From an uncultured virus (IMG/VR IMGVR_UViG_3300037520_001345) (Duplodnaviria; Heunggongvirae; Uroviricota; Caudoviricetes): 55,665 nucleotides of DNA. This document shows positions 1 to 55,665 of the stretch, piece by piece (within the stretch, counting starts at the first letter, position 1; each line of letters starts with the position of its first letter). A program made the translations under genes and the position numbers. The notes below the pieces were generated by a model. That model saw only the letters and a list, made by a program, of their open reading frames with translations. It did not search any database and was not told where the DNA came from. The stretch is from the IMG/VR virus record IMGVR_UViG_3300037520_001345; one strand, written 5' to 3'.

Positions 1-3000
1 CTGATATTAGCAAGTCTTGTTTCAGCTTCTATAACAGTTCTCATTGGTGCGCCAGAAACTCTTAATCTTAAAATATCTGCTTCATATGCTCTTGTAGCAG
101 CTTCTACACTAATTTGTCCTCCTCTACGCAAGATATTGGCTGAGTCCGAAGACCTAACTCCTAATTCTTCTAGGGCATCTATCATCTGACCAAGACCTGT
201 TACCACGCCGTCCGGAATGCGTAAATTCTCAAAAGAAGCTTGTGCTCCCGGTCTAGCTGGAACTCTTGGACCACCACCAAAGAAAAATCTTTGTACGGCA
301 CCTCCAGCAGCGAAATTCTGTACGGTTCCTACCGGACCTCCTTTGTTAAATCCTTTAATTTTATCTGCTCTATTAAGAGTATGTAATCTACTAGATCCTA
401 AACTACTAGCAGCTTTTTTATTAATTACAAACTCACCCGGAGTTAATAAAGCAGGAACAGTGTCTTGAACGGATCCTCCAGTAGCATACTGCTGAACATT
501 AGCCCAAAGATTATGTCTCCCCATTAAATCTACGTATTTTGCTGTATTTACTCTAAATTTAGAACGAGGAGAAAGCATGAATTCGTTTTCTTCATTGGGT
601 TGTTTCATGAAGAACGTTTCGGTTTTGCCTGTTCTTGGATTAATATCTTGTTTGGTTACATTAATTTTACGATCTTTTAATTGTTCGGCAACATCTACTC
701 CTTGAGCATTCTTTTTTGTTTTTACAGTAAGCATAGCTGCCCAATTATCTTTTGCTCTTGGAGCATTATCTAAGAATGATTTGGCAACTGCGTAGTTTTT
801 ACTTGTAGAAATGAATCCCGGAAGACTAAAAGTTTTACCAATAATTTTAGCTACTTCTGGAGCATAATATGCTTGTTTAGCATTAAATTTGGTTCCTTGT
901 GGAATATCTGGATTTTTATTTAATCCAGTATCCATAGCAAATTTATCAAATGCATTACGAGATATTGAAGTATATAATTCCTCTGGTGCTTCTGTGCGAA
1001 GTTTACGTAAATTTCTAACATCTGAAGCTAATTGTTTTCTGTCCTCTTTATTTAATGATTTGCTATTAGACAAACCAAGATTAATTGGAGTAGCGTCTGT
1101 GTAGTATCTTTCTAGTGTGTCTAAAGGTTTTGATAAGCCTCCAGAAGCAAATTTTTGAACTACTCCTCCAAGATTATATCCTTTAACATTTTTAAGATAA
1201 GTAACAATATTATCCTCTACTGTTGATGGACCACTAATTGTTCTTTTTGCATCAGTGGGGATGTTTCCTGGTATATTAAAATATTTAGCTGCTCCCTTAA
1301 GTCCATTAGGAAAATCTAAACCTTGGCCTTTTAGAGCTGATGGTCCTCCTAATTGTTCGATCATTCTTTCAAAGATAACTCCTTGGGCTGTAGCATCAGC
1401 ATTAGTATTTTTTATACTTTTTCTATTACCATACCTATATGACGTAATTCCTTCTGTTGATCTAGCTTTGGCCGCTTTCACATTTCTAACATCATCATCA
1501 ACAAATACTGATCCTGGACTAAGTAATTCCGCTTTAAGTTTAGCTATTTGAGAACCAGAAACTCCTGGACCTCCCAATCCCTTGAATTGAGATAATGGAA
1601 TAGGTAATCCTTGAGAAGATAACCACTGATGAACAAGGTCTAATGTTGATGATGGACGAGCTGTAATTAGTCTTAGACTACTAAGTAATTCAGGTTTTTT
1701 AGAAACCATGCCAACTAATTCTCTACCTAATAAACTAAGCTTTGCTCCTTTAAGAGCGGCTGCTACTTTAGTTCTATCTCCAAACTCAGCAAACTTTGGA
1801 GTTTTTGGATCAGCCAACACTTTATCTGCTCCAAAAGCTAATGTTCTGTCAAAATCCAAATTCAATTCTCTACCAAGACCAAGATTAGATAAAATATCAG
1901 CCACCATTACTTTTTTAGCAGCTTGTTTGGCAGTTTTGTTAACAGAGGAAGAAAAAGACTGGTCCAGAGAAGCTGCTGTATCTGGATTCATAAGTCCACT
2001 AACAATCCTCACACTCACCGGAGATTTTAATAAATTAGAATTAATAGTCTTATTAATAGGAGCAAATGCGGATCCCATCATACCAGCAGCGCCAAATACT
2101 AGTCCTTTGGATTCTGCTCTGGTGGTTTTAGCCTTTTGTGCTCCAGATAATCTATTTTGTTGTTTAGTAAATTCTGCAAAAATAGCTTTTTTACTTGCTT
2201 CCTGTTCTGGTGTTAATTTTTGTTTTTTAAGTAAAGTATATACATCTGTTGAAGATATTCCACCAGCAGCCGCAGCTTTTTGTGCTCCTAATACCCTGAG
2301 TATTTCCGAGGCAGTTGCTGGCTTGCCACCTGTAGCAGACACTGCTCCTGCTTCAGCGAATGCTCTTATAGAACCACCATTGGCAAAAGTATTTCCTAAA
2401 TCCTGAGCTAAAGATTTACGAATACCTGGTGTAGTAGTTCTTACTTTTGTTTTAAGAACTCCTTTGTCTAACAAGGTCTTAAAAACATCAGTTCCTGAAA
2501 ATTTTCTAGGAATAGTTAAGGTTTGTTTTTCAGCTAATGGTGACCATAGATCTAATGAATCTAAAAATGGTTTAATATAATTTGGCAAGATAAAATCTAG
2601 TTGAGAATCTTTTTGAATAAGTGAAGGAGCTGCTCTTAATCCGGATAAGAAAACATTTTTTAAAGGCAGTAATTGGTTTCTTCTAGATAATTTATTATAA
2701 AGTAACGAAGGAATACCTCCTCTACCAAATAGTTGTTCTGGTGATCTTGGATTAACATAATTAAGGATTTCAGAAAGAGCAACTCCTTTATTTGATCCGC
2801 CTCTTCTCCATTGTTCATTCCAAACTGCTGGGAGATACGGAGCAAAGTCAATTTGTCTTTCTGCTCCTAACGCTGCGTAAGACTGGCTGTATCCATAGGA
2901 TCTTGCTAGTTTTGCTTGTTTTGGAGATAATGCTATTTTAGGACCTATATGAGTTCTATGAGTAGTTAACTCATTATTTGTTTGTGTTTCAGGGCTTCCT

Positions 3001-4772
3001 CCTACACTAAATTTCTGGACAGGTCCTCTGCCAATACTAGATCTCTGAATGGATATTGGTCCGCCAGCATTTCTATTCAAAGCCTGTAATTTACCAACGC
3101 CAATAGCTTCTACAGCTTTTTTACGAATTACAAATTCTCCTGGAGTCAATCTTGCTGGTACAGTGTCGCTGTTTCCGGAACCGGGAACATAACCACCAGT
3201 AGCAAATCTTCTGGTTTGTGTAGCTGGAGTGCCTCTAAGTCCTCCAGCAAATCCAGTAGCAAATTGCGTAATACCACTAATACCTTTGAATGCGGCCATC
3301 AAACCTACTAATGGTAGCACTCCTTTGGTTGCGTCAGCAACTTTTATTAAAGCACTAGCTAAATCCAAACCTAGTGTAATCATTGTACGGAAACTATCTG
3401 TTTCTCCGATACTTCGTATTAGTGCTGCAAACTCTTCTCTCACTTTTTGAATTTGTACTGCTAATGCTAATTGTCCTTTAGCTGCGTCAGTCGCCAAAGA
3501 TCCTTGTCCAGCTTGAGCAACCGCTAATGCTTCTTGAGCAGTGGCGAATTGTTGAATAAGTGGTAACACTTTACCTATTTGTCTAAAACCTCCAAGCTCT
3601 TCAACTATCTGTGAGAATTTTAAATCTCTTGGATCTAATCTTCCTAAGCCCTCTGCTAATCTTTGTACGGCTACGAATGGTCCTACGAACTTACCTTCAA
3701 GGTCTGTAAGTACAACTCCGAATTCTTTTAGAGCGTCTATAGTTTCTGCTCTTTGAATTCTAGTAAAAATAGTTCTTAAACCTGTTGCAATAGTTTCTGC
3801 GCTTTCACGAGTAGTAGCTCTAATACTGGTAAAAATTGCTAAGAATTCATTTAAAGCATCTGTGCCTTCACTAACTCCGCGACTAGCTGATGCGAACACA
3901 CCACCGGTTCTTTGAATAGCTGTAATAAGGTCAGAAGCTTCAACGGCAAATTTAGCAGCAACTGAGTTTATGGAGCCTAGTGCTCCTTCTAAATCCCCTG
4001 CGCTAATACCGAACTGTCTCATCAATGCGATACTACCTTCTACGGTATCATTTAATTGATCGAAAGATGGGGCCAAAGCACTAAGAGCTAACGCTTTTAA
4101 AGCTTTGGATGTATCCTGTGCACTTAAACCAGCCTGAGCAAGCGTGACTGATACATTAGCTAGCTCTGATGAACTAACGCCAAGAGATGTAGCCAAACTA
4201 GTAATATTATTGGTAAGGCCCGTAAGTCCTGATCGACTCTCTTCTGTTACCTGTGATAATCTTGTTAATTGTTTATCAAATTCTATATACGCTTTTAATC
4301 CACTATTAATAGCATTAGTAAACGAATAAATAATACCTGTCGTTGCAGCAAAAGCTGAGAATCTTCTAACAGCTAATCCTGCTTGTCTACCGAAATTAGT
4401 AATTTCACCAGTTGCTGTTTCTATAGTTGTTCCAATCGGTCTAGCAGCGTCTCCTATAGAAGCTAGTGTTCCTGGCATATTGACTAAAGCTGGTGGCGGT
4501 CTAAGACTAGAAGCAGAAGTCATTGATGCTACTAATGCATTAATGGCATTGGCAGCACTGGTAGCATTAACAGTAGTAGTTTGTAATGTGGTGTTTAGTC
4601 TTACTAGTGCCGTATTAAGTGCTGTAGAATTACGTACCGCAGCAGGATTTACAACAATATTAACATTAGCATCAATAGTACCTATTTGTCTTCTAATATT
4701 AGCTACAACAGCTCTAATATTAGCAGGACCTCTTAGGTTAAGTTGTGCAGTAAGGTTAAAAGTACTAGCCAT
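1..4772 (-). CDS. Tape measure protein, multidomain (3' end beyond window; >1,590 aa)
   Basis: Manual translation from ATG 4772 (MASTFNLTAQLNLRGP...) stays open to position 1. N-terminal part has typical TMP core (EFDKQLTRLSQVT...LAQAGLSAQDT...ESAETIATGLRTIFTRIQ); two DTVPAxLTPGEFVI motifs; lies downstream of tail genes. Confidence 0.9.
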   Translation of the reverse strand, partial: MASTFNLTAQLNLRGPANIRAVVANIRRQIGTIDANVNIVVNPAAVRNSTALNTALVRLNTTLQTTTVNATSAANAINALVASMTSASSLRPPPALVNMPGTLASIGDAARPIGTTIETATGEITNFGRQAGLAVRRFSAFAATTGIIYSFTNAINSGLKAYIEFDKQLTRLSQVTEESRSGLTGLTNNITSLATSLGVSSSELANVSVTLAQAGLSAQDTSKALKALALSALAPSFDQLNDTVEGSIALMRQFGISAGDLEGALGSINSVAAKFAVEASDLITAIQRTGGVFASASRGVSEGTDALNEFLAIFTSIRATTRESAETIATGLRTIFTRIQRAETIDALKEFGVVLTDLEGKFVGPFVAVQRLAEGLGRLDPRDLKFSQIVEELGGFRQIGKVLPLIQQFATAQEALAVAQAGQGSLATDAAKGQLALAVQIQKVREEFAALIRSIGETDSFRTMITLGLDLASALIKVADATKGVLPLVGLMAAFKGISGITQFATGFAGGLRGTPATQTRRFATGGYVPGSGNSDTVPARLTPGEFVIRKKAVEAIGVGKLQALNRNAGGPISIQRSSIGRGPVQKFSVGGSPETQTNNELTTHRTHIGPKIALSPKQAKLARSYGYSQSYAALGAERQIDFAPYLPAVWNEQWRRGGSNKGVALSEILNYVNPRSPEQLFGRGGIPSLLYNKLSRRNQLLPLKNVFLSGLRAAPSLIQKDSQLDFILPNYIKPFLDSLDLWSPLAEKQTLTIPRKFSGTDVFKTLLDKGVLKTKVRTTTPGIRKSLAQDLGNTFANGGSIRAFAEAGAVSATGGKPATASEILRVLGAQKAAAAGGISSTDVYTLLKKQKLTPEQEASKKAIFAEFTKQQNRLSGAQKAKTTRAESKGLVFGAAGMMGSAFAPINKTINSNLLKSPVSVRIVSGLMNPDTAASLDQSFSSSVNKTAKQAAKKVMVADILSNLGLGRELNLDFDRTLAFGADKVLADPKTPKFAEFGDRTKVAAALKGAKLSLLGRELVGMVSKKPELLSSLRLITARPSSTLDLVHQWLSSQGLPIPLSQFKGLGGPGVSGSQIAKLKAELLSPGSVFVDDDVRNVKAAKARSTEGITSYRYGNRKSIKNTNADATAQGVIFERMIEQLGGPSALKGQGLDFPNGLKGAAKYFNIPGNIPTDAKRTISGPSTVEDNIVTYLKNVKGYNLGGVVQKFASGGLSKPLDTLERYYTDATPINLGLSNSKSLNKEDRKQLASDVRNLRKLRTEAPEELYTSISRNAFDKFAMDTGLNKNPDIPQGTKFNAKQAYYAPEVAKIIGKTFSLPGFISTSKNYAVAKSFLDNAPRAKDNWAAMLTVKTKKNAQGVDVAEQLKDRKINVTKQDINPRTGKTETFFMKQPNEENEFMLSPRSKFRVNTAKYVDLMGRHNLWANVQQYATGGSVQDTVPALLTPGEFVINKKAASSLGSSRLHTLNRADKIKGFNKGGPVGTVQNFAAGGAVQRFFFGGGPRVPARPGAQASFENLRIPDGVVTGLGQMIDALEELGVRSSDSANILRRGGQISVEAATRAYEADILRLRVSGAPMRTVIEAETRLANI

Positions 4773-4861
4773 GCTTAATTACTCCATAAAAACAACAACA
4801 CCATGTAACTAAATAGAAACATGGTGTCATTATTATATAAGACAATAAATGAAGAATAATC

Positions 4862-5746
4862 TTAGGATTCTTTGACTGTGTTGTCAGCAACAGGTTGTTG
4901 AACAACGGGCTCTGGGTCTTTTGGTGCTTCATTAGTTTTCTTGTCTTCTTCTGTGGGGATAACTGGTTTTCCATCATCATCAAAAAACGGTTGTGCATCA
5001 ACTATGTATTCTCCAGTCTCGCTCATCTTATTACCAAATCTATCTACAAAATTTCCTTCTTCGTCTATGTATCTTCCTCTGTCATCAACAAGCCTACCAT
5101 CAGCATCAATCAACCTACCCTTTTTGTCTATAAGTCTTAATTCACTATTAACAAACTTATATTTATGTAAAAATTTATTTTCTGGTAAATTCTTTTCAAA
5201 GTCATTATCCAATCCGTAGAGCATATTAGCCAAATTTTGAGCACCTAGCATAGCTACAGGGTCATCTGCTCTATTTAGGTAATCTTCTAAATTATTAAAA
5301 TATTTATCATTAGTATCTTTATACACCACACATACGGATACAAGATAATTGAATCTTGCATTATCTGCTTGACCTTCTGCACTATGGTTGTCTAAAGATG
5401 TTCTAACACTGATCAGATCTCTGATATCTTCTCTAAGTTTTTTCATTCTCAAAGCTAATTCTCTAGCTTCTCTTAAAGAGATACCTCCTTTAGCTAACTT
5501 TTTCTCTCCTTCCAATAATTCTTTCTGTAATTCTGTAAACTTAGCCTGTTTTTCATCATTCCATAGTCCCTGGTCTTTGAGCAAGTCATCTAGCTTGGCT
5601 CTTACCACGCTCTTGGACTTAATAGCGTCTGTAAAGGCTTGATTATAAATTTTTTGAGCTTCTCTCTGATCATTTAAAGATGGGCTTTTAGCAGTAAGCC
5701 AGATTTCTTTATTGTCTACAACGGCACTAAAAGTTCTAGTATTCAT
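4862..5746 (-). CDS. Hypothetical protein, possible tail assembly chaperone
   Basis: 294-aa ORF with coiled-coil segment directly upstream of TMP; role from position only. Confidence 0.45.
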   Translation of the reverse strand: MNTRTFSAVVDNKEIWLTAKSPSLNDQREAQKIYNQAFTDAIKSKSVVRAKLDDLLKDQGLWNDEKQAKFTELQKELLEGEKKLAKGGISLREARELALRMKKLREDIRDLISVRTSLDNHSAEGQADNARFNYLVSVCVVYKDTNDKYFNNLEDYLNRADDPVAMLGAQNLANMLYGLDNDFEKNLPENKFLHKYKFVNSELRLIDKKGRLIDADGRLVDDRGRYIDEEGNFVDRFGNKMSETGEYIVDAQPFFDDDGKPVIPTEEDKKTNEAPKDPEPVVQQPVADNTVKES

Positions 5747-6051
5747 TCCTGATTCTCCTGGGGATTATTAACGTGAAATTTATAGGTATATTTAGTTTGT
5801 AGTTTATCATTTAACACTTTTTTCAAATCATTAACCATGGCTCTAATTTGTTTATTGCCATGATCTAGAATTCTGTTCCGAGTATCTGTCCAAATATTTT
5901 CGTATTCTATTTCTCTTTCTGTGAGTGGTTGATCATAGTTTTTATTATGTCCCCACAAATTTCCAAAAGCATCCTCAAATCTGGCCAAAGAGCCTATCAT
6001 TGTGGTTTCAAGTTTTTTAGTTGCTAGATATAGTATATAGTCTTTATCCAT
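5743..6051 (-). CDS. Hypothetical protein
   Basis: 102-aa ORF overlapping the next gene by 4 nt in the tail operon. Confidence 0.75.
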   Translation of the reverse strand: MDKDYILYLATKKLETTMIGSLARFEDAFGNLWGHNKNYDQPLTEREIEYENIWTDTRNRILDHGNKQIRAMVNDLKKVLNDKLQTKYTYKFHVNNPQENQE

Positions 6052-6053
6052 AA

Positions 6054-7079
6054 TTATCCTCTACTGTTTCTTTTTAGCATTAGGTCTTGTTGAACATCCG
6101 GTAATCTAAACTCGTCTAATCCTTCTTGTGCCTTGGCTATGGCTCCAGCTCTTTGCTTGATTATACTTCTTGATTGTCCGGTATTCATACTATACACAGA
6201 ATTTGCATCATTTGGGTCGCTAACTATAAAAATTTCTTTTGCATTCTTATGTTTATTCACTAAATCTTTAGCATTATTTTCTTTTTTCTTTTCTTCATTC
6301 TTTTTCTTCTGATCTATCATCCATCCATCTAACATATCATCATCATTGACTACTGATTCATCTGGACATTCTGGATGTTCATATATACGATCATACATTA
6401 AGCTAATATTAATTAGTGTTTTTTGTTCATCAGTATAGAGACATGCTGGGCCGGTAAAAAGGTGGTTTTTATTGCTATTCCAAATATTTTTCCAATATTC
6501 ATGTTTTGCTATAGTCTTATACTGTTCAATAGAGATAAAGCTTTCACTAATATTAGTGCTAATAGCAAAAAATAATTTAGTATCTATATTTGCAGCATCA
6601 GAAAAAATTAACTGATTATTTAATCCGTACGTGTTATGTACTATTAGATATTCATTTTTTCTAATATTAGCGTAATCTTCTAGAGTTAAATAGTCTAAAC
6701 TGTGTTTACGGTTTAGTAATTTATCTAAAAACTGTTTTTTCTCTGTTAAATCTTGTCTGATATTTTTGGTTTTTTCTGCTAATAATCTATTGGTATATAA
6801 ATTATGTTTTAGTGTTTCTATTTTTTTTTCTGTATCTGTTAGCATAATATCGTCATCATTATCCCATAATCCTACATATTTTAATATATTTAGAATATTT
6901 TCTTTTCTAAACCATGTGTCATATTTATTATCTTCTATAACAGATTCATAGAATAGTTCTGCTTCATACTTTTGATCAGCGTTCGGAGCATGTACTGTGT
7001 ATCTGATATCATTAATAGTAATATATAATTTACCAGAAATAATTCTATGTACTAATAATGGAATATTATCCTTCTGCAT
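6054..7079 (-). CDS. Hypothetical protein (tail region)
   Basis: 341-aa ORF tightly packed in operon. Confidence 0.75.
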   Translation of the reverse strand: MQKDNIPLLVHRIISGKLYITINDIRYTVHAPNADQKYEAELFYESVIEDNKYDTWFRKENILNILKYVGLWDNDDDIMLTDTEKKIETLKHNLYTNRLLAEKTKNIRQDLTEKKQFLDKLLNRKHSLDYLTLEDYANIRKNEYLIVHNTYGLNNQLIFSDAANIDTKLFFAISTNISESFISIEQYKTIAKHEYWKNIWNSNKNHLFTGPACLYTDEQKTLINISLMYDRIYEHPECPDESVVNDDDMLDGWMIDQKKKNEEKKKENNAKDLVNKHKNAKEIFIVSDPNDANSVYSMNTGQSRSIIKQRAGAIAKAQEGLDEFRLPDVQQDLMLKRNSRG

Positions 7080-7224
7080 GTCCTAGAGATTCTTTATGTT
7101 GATATTCCTGAATAATCTTATCTTTTTCTTTAAGCTTCATCTGAAGACCTTCTATAATCTTCTGAGCATTCGTGATATCAATATAGAGTTTTCCTATAAT
7201 AGTAAATATATAATCTTGATCCAT
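7066..7224 (-). CDS. Small coiled-coil hypothetical protein
   Basis: MDQDYIFTIIGKLY... start preceded by AGGAGG; coiled-coil pattern. Confidence 0.6.
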   Translation of the reverse strand: MDQDYIFTIIGKLYIDITNAQKIIEGLQMKLKEKDKIIQEYQHKESLGHAEG

Positions 7225-7247
7225 TAGTGTCCTCCTTAATAGTTCCT

Positions 7248-7270
7248 GCGCCATAAACAACTTATGGCGC
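7248..7270 (-). terminator. Hairpin after major tail gene
   Basis: GCGCCATAA-ACAAC-TTATGGCGC perfect inverted repeat; no clear U-tract. Confidence 0.45.
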
Positions 7271-7294
7271 TTATGTCTCTCTGCCGATTACTTA

Positions 7295-8329
7295 TCAGGC
7301 AACACCACTGACCTTAAAGTCATTGAATGTTTGATAGCTATAAGTAATAGTAGAATTACCGCCACCAGTTTCACCACCAGTATAGTTAACGCTGGTTAGT
7401 TTATTTCTGGTACCTAAATCGAATACATAATCAACACTATTGGTGTTGGAGCTGCATACAAAAATCTTAATTTGTTTAGCTGTAAGATTACTTGCAGAAG
7501 CAGCTGTACAACCAGTTAGTGTTCCGAAATCGTCAGCGTCAACTTGATCTCCGCGAGTAGCTGTAATTTCAAATTCTGATGTTACTTCTACTGGGAAATT
7601 AACATAACGATAGTAAGGAGATCTTCTACCAAGCTCGTTGATAGATTCTCTTCCAAGATTGCAACTTAGAGTAATACTATTAATATGTAATTCGCCAACT
7701 GTGCTTGGAAGATTATTATCGCCTGTTGGTAAAATAGACAAGTCTTTATTGAAAGCACTACGTCTTGCAACCTTAGTGGTCTGTGAACCATTGTCTGTAA
7801 CACCAGAGTTAAAGTTCTTGATACCAGAACCAGTAGTGAGACTCCACTTTTTATGATTACCAACCAAAGTTACATCTTCTGTAAAGTTTCCGTCTGTTAC
7901 TAGGTTATAAGAAACACTAGAAACATACATACCTGTGCAAACCACATAATATGTAGCTGCTCCGGAAGTTCCAACGTCGGTGTCGTTATAAATACCTAGA
8001 GCAACGTCACATCTACGATCAGCAATTTGGGTAAGTCCAAGATTATTACCTGAACTGTTGGATCCGTCTGTGGCAGTATTATATACGAGTCTTGTTCCGT
8101 CTAGTACTTTATTGAGTGTAACCTCGATATCTGGTACTTCTTCAACGTTGTCATAAAGTTCTAGTTGACCTAACTGGTAAACTTGTTCGAGATTAAAGTT
8201 GGTTGTAATACCAACACTTTGAATACCCTTTAATATAACTTCACTACCATAACTTGTAGACGAAGCATCAGATGTGCATGGCTTCATTTTGACTGCTTGA
8301 ACGGCATAGAATATACGATTGTTGGCCAT
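7295..8329 (-). CDS. Probable major tail (tube) protein
   Basis: 344 aa, Ser/Thr/Gly-rich beta-type composition (GIQSVGITTNFNLEQVYQLG..., RESINELG); sits between neck genes and chaperone/TMP. Confidence 0.65.
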   Translation of the reverse strand: MANNRIFYAVQAVKMKPCTSDASSTSYGSEVILKGIQSVGITTNFNLEQVYQLGQLELYDNVEEVPDIEVTLNKVLDGTRLVYNTATDGSNSSGNNLGLTQIADRRCDVALGIYNDTDVGTSGAATYYVVCTGMYVSSVSYNLVTDGNFTEDVTLVGNHKKWSLTTGSGIKNFNSGVTDNGSQTTKVARRSAFNKDLSILPTGDNNLPSTVGELHINSITLSCNLGRESINELGRRSPYYRYVNFPVEVTSEFEITATRGDQVDADDFGTLTGCTAASASNLTAKQIKIFVCSSNTNSVDYVFDLGTRNKLTSVNYTGGETGGGNSTITYSYQTFNDFKVSGVA

Positions 8330-8351
8330 AATTTTACCCTTGTTAGATTAT

Positions 8352-9305
8352 TTATAGGATGACTTCGACGGTCATTCTAAGCATACACCATATAAGATCA
8401 GAGACCGTATTTTTTTGCTGATCAATTAAATTAATGTCTTTAATATATAGTTTTTTCCAATGAAATGCTGAGTTATTAATAATTTCGCTATAGTTTAATC
8501 CACTAGGATTAATTGATCCATTATATTTTAATGGATATGCATTATCAGAGATTAGTTTTTTAATATCGTACATCACGATATTATTGTCTTTTTGTAATCT
8601 TAAAATATCAACAATTTTATTATTATCATTTAGATTTTCTGAATAAACATGCAATAAAACATCTTGATTCCTATAAGATTTTAGAGAACCAAGTTCGTAT
8701 GGAATGTCGAAAGTATTTGGGGTTGGTTCTATTACAATACAAGGCATCTGTAGTCTATGTTCACCTAAAATATTACTAAGATTTGTTTTAGTAGTATCTG
8801 TTGGTTTATATGTAAGTTGTTGCAATAATTTCCATTCACTATCTACAGACTTGATAACTTGGCACCATCTGTAACTATATGCCATATGAATTTTAGTAGC
8901 ACTAGATAAAGGTTTATCAAAAATTACAGATCCGTTAGGATAATCCAAAGTATATGTAATTGCGCCAGAACCACTTGGAGCAGGATAGAGCGTGTTATTT
9001 ACATAGATTCCGCTAATAGCATTAGGAGTAGAATTATTAAAAGAAACGCCCGACTCCCAGACCCAATCTCTTTTTGGTGTTTGCCAGATAGTATTAGTAT
9101 CTTGTCCTACAGCATTGATTGGTTTCAATCTATCAAATGTAATATTATTATAAAGACCGGAGGTTTGCACATTAACATTGACAAATCCTCCAATATTTAA
9201 CATATTATAATTAATATAAGATTTTAAATTATCTTCTATACTAGAAGTGTAAAAATTTTGATTTAGGCTGGTAACACCATAAAAAGTATTATTACTAATA
9301 TTCAT
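8352..9305 (-). CDS. Virion protein, possible tail terminator/completion
   Basis: 317-aa ORF immediately before the tail tube gene; C-terminal PCIVIE...QDVLLHVYSEN pattern. Confidence 0.45.
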   Translation of the reverse strand: MNISNNTFYGVTSLNQNFYTSSIEDNLKSYINYNMLNIGGFVNVNVQTSGLYNNITFDRLKPINAVGQDTNTIWQTPKRDWVWESGVSFNNSTPNAISGIYVNNTLYPAPSGSGAITYTLDYPNGSVIFDKPLSSATKIHMAYSYRWCQVIKSVDSEWKLLQQLTYKPTDTTKTNLSNILGEHRLQMPCIVIEPTPNTFDIPYELGSLKSYRNQDVLLHVYSENLNDNNKIVDILRLQKDNNIVMYDIKKLISDNAYPLKYNGSINPSGLNYSEIINNSAFHWKKLYIKDINLIDQQKNTVSDLIWCMLRMTVEVIL

Positions 9306-9958
9306 AATTGTTTCTCTATTTCCGTTTGTATGATACTAGTAATTTGTTGTTCTGTTATTTTACCAATACCTCTAGAAAGCCAGTTATTTGTAATAGACCC
9401 GGCAAATTCTCTTGGAACAAACCAGTCTGTATCTGATCTTATCATAAATCCCATACCCGAACGAGATTTGTTAGAATTAAGTTGACTAACATCATATTGT
9501 TTAACGATTCTTTTATTTCCTTCAAGCAATAACCATTTAGCCCAAGGTAAATAATATCCTTTATTATCATAAACCAATGCAGGTTCTGAGGATACTAAAT
9601 TTTGTAATTCGTCTCTATCTAAAAAAGAACATTGAAAACCACCAGATACTGATAATTTATTAACTTGAATTGGTTTTGTTTCAACTTTAAGAGTATTTAA
9701 TACTAAGTCTATAAATTTATCTATAGTATCTATATTTTCTATTCCAAATTCTAGTCTTAATTTGCCATTTTTTAAAGACAAATACTCAGGCTCGTTAGTG
9801 ACTCTTTGTTGAATTAAATTTCTAATATTAGCACGAATATTATTAATACTTTTATTTATAGCTACATCTAATATACTTTTAATATTATTTAGTATAGCTT
9901 CATAAATTTGATTATTACTTTCTAATAAATCTGCTGTGATTCTCATGGCTGAGTCCAA
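9302..9958 (-). CDS. Probable neck/head-tail joining protein
   Basis: 218 aa; PWAKWLLLEG and NNWLSRGI motifs; position. Confidence 0.45.
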   Translation of the reverse strand: MDSAMRITADLLESNNQIYEAILNNIKSILDVAINKSINNIRANIRNLIQQRVTNEPEYLSLKNGKLRLEFGIENIDTIDKFIDLVLNTLKVETKPIQVNKLSVSGGFQCSFLDRDELQNLVSSEPALVYDNKGYYLPWAKWLLLEGNKRIVKQYDVSQLNSNKSRSGMGFMIRSDTDWFVPREFAGSITNNWLSRGIGKITEQQITSIIQTEIEKQL

Positions 9959-10458
9959 TTAGTTAATATATATTTTTTATCTCCTAACCCAATTGGTGTT
10001 GGAAAACCTGCTTTTGAGTATGTTGCAGATACGAATGACTCTGTTTCTACTACCACCATGTTTTTACAAGATAATATATTTGGTAATAAAGAAATATCAC
10101 AAATAGTTTGTGCTGCAATATTTGGAATATTAACATGATTTGGTCCCCAGTTCAACCAATACTTACTATCTAAAATTAAAGCTAGATTAACTACTATATC
10201 AGATGTTGTTTGTGTTTTACCAAATCCTAAACAAGCTGGGCATACTGATCCATCAGCAAAACTAACAGGGCCTGTTCCATTATATTTATTAAAAGATTTT
10301 TGATTTATAGGATCATAAATACAATTTGGACATAACTTATTATTTGTACCATCAAATATTAATTTACATGATGTGCTAAGACCCTCTTTGCTAATCAAAT
10401 GATCTATCATGTCATTGTATATTTGTTTAAACTGTTTAGTAATAATATTATGAAACAT
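9943..10458 (-). CDS. Probable head closure protein with two CxxC motifs
   Basis: CPNC and CPACLGFG motifs; position in neck cluster. Confidence 0.45.
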   Translation of the reverse strand: MFHNIITKQFKQIYNDMIDHLISKEGLSTSCKLIFDGTNNKLCPNCIYDPINQKSFNKYNGTGPVSFADGSVCPACLGFGKTQTTSDIVVNLALILDSKYWLNWGPNHVNIPNIAAQTICDISLLPNILSCKNMVVVETESFVSATYSKAGFPTPIGLGDKKYILTNWTQP

Positions 10459-10461
10459 ATA

Positions 10462-10746
10462 TTAAAATTCTGTTAATGGTATTCTTTTCCAGTATGATGA
10501 TGTCAAGCATATGTATATATAATCATTGTCCCATCTCAACTCTCCTGGTGTGCCTATTTCCGATGACGAATTAGGAGCTGCTGTTGGTAATATAATACTC
10601 AGACCTAAAGCATCTATAGAATTAACAACTTTAACATTTTCATCAGTAGATACTATAGTATTGGATATGCGAACAGTATCCTGATCAGATTGAACAATAG
10701 CTACAATTTTTGTATCAGATGATACATTGATGATAGGATCTGGCAT
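10462..10746 (-). CDS. Small virion-associated protein
   Basis: C-terminal GTPGELRWDNDYIYIC...WKRIPL motif common in phage fibre-type proteins. Confidence 0.55.
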   Translation of the reverse strand: MPDPIINVSSDTKIVAIVQSDQDTVRISNTIVSTDENVKVVNSIDALGLSIILPTAAPNSSSEIGTPGELRWDNDYIYICLTSSYWKRIPLTEF

Positions 10747-10751
10747 AAACT

Positions 10752-11189
10752 CTACTCACACGAGGCGCATTCGTCTGGATCGAATGATTTTGGAATAAAA
10801 ACTTCTGGAATAATAATATTTGGATTAAGAATAGTAATAGTTCCTCTTAATAATTGAACAATCTGATCTCCAGCTCCTGGATATAATTCATTTGGAGCTT
10901 TAAGATCTAGATCATATAGAGCAGTAGAGAATGTGTATTCTGAGGTCGTTGATGACGGTAACTTAAATACTATTCTTCCAGTAGATGCTTGAACAACAAG
11001 ATAATAAATAGCATCTTGATTATCTGACATATAAGTAATAACTGACGTATTTGGTCCATCAAGTGGTTGAACACTGATACGAGCTTGCCAATTTGTTAAA
11101 TTGATAGGGGTATTGTCTGAATTTTTATACTCAAATGTTTTTGTTAAACTACTACCTTTAGAGATGTCAAAATTATATTCAGATGCCAT
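10752..11189 (-). CDS. Virion protein, Ig/BppU-like adaptor; paralog of 19878..20285
   Basis: Shares YxFxIxxG...YKNxxxTPINLTNWxAR...YDLxLxxP with 19878..20285. Confidence 0.6.
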   Translation of the reverse strand: MASEYNFDISKGSSLTKTFEYKNSDNTPINLTNWQARISVQPLDGPNTSVITYMSDNQDAIYYLVVQASTGRIVFKLPSSTTSEYTFSTALYDLDLKAPNELYPGAGDQIVQLLRGTITILNPNIIIPEVFIPKSFDPDECASCE

Positions 11190-11206
11190 AATGATTGATA
11201 TCCCTT

Positions 11207-11722
11207 TTAAGAGTAAAAATATCTAGATCTATCACTAGAGTCTTGTAAATATCTTGGATCAAATTTATTACCAACGAATGGACTAAGAATAACAGCCACG
11301 GCTGCAGCATCTTTAACATCCCAATGAGATGTAAGTTCCTCGTACAAAGCGCATGGCCCCTTATCTAAGATTGTCTTCCATCCGTTTAGACTACCAGCTA
11401 CCGATAATTGAGCTGGACCTAAAGCTGCTCTCACTCCTTCTGTTGCGGCTTTGGTTCTGAAGGTGCTTTGGTCAACAATACATGCTGCTTTTAGAGATAA
11501 TAATGCGATAAAAATTTCATCCTTATCTTCTGTTGGGTCGGGACTTATAGTTCCTGCACTTATATTTACGTCATATTGATGTTCCAATACAACATCGAAT
11601 TGAACATATTTAGCTGCTACAGTAATAGACTGTAATAGTCTTTCATCCGAGTACATAGGAGGATCTTCTAAATCATTAATTAAAGTTCTAACAATAATAG
11701 GAATTTCAGTATTCCAACTCAT
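11207..11722 (-). CDS. Probable head-tail adaptor protein
   Basis: IVRTLINDLEDPPMYSDERL N-terminus resembles adaptor/connector proteins; position. Confidence 0.5.
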   Translation of the reverse strand: MSWNTEIPIIVRTLINDLEDPPMYSDERLLQSITVAAKYVQFDVVLEHQYDVNISAGTISPDPTEDKDEIFIALLSLKAACIVDQSTFRTKAATEGVRAALGPAQLSVAGSLNGWKTILDKGPCALYEELTSHWDVKDAAAVAVILSPFVGNKFDPRYLQDSSDRSRYFYS

Positions 11723-11802
11723 ATTTTGACCCTTTTATATAGAGAGTGTGCCTAGTCTTTAATACACCTTATAGTGAAAGGGATAGATTTTAAATTAAAT
11801 GG

Positions 11803-12117
11803 CTAACTTAGAAGTTCCCATAATCCAGTATTCTCATTTAAAGTATGATCATCTCCAGGACAGGGTGGAACAAAAGCTCCTTCTGGAGCATTAATATCTT
11901 CTCTAAAAACATAACCTATCCCAGCATAATTTTTTCGGTATGGAACTCCACCTCCACTATGAACTCCACCAACTGTATTATATGAAGTTCGTTTACAAGT
12001 TTTTCCTCTAAATTCTCCATAATGTTTTTCCCAATTAATACCATCTTCGTTTTCATTCTTACCAACTATAACTTCAGTAACAATATTGTTTTCATCTAAA
12101 AATGCATAATGAGCCAT
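11803..12117 (-). CDS. Fibre-associated small protein (MAHYA/MAHFA type)
   Basis: Paralog of 14837..15124; follows Gly-rich fibre gene. Confidence 0.65.
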   Translation of the reverse strand: MAHYAFLDENNIVTEVIVGKNENEDGINWEKHYGEFRGKTCKRTSYNTVGGVHSGGGVPYRKNYAGIGYVFREDINAPEGAFVPPCPGDDHTLNENTGLWELLS

Positions 12118-12131
12118 AATTATTCTCCTAT

Positions 12132-13049
12132 TTAAACTGTAAATGTAACCGTTCCTGTACCGGCTGTAATTGTAACAATTGTATCTGCTCCAAAAGAAGC
12201 TGTAGTGTATGATAGTCCCGCTGAAAGAGTTATGTTTAATATGGCATCAAATCGCAATATCACAACACCGCTACCACCCACTCCTCCAACTGAGAAATTA
12301 GTACCATCAGTTGCTCCACCACCACCTCCCCCTCCGGTATTAGCCGCACCTGCCGATCCCGCAGACGCAACATCCTGCGACCCGTTGCCTCCACCAGTGC
12401 TACCACCAGAACCAGCAGAAGATGTTCCAACGTAGCCTCCAGAGCCACCGCCGGGACCGTATAGAACAGCCGATCCAGTGATGTCGCTAGACCTACCAAT
12501 ACCGCCCGAACCGCTAACGGTTGAAGTGGCGTCACCCCCTTGTCCACCAGAACCACCGCCACCACCACCAGCCCTTCCGTTTGATTGGCCAAGGCCACCG
12601 GAAAATCCTTGCGTCGTGATGTAGGACGCATTGCGAGTGCCTCCGTTGCTGTTGCCGGTCAGGAACAAATATCCGGCACCTGTAGCAAGCGAGAAGCCAA
12701 CGCTAGATGTCGAACCCGTTCCACCGCCTGCGGCAGTGATACCATCAAAAAAACTATTATTTCCGGGGAATGCTCCAACAGAGCCACCGGCAGCAATCGT
12801 CACGGAGTATGATGTGTTAAGTAGAACGCCAAGGGTCTGATCCACCACGCCGCCACCACCACCTCCGGGTCCAGGGCGTCCGCCACCTCCCTGTGCAGTA
12901 ACACCAGCCGCTCCACCACCAACCACCAACACACGAAGTAAAAAATTATCAGCAAATAAATCCCACGAATATCCATTCCATCGGTATACTCTATTATTTT
13001 GACGAGAATATTGATTTACTGTTGGATTATTTGGAAAATTAAATGGCAT
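12132..13049 (-). CDS. Glycine-rich fibre/virion protein
   Basis: VLVVGGG...ANTGGGGGGG...GGSGVVILR Gly-rich domain ending in TAGTGTVTF. Confidence 0.75.
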   Translation of the reverse strand: MPFNFPNNPTVNQYSRQNNRVYRWNGYSWDLFADNFLLRVLVVGGGAAGVTAQGGGGRPGPGGGGGGVVDQTLGVLLNTSYSVTIAAGGSVGAFPGNNSFFDGITAAGGGTGSTSSVGFSLATGAGYLFLTGNSNGGTRNASYITTQGFSGGLGQSNGRAGGGGGGSGGQGGDATSTVSGSGGIGRSSDITGSAVLYGPGGGSGGYVGTSSAGSGGSTGGGNGSQDVASAGSAGAANTGGGGGGGATDGTNFSVGGVGGSGVVILRFDAILNITLSAGLSYTTASFGADTIVTITAGTGTVTFTV

Positions 13050-13052
13050 AAA

Positions 13053-13928
13053 TTAACTCCATGATACTGTTCCGGTTCCTGCTGTAAAGGTAACTATTGT
13101 ATCAGATCCTACTGTGGTTGTTGTAAATGTTAATCCTACTCCTATATTAATTTTCATTTGGGAAGAATTCCAACGAACAATAACAACGCCAGAACCACCA
13201 GTTGCTGGATTTGCATTTGTTCCACCTCCACCCCCACCTCCTCCTCCAGTATTGGCTGTCCCAGCTACGGCTGCAACGGATGCTGCTGCATTTCCATTCC
13301 CTCCACCACCAATACCACCAGTGCCAGCAATAGCATTAGGATTAATTCCGTTAGAGTAACAACCACCACCAGCTCCTCCGCCATAGTATGATCCAGTAAT
13401 TGTTGCTAACCGACCAGCACCACCATTACCAGATGCAGTAGATACAGCGTCACCACCTTGCGCCCCGGCTCCTCCTCCTCCTCCTGCGGCGGTAGCTGCC
13501 GCAAGACCAGTACCACCAGAAAATCCTTGCGTAGAGCAAAGAGATATTAGTCTCGTTATCGATGTGCTAGTGCCTCCACTAGATGCTCCATATGCTATAG
13601 GCGTATTTTGACCAACGCCAGCACCTCCTCCTATTGCGACGATACTGCTAAACCGAGAAATAGAACCTTGGGTATTCGCTGCTCCCCCAGCTCCAATGGT
13701 TATCGTATATTCTGTTTGCAGTGAAATTCCAAGAAGCTGTTCAAGTACACCTCCGCCTCCACCACCACCAGCAGGAGTATGTCCTGAGCGAATACCACCA
13801 GCTCCACCGCCTCCAACAACTAATAATCTTATTGTTCCAACAATAGACGAAGAACCAGATATTCCATATGGTCCGTATGGACTAGAAGATGCTAAAGATG
13901 ATCCAAAACCATAAATACCATTATTCAT
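13053..13928 (-). CDS. Glycine-rich fibre/virion protein
   Basis: Same Gly-rich domain as 12132..13049, ends TAGTGTVSWS. Confidence 0.75.
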   Translation of the reverse strand: MNNGIYGFGSSLASSSPYGPYGISGSSSIVGTIRLLVVGGGGAGGIRSGHTPAGGGGGGGVLEQLLGISLQTEYTITIGAGGAANTQGSISRFSSIVAIGGGAGVGQNTPIAYGASSGGTSTSITRLISLCSTQGFSGGTGLAAATAAGGGGGAGAQGGDAVSTASGNGGAGRLATITGSYYGGGAGGGCYSNGINPNAIAGTGGIGGGGNGNAAASVAAVAGTANTGGGGGGGGGTNANPATGGSGVVIVRWNSSQMKINIGVGLTFTTTTVGSDTIVTFTAGTGTVSWS

Positions 13929-14308
13929 AGATCAGCACCTAAAGCAGTAACGTGGGTGGCTTGACTAACGCTAGTAGTTACTCTTAAAGTCCAAGAGGCG
14001 CTTGGTAATATAAGATTGTTATACTGGGTACTCACTCTACTTTGCTGAACAGTACTTGATCCAGTGGCGGCAGCTATAGTATATTCGTCAAAAAGATAAT
14101 AAGTAGATCCATCATGTAAAAATAAACGAACTATAGCAGCAGAACTGGTAGCAGCATTTTTTACTACAACTTCTGCTATTCGTGTTCCTGTAGATGCTCC
14201 AGTAATTAAAGTTCCAAAATTTGTTGGGGAAGTATAAGAACTTTCAGCAGTTGATATGCTGACATTTCCTATTCTAGGTGTTGCGGCAAATGAGGGACTA
14301 ATAGCCAT
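13925..14308 (-). CDS. Hypothetical virion protein
   Basis: 127 aa, Ser/Thr/Ala-rich, GGAG RBS. Confidence 0.7.
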   Translation of the reverse strand: MAISPSFAATPRIGNVSISTAESSYTSPTNFGTLITGASTGTRIAEVVVKNAATSSAAIVRLFLHDGSTYYLFDEYTIAAATGSSTVQQSRVSTQYNNLILPSASWTLRVTTSVSQATHVTALGADL

Positions 14309-14319
14309 AATTTATTCTC

Positions 14320-14790
14320 CTATTTAAAGTTGTTCCATAGATAAAGATTAGCGGCATTTTGAGCATTATTAACGCCTGCGGTTGGTGGTCCTATTTCGGC
14401 ATAATATGATCCTGTCCATTGATATAGTCTACTGGTATCAGATGCTAAATAATAAGAGTTGGTTGAACCAGTAGCTGGAAAGCTAGCTGTTGTAGCATAA
14501 CTTATTATAACCGTACTATCAACTGTATAATTGCCAGAACTAGAGCTAATGCTAATTCCAGAACCAGCAGTTATATTGGTCACTGGTAATAGTCCACTAA
14601 CTGAAGAGTTAAAATCTGTAATATTTGAAGATGAGTGAGTATGCCCACTAACACTAACATTAACACTATTAACTTGTAGTGAATTTATAAAATTACCACT
14701 AGTAACAGACAATAACCCACTAACAGAGGTATTAACTCCGCTAATGCTTATGTTTCGTGCTAGTAGTGAATTATTATATGCTTTTGTCAT
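14320..14790 (-). CDS. Short fibre-like protein
   Basis: GHTHSSSNITDFNSSVSGLLPV segment nearly identical to one in 17811..19595. Confidence 0.65.
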   Translation of the reverse strand: MTKAYNNSLLARNISISGVNTSVSGLLSVTSGNFINSLQVNSVNVSVSGHTHSSSNITDFNSSVSGLLPVTNITAGSGISISSSSGNYTVDSTVIISYATTASFPATGSTNSYYLASDTSRLYQWTGSYYAEIGPPTAGVNNAQNAANLYLWNNFK

Positions 14791-14836
14791 ATGTTATTAT
14801 TTCTTAAGTTGTAATATCGTATGGTTTTGTGATATG

Positions 14837-15124
14837 TTATCTGTTTGCAAATGTGGTAATAGTTGGCGTGAATGTTGCCGTCGGGAATGGGTGCGGCGGC
14901 ACGAATACGTCTGCCTGCGGATCGTAAGAAAACCCAATGCCAGCGAATTGTCTGCGAATGCTGCCGCTGTAGCTTGTCTGTATCCATCTTCCGCCAAGCA
15001 AAGACTGACAGAACGAGATGCCCTTGGCCTCGCTTTCGACGCCGTTGTCGAGCAGTTCCGCGTTGTTAACAACGATCACCTGTGTGACGATGTTGTTGTC
15101 GTCGAGTTGTGCAAAATGTGCCAT
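14837..15124 (-). CDS. Fibre-associated small protein (MAHFA type)
   Basis: MAHFAQLDDNNIVTQVIVV...QTSY...FAGIG; paralog of 11803..12117. Confidence 0.65.
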   Translation of the reverse strand: MAHFAQLDDNNIVTQVIVVNNAELLDNGVESEAKGISFCQSLLGGRWIQTSYSGSIRRQFAGIGFSYDPQADVFVPPHPFPTATFTPTITTFANR

Positions 15125-16659
15125 TAGAATGTGATACTCCCGGTACCAGTGAATGTGTAGATGATGCTTCCCTCGCTGTTCGTAATCACAGGGCTACCAG
15201 TTGTCGCCGTTGCAGCGACTTGCGATTTGATAATCACAACGCCGCCTCCCCCAGCAGTACCTCCATCACCGCCCGCACCCTGCCCAGAGTTTGCCGTGCC
15301 AGCAGAGCCAACAGAGTTGCTGCCATTGACGGGCGTGACCTGATCCGCCCCCACCGAGATACCAGCGCCACCGCCGGAAAAATACCTCGTGCCTGAGTAG
15401 AGTACGCCGACGCTGGCTGCTGCCGCAAGCGTACTGTAAGAGCCAACACCGTCACCTCCAGCGCCAGCGGAGCCGCCGGATGCGTTTCCGCCAGCACTAG
15501 CAGCACCACCACCACCGCCGGATGCTCCAGAACCATAAGGCCCAGCGCCGTTGCCTCCGTTGTAACCTTGACCGTTTGTGCCGCTGCCGCCAAGCGATCT
15601 GCTGTCTGTTGTGAAACCGGTTCCGCCGCCGCCGCTGCCTCCGTTTTTGCCTGAGCTATTGCCACCAAACGAACCACCACCACCGCCACCAACAGCAACA
15701 GCTAACAGGCTAGCGAATGAGGAGTTTGAGCCGTTCGTTCCGGCAGTATTTGAGCCAACGCCCGCGCCGCCGCCGCCCACCGTCACGATGTATTGTACGC
15801 CTGTTGCGTAGGCCACCGCAGACGAATAAACTACGCCGCCACCGCCGCCACCGCCGCCTACAGAAGTGGCACCGCCGCCACCACCAGCGACAACGAGAAC
15901 CTCAAGCATACTCCCCGGCGTCACTGCACTACTAGCCGTCGAATATGTTCCAGTACCCACGCCATTGACCCCAGCAACACGAAACACATACGATGCTCCA
16001 TTACTCAGTCCGGTAACAGCCACACTCGTTGAGGTAGAAGCTCCGTCAGAGAATGTTGTCCACGTTGAACCAGAATTTGATGAATATTGTACTATATAAT
16101 CTGTAATCGGCGTCTGACTTAAAACTGCTGGAGCTGTCCAGGATACTGTGGCCTGAGCGTTCCCCTGACTAGCCGTCACTCCTGTCGGTGCCGGAGGAAG
16201 AAATAAATCCCATCTAGAATCATAACTAGAACCCCCACTACCCCCAGAAGAAACTCCAGAAGCCATAGTTAAATATTCTAAAACTGTTCCTGATGGAACA
16301 CTATTATTAAGAGTAACATTAGATCCATCTGTTGCAGAAAAGTCTAGGTCTGATACTAGCTTAACTCCGTCTTGGAACAAATCTAAATACCCGACAGGAT
16401 AGCCACCTGACACGGCAAAACTGGTCAATGTTCCTGTTGTGCTTATTATTCCTCTAACTCCAACAGACGAAGATGATGAACCACCAACACTAGTTGATCC
16501 TATTCCACTAAGAGCTACCCAATTTGAAACTCCGTCTCCTATCTTAAGAATACTATTTGTTAAATCGTAGCCGGGCTCACCACTAGCTAATACTGGATTG
16601 ACCGAAGTCCATGCTGAAGATGTTCCTTTGCGAAATGTTATTAAATCATTAACAGCCAT
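15124..16659 (-). CDS. Tail fibre-like protein: Mtd_N-like N-terminus, FN3 domain, Gly-rich domain
   Basis: FRKGTSSAWTSVNPVLASGEPGYD...KIGDG; FN3 signature PPAPTGVTA...VSWTAP...Y.VQY...VTGL.NG..YVFRV.GVN..G; Gly-rich C-terminus. Confidence 0.8.
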   Translation of the reverse strand: MAVNDLITFRKGTSSAWTSVNPVLASGEPGYDLTNSILKIGDGVSNWVALSGIGSTSVGGSSSSSVGVRGIISTTGTLTSFAVSGGYPVGYLDLFQDGVKLVSDLDFSATDGSNVTLNNSVPSGTVLEYLTMASGVSSGGSGGSSYDSRWDLFLPPAPTGVTASQGNAQATVSWTAPAVLSQTPITDYIVQYSSNSGSTWTTFSDGASTSTSVAVTGLSNGASYVFRVAGVNGVGTGTYSTASSAVTPGSMLEVLVVAGGGGGATSVGGGGGGGGVVYSSAVAYATGVQYIVTVGGGGAGVGSNTAGTNGSNSSFASLLAVAVGGGGGGSFGGNSSGKNGGSGGGGTGFTTDSRSLGGSGTNGQGYNGGNGAGPYGSGASGGGGGAASAGGNASGGSAGAGGDGVGSYSTLAAAASVGVLYSGTRYFSGGGAGISVGADQVTPVNGSNSVGSAGTANSGQGAGGDGGTAGGGGVVIIKSQVAATATTGSPVITNSEGSIIYTFTGTGSITF

Positions 16660-16754
16660 TTTTACTTATATCCTGGATGTTCCGTAGAGCGATTATAATA
16701 ATAATATATACACCTCAAGGCAAGTTTAACAAAATATCAAACTGATTAATAATA

Positions 16755-17783
16755 TTATGGAATAAAATTATCATCAATTATAGAATTTCCAGAAACATAA
16801 CCATCATCATATGATACATTATTAGCTGTAAAATTAGAAATAATAGAAGATGCCGTTCCCGCACTCATTCCCTCAATAGTAGCTCCATTATTAACAAGAT
16901 TAGCTAAGTGATGATCAATAGTTCCATGAGTTTCGAAAATTGTCAAACTTCCTTCGATCCCTTCTTCAACATCTCCAAGCACACTTTGATCCCATACTGA
17001 TACTGATTCATTTGTTGATTCGTCTGTTAAATCATCTAAAATATCAGATTCTTCTATTTGTGCGACGTTTATTGTTTCTAGATCTTCATCTGATAATATT
17101 ATATCTTGAACACGAAACATATCATTAGAGTTTTCATCTATTGACAATCCACCTACGGATGTCTCAAAGCTAGCTCTTGTTAAGCCATAAGTTTGTCCTG
17201 CCTCTCCGTATCCGTCCCATGTTCTTCCATCTTTTCCAACCCAAAAACCACCTGAATCAGCTACTTTTCTTAAGATCATTGTTAGTGCGCCGCCAAGTTT
17301 TGTAATATTATATATTGTATTCCATTTCATCTCAAAGTTTAAATATGATAATGCTCCAGTACCAACTTTTATTATAGAAATAGTGATTGGTCCAATAGTG
17401 GTATATGCAGTATTGTTGAAGGTTCTTGTAACATTATTATGAACGATTCTAAAACTTTCTATTGCTTTTGCCGTTTTCCAATTTTTAACAGTGTAGTATA
17501 CCTTGAGCTTCATTAAGCGTGTTTCAACATCTAGCAAAAGTAATTCTGTGCCGCCAGACCCTACTTTATTATCTCCCCATTTTGCTAAAAACTTTCCAGA
17601 CGAGTAGTTATTTGGATTAAGAGTTTGGGCCTGTCTAATATACAGGTGTGGGTCACCCCACCCTCCCACATTCATAGCAGCTAATTTTTTAATATTGTCT
17701 TGTTGTCTAACTACGAGTCTATTTGTAGCACGACTAATGAATAATTTACCATTACTGTTACCGAAGCCAAAAAAAGCTCTCAT
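16755..17783 (-). CDS. Hypothetical virion protein with GDPH motif and acidic C-terminus
   Basis: 342 aa; GGWGDPHLY. Confidence 0.65.
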   Translation of the reverse strand: MRAFFGFGNSNGKLFISRATNRLVVRQQDNIKKLAAMNVGGWGDPHLYIRQAQTLNPNNYSSGKFLAKWGDNKVGSGGTELLLLDVETRLMKLKVYYTVKNWKTAKAIESFRIVHNNVTRTFNNTAYTTIGPITISIIKVGTGALSYLNFEMKWNTIYNITKLGGALTMILRKVADSGGFWVGKDGRTWDGYGEAGQTYGLTRASFETSVGGLSIDENSNDMFRVQDIILSDEDLETINVAQIEESDILDDLTDESTNESVSVWDQSVLGDVEEGIEGSLTIFETHGTIDHHLANLVNNGATIEGMSAGTASSIISNFTANNVSYDDGYVSGNSIIDDNFIP

Positions 17784-17810
17784 TGTGTTTTCCTTTTTTT
17801 TATGAAAATA

Positions 17811-19595
17811 TTATGGTGTGCCGCCATCAATGACGCAGTAATATAGTGTTGTTGGATTAGCTGCGCTAACTCCGCTAATGCTTGTTAGTCCGGCGAGAGT
17901 AGACGTTGTTGTTCCAAGAGATACTGATGTAGAGCCTATTGTAACCGAACTATTAAGAAGCTTATTATTAGCTATACTTCCAGCCAACATGGTATTTGTT
18001 ACTGTACCAGTATCTGATGTATAAACACCGCTAGTTACTGTACTGGCATTACCACTTAAATTAGCGGTAATAGTTCCCGCACTAAAATTGCCGCTAGCAT
18101 CACGGGATACAATAGCCAAAGTAGTATTGCTGTCTGTTGCTGTTGTTGCACTATTGCTAACTTTGCCACTTGAACTAATTGTAGCTAGTTTGCTATCAGC
18201 AATAGCTGCGGAGCTGGATATGTCTCCATTTACAATACTATTAGATAGACTTAACTTACTGTATGCAATAGCAGCGGCACTATTAATGTCTGCATCAACA
18301 ATGGTGTTGTTAGCAATCATGGTACTAGTAACAGTACCAGTATCTGTTGTATAAACGCCATTTGTAACAGTACTAGCATTGCCGTTCAATGATCCAATAA
18401 AATTACCACTAGTATAAATATCTCCACCAGTAAATTCCCACCTATTAGCTGATGTATTCCAAACAACTGACTTTGTGTCAGTCCCTGTATAAACTTCCAT
18501 ACCTCCGGTATTCAAGCCACTAGTATTAACTCTGATAATGTTATCACCAATTTCTACAGTAGTACTGTTAACTGTAGTAGTTGTCCCTTGAACAATAAGA
18601 TCTCCACCAACTGTAATGTTTCCGGTGGTTGCTAAATTATTAATACCAACAATACTACGGGTACTATTAAGTACTAAAGCTCTGCTTGCAGAAGCTGTAC
18701 CAGCAACAACTCCGGACAGATATGTTAGTTCAGCTAGTGTTGCTCTTGTAGAAGCGTCTGTTATATTATTCCAGGTGTGAGTATGTCCAACAAAAGATAC
18801 TCCAGTAGTATCGATAAACATAGCATCATTAATAGAATCATAAGTTAAAGCAATACCAGTTCTTCCAATTACCTGAGTGGTAGCAACACTTCCAAGATCG
18901 GTAACTAAAGAACTTGGGATTCCAGTTACGCTAATAGTTTGAACACCAGCATTATTAACTATGCCAATGCCAGATCCTTGAGATAAACTCTTAACATTTA
19001 ATAAACCACTTACCGAGGAATTAAAATCTCCAATATAAGAACTAGTTAATCCAGTAACTGAGATGGTTTCTACCTTACTAGTATCATCATAACTTGCTCT
19101 AATACCACTTACCCCAGTTATGGTAGCTCCTATAACATCTTTAACTGTATTAGCATCTAATCCATTAGTAGATATTGTGAATGTTCCATTGTTTCCACTT
19201 ACAGCAATATTAGTGCCAGCCACAATATTTTTTACTGGTAATAAGCCACTAACACTACTATTAAAATCAGTAATTGCAGAAGATGAATGAGTATGGCCGG
19301 GAAGGGAAACTCCAGTAACAGATATGGTTAAGGCATTTGTTGAATCACTGTAAGACTTTTCAATATTAGAACCAGCGACCAATAGATCATTAACTCTATC
19401 GTCTACCAATTCATTTAATTCAGAAGGTAAAACAGCTGCGTAAGCCAAAGAATTCCAGGCTGTTGTACCGTCTCCTATCTTGAATTTTTTATTGTCTGTT
19501 TCATAGCCTACTTCTCCAGCACTTAAAATAGGATTGACTGCGACCCAGTCTGTTGCTATACTTCTACGAAACTGAATTTTAGTTTGAACTGGCAT
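17811..19595 (-). CDS. Tail fibre-like protein with Mtd_N-like N-terminus
   Basis: IQFRRSIATDWVAVNPILSAGEVGYETDNKKFKIGDG; HTH (His-x-His) repeats; ends IDGGTP. Confidence 0.8.
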   Translation of the reverse strand: MPVQTKIQFRRSIATDWVAVNPILSAGEVGYETDNKKFKIGDGTTAWNSLAYAAVLPSELNELVDDRVNDLLVAGSNIEKSYSDSTNALTISVTGVSLPGHTHSSSAITDFNSSVSGLLPVKNIVAGTNIAVSGNNGTFTISTNGLDANTVKDVIGATITGVSGIRASYDDTSKVETISVTGLTSSYIGDFNSSVSGLLNVKSLSQGSGIGIVNNAGVQTISVTGIPSSLVTDLGSVATTQVIGRTGIALTYDSINDAMFIDTTGVSFVGHTHTWNNITDASTRATLAELTYLSGVVAGTASASRALVLNSTRSIVGINNLATTGNITVGGDLIVQGTTTTVNSTTVEIGDNIIRVNTSGLNTGGMEVYTGTDTKSVVWNTSANRWEFTGGDIYTSGNFIGSLNGNASTVTNGVYTTDTGTVTSTMIANNTIVDADINSAAAIAYSKLSLSNSIVNGDISSSAAIADSKLATISSSGKVSNSATTATDSNTTLAIVSRDASGNFSAGTITANLSGNASTVTSGVYTSDTGTVTNTMLAGSIANNKLLNSSVTIGSTSVSLGTTTSTLAGLTSISGVSAANPTTLYYCVIDGGTP

Positions 19596-19617
19596 TATAA
19601 ATCTCCATTAAAATATT

Positions 19618-19881
19618 TTAGGGTGTTCCACAGTCGAATTGGTATGAGTCTAAGTAATCGTCTAATCCACTAATTCTATAAACAGATAAATTTCCAATAA
19701 TTTTATTCATAGGGTAGGAATCTGGTAGATCACTAAGTAGAATCTTTTCAGTATTGATAACATCAACATTATACGTTTCGTATCTTTCTATTTCTAGATT
19801 ATTAATATTTTCAATATAACTAGTTTCTATCTCAATAATGTTATTCTCTGTATCTACAATTTCAACAATAAAATCACTCAT
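19618..19881 (-). CDS. Small acidic virion-associated protein
   Basis: 87 aa, ends FDCGTP like neighbouring fibre. Confidence 0.6.
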   Translation of the reverse strand: MSDFIVEIVDTENNIIEIETSYIENINNLEIERYETYNVDVINTEKILLSDLPDSYPMNKIIGNLSVYRISGLDDYLDSYQFDCGTP

Positions 19882-20285
19882 ATGTTACAGTCTAAGTTGG
19901 AAGTATTTTGACTAAATCTCTTAACAACAGTAACTGTACCAAATACAATCCTAGTAATATATTTACCTCCACCACCAGCATATAAATCATCTGGAGATCG
20001 TAGTTCCAGATCATATTTAGCCGTGTTGAAGATAAATCCATTAGTAGTTGAGGCGGGAATTAGCAAAGTAAGTTTTCCATTTAAATCATCTATTGTAAAT
20101 TTATATACACTATAGTCAGTATTTTCAGAATGAAACGCTTGGGTGGCATTCAAGTTAGTTCTCCAAGTAAGTCTAGCACACCAGTTTGTTAAATTGATGG
20201 GGGTTCCATTCTGGTTTTTGTATATCCAGGATATTTTAAATGATGTTCCCTGTTCTATAGCAAAGTCATATTTGGCTGCTGCCAT
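19878..20285 (-). CDS. Virion protein, Ig/BppU-like adaptor; paralog of 10752..11189
   Basis: Shared motifs with 10752..11189. Confidence 0.6.
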   Translation of the reverse strand: MAAAKYDFAIEQGTSFKISWIYKNQNGTPINLTNWCARLTWRTNLNATQAFHSENTDYSVYKFTIDDLNGKLTLLIPASTTNGFIFNTAKYDLELRSPDDLYAGGGGKYITRIVFGTVTVVKRFSQNTSNLDCNI

Positions 20286-20422
20286 TAGTTTATGCCCTTA
20301 AGGATAGGATATTCTAAGCTATTAAAATAGAGTAGGATATAAAGTATTATACACCTAAGTCTTCGTTGTCTGTTTAGCTTGTCTACAAAAACAAATCTGT
20401 ATATTCTCGATAGTGGTGAAAT

Positions 20423-20451
20423 AAAAAGAGCCACCGGTTAAGGCAGCTCTT
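20423..20451 (-). terminator. Rho-independent terminator after major capsid gene
   Basis: AAGAGC...GCTCTT stem followed by T-run on minus strand. Confidence 0.55.
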
Positions 20452-20487
20452 CTTATTTTTAATAATAGTCTTAAGACTGTTATAGTA

Positions 20488-21501
20488 TTATAGAGAACCT
20501 AGTATAACTCTTCTATTGTCTAGAACAGCAAAGCCTTGTTCAGCCCAACCATAAAAGCCAGCTCTCTTTTGACGATGTAGTGTGTCATCTTCAAAAATTT
20601 GAACTTCTTCACGGACTGGCATTATAAAGCTATCTCTCTTACGAAGATCTAGGCCAACAACCACTTCGTTATCACTACCTGGAAGTGTGCCATTAAGAAC
20701 ACTGGAGTAGAAGAGTTGATACTCTTGACCTTCTCCTAGTTCGTCTAGATCATGAAGATTGATACCGAATACTCTGTTGATGGCTCCATCACCAGCAGTG
20801 TAGATTTCTCTACGTGTAACTTCGTCAACTTGGTCAATACCCCAATTACGAATATCTTCCATTGACTCTGGAGAAACATAAAGATCTGTTAACATGCCTC
20901 TATTGTTACTAGCAGAGTTACCTCCGCCGTTACGACGCATAACAGTCTTCATAAGACTTACTAGTCTCTTGGTGAACTGGCCAGAAGCAGCATCGCTATC
21001 ATAGACAACAATGTTGCGATCAACGCCAGCAGCAAGCAATGTATGCCAGCCATCATCGTTCATCTTCTTGACGAAAGAACTTTCAAGAACTTCCATTGCA
21101 CGACCAACTACGTCCCAGCGAGCATCACGAGCATACTTTAGAAGATAATCGATACTAGCACCGATATCAAAAGTAGGAACCATGACGTAATCGCCTTCAA
21201 CATGGCGTTCTGGAACATAGCCGTGGTTAGGAACAGTATAGGCAACAAAGTCCTTTTCTGTACCTGGGGCTAGAAAATCTAGTGGGAATTCTGGAGTGGC
21301 ACTTTGAGCTAAACGAATTGGCTCGAAGATACCGTCTAGAATATCTCCACTTAACAAACCCTTACGGAGAGGAAGTTCTAAGGCCTTTGCAAACTCAGCA
21401 TTGGCAGCTAAAGATACCTCTCTGTTTGGAGAGCCAGAACGGATCAAAAGATCTGTAAGTTCTGGTGTTGGTTGGAAAGCTTTGCTATTAACTGATGACA
21501 T
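20488..21501 (-). CDS. Major capsid protein (HK97 fold)
   Basis: 337 aa following scaffold and decoration genes; ends GFYGWAEQGFAVLDNRRVI, typical of HK97-fold MCP C-terminal strand. Confidence 0.85.
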   Translation of the reverse strand: MSSVNSKAFQPTPELTDLLIRSGSPNREVSLAANAEFAKALELPLRKGLLSGDILDGIFEPIRLAQSATPEFPLDFLAPGTEKDFVAYTVPNHGYVPERHVEGDYVMVPTFDIGASIDYLLKYARDARWDVVGRAMEVLESSFVKKMNDDGWHTLLAAGVDRNIVVYDSDAASGQFTKRLVSLMKTVMRRNGGGNSASNNRGMLTDLYVSPESMEDIRNWGIDQVDEVTRREIYTAGDGAINRVFGINLHDLDELGEGQEYQLFYSSVLNGTLPGSDNEVVVGLDLRKRDSFIMPVREEVQIFEDDTLHRQKRAGFYGWAEQGFAVLDNRRVILGSL

Positions 21502-21526
21502 ATTATATCTCCCTTATTGATAAAAA

Positions 21527-21982
21527 TCAAGTAATATTGACTGAGACTTTAGCATAACCATCTGCACTTAAGCTGCTCAAGAACTGACCAATCTTCACAG
21601 CATTGGTGCTGGATGTTCCAACGAGACCACTGGCGCCAACATAAGCATCAGTACCAGCTGTTGGTGAAATGCCGCTTACAAGACGATTTGTTGTTACCTG
21701 CCCTTGACGTAGAACAGTAACCTTGCCACCAACCTGAACCTCATCTCGGTGCCAGTTGATATGCTGTCTGGTTAGGTCATAGTTAACAACGTCGTTCAAG
21801 AGAATGCCAAGAGGCTTGGCTCCGCTGGCAGCAGCAGCATAAGCTACTACAGCATTAGCGTCGTCCATGGCTACGCCAGAACCGCTAGTAACAGCAGATA
21901 CAACGCCGCCTCTCTCGGCAGTGGTGTTCATGAAAAATGAAATATCTGTTAGTAATTCGATACGATCTGGTTTAAGAGCCAT
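21527..21982 (-). CDS. Head decoration/capsid cement protein
   Basis: 151 aa; GGKVTVLRQG...GTDAYVGASG...KIGQFL; between scaffold and MCP. Confidence 0.65.
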   Translation of the reverse strand: MALKPDRIELLTDISFFMNTTAERGGVVSAVTSGSGVAMDDANAVVAYAAAASGAKPLGILLNDVVNYDLTRQHINWHRDEVQVGGKVTVLRQGQVTTNRLVSGISPTAGTDAYVGASGLVGTSSTNAVKIGQFLSSLSADGYAKVSVNIT

Positions 21983-21985
21983 GAG

Positions 21986-23485
21986 TTATTCTCCCTTATT
22001 AAGATTTTTACCTAGTCTAGCACAAACAAATTCAACAAGTTCTGCACGAGTATTTGAAACAGTTGATTCTGCTTCTCCACCAACGCCTAGCTCAACTGTC
22101 TCTGTTGTTTCTACTTCTTCTAAGGCATCAACAACATCTTCAGCTTTTGCTGGTTTCTTTTTTGGTGTTTCCATCATCATTTCAGCCTTTTTAACTTTCA
22201 TACCAGCAAAAAGACTAGTCATAGTTTCAAATGCAGTATCGTCGATATTTTCGAATTTTTCTAATGTTGAAGCAACGGACTCTTCGTCGAGACCGGCTTC
22301 TACTAAAGCTGCTTTACGCTTCATCATTTTTTCTTTCTTCATCATTTCAGCTTCTTTATCCTTGTAAGCTGCAATGACTTCATTAGCTGCGTTGAGTTCT
22401 GCTTTAACAGTATCAAGTTCTGTTTGCTTGTCTGTAAGAGCTGTTTGTAGTTCTGCAACTGTGATCTCTACTTCGTTCTTTGTGGCAGCTAGAGCTTCGT
22501 CAAACTCAGCTTTCATCTTTTTCATCTCTTCTTCTTTCTTAACTAATTCAGCATCTTTATTTTTCATAGCTGCCTCTAGTGTTTCATTGGATAGTGGAGT
22601 GTCCGAAGCAAGTGCATGAGCTTCAGGCACATTAAGATCGGTATTTGTTTCTACAGCTGCACTCATAGTGATATTCTCCGCATTTAATTGGGGTTCGTTT
22701 ACTAATACACCTGAATTCGATAAATCGTCATTTTTTTGTTCCAATAATTTATTTACTACATCTCTGGTAAAGATTATACTATCTGGATTAGCTGGTTTGT
22801 CAACAAAACCTTTACCTGAAAAAGTAATATCTCTTAATACTCTGCCAATTTTGTAGTTAGAGTGTTCACCCTGACCTCCATAAGCTCTTAAATATTTTGT
22901 TAGATAAGCAGTGTCTTCATTTCTTGCTAATATTTTATACTCTGCAGTTTCTTTATTAATTAGTCCATAATCGAAACCTTTGAAATAGCATTCCATGCTA
23001 ACGTATTTTTTCCCAGATTCGATCTCATTAATCAAATTTTCTGCTCTAGCTTTAAGATCTGGATTACTGAAAGCTCTATAAATTACAGATCCAGTTAAAA
23101 TATGAAATTTATCTGGTAAGTCATTAATATCAATAATATTATTAATTGGAGATCCATCGTCATCGATAGGCCAATTAGAAGTAATATGTCCTATGATTAA
23201 ATTTTCATTATGCTCTAAATTTGTTGGTTTGTCTTCCGGTGTATTACGAGCATTCCATACTTCTGTTTTATGAAAAATATCGTCATTTTTATTCCATGCA
23301 GAACTTACTAAAATAGACTGAACATAGTACAAATCATTGTCATGTAATGATGCTATGGTTTTATTTTTAAGTTTATTGCTTTTAGAAACTTCACAAGGTT
23401 CCGCTAAGGAAGCATAAGAAACCGAAGCAGAAGCACATATTTTCTCAGCAATACCATCATGAATTTCTGCTGCAAAAATTTGCAT
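21986..23485 (-). CDS. Prohead protease-scaffold fusion
   Basis: N-domain NKNDDIF...NLEH...VSMEC...FSGKGFVDKPANP (capsid maturation protease pattern); C-terminal acidic coiled coil. Confidence 0.75.
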   Translation of the reverse strand: MQIFAAEIHDGIAEKICASASVSYASLAEPCEVSKSNKLKNKTIASLHDNDLYYVQSILVSSAWNKNDDIFHKTEVWNARNTPEDKPTNLEHNENLIIGHITSNWPIDDDGSPINNIIDINDLPDKFHILTGSVIYRAFSNPDLKARAENLINEIESGKKYVSMECYFKGFDYGLINKETAEYKILARNEDTAYLTKYLRAYGGQGEHSNYKIGRVLRDITFSGKGFVDKPANPDSIIFTRDVVNKLLEQKNDDLSNSGVLVNEPQLNAENITMSAAVETNTDLNVPEAHALASDTPLSNETLEAAMKNKDAELVKKEEEMKKMKAEFDEALAATKNEVEITVAELQTALTDKQTELDTVKAELNAANEVIAAYKDKEAEMMKKEKMMKRKAALVEAGLDEESVASTLEKFENIDDTAFETMTSLFAGMKVKKAEMMMETPKKKPAKAEDVVDALEEVETTETVELGVGGEAESTVSNTRAELVEFVCARLGKNLNKGE

Positions 23486-23496
23486 AAATTACTTTC

Positions 23497-25677
23497 TTAT
23501 GTTGATGGATAAAGCATAGAATAAAACGATGCTTTAGCCTGTTTTTGGTCTTCTACAGTTAAATCTCTGTTTAATTGTGACGCTAGCTGTCTTAACCATA
23601 CACTATAATGGTCTATAAAATTATTGTTTTTTACTAATAAATTATTTAATTCGGCTATAATTTTGTCAGAATCAATTATGCAGAAAGGTTGTAAGTTGAA
23701 TAGAATTTGCGTTTTTGTGCTTTCTAGTTCTCGTGCTTGCTCGTTAGACAAACTTCTTAGGTTTTTCTTATTATAAAAATCTAATAAAATAGGATTGATA
23801 ATTTCGCCAATTTTATCTTGTGCTTCAGATGCCCACAAGGAGATTGCTGCGCCTTTTTGTGGGGTAAAAGTTTTTGTTTTTCTGGGGGATGAATCCTTGG
23901 AAAGTTTTGGTCTGCCTTGTTGAGGTTCACCCGGCAAAGATTCTGGCGAATCTTTTGCCAACTTCGTTGGTGAAAGAGCTTGCTTCATTTCAAGTGCTGT
24001 TTTTTCTCCAGTTTTCTTCTTTTCTAGTTCCAAACCCACTTGAGATGGAGAGGCTACTCCTGTTTGTAATGCTATTTTCTTTAAACTATTATCTGGTGTC
24101 GGATCATACCACGGGCCTGCTTTGTTTACCATTCTTTCACCAGTTCTGTCTCTTTGTTCTCTATTGAGTCTAGATTTTTCCATATCTGGATCAAACCCAA
24201 AACGTGTTTGTAATAGTTCATCGCTAATAAGATTTCTATCTGCAAGCTGTACTAATAGTGCTTTCTCTGCATCTTCATTACTAAGATCCATTCTATCAAA
24301 TTCTACTTTAGCTGGATATCTAAAACCCATAGCTTTTTGTATTAATGCTATTTCTTTATCCCAAAATTCTGTAAGGATATCTCTACCATATTGTAATCTT
24401 TGGGTTAATGTTTTGAGAGAAATAAAGTTATTTGTTGTTCCTGCTGCTCCGAAGGTTCCTGTTAATGTAGGAGGAATTCCAAGACCAGCATATACTGAAT
24501 TAAGGTGAGGAATGTATTTGCCCTCTCCTAAAAATTGATGAACAGATGTTTTTGATTCTATAAGCTCTATATCTGGACCCCAGACAAGATCCATCGTTCC
24601 TCCTCCAACATTGTTTCCTAAAATCTGTGCTAGTTTAGCTGCGGCGGCTTTTGTGGGAGCAATTTTATGCTCTAGACTACCTAGCTTAAAAATACGAATA
24701 TTGCTTATAGCTCCGTCGAGAGCAGACATATCTGCTAACTTTAGTTTTTCAATAACAGTAATATCGTCCATGATAGAATATACCATAGGATATGCCCAGC
24801 TTTGCCAATCATCTTTTTTGTAATGAAATACAAGAGTTTTTTCTGCATCCAAAGGATATGCTTTTCTTGCTTTTGCTGCTTCTATAATTGGTAATGGTAA
24901 ACCTTCCACTACTTTTTTCTCTTGTTCTGTTTTTGGATTATTAATAAGTTTACGTAAATTAGCTGGTAAAATTAATTCATATCTTTTGTTCTGAACAAAA
25001 GAAGATAATGCTCCAGCTGATACTTCAACATACGCTGGATCAATAAAAGTATACTTCCAAGGAATTTCTCTTTTTTCTACCGGAAGATCATCTATATCTG
25101 TTATCTGTAAATCTGGAGAAGCTACTGCTTTATATAGTTTTTCTGCTGCTTTTATACTTAATTTTCCTGTTTGTCTATTTATTACAATGTTTCCGGTTTT
25201 ATATAGATTGTTTAAGAATCGTTCACTGCGATCTTTACCTCTAACTTTTTTAAACCACTGTCTGTAAAATCTTTCTATTCTTTTATTTTTATGAACTAAT
25301 CTTATTCCTTGGCTAGCAAAATCACCCATAAGATCAATTACGTTTTTGACCAAACCTACTCTTTGATAGATATCCTCTGCTCTGATAAGAATATGTTTGA
25401 TGTGTCTTGGAGTAGCTTCAGATGGTCTGAAAAAGTCATAGTCTGCTCTTGTTAATCCTGGTCTGCCTGATGTATTAGAGTCTAGATTAGAATAGTCTAA
25501 TCCATATCTCCTCATAGCAGTAGACTTTTCAACTATATTGTATTCTGTAAGAGATTCTGATGATTTTTTAAGAGCATCTGTTTTACTCTGTAAATCTTCT
25601 CCCCATGTAACATAAGCATTTTCGTCTATGGGTGAGGCTGTTTGAATCGCTGAACTTTTTGGATATTTTTTGGCCAT
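23497..25677 (-). CDS. Portal protein
   Basis: 726 aa between terminase and protease; LVFHYKKDDWQSWAYP and GLGIPPTL portal-like motifs. Confidence 0.8.
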   Translation of the reverse strand: MAKKYPKSSAIQTASPIDENAYVTWGEDLQSKTDALKKSSESLTEYNIVEKSTAMRRYGLDYSNLDSNTSGRPGLTRADYDFFRPSEATPRHIKHILIRAEDIYQRVGLVKNVIDLMGDFASQGIRLVHKNKRIERFYRQWFKKVRGKDRSERFLNNLYKTGNIVINRQTGKLSIKAAEKLYKAVASPDLQITDIDDLPVEKREIPWKYTFIDPAYVEVSAGALSSFVQNKRYELILPANLRKLINNPKTEQEKKVVEGLPLPIIEAAKARKAYPLDAEKTLVFHYKKDDWQSWAYPMVYSIMDDITVIEKLKLADMSALDGAISNIRIFKLGSLEHKIAPTKAAAAKLAQILGNNVGGGTMDLVWGPDIELIESKTSVHQFLGEGKYIPHLNSVYAGLGIPPTLTGTFGAAGTTNNFISLKTLTQRLQYGRDILTEFWDKEIALIQKAMGFRYPAKVEFDRMDLSNEDAEKALLVQLADRNLISDELLQTRFGFDPDMEKSRLNREQRDRTGERMVNKAGPWYDPTPDNSLKKIALQTGVASPSQVGLELEKKKTGEKTALEMKQALSPTKLAKDSPESLPGEPQQGRPKLSKDSSPRKTKTFTPQKGAAISLWASEAQDKIGEIINPILLDFYNKKNLRSLSNEQARELESTKTQILFNLQPFCIIDSDKIIAELNNLLVKNNNFIDHYSVWLRQLASQLNRDLTVEDQKQAKASFYSMLYPST

Positions 25678-25731
25678 ATTTGTTATCTTATTGTGATTGT
25701 ATTATAATTAGATTACAGTATTAGTTACACA

Positions 25732-27765
25732 TTATCTATATATTCCGGTATAAAAATCGTCATTAGCTCCGCTTGTAAACCATTCTGGTCCTTTATACAT
25801 TTTCCCTGACTGCTTAACTATTTTTGATCGATCTCCTCCAATAACCTCATAATCAATATTCGGCAATGCTCTGTTTATCTGTCTAGCTAGCATATTTGCA
25901 ATAACTAAAGCACTATATCTATCTTTTCTTAATCGTCCTTTTTTACCGTTAGGCAATTTAACTTCTGGAGTATCCCATCTGTCTCTAGCTCCTGATCCGC
26001 TACTAGTCTGTGTCATAACAATTGTGGTCAATTCATTTTTAAGCTCTTCTATTTCTAATATGCATTCGCTAACACTATCATAAATTGGATTTAAGTCTGC
26101 TGTCATAATATCTTTGCCTTCTTGATCTAGAGCTAGTCCCAAGGTTAATTGGTCAAATCTTGGAAATAGTAAAGCTTTATCTTCAAAATCTTTTCTTAAT
26201 CCATGATTGGCTTGTGCTGTCCAATCTGCTCTAGCGAACTGTATAAGCTCTATTAAATGTAAGCCGGGTTGACTGTCTGTGTCTTTAGGTTTCTCGTAAT
26301 CAATGATGGGCCAGATTAGATGTTCTCCATCTTCTAATTTTGATGGGTCATGTAACGCTTCTTCGATAGCTACTCCTCCACCCTGAGCATCCATACCTAT
26401 TTTGATAGGAGGAAATGATCTAATAAGATTCCTAATCTTTCTTGCACAAAATCCATAAAAATCATGATCCTTAACAAGTCCTGTTTTTTGTCTTTCTTTA
26501 AAGTTGTTACGATTGGTTGTCCAACAATATACTATTCTAGTATGATCTTGATGTACTTCTAGTATTACTATACTAAAATTATCTTGTTCACTTGCTGGAT
26601 CAATACCGTATACATAATGATGATTTGTATTTCCTGATGTGACAGCGTCGAATAAAATAGTTTTGCTATTAATAACGGTTGGTCTAGTGTCGCTCACAAC
26701 ACAATTCTCAATTAAGCTGCGCTTAAAAAATCCGTCACTATCTGCTGTAAAACAAGCAGCATACTCCATATTATAGATACCAGTATGAATAGTGGCTCGT
26801 GCTCGCGCAACTTGTTTATCATCCATGAAGCCTTTAGGAATAAGTTCGTATGGAATACGAATAATACTATAATCTTTCCAATTAAAATTACTAGGAACTT
26901 CTCCTTTAAAGATATCTTCTAATTTTCTAATATCTCCCTTACTTTCAATAATAGCTTTGTATCTTCTCCAATAACTAGCAAAATGTTTAAATGCATAATC
27001 TGCGGTACCAGCAACAATAGCCTGATTACCCATTTTATCGTTTAATATTTCTAGCTCTTCGTTCCATAGTCCAGCTTCTGTCATAGCTGCTCGTTTAGCT
27101 TGTTCTTTTACATTTTGAATAGGACTTGCTGATACTGCTGCGAAACCTGACACTACTGTTTCATAAATATCTGGTGAAATTGATGCGAACTCGTCTGCTA
27201 TGATAATATGTGCTCTTAATCCTCTAATTTTACTACCATCGCCCATAGGGACAGCTATTGTCCAGCTTTCGCCCAAGCGAATCGTACACCTATCAACATC
27301 TCGACGAGGACCATCATCGTTTCCGTTAAAAATGGATCTTAGAATCGGGCTATTACGCCACATAGTTTCCATATATTCGAATATAATTTTACTTTGTCTA
27401 AAAGCTGCTCCAACAATAACTATCTTAGTTCCTGGATAAAAAACACATCTTAGAACTGAATATAAAGCTAGTAAAAACGATTTACCCCAACCACGACTAG
27501 CAATATACATAGGAAATGGACGATTCCAAAACTCTTGTATAATCGCTACCTGCATAGGATGTAATTCTATATTAAATAGTAACTTACATGTAGATCCGAT
27601 ATATTTTGGATCTCTTAATAGTCTTAATAAATGCAGATCAGGATGCTCAATGTCATGTTCTGTTCTGTGAATCATTGGATTTTGAGGAATAACAATTTGA
27701 TCTAGATCGCCAAGACCTAACCAAGCATCCTCAAATATCTTTTTTTGGCTGTCCTTCAAGCTCAT
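25732..27765 (-). CDS. terL: Terminase large subunit
   Basis: Walker A ASRGWGKS, IRGLRAHIIIADE Walker B, nuclease YGIDPAS and C-terminal KDRYSAL. Confidence 0.95.
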   Translation of the reverse strand: MSLKDSQKKIFEDAWLGLGDLDQIVIPQNPMIHRTEHDIEHPDLHLLRLLRDPKYIGSTCKLLFNIELHPMQVAIIQEFWNRPFPMYIASRGWGKSFLLALYSVLRCVFYPGTKIVIVGAAFRQSKIIFEYMETMWRNSPILRSIFNGNDDGPRRDVDRCTIRLGESWTIAVPMGDGSKIRGLRAHIIIADEFASISPDIYETVVSGFAAVSASPIQNVKEQAKRAAMTEAGLWNEELEILNDKMGNQAIVAGTADYAFKHFASYWRRYKAIIESKGDIRKLEDIFKGEVPSNFNWKDYSIIRIPYELIPKGFMDDKQVARARATIHTGIYNMEYAACFTADSDGFFKRSLIENCVVSDTRPTVINSKTILFDAVTSGNTNHHYVYGIDPASEQDNFSIVILEVHQDHTRIVYCWTTNRNNFKERQKTGLVKDHDFYGFCARKIRNLIRSFPPIKIGMDAQGGGVAIEEALHDPSKLEDGEHLIWPIIDYEKPKDTDSQPGLHLIELIQFARADWTAQANHGLRKDFEDKALLFPRFDQLTLGLALDQEGKDIMTADLNPIYDSVSECILEIEELKNELTTIVMTQTSSGSGARDRWDTPEVKLPNGKKGRLRKDRYSALVIANMLARQINRALPNIDYEVIGGDRSKIVKQSGKMYKGPEWFTSGANDDFYTGIYR

Positions 27766-28210
27766 ATATTTTTCTCATGATAGAAAGGGCCATGGTTTCT
27801 GCATTGTCTGCATCTCCACAGAATAATACTTTGATATTATATAGTAATTGTAATTCTACTAAATGCTTTAAAATAAATTTGGGTGAAATTTTAATCTTGT
27901 CCCATAGTTTTTTAGGAACATTAGATCCAATAGGATAGCTCAATACGTTATCTAAACTAAACTCTAATAATAAAAAAGAATGTTGAATAGCACTCATGCG
28001 AGTTACTACATCTTTAAACCGTTTTTCTGTTATATTATTAGCAATTTCTCCCACACTTTTTTTACGCTCTATACATAATAGATGCTCTAATCCCTTTAAT
28101 GAGTAATCCCCTGTATCTAGTTTGGCACACGACTTAACCATGTTGTCAAAGCTCCATGGCTGTTGTTCTCTAGTATCCACGATAATATGAAAATTACTGA
28201 AGTCTATCAT
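27731..28210 (-). CDS. ERCC4/XPF-domain nuclease
   Basis: IIVDTREQ...LDTGDYS...IERKK signature. Confidence 0.85.
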   Translation of the reverse strand: MIDFSNFHIIVDTREQQPWSFDNMVKSCAKLDTGDYSLKGLEHLLCIERKKSVGEIANNITEKRFKDVVTRMSAIQHSFLLLEFSLDNVLSYPIGSNVPKKLWDKIKISPKFILKHLVELQLLYNIKVLFCGDADNAETMALSIMRKIYELEGQPKKDI

Positions 28211-28460
28211 CTGCTAGTATTTTTAAAAAAATAGCCTCATAAATGTCTTCCATACCTTTTATCATTTTATGATGATATTTACACAATGTAATACCATTTT
28301 CAACTGTGAATCTTAGTGCTGGATAATTTGCCCAAGTTTTTATATGATGAGCATTCAATTTAGTTTTAATGGAACAGTTTGGCCAACGACAATGAAAATT
28401 GTCTCTTTTATAAACTGCTTTTCGCCATTGTTTATATTGATTATTATTAAAGTCTCTCAA
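28194..28460 (-). CDS. HNH endonuclease
   Basis: VYKRDNFHC...AHHI...NGITLCKYHH. Confidence 0.9.
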   Translation of the reverse strand: MRDFNNNQYKQWRKAVYKRDNFHCRWPNCSIKTKLNAHHIKTWANYPALRFTVENGITLCKYHHKMIKGMEDIYEAIFLKILADDRLQ

Positions 28461-29427
28461 TATCTTTCTCCACCATTTCTTTAACTAGATCTGCAAAGGA
28501 AATTTTTGGTTCCCAACCTAGTAAATTCTGAGATTTAGAAGCATTACCTCTTAGGAACTCTACTTCTGCTGGTCGGAATAGAACAGGATCTATTTCTATG
28601 TGATCTTCGTAATTAAGGTTAACTCTATCAAAAGCTAGCTTGAGAAAATCTCTAATGGTCCACGTTGTGCCTGTTGCTATAACAAAGTCTTCTGGGTTTT
28701 GTTGTTGTAACATAAGCCACATAGCTTCTACGTAATCTTTAGCATGTCCCCAGTCTCTGCTGGCGTCTAAATTTCCTAATTTAAGTTTGGCTGTTGTTTC
28801 TTTATTTATTAGCTGTCCTATGTATTTGGTAATTTTACGAGTTACAAAATTTTCCCCTCTTCGAGGACTTTCATGATTAAATAAGATTCCGCAACATGCA
28901 TATATATGGTAAGATAATCTATAAACTGTGACTAATTGATGAGCTGCTGTTTTAGCTACTCCGTATGGACTTTGTGGTAAAAATTGAGTATTTTCATTCT
29001 GGTATTTTTGACCAAATTCGCCTATTGTATAATTGCGACCAAACATTTCACTAGTACTAGCTTGATAAAACTTAGCCATAGGAGCATGTCTTCGTATGGA
29101 TTCTAATAAATTTAGAACCCCTATAGCATTAATATCAAATGTTGTTGTGGGCTGATGAAAACTTGTGGCAACATGACTTTGGGCGGCCAGGTTATATATC
29201 TCGTCTGGTTTATAGTCGATCATTAGCTGATGACATCCTGCTGGATCGGTAAGATCAAATTCTTCCATAACCAGATTAGGATGAGTTAATATATGATTAA
29301 TTCTATCAAAACGAGAAACGCTAGATCTACGATATAATCCTATTACTCTATAATCTTTAGATAATAATAATTCTGCTAAATAAGATCCGTCTTGTCCTGT
29401 TATTCCAGTGATTAAAGCTGTTCTCAT
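28447..29427 (-). CDS. gmd: GDP-mannose 4,6-dehydratase
   Basis: ALITGITGQDGSYLAELLL, YNLAAQSHV, FYQASTSE, SPYGVAK, FNHESPRRG, RDWGHAKDYV. Confidence 0.97.
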   Translation of the reverse strand: MRTALITGITGQDGSYLAELLLSKDYRVIGLYRRSSVSRFDRINHILTHPNLVMEEFDLTDPAGCHQLMIDYKPDEIYNLAAQSHVATSFHQPTTTFDINAIGVLNLLESIRRHAPMAKFYQASTSEMFGRNYTIGEFGQKYQNENTQFLPQSPYGVAKTAAHQLVTVYRLSYHIYACCGILFNHESPRRGENFVTRKITKYIGQLINKETTAKLKLGNLDASRDWGHAKDYVEAMWLMLQQQNPEDFVIATGTTWTIRDFLKLAFDRVNLNYEDHIEIDPVLFRPAEVEFLRGNASKSQNLLGWEPKISFADLVKEMVEKDIERL

Positions 29428-29428
29428 A

Positions 29429-30250
29429 TTAGTCTTTGTCTCTTTCTAGTACAATCTCCGCATTAAGTAATGGACTGTCCACATTATTATCAGCATAAGA
29501 GTGATATTCTGCTAATTTATTTTTAGTTTTTTGTACTGCTATGCTTAAGATTTCCATTTCTCGTCCTTCTTTTTCTCTTGTTTGTTCGTCTTCTAACATG
29601 CGTATTAATCCGACCCAGCTACTTTTTCCATCTTCTATTCTTTTGATTCGTTGTTCACGAGTAGCTTTAAGATCTTTGCTAATTTTTTGCTGTTCATTAA
29701 GGAGCTTGGTATATTCATTAGTATAATTAGCGATACTGTTGCGTGCGAACGATAGTTGAGTTTCGAGGTTAGCCAGTTTAGCAGTATCTCTTTCGCTTTC
29801 TGGTTTAGCATACAATTCGTCCACCATTCTTTGTAATTTCTCAGTATCCGTTATGTGTCGTTTCCTTTCTTTCATGCTTCTGTTAATAAGAATATCTATT
29901 GTGATAAATTGTTTAATTTGAAGTTCTTCTGCTGGTAAAACGTCTTCTCTAAATTGCTTAATAAGACCTATCCATGTATCTTCAAAATATTCTAATTCGC
30001 CGCTCTCCTTATCGAACTGTTTAACAATTTCGTGCCAAAAGGTTTTGCCTTTTAGTTTTTGTCTTAGTAACTGATCGTCTGAGGATGGTGCTAGTTTTAA
30101 AGAATCTACATATTTAGATATTGGTGCAGAATGTCTGTTTAGTACTTCTGCTATTTGGTCAATGGTTTGAGAGTCTAGGTGGTCTCTTATGTATTGTTCT
30201 TCTTCTAGACTGAGCTGACCTCTTTTTTTGGGGCTATTCTTCAATGTCAT
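29429..30250 (-). CDS. HTH plus coiled-coil protein (terminase small subunit candidate)
   Basis: N-terminal HTH-like (TIDQIAEVLNRH), long coiled coil; upstream of terL cluster. Confidence 0.35.
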   Translation of the reverse strand: MTLKNSPKKRGQLSLEEEQYIRDHLDSQTIDQIAEVLNRHSAPISKYVDSLKLAPSSDDQLLRQKLKGKTFWHEIVKQFDKESGELEYFEDTWIGLIKQFREDVLPAEELQIKQFITIDILINRSMKERKRHITDTEKLQRMVDELYAKPESERDTAKLANLETQLSFARNSIANYTNEYTKLLNEQQKISKDLKATREQRIKRIEDGKSSWVGLIRMLEDEQTREKEGREMEILSIAVQKTKNKLAEYHSYADNNVDSPLLNAEIVLERDKD

Positions 30251-30896
30251 ATAGATTGTTATCTTTTATGTAAACAATAAGTTTTTTAACGTCGGCCTTT
30301 GAGATGTTGCAATTATTTTTTAATCTTAAATAAATTTCACGAATATCTGGGGCAAATAATTTGTTATCTAAAATATCAATTAATTCTTTGAGTAGTATAT
30401 CATCATATTCCATAATGTTTTGATTAATTTCAATTTTTTCATTATCTATACTGGTTAAACTCATAAGATTTTTTTTGCTATTGTTTCGTTTGTCCCAAGA
30501 GTTATACAAATCGCAATCATTTTTATTAAGGTATTTTATGCATTGGTTATTTGATTGTTGATAAAGTTTATCATATAAAGGACACTTTAAGCAGGGAGGA
30601 TCTGGTCTTTTATAGTTATTTCGTTTGTAATTAAAGAGGCGATTTCTAACATGGGTCCATAAGAAGTTTTCAAGGGGGCGACTATGATCATATTTTTCCA
30701 AACCCTCTATTGCAAAAATAGCGGCTTGTTGTTTCATATCTTCATAATCATGATATCCAAATTTAAATTTATTAGCTAATCTTTTGCTAATATTATCTAG
30801 TACTATTAAAAATTCAGCTTCATCAACACCATTAATAGTATTGGGGGTTTTAGCCGTTTTCTTGGTTTTTTTGACTATCTTCTTCTTTTTGCTCAT
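30234..30896 (-). CDS. Phage sigma70-family sigma factor
   Basis: Region-2 motif YEDMKQQAAIFAIEGLEKYD...FLWTHVRNRLFNYKR; Cys-rich insert CLKC...C...C. Confidence 0.8.
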   Translation of the reverse strand: MSKKKKIVKKTKKTAKTPNTINGVDEAEFLIVLDNISKRLANKFKFGYHDYEDMKQQAAIFAIEGLEKYDHSRPLENFLWTHVRNRLFNYKRNNYKRPDPPCLKCPLYDKLYQQSNNQCIKYLNKNDCDLYNSWDKRNNSKKNLMSLTSIDNEKIEINQNIMEYDDILLKELIDILDNKLFAPDIREIYLRLKNNCNISKADVKKLIVYIKDNNLYDIEE

Positions 30897-31023
30897 CTAG
30901 TAATTCTTCTATAGATTTAATTGGTATAGCTTCTAGGTCCTTCTTTACTTCCTCAATAATGGAACCAACAGCCTTAGCTTCTAATATAGAATCAGCTATA
31001 TGATAATTTGTATTTTTATTCAT
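30850..31023 (-). CDS. Small acidic hypothetical protein (57 aa)
   Basis: Manual translation MNKNTNYHIADSILEAK...; overlaps sigma start. Confidence 0.5.
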   Translation of the reverse strand: MNKNTNYHIADSILEAKAVGSIIEEVKKDLEAIPIKSIEELLDEQKEEDSQKNQENG

Positions 31024-31101
31024 GTGAGGCCCTTGCGGTATGTGGTCAATATACTATAATAAATAGTTACACAATATCGTCAATTCCTCAGGAGATTTAA
31101 A

Positions 31102-31350
31102 ATGGCAACTTATAAAAAATGGACACAAACCGAACTTGATTTTATCGTTAATAACCAATTGGTACTTAATGATGACGGATTGTCCGTAAAATTGTCCGAA
31201 ATAACTGGCGAAAATATTAGCAGAAGCATGGTTCGTAGACAACGACGAAAGCTAAATATTAAGAAAAATAGAGGGCGTCCTCGTAAAGATGGAGGAGTAG
31301 CCAATGTAACAGCTCCGGAAATTTCAGAGCCTGTTGATAATAACTCATGA
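31102..31350 (+). CDS. Small DNA-binding protein (HTH-like plus AT-hook)
   Basis: KKWTQTELDFI...ISRSMVRRQRRKL and KKNRGRPRK; AGGAG RBS. Confidence 0.65.
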   Translation: MATYKKWTQTELDFIVNNQLVLNDDGLSVKLSEITGENISRSMVRRQRRKLNIKKNRGRPRKDGGVANVTAPEISEPVDNNS

Positions 31351-32264
31351 AAATTATTTTAACTGGTGGATCTGGATTTTTAGGGAAATTTGTTCATCAA
31401 GAATTATTACGCAGAGGTTACGGGGATATATTCGTTCCTAGATCAAAGCTTATTGATTTGACTAAATTTGATCAAGCTCAAGAAATGATAAGATATTATC
31501 GTCCTGATACTATTATTCATTTAGCAGCAGAGGTTGGAGGTATAGGGGCGAATATGGCCAACCCAGGTAGATTTTTCTATGCTAATATGAGCATGGGTTT
31601 AAATCTTATAGAAGCTTCTAGATTATACCATGTTAATAAATTTGTGCAGGTTGGGACGGTATGCTCTTATCCTAAGATATGTCCTGTTCCTTTTGTGGAA
31701 GAAGATATATGGAATGGATATCCAGAAGAAACTAATGCTCCTTATGGGGTGGCTAAAAAAGCATTATTTGTTATGTTGGAAGCATACCATAAACAATATA
31801 ACTTAAAAAGTTGTATTTTGGTGCCATCTAATTTATACGGGCCGGGTGATAATTTTAAACCAGAGAGTAGTCATGTTATCCCGGCCTTGATCAAAAAGTT
31901 TATTGATGCAAAAGAGGGTGCGCTATCTTTTGTAGATTGTTGGGGGGATGGATCAGCTACTAGAGAATTTTTGTATGTTAAGGATGCTGCACAAGCAGTT
32001 GTAGACGGAATGGAAAAGATCAATGAACCATCTCCTATTAATTTGGGGGGTGGTTCTGAAGTTTCTATTAAGGATCTGGCGACATCTATTAAAGATTTAG
32101 TGGGATACTCTGGAGCAATTGAATGGGACGAATCTAAACCTAATGGACAGCCTCGTAGGTTTCTTAATATATCAAAAGCTGCTAAGTTACTAGGATGGAA
32201 ACCAAAGGTATCTTTGACTGACGGATTAGCAGAAACTGTGAGATGGTACGTCAAGTCGAGATGA
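31347..32264 (+). CDS. fcl: GDP-L-fucose synthase (GDP-4-keto-6-deoxymannose epimerase/reductase)
   Basis: LTGGSGFLG, HLAAEVGGIGAN, GTVCSYPK, PYGVAKK, NLYGPGDNF, SHVIPALI, WGDGSATREFLY. Confidence 0.95.
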   Translation: MKIILTGGSGFLGKFVHQELLRRGYGDIFVPRSKLIDLTKFDQAQEMIRYYRPDTIIHLAAEVGGIGANMANPGRFFYANMSMGLNLIEASRLYHVNKFVQVGTVCSYPKICPVPFVEEDIWNGYPEETNAPYGVAKKALFVMLEAYHKQYNLKSCILVPSNLYGPGDNFKPESSHVIPALIKKFIDAKEGALSFVDCWGDGSATREFLYVKDAAQAVVDGMEKINEPSPINLGGGSEVSIKDLATSIKDLVGYSGAIEWDESKPNGQPRRFLNISKAAKLLGWKPKVSLTDGLAETVRWYVKSR

Positions 32265-32378
32265 GGGGAAACTGGCTATTAAACTGGCCAATATCTTATA
32301 GACCCGCCTACTATGTTTGCACCACCCGAGGGTTTTTGGGGAAATTCCGAAATGGGCAGCAAAAACGAAAAAACCCCC

Positions 32379-32456
32379 TAAGTTGTTGATACATAAACAC
32401 TTAGGTACTATTCTCTCTCCAAAATTTGACGTAAGTACTTATGGGATATAGAGTTA
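32379..32456. repeat. 78-bp paired-palindrome element, copy 1
   Basis: TAAG-N17-CTTA, 28-bp spacer, TAAG-N17-GTTA. Confidence 0.85.
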
Positions 32457-32600
32457 TGTCAATGATTTAGAAAAAATCAGAAAATTTTGTGTTTGGCATG
32501 AAATTATATTTGAAAAAATCCAAAGATTTCTCTTGAAAGCGTCGATAAATACTGTATAATGAAAGCACAAGAGAAAAAGAAAGAAGAAAAGGAAAAGAAA

Positions 32601-32831
32601 ATGGAAAACATGATTGTTCTGAACACTGTGGCTGAGTTGCACGACCTGATCAATAACACTGGAATGGATACCTTTGTGAATAGGGTAGCATTTGCTAGTG
32701 ATCTTCTGGAAAAGGTTCGTGAAAATGATAATGTGATCTCAATTGATGAAGAATTGGGATTCATGGATGATGGTGGTTGGATTGAGATTGACGAAATGGG
32801 TTATGTTGTGAAAGATTTTGCAATCTGCTAA
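32601..32831 (+). CDS. Acidic hypothetical early protein
   Basis: MENMIVLNTV... after sigma70-like promoter and purine-rich leader. Confidence 0.7.
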   Translation: MENMIVLNTVAELHDLINNTGMDTFVNRVAFASDLLEKVRENDNVISIDEELGFMDDGGWIEIDEMGYVVKDFAIC

Positions 32832-32891
32832 GGTATTGACAACGGAATAGCCGATACTGTATAATAGAACCAACACAAGAGGGAAAGAACA

Positions 32892-33041
32892 ATGACCATT
32901 CAAGTACAAAACACGATTCGTCGCCTAGTTGCTCGCCATGGATATTCGGCCACGTTTGTTCAGAATATGGGCGAAGGTATTTGTTTGTACAGTATTGGAG
33001 GGATCATGTATCGTATTCGTGGTGACGGAACGATTCTCTAA
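32892..33041 (+). CDS. Hypothetical early protein (49 aa)
   Basis: MTIQVQNTIRRLVARHG... after TTGACA...TATAAT promoter. Confidence 0.6.
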   Translation: MTIQVQNTIRRLVARHGYSATFVQNMGEGICLYSIGGIMYRIRGDGTIL

Positions 33042-33063
33042 GAACATTTGTATAGGCTGAACG

Positions 33064-33141
33064 TAAGCTGTTGGTAGATAAGCACTTACGACAACGTCGG
33101 CCTCCCAAATTCGACATAACTACTTACCCTGTATAGACTTA
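33064..33141. repeat. 78-bp element, copy 2
   Basis: TAAG-N17-CTTA / TAAC-N17-CTTA, starts 53 bp apart. Confidence 0.9.
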
Positions 33142-33176
33142 GAGAAACCTTACGAAATTGCAAGGAAAGTTTTTCA

Positions 33177-33205
33177 TTGACATCTAAAGATTCTCATGGT
33201 ATAAT
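33177..33205 (+). promoter_or_regulatory. Consensus sigma70 early promoter (representative of about 25 in 32.5-53 kb)
   Basis: TTGACA-N17-TATAAT; similar promoters at 32837, 35016, 37973, 38409, 39295, 39927, 40812, 42216, 43484, 44238, 46716, 48227. Confidence 0.85.
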
Positions 33206-33251
33206 GTCGATATAAGAAGTAAGAGAAAAAGAAAGAAAGAGAAAAAGAAAA

Positions 33252-33476
33252 ATGGAAAAAACCACTAACATCAACAGTTTCATCAACACCCTTCCCAAGA
33301 TTGTTCAGAAGAAGGTTTGGAAAGTAACCGACCAAGATGGTACGGTTGTTCAGTATGTTGGTGCTACCGATAATCGGAAAAGTTCTGCACAAGCGTACAT
33401 TGACCAAAAGTATGTTGGTCAAAAGCTTACCCTGACGTTTTCGCACTTCAAAGGATTGATGACCCTCCCCCGATAA
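33252..33476 (+). CDS. Hypothetical early protein; paralog of 35078..35281
   Basis: MEKTTNINSFINTLPKI vs MEKTTHINSFISSLPKI. Confidence 0.8.
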   Translation: MEKTTNINSFINTLPKIVQKKVWKVTDQDGTVVQYVGATDNRKSSAQAYIDQKYVGQKLTLTFSHFKGLMTLPR

Positions 33477-33536
33477 GAGGGGTTGACGGGGCGACAAAGT
33501 TTGATAGAATTCTGGAAAGAGAAAGAGAGAAAGAAA

Positions 33537-33734
33537 ATGAATTTTGGATACGAAACTTGGCATACGATGAAGTTTGGCAATACCACTGCAACCTTCAAGG
33601 TTTATCCTAGTGGTTCCTTTGTGATTCAAACCATCCTGCGTGATGGAAAGAATGTTACCGATAGCCTTTTGGCTAATCGTAGTGTCTCTGGATTGATTCG
33701 GTTCAATGTCGCCAATAATCTTATCAAGTATTGA
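33537..33734 (+). CDS. Hypothetical early protein
   Basis: MNFGYETW... after promoter and purine-rich leader. Confidence 0.65.
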   Translation: MNFGYETWHTMKFGNTTATFKVYPSGSFVIQTILRDGKNVTDSLLANRSVSGLIRFNVANNLIKY

Positions 33735-34017
33735 AAGAATTCTAATGATTACAGCTATCGAATATTTTCAGCTGTTTGCCTTGATTGCTTTTGCCGGTTT
33801 CATTTCGTATACTGTTCACGAAGTGGGTAACGCTGTTCAATCCATCCTGCATGAGAACGACTAATGAAAAAGTGGATTTGTTATAATGTGTTGGGAGAGA
33901 ATCCAGAGACTATAGATACTTTTGGAATAGTTTCTGGATTGGGTATCTTGGCTTTGCTGTTTGGTAGTTGGGCTTTCCTGTTTGTTTTTCTTCCTCTATA
34001 TGTTTGGATAATGTAGT

Positions 34018-34335
34018 ATGACACACTATGAAGCAGTAAAGATGGTTCGTGGTAAGACTAATAAGGATACTCGTAAGGTAGGTAATAATACCTATGCGGA
34101 AATTCTTCCTGATGGTAGCGTAGGGATCATGCTGCATAGTACCTATGTGGTAAAGATTCATCCTGACAATAGTGCTACCCTCAATACTGGTGGATGGTAT
34201 AGTGCCACCACTAAGGATAGAATCAATCAGTATTCACCCGTGCGAGTGTATCAACGCAAGGGACAGTGGTATCTGGACAGTGGCCTAGAGTATGAAGATG
34301 GTATGGTTGTGGCCGATATGAATCTTATCTACTAA
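34018..34335 (+). CDS. Hypothetical phage protein
   Basis: 105 aa; LNTGGWYSATTKDRIN motif. Confidence 0.75.
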   Translation: MTHYEAVKMVRGKTNKDTRKVGNNTYAEILPDGSVGIMLHSTYVVKIHPDNSATLNTGGWYSATTKDRINQYSPVRVYQRKGQWYLDSGLEYEDGMVVADMNLIY

Positions 34336-34348
34336 AAAAGGGAAACAA

Positions 34349-34537
34349 ATGTTCACTGCAGAAAATACTCCACGATATGGACAAACCGTGATGCACGGCT
34401 CTAGGGTTGTTACTGTACGTTCGTTCATGGGCGTACTTGCCGATGCTGTGTATGGTACAGAAAATGCGTGGGCATCTGTACAGGATGAGGATGGTAAGGT
34501 ATACAACTGTTCACTATATGAGCTGAGTCCGACGTAA
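34349..34537 (+). CDS. Hypothetical protein
   Basis: Stop codon TAA is the first 3 nt of repeat copy 3. Confidence 0.65.
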   Translation: MFTAENTPRYGQTVMHGSRVVTVRSFMGVLADAVYGTENAWASVQDEDGKVYNCSLYELSPT

Positions 34538-34612
34538 ACCCTTAGCTCGTAACGACTTACGACGAGCGGGGCGTCGAAAATTTGACGTAAGTGCCTATAG
34601 AATAACGACTTA
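34535..34612. repeat. 78-bp element, copy 3
   Basis: TAAA-N17-CTTA / TAAG-N17-CTTA. Confidence 0.9.
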
Positions 34613-34810
34613 CGACAAATGTCTTGTGCTGATTACTTTCTAGGCACACCATATGTAGCGTAACGCAAAATGCTACACTTATCAATATCTCGGCCAAAAA
34701 TGCTAACGCAAAATGCAAATCACTGTTGCAAAATGCTACGCTTAAAAACTAGGCACAGAAAGTAGCATAGTGTTTTGCCCGAGAAAAACGCAAGAAAAAT
34801 ATTTTTGGCT

Positions 34811-34827
34811 TTGGCACGAAAGCTGCA
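34811..34827 (+). promoter_or_regulatory. sigma54-like (-24/-12) promoter
   Basis: TTGGCACGAAAGCTGCA with GG-N10-GC spacing, 27 nt before ATG 34854. Confidence 0.55.
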
Positions 34828-34853
34828 TCTTATATAGGTATAAGAAAGAGAGA

Positions 34854-34988
34854 ATGAAAATGAAAACGATTCAGATTACCAACAACACTAGTGCAATGGT
34901 TAGAAATGGAAAGGTTATCTATCTTATCCAGAATGGGAAGATTACCCAAGATCCTCTCAAGGTTCGATACTTCCAGAGAATGATCTAA
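34854..34988 (+). CDS. Small basic hypothetical protein
   Basis: MKMKTIQITNN... after purine-rich leader. Confidence 0.55.
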   Translation: MKMKTIQITNNTSAMVRNGKVIYLIQNGKITQDPLKVRYFQRMI

Positions 34989-35077
34989 CCTTACGACATT
35001 GCAAGGTTCAAGGTATTGACAAACAATAACCGATACTGTATAATAGAGAAAAGAAAGAAAGAAAGAAAGAGAAAAAA

Positions 35078-35281
35078 ATGGAAAAGACTACTCACATCAA
35101 TAGCTTCATCAGTTCACTCCCTAAGATTCGTAAGCGTAAGATTTGGAGTGTGATGATTGATGGAAAGATTGTTCAAGGTGTTAGTGCTTCGGACAACAAG
35201 AAAGAGACTGCTGAAAAGCATATCTCTGCAAAGTATCCTGGTCAAGTGTTCACTCTCAAGTTTGTTGAGTGGAGAATCTGA
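35078..35281 (+). CDS. Hypothetical early protein; paralog of 33252..33476
   Basis: Clear similarity over full length. Confidence 0.8.
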   Translation: MEKTTHINSFISSLPKIRKRKIWSVMIDGKIVQGVSASDNKKETAEKHISAKYPGQVFTLKFVEWRI

Positions 35282-35369
35282 ACCTTCCGACATTGTAAGG
35301 TTGACAGAACAAAATAGGTTTGGTATAATGCACACACAAGAGAACGATAGACAAAGAGAGAAAAAGACA

Positions 35370-35753
35370 ATGAAAACCAAGTATCCCATCATCGAAAATG
35401 CCAAGCGTCAAGCCCGTATGATCTTCAAGGGTATCGCTATTCCGATGCTAGTAGAGATTCCCGATGATCGGATCACTGAAGATACCGATTACGTCTATGG
35501 CGTGACCGACCAGAAGCGTTACGTTGTGAGCGAAAAGGTTCTCAAGTTCAATCGTACCTCATTGAAGAATATCGGAAAGATTCGTAAAGAAAAGGCCGAT
35601 CCTCGCTATGTTGGTGGTGAGGATACTATGATCATTTCGGTTGGTAAGCCGGGAAGCCGTGAGCGTGTTGACGCTCTGCGTTCACAGTACGAGGCTATCG
35701 CAGCTTATGGAGAAGAAATCAGTCCTTTCAGCTTCAAGGGAGAAGATGAATGA
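35370..35753 (+). CDS. Hypothetical early protein
   Basis: MKTKYPIIENAK... after promoter at 35301. Confidence 0.75.
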   Translation: MKTKYPIIENAKRQARMIFKGIAIPMLVEIPDDRITEDTDYVYGVTDQKRYVVSEKVLKFNRTSLKNIGKIRKEKADPRYVGGEDTMIISVGKPGSRERVDALRSQYEAIAAYGEEISPFSFKGEDE

Positions 35754-35895
35754 TGAACGATTGTACACTAGTATATGACGTTACACTAGAGACTGAACGA
35801 TGGGTAAATAGCAGATATGTACAGCTGTACCCTAGGCTATACCTACCCGTTTGGGTGGATGGTGAACGAATATACAGAAAACGAAAGATTTGATG

Positions 35896-35973
35896 TAACC
35901 CGTTGCTACATAAGCACTTAGAGCAAAGACGGCTCGCCAAACTTGACGTAAGTGGTTTCTGCCTATAGAGTTA
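35896..35973. repeat. 78-bp element, copy 4
   Basis: TAAC-N17-CTTA / TAAG-N17-GTTA. Confidence 0.9.
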
Positions 35974-36122
35974 CAGCTAATCTGATCGGGTCGCAAACGC
36001 TATGCCAAATCTCTCTCTCAAACCTTACGACTTTGTAAGGAAATTTTTCCTGGTCTAGGCTATTGACATTGGACGATAATTATGGTATAATGATAGAACA
36101 AGAAAGAAAAGGAAAGAAGAAA

Positions 36123-36341
36123 ATGAGAAAGCCTCCAAAAAGTTCGACCGTCAAGGGTAAAATCAACGCCTATGCCTACAAGTGTGGGTTCACGTTTCAT
36201 CCTCAAGAAGATGGATCGTTTGCTCTGTTCGACATCCACATGGGATATTACGTTTGTCGTGGTTCACATGATCGTGTTGTCCAGTTTGTGATGGATGAAC
36301 TGTGGGCAATGTATTATCGGTCGAATCCCACCCCCGTATAA
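36123..36341 (+). CDS. Hypothetical early protein
   Basis: MRKPPKSSTVKG... after TTGACA-N17-TATAAT. Confidence 0.7.
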   Translation: MRKPPKSSTVKGKINAYAYKCGFTFHPQEDGSFALFDIHMGYYVCRGSHDRVVQFVMDELWAMYYRSNPTPV

Positions 36342-36589
36342 GAGGGGTTGGCGGCGACGGAAAAGTTTGGTATAATAGTAAGACAAGAAAGAGAGAATGA
36401 AGATGAAACAATTTCCTACTAGAGTTTTGCAAGATAACCTGTGGCTAGAGCAAGTCCGGCTCGCTAGGGATACTGATCCCGAAATGATCGAACTGAGGAA
36501 ACAGCATATTTCCTATCTTGCAACAGAATTGTTGCGTCGGTATCGTGAAGAATCTCTGTTGCTCGCTACTAAGTAAAGAGGAAAGAAAA

Positions 36590-36784
36590 ATGTTTGAAAT
36601 TGGTGACTATGTATCGTTCATGTGGGGAAAAGAGAAAAAGGTTGGTAAAATCGTAGGACATGAATACGATGAGGGTAATGTATGGGAAGTGACAGTTACC
36701 AGTGGACTTCACGCATATTTTTCGGATGATGAATTAACGTCTGCTGTCGATGCTTACGGCCATGTTTGGAAAGAGGTTTTATGA
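36590..36784 (+). CDS. Small SH3/KOW-like hypothetical protein
   Basis: MFEIGDYV...GKIV...WEV...FSDDEL pattern. Confidence 0.6.
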   Translation: MFEIGDYVSFMWGKEKKVGKIVGHEYDEGNVWEVTVTSGLHAYFSDDELTSAVDAYGHVWKEVL

Positions 36785-37150
36785 GCGATTTTATTTTGGT
36801 ATGGGTCTGGATGGGGGTAATGCTTTTTATTCTGGCCTTGGTCTATTTTCTCTCTATTGTGGGAGAAGTTTGGCAAAGGATAAATGAATATGAGGCTATG
36901 AGGAGTCGGGGATATACTCTTATGCAGAATGAAGAAGATGATGATTTTTGGGTTGGGTACGGAGATTGACCAAATAACAATGGAGATGCAAGGATGTATC
37001 AATTGGATTTCGTTAGTGTCGCTTTCGGTTATATTTGTGGTATTGTACTGTACGCTAGTATGTCAAATATCATGTATATGGAGGAAAATGATGAGAGCGA
37101 GTGACTACATATTGTGGGGGGTGTGTTTTGTTATCGGCTGTGCTATGACG

Positions 37151-37228
37151 TATCTCCTTCATCTGTAAGGACTTACGTCGAGTCCGGCCCGCCCCGCGAA
37201 GCGTAAGTGCTTATGCTCCAACACTTTA
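37151..37228. repeat. 78-bp element, copy 5
   Basis: TATC-N17-CTTA / TAAG-N17-TTTA. Confidence 0.9.
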
Positions 37229-37339
37229 CGACAACCTTACGAAATTGCAAGGAAAAACTTTTATGGTAGGGCTTGCAATGGGTCGATAATAAGTGTAGAA
37301 TCAAAGCATCACGAACGGAAACCCAAACGGAGTAGAATC

Positions 37340-37507
37340 ATGCTGAACGATTTTGACGCTGTGAATCGGATTCTTGCTGAGATGGCCGAACTGAACATCG
37401 TGGAGCCGATTGACGATCCTAGTATCCAGACCGATTTTTACGATTATGCTGAGGTAGTCGGAATTGATATTGACGATTTCGTTCCCCCGGAGTATGATCA
37501 TGCTTAG
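37340..37507 (+). CDS. Acidic peptide (55 aa)
   Basis: MLNDFDAVNRILAEMAELNIVEPIDD...; GGAG RBS. Confidence 0.6.
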   Translation: MLNDFDAVNRILAEMAELNIVEPIDDPSIQTDFYDYAEVVGIDIDDFVPPEYDHA

Positions 37508-37567
37508 TGCGATTGCGTTTGTTGTCGGATACGTTGGCCTGTTTTATATTACCACCATCGTGAGGGA

Positions 37568-37849
37568 TTGACCATGAGCTACGAGTATGACGATCTTGAA
37601 GATTTTTATGGTATCGATGCTGATGATCGTACTAATGACTACTGGGCTGGAGATGATGACCTGGAGAATGATTCTGATGATTCGTTTGATGATAGTATGG
37701 ATGGTGATGCTGAGTCTGCGTTGGCTTCCGCTGGATGGGGAACCGACGAAGATTACGGTTACTATGGTGACGATGGAATAGAAGATTTCCACGCCGATGA
37801 GGCTGTGGGTTTTGTGGATTACAATGAAGATGGTCCGTATGACGATTGA
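37568..37849 (+). CDS. Extremely acidic Asp/Tyr/Gly-rich protein
   Basis: Roughly 40% Asp/Glu, one Arg, no Lys. Confidence 0.7.
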   Translation: MTMSYEYDDLEDFYGIDADDRTNDYWAGDDDLENDSDDSFDDSMDGDAESALASAGWGTDEDYGYYGDDGIEDFHADEAVGFVDYNEDGPYDD

Positions 37850-37859
37850 GCACTCGCCC

Positions 37860-37937
37860 TAAACCCTTTGTGCGTAAGCACTTAGGGCTGGCGGGGCGGC
37901 ACGAATTTGATCTAAGTCCTTATGCTACAATACTTTA
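37860..37937. repeat. 78-bp element, copy 6
   Basis: TAAA-N17-CTTA / TAAG-N17-TTTA. Confidence 0.9.
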
Positions 37938-38604
37938 CGTCAACCTTACGAAATTGTAAGAAAACTTCCTGCTTGACATCTAAAGTTTCTATGCTATACT
38001 TGTCGATATAAGAGATAGAGAAAGAGAGCGAATGATGAAAAGTGAAGAAGAAAAGCGTATCGAAGAGTATAACCGATTCATGGATGAATGGGAAAAGCGT
38101 CCTAAGAATCGTGATCTGTATGGCAATAATTGCTATCGCCCCGATGAGGTGGCGTTAACTGATGAAGAGTATGAGATGTTTGGCTAGGAGTATAAAAATG
38201 AGAAAGCTAACTCAGAGAGAAGTTGACGATCTAGAATTTGATGCTGGACTTATGGGTTTTCGAGTGGTCTACATTCCGAAACCTCTCGACTGGAATCATT
38301 TCGTTCTGTATTATCTTCAACCAGAATTGACCTATGTTGGTCACTATCGTGGTTTGAATGAAGTCAAAATGGGTATGCAAAAACACTACAGACCAGTAGA
38401 AACTAGGCTTGACAGCTAAGATTTTTGTGATAGAATGTCGATATAAGAAGAAGAGAAAAAGAGAATGAAAACGAAAAAGAAAGTATTGACAGCACACCAG
38501 AAAGCAGTTATGCTTATGGATCGTGAGACGAATCGTGCAGTGAATCGTGTGAAGATGTTGGAACAGTTGTATCTTGAAACCATGAAAGCAAAGGAACTTG
38601 TTAA

Positions 38605-38835
38605 ATGAAGTGCGTTGTTACCCATACGGATACTTTTGGTGGCGAAGCTAACTATGGTTGGGTGAATCGATATGAGTTCATCCCAAAAAAGAATGCTTCT
38701 CAGCGTAGCGTTGTTCGTAAGGCTAAGGCTCTTGCTGGTATGACAGCTGTCAAGGCTGACACTCATGATTATGGTGATGGCTATACTGTGAAGCCTCGCG
38801 GATATTCTCAAATCATCTTTGTTGATTTTGAGTAA
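38605..38835 (+). CDS. Hypothetical phage protein
   Basis: TDTFGGEANYGWVNR motif; 76 aa. Confidence 0.75.
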   Translation: MKCVVTHTDTFGGEANYGWVNRYEFIPKKNASQRSVVRKAKALAGMTAVKADTHDYGDGYTVKPRGYSQIIFVDFE

Positions 38836-38857
38836 ACATTCTCCTATCCTCTCGTCG

Positions 38858-38935
38858 TAAACCCTTTGTGTTCAAGCACTTAGGGCCGACGGGGCGGGCC
38901 GGGTTTGTTGTAAGTCCTTATCTGCCAACACTTTA
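38858..38935. repeat. 78-bp element, copy 7
   Basis: TAAA-N17-CTTA / TAAG-N17-TTTA. Confidence 0.9.
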
Positions 38936-39033
38936 CGAGAATCCTTACAATCTCGTAAGATTCAAGTTTACCCCTTGCAATAGACGATAATAGATAGTAG
39001 AATACGATATAGAAGAAAGGCAAGGGTAAAGAC

Positions 39034-39297
39034 ATGAGTCCCGATGGAACATATAACGGTTATGCGAACTACCAAACATGGAATGTTTGCTTGTGGATTA
39101 GCAATGATGAAATGTTGAATGGTCTGGCTGATCAGTGCATCTCTTACGATCATTTCAAGCTTTTGCTTCGTGATGTTTTTGAGACTCATCCTGTGCGATA
39201 TGAAACGCCCGATGGAGTCTCTTGGAATGATAGCGGTATCAACCTTGCGGAAATGAAAGAGTATTGGGAAGAAAATTTTTCTAAAGTTCCCGCTTGA
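39034..39297 (+). CDS. Hypothetical phage protein (YNGxxNYxTWNVxLW type)
   Basis: Motif YNGYANYQTWNVCLWISNDE. Confidence 0.75.
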   Translation: MSPDGTYNGYANYQTWNVCLWISNDEMLNGLADQCISYDHFKLLLRDVFETHPVRYETPDGVSWNDSGINLAEMKEYWEENFSKVPA

Positions 39298-39367
39298 CAA
39301 ATGACGATAATTAGTGTAGACTTGGCGTATGAATGGTGTGATTGGTTTTCTAACTGAAAGGGTTCTT

Positions 39368-39781
39368 ATGAACGATGTAGTTTTGTTTGGTTCGATTCTT
39401 GCGGCTGTTGCCGCTGCTGTTGTGGGTTTCGTCTTCTATTCGGTCTACGGTGGATCGAAGGCTAGCTTGGCGAATGCTCAAGAGGGTCAGGTTTTCAATT
39501 TTGAATATGAACAGCCTTTGCATGGGGAACCGAAGCGTTTCCTTGCTAAGGTGATTGAGCCTGTCTATACTCTGAGCGATTCATCTATCAAGGCTTTGAA
39601 TCGCCGTAGTCGATATCGTAAGAATGACCCTGTGTTTCAGCGTACTAACCATCTGGTGACTTGCCAGACTCCTGACGGTAAGATTCGACAGTTCTATGCT
39701 GAGAGAGTGAAGAATTGCCGAAAGCCGTTGCTTGCTGGTGCTCTGTTCAAGAGCGGTGTGTCCAACCTGTTTGTGTTCTAA
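39368..39781 (+). CDS. Membrane-anchored protein with SH3/WYL-like C-domain
   Basis: N-terminal hydrophobic helix; FEYEQP...R...DGKIRQFYAERV. Confidence 0.55.
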   Translation: MNDVVLFGSILAAVAAAVVGFVFYSVYGGSKASLANAQEGQVFNFEYEQPLHGEPKRFLAKVIEPVYTLSDSSIKALNRRSRYRKNDPVFQRTNHLVTCQTPDGKIRQFYAERVKNCRKPLLAGALFKSGVSNLFVF

Positions 39782-39817
39782 AAATAGGCAGTCTCTGCCT
39801 ACTAACTGACCAACCCC

Positions 39818-39895
39818 TAAGTTGTTGCTACGGCAGCACTTAGGGCGAGGTCGGCCCGCCACGCGAGTCGTAAGTCTTTATCCCCCAACACTTTA
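39818..39895. repeat. 78-bp element, copy 8
   Basis: TAAG-N17-CTTA / TAAG-N17-TTTA. Confidence 0.9.
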
Positions 39896-39979
39896 CGACA
39901 ATCTTTTTTTGCTCAAGTTTTTCCTCTTGACAGGCCGATAATAGTAGTGTAGAATACAGAGAATCAAAAGGAGAAAAAG

Positions 39980-40243
39980 ATGCTGTTTACGCCATATGCT
40001 TTGACTGATTCTGTGACTCGTACTGTGAGTGATGAAAACATGGTTACTTTTAGTGGACTTTCCACTGGTGGTCGTGAGTTTTCCATAGTCACGCATCTTG
40101 ATGATGCCAATCGTTGGATCAATGGAGAGTTGATTCAAGTTGCTTTCCCATATCTCAATGCTGATCAGCGTGAGGTTTTGAAGACAGGAATCGATAGTCA
40201 GAGTTGGGAAGAAATGTTTGCTGGATCGGAGGATGAAGAATGA
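39980..40243 (+). CDS. Hypothetical phage protein
   Basis: GELIQVAFPYLNADQREVLKTGI motif; AGGAG RBS. Confidence 0.75.
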   Translation: MLFTPYALTDSVTRTVSDENMVTFSGLSTGGREFSIVTHLDDANRWINGELIQVAFPYLNADQREVLKTGIDSQSWEEMFAGSEDEE

Positions 40244-40378
40244 GTACCGATACCTATATAGTAATGAAGGGTAATAAGGTGGTAGGCTATGTTCAAGCGT
40301 ACAGTACCTATCATGCTTTGTGTCAGGCTGAGAAACTTTATGGGAAGAATTTGCTGATCGAGCGAATCTCTCATAGTT

Positions 40379-40424
40379 GTCCCACCTAACCCTAGCGGGT
40401 CGGGCTGAGTGGGTATAGTCAGCC
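40379..40424. repeat. 46-bp repeat family, copy 1 (others 46937-46982, 49565-49610, 51787-51832, 52059-52104)
   Basis: GTCYCACCTAA-N27-AGTCAGCC, constant length. Confidence 0.75.
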
Positions 40425-40485
40425 AATAGTCGGGGCTTGACAAAGAGTCTTTAATAGAGTATATTGAGCAGAAAAGGGGAGTTTT

Positions 40486-40689
40486 ATGTTGACAGATGAC
40501 GAGCGTATGGCTGTTTGTGATTGTGTGGCCGATTTTTCTGTTCGTCTGTTTAGTGCTGCTAGGGTTGATGAGCGGGCTATACATGATGAGTTGGATATTT
40601 TCTTTGAGTTCTTTTGTAGGGCTCTTGAGATTGCCAAGAGTGAAGGTGCGGTTAGGGTTCGTGAGTCTATTGGGGCTAGTAATAACTAA
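40486..40689 (+). CDS. Hypothetical protein
   Basis: 67 aa; GGGGAG RBS. Confidence 0.65.
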   Translation: MLTDDERMAVCDCVADFSVRLFSAARVDERAIHDELDIFFEFFCRALEIAKSEGAVRVRESIGASNN

Positions 40690-40692
40690 TCG

Positions 40693-40770
40693 TAAGTCCT
40701 TATCCTTAAACAACTTAGGGATAGGGCGGGCGGCCGAACTTGATGTAAGTGCTTGTGTATCATAGGGTTA
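40693..40770. repeat. 78-bp element, copy 9
   Basis: TAAG-N17-CTTA / TAAG-N17-GTTA. Confidence 0.9.
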
Positions 40771-40848
40771 CGTCAATGCTAAAAAATTTTTGGAATTCCT
40801 ACAGAAGCCTCTTGACAAGTGACGATAATAGATGTATACTTAGCACAT

Positions 40849-41247
40849 AAGCAGATGAGGGCCGCTGGCAGAATGATATCAAAGTAGCCACGGTTAAATG
40901 GCTGTCGAGTATGGCTCAACCCTATCTGCTTTACAATACAAAACTCGTGGGTCCATGCCTTGGACTAGGTTGGGTAACTCATTACGATAAGCATCGCATG
41001 TCGCGGCAGCGATGATGCTGACGGTGCCGGTTACGCACTGGATAGTAGTGCCAATCTATGGGGGATCGCGTCCTCACCACGTTATAATACAATCAGTAAT
41101 CGTTCCCAAGAGCCAGACAGATTGCTTCATGAACAATCTCAGGGAGGTTTCCGTGGACGGTTTCCACTAGTGTTTACCTGGCCCAAGGGTTAAAAATATC
41201 GGGTATTAGTGGAGTATAGAACCGGAGTCGTAAATGGTTCGCTGATT
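40849..41247 (+). ncRNA. Cluster of three candidate structured ncRNAs
   Basis: No long ORF, downstream of promoter 40812-40840; three self-closing stems with internal hairpins separated by A/C-rich linkers. Confidence 0.55.
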
Positions 41248-41329
41248 ACAAACAGGGGTCGGATAGAAACCAAGTTTACTGGCTGGGTTGGATAATGCGT
41301 GATACCGGACATTATTCGTAAAACTATCG

Positions 41330-41402
41330 CTGGATGTAACTCAAATGGCAGAGTTCCACACTATATGTGGCGGTGTTGCGGGTTCGAGTCCCGTCATCTG
41401 GT
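41330..41402 (+). tRNA. tRNA-like element with aberrant anticodon arm
   Basis: D arm ACTC-AAATGGCA-GAGT and T arm GCGGG-TTCGAGT-CCCGT canonical; anticodon arm CCACA-CTATA-TGTGG has a 5-nt loop. Confidence 0.6.
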
Positions 41403-41732
41403 AAGTCGATCCATTAACAGCCGGTATAATAATACAAAGGAGAAAGATGAATAAAAACGAGGCGATAATTAAGGTTCTTAGGGTTTTAAGGAGCCAATCG
41501 GCTGCTGTAAATAAACCCAATCGAGAAGAGGCATTGACTTTAGCAGAAGAGCATGGTATAACTGCTAAGGAGTTGATTGACGCTTGGGTTGAAATTTGTA
41601 GGAATATATGATCTACTTAAATATTAACGAGATCGAACGTTTGGCCGAAATTGTGGCTGAACTGGTTAAGCTGGATATGTGTGTGATTGCTGAGTTGAAG
41701 GGGACTAGGTGGAGTATTGAGGTAACTAAATA

Positions 41733-41990
41733 ATGGAATGGATTAGTTTTTTTGAACGACAGCCAGAAGACGGACAGGGTATTTGGTATTATGGTGAACA
41801 TATTGGTGTGTGGGCTGGAGAGTATTCTTATTCTCCGAATGACCCTTTTAGTCCTCATCTTATATTTTGTCATGAATCTCCCGGTCTGGTTGACCGAATG
41901 GATGCTCCGTGGTGGATGCTAGATGATGGAGTGATGAACAGGCCAATTAAACCGGCAAAAGATTATCCAGACGATTATCCTAGTGGTTGA
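41733..41990 (+). CDS. Hypothetical protein (MEWIS...ERQP, DUF551-like start)
   Basis: 85 aa. Confidence 0.65.
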   Translation: MEWISFFERQPEDGQGIWYYGEHIGVWAGEYSYSPNDPFSPHLIFCHESPGLVDRMDAPWWMLDDGVMNRPIKPAKDYPDDYPSG

Positions 41991-42106
41991 GATTATGAAA
42001 ACTTTTAGTGATATGTGTGATTGTGGCAACTGTAATGAAAGTATGTATACTGTTGATAAGTATGGTCTTGTTTGGAGTTTATGCGGAGATTGTGGTTGGT
42101 GGTACA

Positions 42107-42184
42107 TAAGTTACCGCTACATAACGACTTAGAGCAAATCGGGCGGGCCGGTTTCGACGTAAGTCCTTACCACTAAAGACTTTA
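42107..42184. repeat. 78-bp element, copy 10
   Basis: TAAG-N17-CTTA / TAAG-N17-TTTA. Confidence 0.9.
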
Positions 42185-42264
42185 CGATTAGCAATATTTT
42201 TTCAAGATTCCCTCTTGACTTGTCGATAATAGTAGTGTAAGATACTAGCAACACGAAAGGGAAA

Positions 42265-42510
42265 ATGATGACTGTTGCTGAATTGATCGAAGAACTGAAC
42301 AAGCTGCCCCAAGATATGCTTGTGCTTGTGCCGGGTTATGAGGGTGGATACGACAATATCGAAGTTCAGAGGAATGGGGCTGTTGTTCTGGACGATAATT
42401 GGGATGGACAAGAAAAGTTTTATTGGTATAATGGGCGACACGCCTCATACTACAAGGATATGGAAGGCGACGAGCCTACGTCATGCGTTGTTATCGGGAG
42501 AGGTAAATGA
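42265..42510 (+). CDS. Hypothetical phage protein
   Basis: MTVAELIEELNKLPQDMLV...GYEGG N-terminus common in small phage proteins. Confidence 0.75.
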   Translation: MMTVAELIEELNKLPQDMLVLVPGYEGGYDNIEVQRNGAVVLDDNWDGQEKFYWYNGRHASYYKDMEGDEPTSCVVIGRGK

Positions 42511-43016
42511 AAACGGTCGAAAAACACGCCGAAGTACGATTCCATCTGCTCAATGGGCAGAATTATCGGAAGTGGCAAGTAAATATTATGCAGGGTAAGA
42601 AAAGGGTTGACCAATTTTATGTAGATCCTACAGAATACCAGTTAGAGATGCGTGGTTGCAAGCTGGTAAACAAAGTAGCTAGGGCGAAATGGGTCAACAA
42701 GAAACAGAAAAAGAATGTGAGTGGATGGGTTCAGTGTGAAGAAGTTATGCTTCGCAAGGATTTTTATCCATCTTTGCCTATTGACAATCTTGAGAAGTTG
42801 TATTATAATCCCATTCGTGATGTTCACTGGCGACGAGAGAGTGATGGTGGTGAATTTGTTTGGGATAACAGTGAGTATGACACCTTAGTTACCGATGGGC
42901 GACAGGTTCATATTCTGGAAGAACGTAACGGAAATTTTGACGGTATTTACGAGATAGACCCTAAGTATACAGAAAGTTTTGGAATTTATGATCAAAATCG
43001 AACTGAGCGTGCGTGA
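42507..43016 (+). CDS. Hypothetical phage protein
   Basis: 169 aa; VRFHL..G.NYRKWQV. Confidence 0.75.
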   Translation: MKTVEKHAEVRFHLLNGQNYRKWQVNIMQGKKRVDQFYVDPTEYQLEMRGCKLVNKVARAKWVNKKQKKNVSGWVQCEEVMLRKDFYPSLPIDNLEKLYYNPIRDVHWRRESDGGEFVWDNSEYDTLVTDGRQVHILEERNGNFDGIYEIDPKYTESFGIYDQNRTERA

Positions 43017-43362
43017 GTCCCTGAACATGATTGCAAACGGTTGCAGTCTTGATATGTTCGACAAGATTGTGTGTGCGTTGGAAGTGGCACTGGGTGTGAA
43101 CCAGCGTCGTATGGTAACGATTACCGGAGGTCTGACTCTGGACAATCGTATCCATTCCATCAAGGCTATTCGGCTTCATACCGGATGGGGCTTGAAGGAA
43201 GCCAAGGATTGGAGTGACTATCTGGTTGGTGGCTGGCATTACGACAAGTTCGTTCCTGCCAAGTCCGGGGCCAAGCAGAGTATCACTCTGAAAACACCCG
43301 AAGCGGCAGAGGCACTGCTGCGTGATCTGGTGGGTTTGGGTTGTGAGGGTTATCTCTCATGA
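42988..43362 (+). CDS. Ribosomal protein L7/L12 C-terminal-domain-like protein
   Basis: RIHSIKAIRLHTGWGLKEAKDW...AAEALLRDL matches bL12 CTD pattern (KIxVIKxVRxxTGLGLKEAKD). Confidence 0.75.
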   Translation: MIKIELSVRESLNMIANGCSLDMFDKIVCALEVALGVNQRRMVTITGGLTLDNRIHSIKAIRLHTGWGLKEAKDWSDYLVGGWHYDKFVPAKSGAKQSITLKTPEAAEALLRDLVGLGCEGYLS

Positions 43363-43364
43363 CC

Positions 43365-43442
43365 TAAAGCCTTGTCCCTAAAGAACTTAGGACGAGGCGG
43401 GGCGGCCGAATTTGACGTAAGTCCTTGCTACCAAACAGCTTA
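43365..43442. repeat. 78-bp element, copy 11
   Basis: TAAA-N17-CTTA / TAAG-N17-CTTA. Confidence 0.9.
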
Positions 43443-43647
43443 GGACAAAATCAAAAATCTTTGAGAGACACTCAAGTTCGCCCTTGACAATGACGATACT
43501 ATACTGTAGAATGAGAGTATCACAAGTCAAGACTCCTCGATGATGCCAACAAGAAAAACCATCACGACGGACTTGACAAGTGGGTAACAGTAACGTATAC
43601 TGGTACTAGAACGATTTGGAAACTATAACAATTTTGGAGAAGATAAG

Positions 43648-43905
43648 ATGAAGAAGTTTACTTTTGCTGTTGACGTTGTGGCTGATGAGCTTGATCGTGA
43701 TTCTGTGGTTGATTCGATTCGTGATTGCCTGAGTACCAGCCTTCCCGGCGATGTTCATGCTAATGTCAAGGCCGGTGAGGTCAAGGCGTTCAGTGAGCAG
43801 GGATATAAGGTGTGGCGAGCTAGGGTTACGGGTGTTACTGCCGAGCAGGCCGGTGATGCCCATGATGGTAAGGTAGAAAAGGAAGCTACCGAAGCGGTTG
43901 CATGA
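43648..43905 (+). CDS. Hypothetical protein
   Basis: 85 aa; GGAG RBS; followed by GC-rich hairpin 43928-43965. Confidence 0.75.
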   Translation: MKKFTFAVDVVADELDRDSVVDSIRDCLSTSLPGDVHANVKAGEVKAFSEQGYKVWRARVTGVTAEQAGDAHDGKVEKEATEAVA

Positions 43906-43971
43906 TCGACCGTAAGGAGTTATAATGGCTGCGAGCCTCCACGGGACGCCGTGGGGGCTTGCGGTATTGAC

Positions 43972-44043
43972 GGCCCCATAGTTAAATGGATATAATAAGT
44001 GACTTCTAATCTCTAGTTGCAGGTTCGATTCCTGCTGGGGCTA
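43972..44043 (+). tRNA. tRNA-Arg(TCT)
   Basis: Cloverleaf; anticodon loop CTTCTAA; T loop TTCGATT. Confidence 0.85.
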
Positions 44044-44048
44044 TTGTT

Positions 44049-44122
44049 GGGGGTGTAGATCAATTGGTTAGATCGCTAGCTTGTCACGCTAGAGGTTGCG
44101 GGTTCGAGTCCCGTCACTCTCG
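44049..44122 (+). tRNA. tRNA-Asp(GTC)
   Basis: CTAGC-TTGTCAC-GCTAG anticodon arm. Confidence 0.9.
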
Positions 44123-44129
44123 TTTGTCG

Positions 44130-44207
44130 TAAACCCTTTGAGCATAAGCACTTAGGGCAGGCCCGGCCGCCCCGGTTCATCGTAAGTCCTTATACCACAA
44201 CAACTTG
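44130..44207. repeat. 78-bp element, copy 12
   Basis: TAAA-N17-CTTA / TAAG-N17-CTTG. Confidence 0.9.
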
Positions 44208-44287
44208 CATCAAGAATAATTTTTTGAAGTTTTTAGCTTGACTATGCCGATACTATAGTGTAGAATCGGTAGACACAGGAGAAGAAC

Positions 44288-44992
44288 ATGAAAACTGCTG
44301 ACGGTAATGATAAGTTGGGTAAGGGTTGCATTGTGGTTAGTCGTCCGGTTGGCGATACTTGCCCGCCCGATTGCGACTATCTCGGAAACGGCTGCTATGC
44401 CGAAGCTACTGAAAATCAGTATAAAAATGCCCGTACTGCCGGTTTTGCTAATGTCATAACGGAAAAGAATAAAATCCGTGCTATGATTCTGGAAGCAAAA
44501 CGTCGTGAGAAGTCTATTCGCTGGCATGAGCGTGGCGACTGGTTTCTCAATGGCGAACTTGACCTAGACTATGTTGCTAATGTAACGTGGGCTTGTGAGA
44601 GTATTCTTGCCGATGGTGATACGTTGCCCGATATGTGGTTTTATACTCATATCTACGATTCTCGGCTTGTGAGTCTGGAAAAGTATATGAATGTGTACGC
44701 TAGTGTGCATGACGATAACGATATGGGCGAAGCACTGGCACAGGGGTTCAAGCTGTTCGCATGGTGTGACAGCGACATGAAGATTGCTCCGAAGCGTCCT
44801 AAGAGCAAAGCAAAAGCCGAAGCATGGCGACAAGCACTGCCGAAGCTGGTGGTTCTCAATGCCACAAAGTTTGTGGTATGTCCAGAAATCCGTCGTGGTA
44901 GGTCAGAAATCACTTGCACCGGCACTAAAGATAGTATATCATGTGACTTGTGTGTTCGTGGTTTGGCTAATGTCTTGTTTCCAGCCCATTGA
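44288..44992 (+). CDS. Cys-rich Gp88-like phage protein (possible Fe-S enzyme)
   Basis: GNDKL...TCPPDC...CYA...IRWHERGD...YTH...CPE...TC...CDLC. Confidence 0.6.
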   Translation: MKTADGNDKLGKGCIVVSRPVGDTCPPDCDYLGNGCYAEATENQYKNARTAGFANVITEKNKIRAMILEAKRREKSIRWHERGDWFLNGELDLDYVANVTWACESILADGDTLPDMWFYTHIYDSRLVSLEKYMNVYASVHDDNDMGEALAQGFKLFAWCDSDMKIAPKRPKSKAKAEAWRQALPKLVVLNATKFVVCPEIRRGRSEITCTGTKDSISCDLCVRGLANVLFPAH

Positions 44993-45003
44993 AAGGAATA
45001 AAA

Positions 45004-45573
45004 ATGAGCTACGTTGGATTGTATGATGATGCAGGAAGTAAAAATGCTTTCTATATTGTCAAAGATAAAAAGATTGGCCGGAAGCGCGTGGGCTTCAAAG
45101 AGTTTGAGAACGAACAAGAGGCACAGTTTGCCCATCGTGTTCAGTCTCATTTGGCACAGTTTGATTTGGCCCCTATGGTATATGGGGATGTTGGTTTTAT
45201 TCGTAGGCATGATGGTGAAATGACTTGTTATGGTTATTTGACCGAAGTTGCTCGGCCTATGCCAGAATGTCATGATGACGAATATTGTGATGGTGAATGT
45301 TTTCAGAGTTGCTGTAAGAATGGTATCGCTATCATGCAAGTGGTGTCTTATTTGAGCGAATATGGTTTGGATTATAACGATGCCCATAGGGGTAACTTTG
45401 GTTTTGTTCGACGCAAAGGATACTGGATTCCAGTTGTAATTGACGTAGGTATTGAGAGTTTTAGCGATTGGGATGAAAATATTTATGGACAGTTTGATTA
45501 TGCTGCTGACGAGTTTGATGAATACGGGCGATGTAATTGTGTTCAATGCAAAAAGTTCCGAGAGGAAGAATAA
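45004..45573 (+). CDS. Minimal protein-kinase-like fold protein
   Basis: Gly loop DAGSKNAFY, VGFK lysine, LAPMVY, YLTE hinge, catalytic DAHRGN, VIDVG. Confidence 0.7.
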   Translation: MSYVGLYDDAGSKNAFYIVKDKKIGRKRVGFKEFENEQEAQFAHRVQSHLAQFDLAPMVYGDVGFIRRHDGEMTCYGYLTEVARPMPECHDDEYCDGECFQSCCKNGIAIMQVVSYLSEYGLDYNDAHRGNFGFVRRKGYWIPVVIDVGIESFSDWDENIYGQFDYAADEFDEYGRCNCVQCKKFREEE

Positions 45574-45803
45574 TGAGCAAATACTATATCAAATGTGGGA
45601 CACTAGAACTAATTTATTCCTGCAATAAATGTCCACGGGATGCTGCGATGGATGCTATATGGGAAACAAATGAAAATGATACACTAGATGAGCATATCTA
45701 TCTTGATGAACGTGGATATAAAGACTATACAAATGCTGATGGATTAACTTGCGTATTACATACTAGCCATATTCTAAAAGATGCCGGATGGACTTTAGAG
45801 TAA
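45573..45803 (+). CDS. Hypothetical protein
   Basis: MSKYYIKCGTLE...LDERG; TAATG coupling. Confidence 0.65.
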   Translation: MSKYYIKCGTLELIYSCNKCPRDAAMDAIWETNENDTLDEHIYLDERGYKDYTNADGLTCVLHTSHILKDAGWTLE

Positions 45804-45812
45804 GACTAGCCG

Positions 45813-45890
45813 CAAACCCTTACTGCGACAGCACTTAGGGCGAGCGTGGCCGCCCGGCTTTGACGTAAGTCCTTATCCCACAACGCTTTA
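45813..45890. repeat. 78-bp element, copy 13
   Basis: CAAA-N17-CTTA / TAAG-N17-TTTA. Confidence 0.9.
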
Positions 45891-45982
45891 GAGCAAATCT
45901 AAAAATCTTCTAAAGTTTCTACGCTGGATTGGTCGATAATGTAGATATGAGAACGAGACGAGAATCAACAAGGGGTGAGAGA

Positions 45983-46342
45983 ATGATCCAGTGGGTTGGG
46001 ATTGTGATTACGATTTTAGGTTTGGCATATACGGGAATCAAGGACTACCAGAAAGGGGACATAAAATTTCCCAAGATGCCTCAAAAACAGGTCTTGACAA
46101 AGGTAGTTTATCCGATACAATACTGTCTGATGGCTTACGACCCTAACATTGATAGAATTTTTTACCTACACGAAAATGGAATCTGGTATGATTACCCTCC
46201 ACAACAACGACGATATTCGACCACGCCGCAACCATATCAAGCTCAAGGTCAGGCCGCAGTGGCAAGTCCCTACGGGACACAAGGAGCATCGGTATACCGT
46301 TATGGACAATCGCCCCAAGCGTCAACGAACCCGATCCGCTGA
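45983..46342 (+). CDS. Membrane-anchored hypothetical protein
   Basis: MIQWVGIVITILGLAY N-terminal TM helix. Confidence 0.55.
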   Translation: MIQWVGIVITILGLAYTGIKDYQKGDIKFPKMPQKQVLTKVVYPIQYCLMAYDPNIDRIFYLHENGIWYDYPPQQRRYSTTPQPYQAQGQAAVASPYGTQGASVYRYGQSPQASTNPIR

Positions 46343-46392
46343 AAATCGCAGGGCTTGCGACAACGGAGACTATTGAGTATAATAGTAGGATT

Positions 46393-46465
46393 GCCGATGT
46401 AACTCAGTTGGTAGAGTAGCAGTTTTGTAAACTGCCTGTCATCAGTTCGATTCTGATCATCGGCT
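46393..46465 (+). tRNA. tRNA-Thr(TGT)
   Basis: GCAGT-TTTGTAA-ACTGC. Confidence 0.9.
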
Positions 46466-46466
46466 C

Positions 46467-46537
46467 TCCGGGATGGTGAAACGGTATCACAAAGGATTTT
46501 GGTTCCTTTTTTCTACGTTCGAATCGTAGTCCCGGAA
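46467..46537 (+). tRNA. tRNA-Gln(TTG)
   Basis: AAGGA-TTTTGGT-TCCTT. Confidence 0.85.
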
Positions 46538-46542
46538 TTTAT

Positions 46543-46614
46543 TGGCTCGTAGCTCAATGGTCGAGCTGGCGGCTGTTAACCGCCCGGTTGTAGGTTCGAG
46601 TCCTACCGAGCCAG
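46543..46614 (+). tRNA. tRNA-Asn(GTT)
   Basis: GGCGG-CTGTTAA-CCGCC. Confidence 0.9.
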
Positions 46615-46616
46615 TT

Positions 46617-46703
46617 GGAATCTTGGCCGAGTGGTTTAAGGCAGCGGTTTACTAAACCGCCGAGGGTTAAAATCCTCCGTGGGTTCGAATCCCTCAGATT
46701 CCG
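46617..46703 (+). tRNA. tRNA-Ser(ACT), long variable arm
   Basis: GCGGT-TTACTAA-ACCGC; variable arm GAGGG-TTAAAA-TCCTC; G73. Confidence 0.85.
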
Positions 46704-46754
46704 CTAAAGATTCTCTTGACAACAGACGATAACTATGGTATGATCAAACAACAC

Positions 46755-46830
46755 GGGGCGTAAGGTAAGCCGGTTGCATCCGACACTCTTATAAGGTGTT
46801 CATAGGTCTGTTCGACTCAGACACGCCCTA
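46755..46830 (+). tRNA. tRNA-Ile(TAT)
   Basis: ACACT-CTTATAA-GGTGT; atypical D arm. Confidence 0.7.
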
Positions 46831-46861
46831 TTCGGAGGCTGACGATTGAGTTACGATGGCT

Positions 46862-46933
46862 GGCCCTATAGTCTAACGGCTAGGACGACAGCCTTTCACG
46901 CTGTAGATTGGAGTTCGATTCTCCATAGGGTCA
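46862..46933 (+). tRNA. tRNA-Glu(TTC)
   Basis: ACAGC-CTTTCAC-GCTGT. Confidence 0.9.
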
Positions 46934-47058
46934 TTAGTTTCTGCTAATCCTTCGGATTTGGAAGTTTTGGGAGTAGTCAGCCAGAATTTCTAAGCCTTGA
47001 CCACTTGACAAGTCGATATTGATATGGTAGACTATTGGAACAAGAAAGGAAACCTGAG

Positions 47059-47235
47059 ATGAAGAATCTTCGTATCTATGATATTGTGACTGAGGACGGT
47101 AAGACCCTGGCCGACATTCAATTGTCCGTGCAAGAGGATTTTGATTGGGTCGATGTATTTGATAAGCTGTATGATATGACCAGTGAGAATGTAGAAAGCT
47201 ATTCTTACGAGGAGACTACAGTAAATCCCGAATAG
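47059..47235 (+). CDS. Small acidic hypothetical protein
   Basis: MKNLRIYDIVTEDG... after promoter. Confidence 0.6.
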   Translation: MKNLRIYDIVTEDGKTLADIQLSVQEDFDWVDVFDKLYDMTSENVESYSYEETTVNPE

Positions 47236-47241
47236 TTTGAT

Positions 47242-47314
47242 GGGCCTTTAGCTCAATTGGCAGAGCAAGGAGCTTTTAACTCTTAGGTTCGGGGTTCGAG
47301 TCCCCGAGGGCCCA
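47242..47314 (+). tRNA. tRNA-Lys(TTT)
   Basis: AGGAG-CTTTTAA-CTCTT. Confidence 0.9.
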
Positions 47315-47366
47315 CTTGACAGAGACAATTGTTGGTGTAGAATACAGGTAAGAAAGGGAGTAAATT

Positions 47367-47546
47367 ATGAGATATGAAGATCACTACGACGGCTACAATT
47401 ATGACTATGATGATCTTCTAGAAAATACTGAGGATCTTGGTCTAGAAGAAGAACCTTGGATGCAAGACATTGAGGAGGATGATGATCAGGTTCCATCTTA
47501 TGGAAAAAATTATTATCCAAACATTTCAGAAGAAGATGACGATTAA
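47367..47546 (+). CDS. Extremely acidic peptide (59 aa)
   Basis: MRYEDHYDGYNYDYDDLLENTEDLGLEEEPW...EEDDD; own promoter and GGGAG RBS. Confidence 0.65.
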   Translation: MRYEDHYDGYNYDYDDLLENTEDLGLEEEPWMQDIEEDDDQVPSYGKNYYPNISEEDDD

Positions 47547-47641
47547 TATTGTGGATGCTTCTAGGTGGGACTAGAATCTTTTCTATTATTTCTTTCTTTT
47601 CTTGATAAAGTACGTTCGAATCGTACCATCCACTCTTTTTT

Positions 47642-48145
47642 ATGAACACTTTCCAGCAAGAACTTGATGATTTTCGTCGTACCCCTGACGGAAAGATTAT
47701 CCAAGGCGCTGCCCATACCAGCAGAGTATTGAATCACAAATATCGAAATAGTGTGATTATCAAGGCTATCTGTTCTCTGCGTAAGATTGAGAATAATTTT
47801 GATAGTATTGCTTGCTGTGGAGTAAGTGGCTTGATGGTGGTACCACAGATTGCAGAGATTCTTAATAAGAATATTATTGTTATTCGTAAGGGTGAGCGAC
47901 GGTATAGTGAATTCTTTATCGAAGGCGTTGCTCCATCTAATTATGTTATTGTGGATGATTTGATTTGTTCGGGAAGCACAGTTAAACGCATTATGAACAA
48001 TATTCATGATGATGTTCCACGAGCAAAATGTATTGGTGCATATTTTTATATGGGAGAAGAGTGCGCCTATAATGCTTCCAATTCTAAACTTTTTGAGAAG
48101 CAGTTTGGAACGATCATCCTAAACCCTTACCAGCCAAAGACTTAG
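47642..48145 (+). CDS. Type I phosphoribosyltransferase-domain protein
   Basis: PRPP-binding loop VIVDDLICSGST; IACCGVSG; VIRK. Confidence 0.85.
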   Translation: MNTFQQELDDFRRTPDGKIIQGAAHTSRVLNHKYRNSVIIKAICSLRKIENNFDSIACCGVSGLMVVPQIAEILNKNIIVIRKGERRYSEFFIEGVAPSNYVIVDDLICSGSTVKRIMNNIHDDVPRAKCIGAYFYMGEECAYNASNSKLFEKQFGTIILNPYQPKT

Positions 48146-48197
48146 AACAAAGCTGGCCCGCCCCGGCCTCCGTAAGTGCTTACGCAGCAACGACTTA
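48120..48197. repeat. 78-bp element, copy 14 (overlaps PRTase 3' end)
   Basis: TAAA-N17-CTTA / TAAG-N17-CTTA. Confidence 0.9.
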
Positions 48198-48297
48198 CGA
48201 CACGAAATTTTTTCCAAAGTTTTTGCTTGACAGTGACGATAACATACTGTAGAATGAGTGAAGTAGAACGATTGAACACAACACGAAAGGGATGATT

Positions 48298-49248
48298 ATG
48301 GCTCATGCAGTTGAACAGATGATGTTTGTTGGTGCGACCCCGTGGCATGGTCTTGGTAACCAGCTTGACGAAGCTCCCACAGTTTCGGAGGCGATGACTG
48401 CCGCCGGTTTGGATTGGGAAGTTGGTCTGAAGGATTTAGTCACGGTGGACGGTCAACCCGTTCCGGCCCGTGCTACCTATCGCAAGACCGACGATAGTAT
48501 TCTGGGCGTTGTCGGCCCGCGATACACTCCGCTGCAAAATAGCGAAGCGTTCGATTGGTTCCAGCCATTTCTGGACGCTGGCGAGTGTGCATTGCATACT
48601 GCCGGTTCTCTCCATAGTGGTCAGAAAGTTTGGGTTCTGGCCCAACTGAACCGCGACAATAGCGAGATCGTGAAGGGCGACGAGGTTGGGAAGTTTATTC
48701 TTCTCAGCAATTCGCACGATGGCACGACCGCTATCCGGGTTGGCTATACGCCGATCCGCGTTGTGTGTGCAAACACTATGGCGATGGCCCATAGCAAGAG
48801 CAGTGGCTCCAAGTTGATTCGTATTCGTCACACACGTTCCAGCAAGACCAATCTGGAAAACGTGCGAGATATTATGGATAACATTAACATGGAGTTTGAA
48901 GCGACTGCGGAGCAGTTCAAGTTCCTCGCATCGAAGAACTTCAATCAGGCCGACGTTCGCCGGTATGTCAAGGTGATGCTCGACATCGACGGTACGCCGG
49001 ACGATCAGATCAAGACTCGTACCAGAAATATCATGGACGAGATTCTGGCTCTGGTCGAAGGCCCGAAGCAGAGTGCAACGGGGGTTCGTGGAACGTGGTG
49101 GGCCGCGTACAACGGCTACAACGAGTATCTGAATTACAACAAGGGTCGCACCGAAGATAATCGGCTCGACAGCCTGTGGTTTGGACTCAACGCGAACGAC
49201 AATACCAAGGCTTTGGAAAAGGCTATGGACTTCGCCCAAGCACTCTAA
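48298..49248 (+). CDS. DUF932-family phage/plasmid protein
   Basis: PWHGLG, AGLDWEV, LGVVG..Y.PLQN, NSHDG, TPIRVVCANT, GTWWAAYN. Confidence 0.9.
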   Translation: MAHAVEQMMFVGATPWHGLGNQLDEAPTVSEAMTAAGLDWEVGLKDLVTVDGQPVPARATYRKTDDSILGVVGPRYTPLQNSEAFDWFQPFLDAGECALHTAGSLHSGQKVWVLAQLNRDNSEIVKGDEVGKFILLSNSHDGTTAIRVGYTPIRVVCANTMAMAHSKSSGSKLIRIRHTRSSKTNLENVRDIMDNINMEFEATAEQFKFLASKNFNQADVRRYVKVMLDIDGTPDDQIKTRTRNIMDEILALVEGPKQSATGVRGTWWAAYNGYNEYLNYNKGRTEDNRLDSLWFGLNANDNTKALEKAMDFAQAL

Positions 49249-49274
49249 TCTCCTTCGCCATGGGGGTTGCACGG

Positions 49275-49310
49275 GAGCCGCCACTCAGCAATGGGTGGCG
49301 GTTCTTTTTT
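49275..49310 (+). terminator. Rho-independent terminator
   Basis: GAGCCGCCAC...GTGGCGGTTC followed by T6. Confidence 0.8.
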
Positions 49311-49329
49311 GTAGATGTTCTGCTTGACG

Positions 49330-49407
49330 TAAACCCTTACCAGTAAAAGACTTACGTCGAAAGCGGCCCGCGAATTTAGTCCTAAGTTCAATACTGGCAA
49401 GGACTTA
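49330..49407. repeat. 78-bp element, copy 15 (followed by extra single palindromes)
   Basis: TAAA-N17-CTTA / TAAG-N17-CTTA; further sites at 49432, 49483, 49645. Confidence 0.9.
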
Positions 49408-49815
49408 CGAAAAGTTTGTCAAAGAATCTCACAAGTTCCCTATTGGCAATGGGTTACGATGTCGATATACTGTATAGTGATGTAAGGTGTTATCTGGCAA
49501 AGGGTTAGGTTAAAATAGTAATAGAATTGTAATAAGCTATTGGATATTTTTCCAACCTTTATTTGTCTCGCCTAATCCAACGGATTCGCTGACGTTGCTG
49601 ATAGTCAGCCGGAATATCGTAGTAGTAACAAGCTGCTCTTATTCTAAGTTCTTATGTTTCAACCACTTGCGACAAGTCTTAGAGTGTGGTATAATGAAAA
49701 GAGTAACAACGATAGTAACAAACTGATCAATAGTTGAGACTTATTCTCAATAGATAAAGATGGTTAGATATTGTTGTCTAATCTCATAGTCAGGAAAAAA
49801 CCGGGAGCCCTTGTG

Positions 49816-50019
49816 ATGCAGAAGGAAAGAATTATTGTGACCGATGAAAATCGACAGGATATTACTAGTATTTATTGCCACAGACTTTTGGATGATATGG
49901 ACTTTGATACCCTCTATAGTTTTGCTTATGATATGTTGAAAGATAACAAGGAAGGATTGACTAATGAAATGTTGACCAATCAAATTATTGACTATTACCC
50001 TGATATTCTGGAGAACTAA
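49816..50019 (+). CDS. Hypothetical protein; similar to 51064..51330
   Basis: NRQDITSIY...LDDMDF vs NRKEIQRKY...LGELDF. Confidence 0.6.
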   Translation: MQKERIIVTDENRQDITSIYCHRLLDDMDFDTLYSFAYDMLKDNKEGLTNEMLTNQIIDYYPDILEN

Positions 50020-51063
50020 TGCCTATTCTTGCAATTCTGGTGATTTTATACGTTGTTATTGATGGAGCTATTAAATTTTATGCAGATAGATATTAGTAAA
50101 CAAGAAGCATGGAAACTAATGGATGCTATTAGTGCCTACATGAAAGATTATACTGTTACCGGTCCTGTTCATAAAACGTTCGACAATATTACTAAAAAAC
50201 TAAAGGAGGTTGTCAAAGAATAGTAACTGGTGGTGAGAGACCGGTTAGTATTGTAAGTTGTTTGCTCTTAAGGATTTGCGTCAAAAGTGACGATATGGTA
50301 CAATGGAGCTAACGGATACGATATCGTAGCTTGATAGTTGTTTGCTTGTTCTTATTATCTCTTCCTAATTTTATAAAGGAATCTATATTGGCCATTCTGC
50401 TGCTAGTCTTCATCCTGTTTTTTACCAAGTGAGTCATACAAACATTATATAGGTCAAAGCCTGAAAAAGCAAGGTCTGACACACCATTCCTTAACCCTTA
50501 TAGGCTGAATTCTTAGAAGAGTAATGATACAGAAGAAGATTGATTAAACACTGTTTTGTACTTCAAACTTATTCTTTCTTACCCAGCTGTATAATACATA
50601 AAAAAACCTTATGGTACTGTCAAGCTAAAAAATTTTTTATCACCAATCGCAAGGAGTTTATCTATAGCTTAAAGCATCTTCTGCTATAACCATTAATGTT
50701 GGTTACGCACAGGGTTGATCTGTTCTGGAAGTCGGCCAAAGAAGTCGATAGAACCATCAGGGAGGTCTTGTGGCCGTCATTTTTTAATAGCATGTGAAAC
50801 GAGAGCAACACCATCCTTTAATTGATTCTGCGAGGCCCAAGGATAAATTAATCTTACAATATACCATTAGTATCTCAAGACGAATCAGCGAACGCTGAAG
50901 TTAAGAGATTCCAGATAAAAAAAGATTAATAAAATCTCTTTGTGCTATTAGGCCGCTTTCGGTATAATAACCAGAGTCAACGGAGCCAATGGTCAAGCAC
51001 TTGGTGAGACAAATGCGGGACTGATGGAATCATGGGCAAAGAGTTGTTTTTTAACTTTTAACC

Positions 51064-51330
51064 ATGAGGTGTATTATGCGTGCTAGATATGTTAGTCAGA
51101 TTAATCGTAAGGAAATTCAGAGAAAGTATATTGATCAGATATTAGGAGAATTAGATTTCATGCAGATTAAGGATAGACTAAGAGACTACCTTGAGCATGA
51201 AAAAGATAAAGAATCTAATTATGCCTTAGAAGCTGAGATACGGAAAGAAGCACCAGATGTTTTGGTAGAAAATTGGGAAGATTTTAATGGTCCTGCTACT
51301 CTCACAGAAGAGGAGCATCATCATGCCTAA
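51064..51330 (+). CDS. Hypothetical protein
   Basis: 88-aa ORF. Confidence 0.65.
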   Translation: MRCIMRARYVSQINRKEIQRKYIDQILGELDFMQIKDRLRDYLEHEKDKESNYALEAEIRKEAPDVLVENWEDFNGPATLTEEEHHHA

Positions 51331-51728
51331 GAAATTTCACAGAATAATTTCTTTTGAAGTAGAGGGTGAAATTTATGATCATTCTACTACTCCAGAAGAT
51401 ATTCTAAAAAGTTATGACTGGCATTTTAAGGGTTTTCATGATAACCATGAAGACAAATGCTTCTTAGAATCTTCTCATGATGATCGTCGTGGACGTATTA
51501 CTAAAGTTATTCGAAAGAATAAGATTAGTAAAACCGATAAGGCAGATACAGAAACTTTTACAATTAACCAATGAGGTGCTTTATGAATTATACATTAGTT
51601 TATTGGAGTGTTGGAACAATCGTGACATTGTTAGCATTAGTATCGTTATATTATTACTCATGTCATTGTTCTCCTCCAGCGATTAAATAATAAGTTCTAC
51701 TTGAGGATCAAAGCCCCAGGTATACTAT

Positions 51729-51768
51729 AAATAGGGGATCAGTCAGGAATGATTGGTCTCCTATTTTT
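51729..51768 (+). terminator. Rho-independent terminator
   Basis: AATAGGGGATCAGTC...GATTGGTCTCCTATT followed by T run. Confidence 0.6.
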
Positions 51769-53270
51769 ATTTAAATTGGTGGGTCTGTCTCACCTAAATA
51801 TATAGGGTTGGTTTTTATGGCTATAGTCAGTCGGAATATGGTATCCATTTCTTTGAATAAGAATTTGGATTGTAATGATTTGTGTGGGAAAATTCAAAAT
51901 CTCATTAATAGTTATTCCAAACAAAATCCCCAATCTCATGATACTTTGTTACGAATAGAAGTAGTTCCTATCAATGATTCTATAGAATGTTTATTACCAA
52001 AATTAGAATTTAAAAAATGATATTGACATATCTATAAAAAATTTTACTATAACTAATAGTCTCACCTAATCATCTGGATTTGGTTTTTATGGTAACAGTC
52101 AGCCGATCATAAGGATAAAAACAATGTCAAAAAAGAAAGCTACTCCCAAAAAGAAAACTTGTTCCAAGAAAGTTTGTAAGAAGAATTGTGTTACTGAAAG
52201 TTGTGACAAAGTTGAGCAGGTTGAACCAAAAATTGTAACCAAATCAGGATATTTTCTGGGCTTGATTAAAAAAGTTTTTGGTTATGAATGAAATATTTAG
52301 TAACTTAGGATTCTTCATGTTGGGATTGATTCTAGTAGAATCAGTAGTATATGTTGGAGGTTTATATTTTGTCTCTTATCTTTCTAGGAAAGACGACAAT
52401 GATAGTTCAAATAATTTCCACAGTTAGTAAACCAATTTGTCCAACCTTTATACATGATGATCCCACAAGAATATTCATCCTCCTCATAGGACTATTACTC
52501 CTGTTAGCCATAACGGCCAAAATCTTGAGATATTTTAATGACACATAATGACCCCTTGATCAAATATGGACACCTTATTATTTTCTTCTGCATCATCGCA
52601 CACGGGGCTTTAGTAGCATATTTAGAAGAATACTTATATGAGGATGATAATTATGATGAGTAAATCAAAATTTAAAGAATTTCACGTTCCTTTTATCAAA
52701 AGCTTACTATTTGTTGCTGTAGTAACGGTAGCATCTATGGTTTCTGTACATTATTATCTTAAAAAACCATTATCACCCATATCAAAAACCCCCACTTATA
52801 CCTCTCAAGAATCCCAGTATGAGTCCAAATAGGACTTTGTTTAGCTAATACGCTCTATTTACTGGCTAATTGTATATTAATTCACTTATTATCTTAGCCC
52901 GTGATGGAATTGATGGGATAACAGGCTAATTGTAGCACTTCTGATTAAAGTTGTCAATACCCCTTTGTCGATACTTGACGAGAACGATTCTTTGTTGTAT
53001 ACTGCTATGATGGATACTGGTAGTAAAAGTAATAATACAGGGGAAATTTGAGGTTTTAGGATGTATAAGACGATTCAATTGACTGATAAGGAACTAGAAC
53101 TTTTAGCCTCTATGATCCAGTATTATATTGACCAAAAGAAGGATAAACCGGGCTTTGAAATCAATAACTCCCACATTCTGCTTCGTCATATCTGTGGGAT
53201 AAAGTCCCGCAAAGGGTCTAATCAAATAGTAATCAGTGGGAAATGAACCCATAAATGAAAAAGAAATCAA

Positions 53271-53456
53271 ATGAAATCAGATTTTGCCAATTTGCATGAT
53301 GATTTTGTTGAGATTCTTCACAATCCTCATTTGAAGAATAAGTGTTATATGGTGAGATTAACTAATTATGCTAATGAACGATATACAATGATGGTGAATA
53401 AAGAAGATTTGGGGAAACTGGCTAATCTAATCAATAGCTTTATGGAGAATAATTAA
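53271..53456 (+). CDS. Small protein, ...LAxxINxFxENN paralog family
   Basis: C-terminus KEDLGKLANLINSFMENN. Confidence 0.65.
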   Translation: MKSDFANLHDDFVEILHNPHLKNKCYMVRLTNYANERYTMMVNKEDLGKLANLINSFMENN

Positions 53457-53637
53457 TGGATGATAAGACCAGACTAGCGGCTATTGTTAGTGAATATGAG
53501 AAAGCTCAAAAGAATATTCAGCCAGTATGGATTGGTGAAGGATGGTACAAGGGTACTCCTAATTCTTTTAACTATTTCTCTTCTGGATTTGAGGCAGAAA
53601 TAGAATTTTATAAGCAACAAAACATTGGAGATAAATA

Positions 53638-53901
53638 ATGAGTAGCGTTGTAATCAAAGATAGTTATAAGGCTGATGTTTTCAATTTCGATATGGAATGT
53701 TGGAAACAAGAAATTCCTAATGAGATACTGTTTAATGAAGATGGAACAGTTAAGGACGGGCCTTGTACTAAATGAGCTGAACTATATAATCTGACTATTA
53801 ATAATGTGATCAGTTGGGAATGGACTAAGATGAAGTTAACTAGGGATGAAATTCGGGGATTAGCCAATTTTCTTAACCAATTTGTGGAGGATAACCCATG
53901 A
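53638..53901 (+). pseudogene. Paralog-family ORF interrupted by in-frame TGA (53773-53775)
   Basis: MSSVVIKDSY...GPCTK*AELYNLTIN...RDEIRGLANFLNQFVEDNP. Confidence 0.55.
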
Positions 53902-54037
53902 GCGATAAACTACAAAGTAATATCAAGAACTTTATTGTGGATTATGATAATACTGAGAATGATTTTAATATAACCGATTATGATTTGTGGCTTGAGACTG
54001 CCGTTAATCTTTTAAGGGAAGTTTTGGATAATCAATA

Positions 54038-54256
54038 ATGACCAAGAAACTTAAGAAAAACATAATCAAGTTTTTAAAAAATTGGGATAATAATACTCCT
54101 GACGGATATGAATTCTCTCTGTGGGATTATTGTAAAATTATGGATATGACAATTACATTATTGAGAGAGAGTGTTGCAGATGAGTATGGATTCAAACCTA
54201 AGACATTTTTGGAGAGCATAACTGATGACCGAAAATCCGCTACAACTAGCAACTAA
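54038..54256 (+). CDS. Hypothetical protein; similar to 53898..54038
   Basis: KLKKNIIKFL..WDN...LLRE vs KLQSNIKNFIVDYDN...LLRE. Confidence 0.6.
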   Translation: MTKKLKKNIIKFLKNWDNNTPDGYEFSLWDYCKIMDMTITLLRESVADEYGFKPKTFLESITDDRKSATTSN

Positions 54257-54433
54257 AAATTGGATAGAAGCAGTTCAGAAGTATTATGAGAATACTCGTA
54301 GTAATGAATTGACCCAAATACATATGAGGGGGTATTTTAGTGGTTGGAGCGAAAGAGAGATAGTGAATTTAGCGAACAAATTGGCTAAAAATGAAAATGA
54401 TTATCCTTTGTGGAGAGATAAGGAGAACAAATA

Positions 54434-54613
54434 ATGAAAACTGAATCTCTCAAGGGTAAAGACTTTATCTTGCATATTTGTAAAGGAAGATCAACACACC
54501 CAGATCATCCTTATCAAATAGTATTGAGTAGTCAATATGTTTGGCCTAATCTTAGTAAAGATGAACTAAAAGACATGGCTGATTTTATTAATGAATTTGT
54601 GGAGAATAACTAA
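54434..54613 (+). CDS. Small protein, ...ADFINEFVENN paralog family
   Basis: Manual translation, 59 aa. Confidence 0.6.
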   Translation: MKTESLKGKDFILHICKGRSTHPDHPYQIVLSSQYVWPNLSKDELKDMADFINEFVENN

Positions 54614-54701
54614 TGGCTGGACTTGTATTATTTGGTATACTAGGATATATGGCTTGTGTACGAATTTATGATTGGTGGAATGGATATGGAGAGTTATTTT
54701 A

Positions 54702-55004
54702 ATGGAAGTTAATATCAAACAAGAACTATCTAAACTTGATCGTAATGATTTTATGGCAGTTGTTGATCTGGTTGATAAGATAGTATATGATCTTAGCGAT
54801 CTTCTTATTGATGTGGGTGATGAAATTATGTTGGCCGCTGCAAAAGACTATATGATTGATCTTATTAATCCTGCCCTATTGGATTTTGATAATGAACAAT
54901 CAGAGCAAATGGAAATTGCTAGAGAGGTTATGAAACAAGATATTGAGTGTCTTAGGAATTTAAGTAAAAATAATGATGACCTTACTAAGAACTCTGAATC
55001 TTGA
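54702..55004 (+). CDS. Acidic hypothetical protein
   Basis: MEVNIKQELSK...; GGAG upstream. Confidence 0.6.
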   Translation: MEVNIKQELSKLDRNDFMAVVDLVDKIVYDLSDLLIDVGDEIMLAAAKDYMIDLINPALLDFDNEQSEQMEIAREVMKQDIECLRNLSKNNDDLTKNSES

Positions 55005-55160
55005 ATATGATATTGTTGAGATTCATTACAATAAACTTTTAAAGAACAAACCTTACTTGATCAGGGTTTTTAGTTATAATAATAGTGATCCTACTGAACT
55101 AAGATTGGATGAGGAACAGGTGAATAATTTGTATCAAACTCTTAAAGAATACTACCTATT

Positions 55161-55367
55161 ATGAAAATTCAAAATAAGAAAGAAATCGTACTCAGCGTCC
55201 AAGATGTTCAAGATATTCTTTTTGACCATTTGACCAAAGAGCATAGTTTGAACGGGGACTTTAATTTTGATTTTGTTGTTGTCAATAAACCATTTCGTAG
55301 TGGTATTCATGATTCTTGTGATCGTCATGAATTTGATGGGGTAAAGATTGTGGTGACTCATGATTGA
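55161..55367 (+). CDS. Hypothetical protein
   Basis: 68 aa, overlapping neighbours. Confidence 0.6.
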   Translation: MKIQNKKEIVLSVQDVQDILFDHLTKEHSLNGDFNFDFVVVNKPFRSGIHDSCDRHEFDGVKIVVTHD

Positions 55368-55569
55368 TCAAGAAGTTTTAAACAAAATTAAAGAACAATA
55401 TGAAAAAGCTAAAGCTCTAGCTAAAGAAGTTTGGGATGATGGAGATCATGAGGGAAATACTAATGATTTTTATTATTTCCAATGTGGATTTGCGGCGGGT
55501 TTGAACTATCAGCGACTACAAGCACTAAATAAATTGAGCCAACTTGATCAAGAACTAGGACTAGATTAA
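55360..55569 (+). CDS. Hypothetical protein
   Basis: 69 aa; ends ALNKLSQLDQELGL. Confidence 0.6.
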   Translation: MIDQEVLNKIKEQYEKAKALAKEVWDDGDHEGNTNDFYYFQCGFAAGLNYQRLQALNKLSQLDQELGLD

Positions 55570-55665
55570 CATAAAAATGTTAACCCTGTTCCCGTCGAAT
55601 GTTTACGCTTAGTGCGTAGATCAACTAGGCTAATTGCCGACAGAGTAGGCGGGGCGGGGTTAACT

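What the first reader, a model, noticed from the sequence alone, without database searches (positions are those of the whole stretch)
32379..49407. Fifteen 78-bp paired-palindrome elements divide the early region into cassette-like blocks
Seen: elements start at 32379, 33064, 34535, 35896, 37151, 37860, 38858, 39818, 40693, 42107, 43365, 44130, 45813, 48120 and 49330. Each has two 25-bp imperfect palindromes (consensus TAAGTNCTT-N7-AAGNACTTA, often extending to TTGACG...CGTCAA). The two start exactly 53 bp apart (about 5 helical turns) in all 15 copies, although the sequences have diverged. Inner arms (ACTTA[C/G]G, CGTAAGT) are better conserved than outer arms, so the whole element is two-fold symmetric. 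Most copies sit at or overlap a gene 3' end (the stop codon of 34349..34537 is the element's TAA; the PRTase ends inside it) and precede an A-tract and a promoter. They define blocks of 0.7-2.3 kb and are absent from the structural arm. Established: arm-N7-arm geometry is that of tyrosine-recombinase core sites, and integron attC sites are four-box palindromes at cassette 3' ends. Inference: a phage cassette-shuffling system, or a repeated tetramer-binding/looping site acting on the early or first-injected DNA. The N7 cores mostly differ, which argues against ordinary homology-dependent exchange. No recombinase is in this window.
Basis: partly seen in the sequence, partly recalled or inferred. 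Interest (0 to 1): 0.9.

Follow-up and report, generated by a model that had tools for sequence, protein, structure and literature searches.

The report
Double-palindrome docking sites before phage promoters
An uncultured giant lake phage puts the same rigid 78-base pair of palindromes in front of nearly every early promoter; it looks like the landing pad of a still unknown regulatory protein, not like a gene-cassette recombination site.

Summary
Fifteen co-oriented 78-bp elements lie at the stated coordinates, each with two 25-bp imperfect palindromes exactly 53 bp apart. The core pattern gives 30 strand matches against 0.62 expected.

The element is the upstream half of an early-promoter module: dyad, GC core, dyad, A/T tract, then TTGACA-N17-TAGAAT. 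In the window, 13 of 15 elements have such a promoter within 100 bp downstream.

In 208 dereplicated copies from related IMG/VR contigs:
- the arms are conserved as sequence, with no base-pair covariation;
- the distance to the -35 box steps by about 10.5-11 bp.

Complete relatives of 186-233 kb carry 15-25 copies, all in one 17-22 kb region. Sister lineages carry quite different dyad pairs before orthologous promoters, with one type per genome.

No tyrosine or serine recombinase was found in 8 records, 6 of them at least 95% complete. Synteny breakpoints are not enriched at the elements.

Best reading (about 0.6): a docking site for an unidentified, lineage-specific, two-fold symmetric DNA-binding protein that controls host-polymerase early promoters. 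The integron-like model is not supported. PeSL cassettes and phi29 p4 sites are the closest known systems.

This scan had already noted the same element on other genomes, in six earlier notes.

The parts
32379..32456 (+). double-dyad element 1 (lowest-scoring copy; AT-rich centre)
   Evidence: promoter TTGAAA-16-TATAAT at 32533-32560
33064..33141 (+). double-dyad element 2
   Evidence: promoter TTGACA-17-TATAAT at 33177-33205
34535..34612 (+). double-dyad element 3; its TAA is the stop codon of ORF 34349..34537
   Evidence: no promoter of at least 9/12 within 100 bp downstream
35896..35973 (+). double-dyad element 4
   Evidence: promoter TTGACA-17-TATAAT at 36063-36091
37151..37228 (+). double-dyad element 5; ORF 36929..37168 ends inside it
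   Evidence: promoter TTGCAA-17-TAGAAT at 37273-37301
37860..37937 (+). double-dyad element 6
   Evidence: promoter TTGACA-16-TATACT at 37973-38000
38858..38935 (+). double-dyad element 7
   Evidence: promoter TTGCAA-17-TAGAAT at 38975-39003
39818..39895 (+). double-dyad element 8
   Evidence: promoter TTGACA-17-TAGAAT at 39927-39955
40693..40770 (+). double-dyad element 9
   Evidence: promoter TTGACA-17-TATACT at 40812-40840
42107..42184 (+). double-dyad element 10
   Evidence: promoter TTGACT-17-TAAGAT at 42215-42243
43365..43442 (+). double-dyad element 11
   Evidence: promoter TTGACA-17-TAGAAT at 43484-43512
44130..44207 (+). double-dyad element 12; starts 7 bp after tRNA-Asp
   Evidence: promoter TTGACT-17-TAGAAT at 44238-44266
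45813..45890 (+). double-dyad element 13
   Evidence: only a degenerate promoter with the CGATAAT spacer motif follows
48120..48197 (+). double-dyad element 14; the PRTase ORF 47642..48145 ends at its column 26
   Evidence: promoter TTGACA-17-TAGAAT at 48227-48255. The orthologous promoter in the type-B phage G012 has a different dyad pair
49330..49407 (+). double-dyad element 15 (last copy; second dyad degenerate)
   Evidence: promoter TTGGCA-17-TATACT at 49443-49471
49273..49306 (+). canonical intrinsic-terminator-like hairpin (15 pairs, then a T run) just upstream of element 15
   Evidence: It shows that an ordinary terminator is used beside the element
31102..31350 (+). first gene of the early strand: 82-aa protein with an HTH-like segment and an AT-hook (RGRPRK). 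It is a neighbour of the array, not shown to bind it
   Evidence: The putative recognition helix is the same in dyad types A, B and C

Best explanation
The 78-bp element is the upstream half of a module of roughly 190 bp that drives early transcription. The order is: gene end, dyad 1 (TAAaCCCTT-N7-AAGcACTTA), a GC-rich core around a central GGCCGGCC-like palindrome, dyad 2 (TAAGTcCTT-N7-AAcgACTTA), an A/T tract (...tctaaagttt), a strong host-type promoter (TTGACA-N17-tGTAgAAT with CGATA in the spacer), a leader with ribosome-binding site, then small genes.

Shown here:
- Four 9-bp arms are conserved as sequence.
- The 53-bp spacing (five helical turns) is exact.
- The element is two-fold symmetric.
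- It occurs only in the promoter-rich small-gene region.
- Its distance to the -35 box is quantised in steps of about 10.5-11 bp.
- Related phage lineages carry other dyad pairs at orthologous promoters, with one type per genome.

Inferred: a two-fold symmetric DNA-binding oligomer (two dimers or a tetramer) binds one face of the helix. For the commonest spacing its two dyad centres would lie near -79 and -132, assuming a start site 7 nt after the -10 box. From there it would touch or loop to the host RNA polymerase at the promoter.

The promoters are already near consensus. I therefore think the likeliest job is coordinated shut-off, or tuning, of all early promoters by a phage-encoded, lineage-specific factor. 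Activation by a virion-delivered or host factor is the alternative. The protein itself is not identified.
For: 1. The element is real and rigid: 15 of 15 sites have the exact 53-bp offset; 30 pattern matches against 0.62 expected.

2. It is family-wide. These yielded 247 unique elements, 208 after dereplication at 85%. TAA1-3, TT8-9, AA17-18, AA70-71 and TTA76-78 were not in the search pattern, yet are conserved at about 87-100%.

3. It is not a hairpin. At every symmetric column pair of both dyads, the observed Watson-Crick fraction equals the expectation under independence; the largest excess is 0.54 against 0.44. Native and chimeric halves fold equally well, apart from a small effect in the flanks of dyad 1. 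No Rfam family matches; only tRNAs were found.

4. It is coupled to promoters. Of 196 elements, 130 have a promoter of at least 10/12 with its -35 box at +90 to +160, against 3 of 196 in an upstream control. In the window the figure is 13 of 15 against 3 of 15.

5. It is helically phased. The -35 start peaks at element columns 98-99, 109-110, 119-121, 131-132 and 140-143. R=0.62 at period 11 for 123 cluster representatives. R=0.45 for the 70 representatives outside the main peak, p<0.0005 against a uniform null.

6. It is confined. In five complete genomes, all matches lie in one 17-22 kb region. PWM counts are 15-25 copies in the five complete genomes, and 17 and 13 in the partial records G005 and G006. 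There are none in 78 kb more of this phage.

7. Dyad types are lineage-specific. Type B is CTGCCA-AAA-TGGCAG twice with a 29-bp period. Type C is CCCCC-N6-GGGGG twice with a period of about 32 bp. Both have a GC spacer and are followed by the same promoter type. Each of 12 early regions holds only one type. The promoter before the DUF932 gene is orthologous in the window and in G012, but the dyads differ.

8. A working analogue exists: phi29 p4 binds pairs of imperfect inverted repeats, CTTTTT-N15-AAAATG, beside early and late promoters (PMC3100819, passages).
Against: No binding protein was found.
- Pfam and PHROGs scans of the window ORFs and of 80 ORFs from the rest of the phage show no clear repressor-type domain.
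- Three DNA-binding-like proteins are encoded beside the array: an 82-aa HTH/AT-hook protein, a 273-aa HTH plus coiled-coil protein, and a 220-aa sigma-like protein. They are equally conserved in dyad types A, B and C, so they do not track the dyad type.
- Two type-A-linked small proteins failed as candidates. p49 is absent from complete genomes G007 and G009 and from the 95%-complete G003. p76 has no DNA-binding fold match.

Other points against:
- Two of the 15 elements lack a good promoter.
- Several window spacings are off phase: columns 114, 118, 123, 155 and 168.
- Copies related by descent inflate the phasing statistics, though clustering was applied.
- A site 60-140 bp upstream is an unusual place for a repressor.
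- There are no expression or binding data, and the host is unknown.
- Intragenomic conversion could also produce 'one type per genome' without any protein.
Confidence: 0.6

Rival explanations
1. A PeSL-like composite cassette. The palindromes act as a terminator or attenuator for the upstream unit, the promoter restarts transcription, and homologous recombination between the repeated modules shuffles genes.
For: - The element sits between gene 3' ends and sigma70-type promoters in a region of small ORFans.
- Whole modules are indels. G010 has a 156-bp element, promoter and RBS insertion between two genes that abut in the window at 44988. The window lacks an element and a tRNA at 46692-46828 that G010, G004 and G003 have.
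- Blocks are gained, lost or split among 9 relatives.
- Type C dyads (C5-N6-G5) resemble the polyG/polyC stem-loops of PeSLs (PMC2839356 section 13).
Against: - No covariation.
- The hairpins are weak: mean -6.5 kcal/mol for dyad 2, no better than chimeras.
- No terminator-like hairpin-plus-T-run site falls on any of the 15 elements.
- A canonical terminator stands just before element 15.
- The geometry is fixed and helically phased, whereas the PeSL stem-loop sits at varying places relative to the promoter (PMC2839356 section 13).
- Breakpoints are not enriched at modules.
Confidence: 0.15
2. A structural or host-factor site. The dyads with their GC core bind a host nucleoid protein or gyrase, or act as a supercoil or silencing barrier between strongly transcribed units. 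BIME/REP elements would be the analogue (recalled, not checked here).
For: - A GC-rich core with GGCCG-like sequence is common to dyad types A, B and C, in a genome of 38% G+C.
- The site lies between tandem strong promoters.
- No phage-encoded binder was found.
Against: - The dyad sequence differs between sister phages that share the same promoter consensus and 90% identical core genes. That fits a phage-specific partner better than a shared host factor.
- The genome-contig scan found multi-copy hits only on short contigs of freshwater metagenome-assembled genomes (MAGs) with discordant taxonomy, apart from one 141-kb contig of an unclassified 'bacterium' MAG. I read these as misbinned phage DNA. 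No host regulon was seen.
Confidence: 0.12
3. An RNA element read from the transcript: a processing site, an antiterminator of the put type, or an end-stabilising structure.
For: All copies are co-oriented with the genes and lie in transcribed 3' regions. T7 early RNase III sites are a recalled analogue.
Against: - No covariation in 208 copies.
- Folding is no better than chimeras.
- No Rfam match.
- The site is two-fold symmetric on both strands.
- Phasing to the promoter is a DNA-level property.
Confidence: 0.05
4. An integron-like or tyrosine-recombinase core site, at which a site-specific recombinase excises and inserts cassettes.
For: The arm-N7-arm geometry, a four-box layout at gene 3' ends, and blocks of 0.7-2.3 kb.
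Against: - No PF00589 or PF00239 in 8 records, 6 of them at least 95% complete. Controls rang in 14 and 12 of 14 genomes.
- Every block has its own promoter.
- Block order is collinear.
- Breakpoints are not enriched.
- The N7 cores are unrelated between copies.
Confidence: 0.03

Closest known systems
PeSL (promoter-early stem-loop) cassettes of T4-type phages (PMC2839356: abstract and section 13 read; PMC4122927: abstract read)
   Same: Repeated intergenic modules in hyperplastic early regions. Each has an AT-rich tract plus a strong sigma70-like early promoter plus a dyad-symmetric sequence, placed between the stop of one small gene and the start of the next. Module-level indels occur between relatives.
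   Different: - The PeSL stem-loop is a stable hairpin, shown to terminate transcription, and it sits at varying positions relative to the promoter.
- Here there are two long imperfect dyads in a fixed 53-bp register, always upstream, helically phased, without covariation and with weak folding.
- Breakpoints are not enriched at the elements here.
phi29 p4 binding sites (PMC3100819, passages read)
   Same: Pairs of imperfect inverted repeats of about 25-27 bp. The specific half-sites are 15 bp apart (CTTTTT-N15-AAAATG there, TAAGT-N15-ACTTA here), with two repeats per region. They lie beside host-polymerase promoters and are bound by a phage early protein that switches the promoters.
   Different: - phi29 has four sites at one locus; here there are 13-25 modules per genome.
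- The sequences are unrelated.
- No p4-like protein was recognised in the ORFs scanned.
- Binding is not shown here.
Dispersed phage or plasmid operator arrays: L5 stoperators, P1 C1 operators, RK2 KorB O_B sites
   Same: Many copies of one operator spread over a genome region and read by one regulator, some at a distance upstream of promoters.
   Different: Those are single short sites, not a fixed pair with a GC core. Stoperators act inside transcription units. None is reported with helical phasing to every promoter.
Baculovirus hr enhancers bound by IE-1 (recalled; one search listing seen)
   Same: Repeated imperfect palindromes that enhance early viral promoters.
   Different: A eukaryotic virus with clustered tandem repeats that also act as replication origins. 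There is no sequence or protein relation.
Integron attC sites (recalled)
   Same: Four-box imperfect palindromes at the 3' ends of gene blocks.
   Different: No integrase. The blocks are self-promoted. There is no folded-strand covariation, and no cassette reordering at the sites.

Membership tests
PeSL cassette | Strong sigma70-like early promoter with an AT-rich upstream tract | tested here: met
   130 of 196 elements against 3 of 196 controls; 13 of 15 in the window; consensus
PeSL cassette | A sequence forming a stable stem-loop that terminates transcription | tested here: not met
   No covariation. Weak folding, no better than chimeras. No terminator-like call on any element. Termination itself cannot be tested here.
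PeSL cassette | Stem-loop at varying positions relative to the -35 and -10 boxes (five subclasses; PMC2839356 section 13) | tested here: not met
   The element is always upstream, at phased distances
PeSL cassette | Recombination between copies produces the indels between relatives | tested here: inconclusive
   Module indels exist, but breakpoints are not enriched at modules. Joints seen in metagenome contigs are ambiguous.
Integron (attC plus IntI) | A tyrosine recombinase encoded with the array | tested here: not met
   PF00589 found in 0 of 8 records; controls rang in 14 of 14 genomes
Integron (attC plus IntI) | Promoterless cassettes expressed from a common promoter | tested here: not met
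   13 of 15 blocks carry their own promoter
Integron (attC plus IntI) | Cassette gain, loss or reordering with junctions in the site | tested here: not met
   Collinear order; no enrichment of breakpoints
Serine-recombinase res/att site | A serine recombinase is present | tested here: not met
   PF00239 found in 0 of 8 records
Intrinsic terminator | G+C-rich hairpin directly followed by a T run | tested here: not met
   None of the 15 terminator-like sites falls on an element. The count of 15 compares with 13.2 expected.
Known RNA family (Rfam 15) | Match to a covariance model | tested here: not met
   Only tRNAs at E of 0.1 or less
phi29 p4-type operator | Paired imperfect inverted repeats with half-sites 15 bp apart, beside host-polymerase promoters | tested here: met
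   TAAGT-N15-ACTTA twice, compared with CTTTTT-N15-AAAATG (PMC3100819). This is likeness of anatomy only.
phi29 p4-type operator | A p4-family protein that binds the sites | tested here: inconclusive
   No such family was reported among 49 + 80 ORFs scanned against Pfam. The genome is incomplete and binding cannot be tested here.

The most novel reading that the evidence does not exclude
Each lineage of these giant lake phages carries a private 'operator code': its own double-dyad before every early promoter, read by its own still unknown regulator. The pair switches in concert across 13-25 promoters even between phages whose core genes are about 90% identical. Such a system would be a master switch for the host-takeover programme. 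It could also act as an immunity-like exclusion between competing virulent phages, because a resident phage's factor would silence only incoming genomes of its own type.
Probability: 0.25. Interest if true: 0.8.

Novelty: new variant of a known kind. Interest (0 to 1): 0.6.

Why it matters
If the reading is right, a large and widespread group of uncultured freshwater phages controls its whole early programme through one rigid upstream site with four half-sites. The group is large: 541 TerL relatives in IMG/VR, with genomes up to about 233 kb. The site is helically phased to host-type promoters, an arrangement not described for bacterial viruses in the papers I could search.

The concerted replacement of the dyad type between close relatives gives a natural experiment on how a regulator and dozens of its sites change together.

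The modules are also compact, strong, portable promoter units with a built-in control site, which could be useful as parts once the binder is known.

This scan has now met the element repeatedly on other genomes, so it is a family trait and not a peculiarity of this window.

Tried and rejected
- **Close cultured relatives:** none. Megablast of 18 kb against 50,697 phage records gave no match. The best TerL hits are at 25% identity.
- **Own assembly:** not held. I worked through records G001 and G002 of the same phage.
- **Hairpin and RNA readings:** rejected on covariation and chimera tests and on Rfam.
- **N4-like virion RNA polymerase with hairpin promoters:** considered because type B dyads have a 6-bp stem and a 3-nt loop. 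The giant ORF of G001 is a tape-measure protein by PHROGs, and no polymerase signal was seen.
- **p49 (32892-33041) as binder:** it is 90-100% identical in many type-A loci, but absent from the complete genomes G007 and G009 and from the 95%-complete G003.
- **p76 (38605-38835) as binder:** present in 7 of 7 type-A early regions that cover its position and not found in B or C. Its confident model (pLDDT 91.6) has no PDB fold match at E of 0.001 or less and no DNA-binding likeness.
- **The 82-aa HTH/AT-hook protein, the 273-aa HTH plus coiled-coil protein and the sigma-like protein:** none is linked to dyad type.
- **Type-B-specific ORFs:** those that looked conserved overlap the dyads themselves and are probably spurious. 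The rest show no DNA-binding features by eye.
- **Sequencing runs:** no RNA holder was listed. The four runs laid were metagenome contigs only. Joints touching elements exist, for example 38929 to 44301 and 45897 to 39918, but they may come from relatives or from assembly at repeats, so they are not used as evidence.
- **Host:** not identified. Multi-copy hits in genome contigs lie on MAG contigs of discordant taxonomy from lakes.
- **Literature:** an 11-nt arm motif gave only unrelated eukaryotic papers. A search on jumbo phages, early promoters and inverted repeats gave nothing on this element. These two searches and the PeSL search are the whole basis for saying it is not in print.
- **Complex prediction:** not used, because no candidate pair justified it.

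Full report
**What the window is**

The window comes from an uncultured, siphovirus-like lake phage.
- The - strand from 1 to about 31,000 holds structural and packaging genes: tape-measure protein 3-4772, portal 23497-25677 and TerL 25732-27765.
- The + strand from 31,100 onwards holds dozens of small ORFs, mostly without family matches, and ten tRNA genes.
- No cultured phage is close.
- Two IMG/VR records are the same phage at 100% identity and extend it to about 132 kb.
- Relatives with 72-87% nucleotide identity in this region are 186-233 kb genomes that CheckV rates complete.
- Public runs holding the stretch are lake-water metagenomes.

**The observation**

The core pattern ACYTA-N28-TAAST hits every copy at the same register. 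That is 30 strand matches including one stray, against 0.62 expected. A weight-matrix scan finds no other copy in the window.

The consensus from 208 dereplicated copies in IMG/VR, with element columns in brackets, is:
- TAAa.ccTT (1-9)
- N7
- AAggACTTA (17-25)
- a GC-rich stretch with a central GgccggcC (36-43)
- tt.GaCg (47-53)
- TAAGTcCTT (54-62)
- N7
- AAcgacTTA (70-78)

The inner arms are the best conserved and the N7 centres are free. The whole element is two-fold symmetric about column 39.5.

**What surrounds it**

Downstream of each element come a short A/T tract ending in ...AAAGTTT and a near-consensus promoter. The aligned consensus is aaaatttttctaaagttt.ctcTTGACA.t..c.gataa.ta.tGTAgAAT.
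- CGATA occurs in the spacer of 60 of 81 promoters, against 2 of 196 in a control window.
- An extended -10 TG occurs in 56 of 81.
- In the window, 13 of 15 elements have such a promoter within 100 bp, against 3 of 15 upstream controls.
- Across relatives the figure is 130 of 196 against 3 of 196.

Upstream, the element abuts or overlaps a gene or tRNA end in about two thirds of the copies (hand count). The unit is therefore gene end, element, promoter, next gene.

That the element and promoter travel together is seen directly. G010 has a 156-bp insertion of element, promoter and ribosome-binding site between two genes that abut in the window at 44988. The coupling is not absolute, though. At 46692-46828 the window keeps the promoter but lacks the element and a tRNA that three relatives have.

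**DNA site or folded strand?**

With 208 diverged copies, a functional hairpin should show compensatory changes. It does not.
- At every symmetric pair of both dyads, the fraction of Watson-Crick pairs equals what independent columns predict. The largest excess is 0.54 against 0.44, at the pair just outside dyad 1.
- Swapping half-elements between copies does not weaken the predicted folds, except slightly for the flanks of dyad 1.
- Rfam finds only the tRNAs.
- None of the terminator-like sites falls on an element, and a textbook terminator stands 24 bp before element 15.

The arms are thus kept as sequence. That is the signature of recognition by a protein.

**Geometry relative to the promoter**

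The -35 hexamer starts at element columns 98-99, 109-110 (the mode), 119-121, 131-132 or 140-143.
- After clustering promoters by context, the resultant length is 0.62 at period 11.
- It is still 0.45 for the 70 representatives outside the main peak, p<0.0005 against a uniform spread.
- Shared ancestry of copies inflates such numbers. In this window several spacings (114, 118, 123, 155, 168) are off phase.
- Even so, the ladder is clear.

With a start site 7 nt after the -10 box (an assumption), the modal arrangement puts the dyad centres near -79 and -132.

**Distribution**

In five complete genomes every match lies in one stretch of 17-22 kb. By weight matrix, the five complete genomes have 15-25 copies; the partial records G005 and G006 have 17 and 13. 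The other 78 kb known of this phage has none.

A scan of 596 Gb of prokaryote genomes found multi-copy hits only on contigs of freshwater MAGs assigned to unrelated phyla. Most are short, and one is a 141-kb contig of an unclassified MAG. I read these as misbinned phage DNA.

**Sister lineages**

TerL has 541 relatives in IMG/VR, and 80 loci were fetched with 10 kb of flank. Many carry the same element. Others carry something else at the same place:
- Type B is CTGCCA-AAA-TGGCAG twice, 29 bp apart, with a CG-rich spacer.
- Type C is CCCCC-N6-GGGGG twice, about 32 bp apart, with the spacer TCCGGGCCGGGCGCGA.
- Both are followed by the same promoter type: 8 of 8 and 12 of 13 double dyads have a promoter within 140 nt.

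The type-B record G012 has a collinear early region. Its proteins are 53-93% identical to this window's and up to 90-91% identical to those of type-A genomes. The promoter before the DUF932 gene is plainly orthologous, yet the dyads differ. Each of the 12 early regions examined holds a single type.

The architecture (dyad, GC core, dyad, promoter) is therefore conserved while the recognised sequence is lineage-specific. This argues for a phage-specific partner and against a shared host factor. Intragenomic conversion could also homogenise copies.

**The recombination model**

- No tyrosine or serine recombinase domain is found in the two records that cover this window or in six relatives that are at least 95% complete. 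The same searches rang in 14 and 12 of 14 control genomes.
- The blocks W1-W15 keep their order in all nine relatives. Whole blocks are present or absent and some are split by extra modules.
- Homology breakpoints against the four closest relatives concentrate in intergenic DNA (63 of 94 ends, where 40% of the sequence is intergenic or gene edge), but not at the modules. 22 of 94 lie there against 16.3 expected (p=0.08). Among the intergenic ends, 21 of 63 do against 25.1 expected (p=0.88).
- This test is coarse: HSP ends are imprecise and the relatives are not independent. Still, it gives no support to the elements as preferred crossover points.
On this window I could not confirm that beyond the module indels.

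**Who binds?**

This remains unanswered.
- Beside the array lie a sigma-like protein (30234-30896, -), a 273-aa protein with a weak N-terminal HTH and a long coiled coil (29429-30250, -; possibly the small terminase), and an 82-aa protein with an HTH-like segment and an AT-hook (31102-31350, +).
- All three are present in types A, B and C at similar identity. The putative recognition helix of the 82-aa protein (TTAMVRRQRRKL) is the same throughout.
- By eye, the type-A locus L342 groups with the type-B loci in these proteins. No tree was built.
- They may read the invariant parts of the module, such as the CGATA spacer motif, but that is speculation.
- Two small proteins restricted to type A were tested and dropped.

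**Comparison with known systems**

PeSLs share the place, the promoter and the evolutionary setting. They differ in that they are real, variably placed terminator hairpins (PMC2839356 abstract and section 13; PMC4122927 abstract).

The anatomy of each dyad, and the pairing of two dyads beside host-polymerase promoters, is closest to the phi29 p4 sites (PMC3100819, passages). That similarity is one of working principle only.

The operator arrays of L5, P1 and RK2, the baculovirus hr/IE-1 enhancers, and integron attC sites are recalled comparisons, not checked here.

I found no paper describing this element. Supplementary files were not consulted.

**Verdict**

The feature is real, rigid and family-wide. 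It most likely works as a helically phased docking site for an unidentified, lineage-specific regulator of early promoters (confidence about 0.6). The integron-like reading is not supported. A PeSL-like evolutionary role remains possible as a side effect of repeated modules.

The same element had already been reported by this scan on six other stretches of related phages, with the same main conclusion.
- the exact alternative dyad types;
- the one-type-per-genome rule;
- the orthologous-promoter comparison;
- the negative breakpoint test;
- the exclusion of five candidate binders.

Noticed in passing
L325:1-7700 and L346:1-6000 (reverse strand is the early-gene direction); also G012 and G014 regions L369-L371: In the type B and type C sister phages, the dyad pair is followed, on the opposite strand, by a motif matching the sigma54 -24/-12 consensus (TGGCAC-N5-TTGCW). 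It points back into the dyads: 6 antisense copies in G012 and 11 in G014, against 0 in this window's early region and 0-4 in other type-A regions. Its meaning is unknown.
   Followed up: partly
window 41329-47315: Ten tRNA genes are interspersed among the early blocks, including two tRNA-Ile(TAT). Several sit directly before an element or between a promoter and the next gene. Relatives differ in tRNA content at 46692-46828.
   Followed up: partly
window 32892-33041: A 49-aa ORF is 90-100% identical in protein across relatives whose neighbouring proteins are only 50-75% identical. It is nevertheless missing from the complete genomes G007 and G009 and from the 95%-complete G003. It has no family match.
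   Followed up: partly
window 31102-31350: The first gene of the early strand encodes an 82-aa protein with an HTH-like segment (…TGQNITTAMVRRQRRKL…) and an AT-hook (RGRPRK). It is conserved beside the array in all dyad types and has its own TTGCGG-N16-TATAAT promoter without an element.
   Followed up: partly
window 30234-30896 (-): A sigma-70 region-2-like protein with a cysteine-rich insert (C-x2-C … C … C). It opens the structural arm and diverges from the early region. It may be a phage late sigma factor.
   Followed up: no
window 34613-34770: Element 3 is followed not by a promoter but by three copies of ACGCAAAATGC(T/A)A, bracketed by two CTAGGCACA motifs.
   Followed up: no
promoters after the elements, e.g. 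window 39927-39955, 43484-43512, 48227-48255: The early promoters share a CGATA(A/C)TA motif at a fixed place in the 17-bp spacer (60 of 81 promoters, against 2 of 196 controls). It is also present in type B and C phages. It may be a second, invariant control site.
   Followed up: partly
window 3-4772 (-) continued in G001 (L288:5100-17927): The tape-measure ORF continues beyond the window to at least 4275 aa, which implies an exceptionally long tail. ORFs of 2526 and 1795 aa follow it.
   Followed up: no
window 38605-38835: A 76-aa protein present in all seven type-A early regions that cover its position folds with high confidence (pLDDT 91.6, beta-beta-alpha-beta-beta-beta). It has no PDB fold match at E of 0.001 or less.
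   Followed up: yes
window 28447-29427 (-) and 31347-32264 (+): A GDP-mannose 4,6-dehydratase and an NAD-dependent epimerase flank the start of the early region. The epimerase has no counterpart in the nine relatives' early regions.
   Followed up: no
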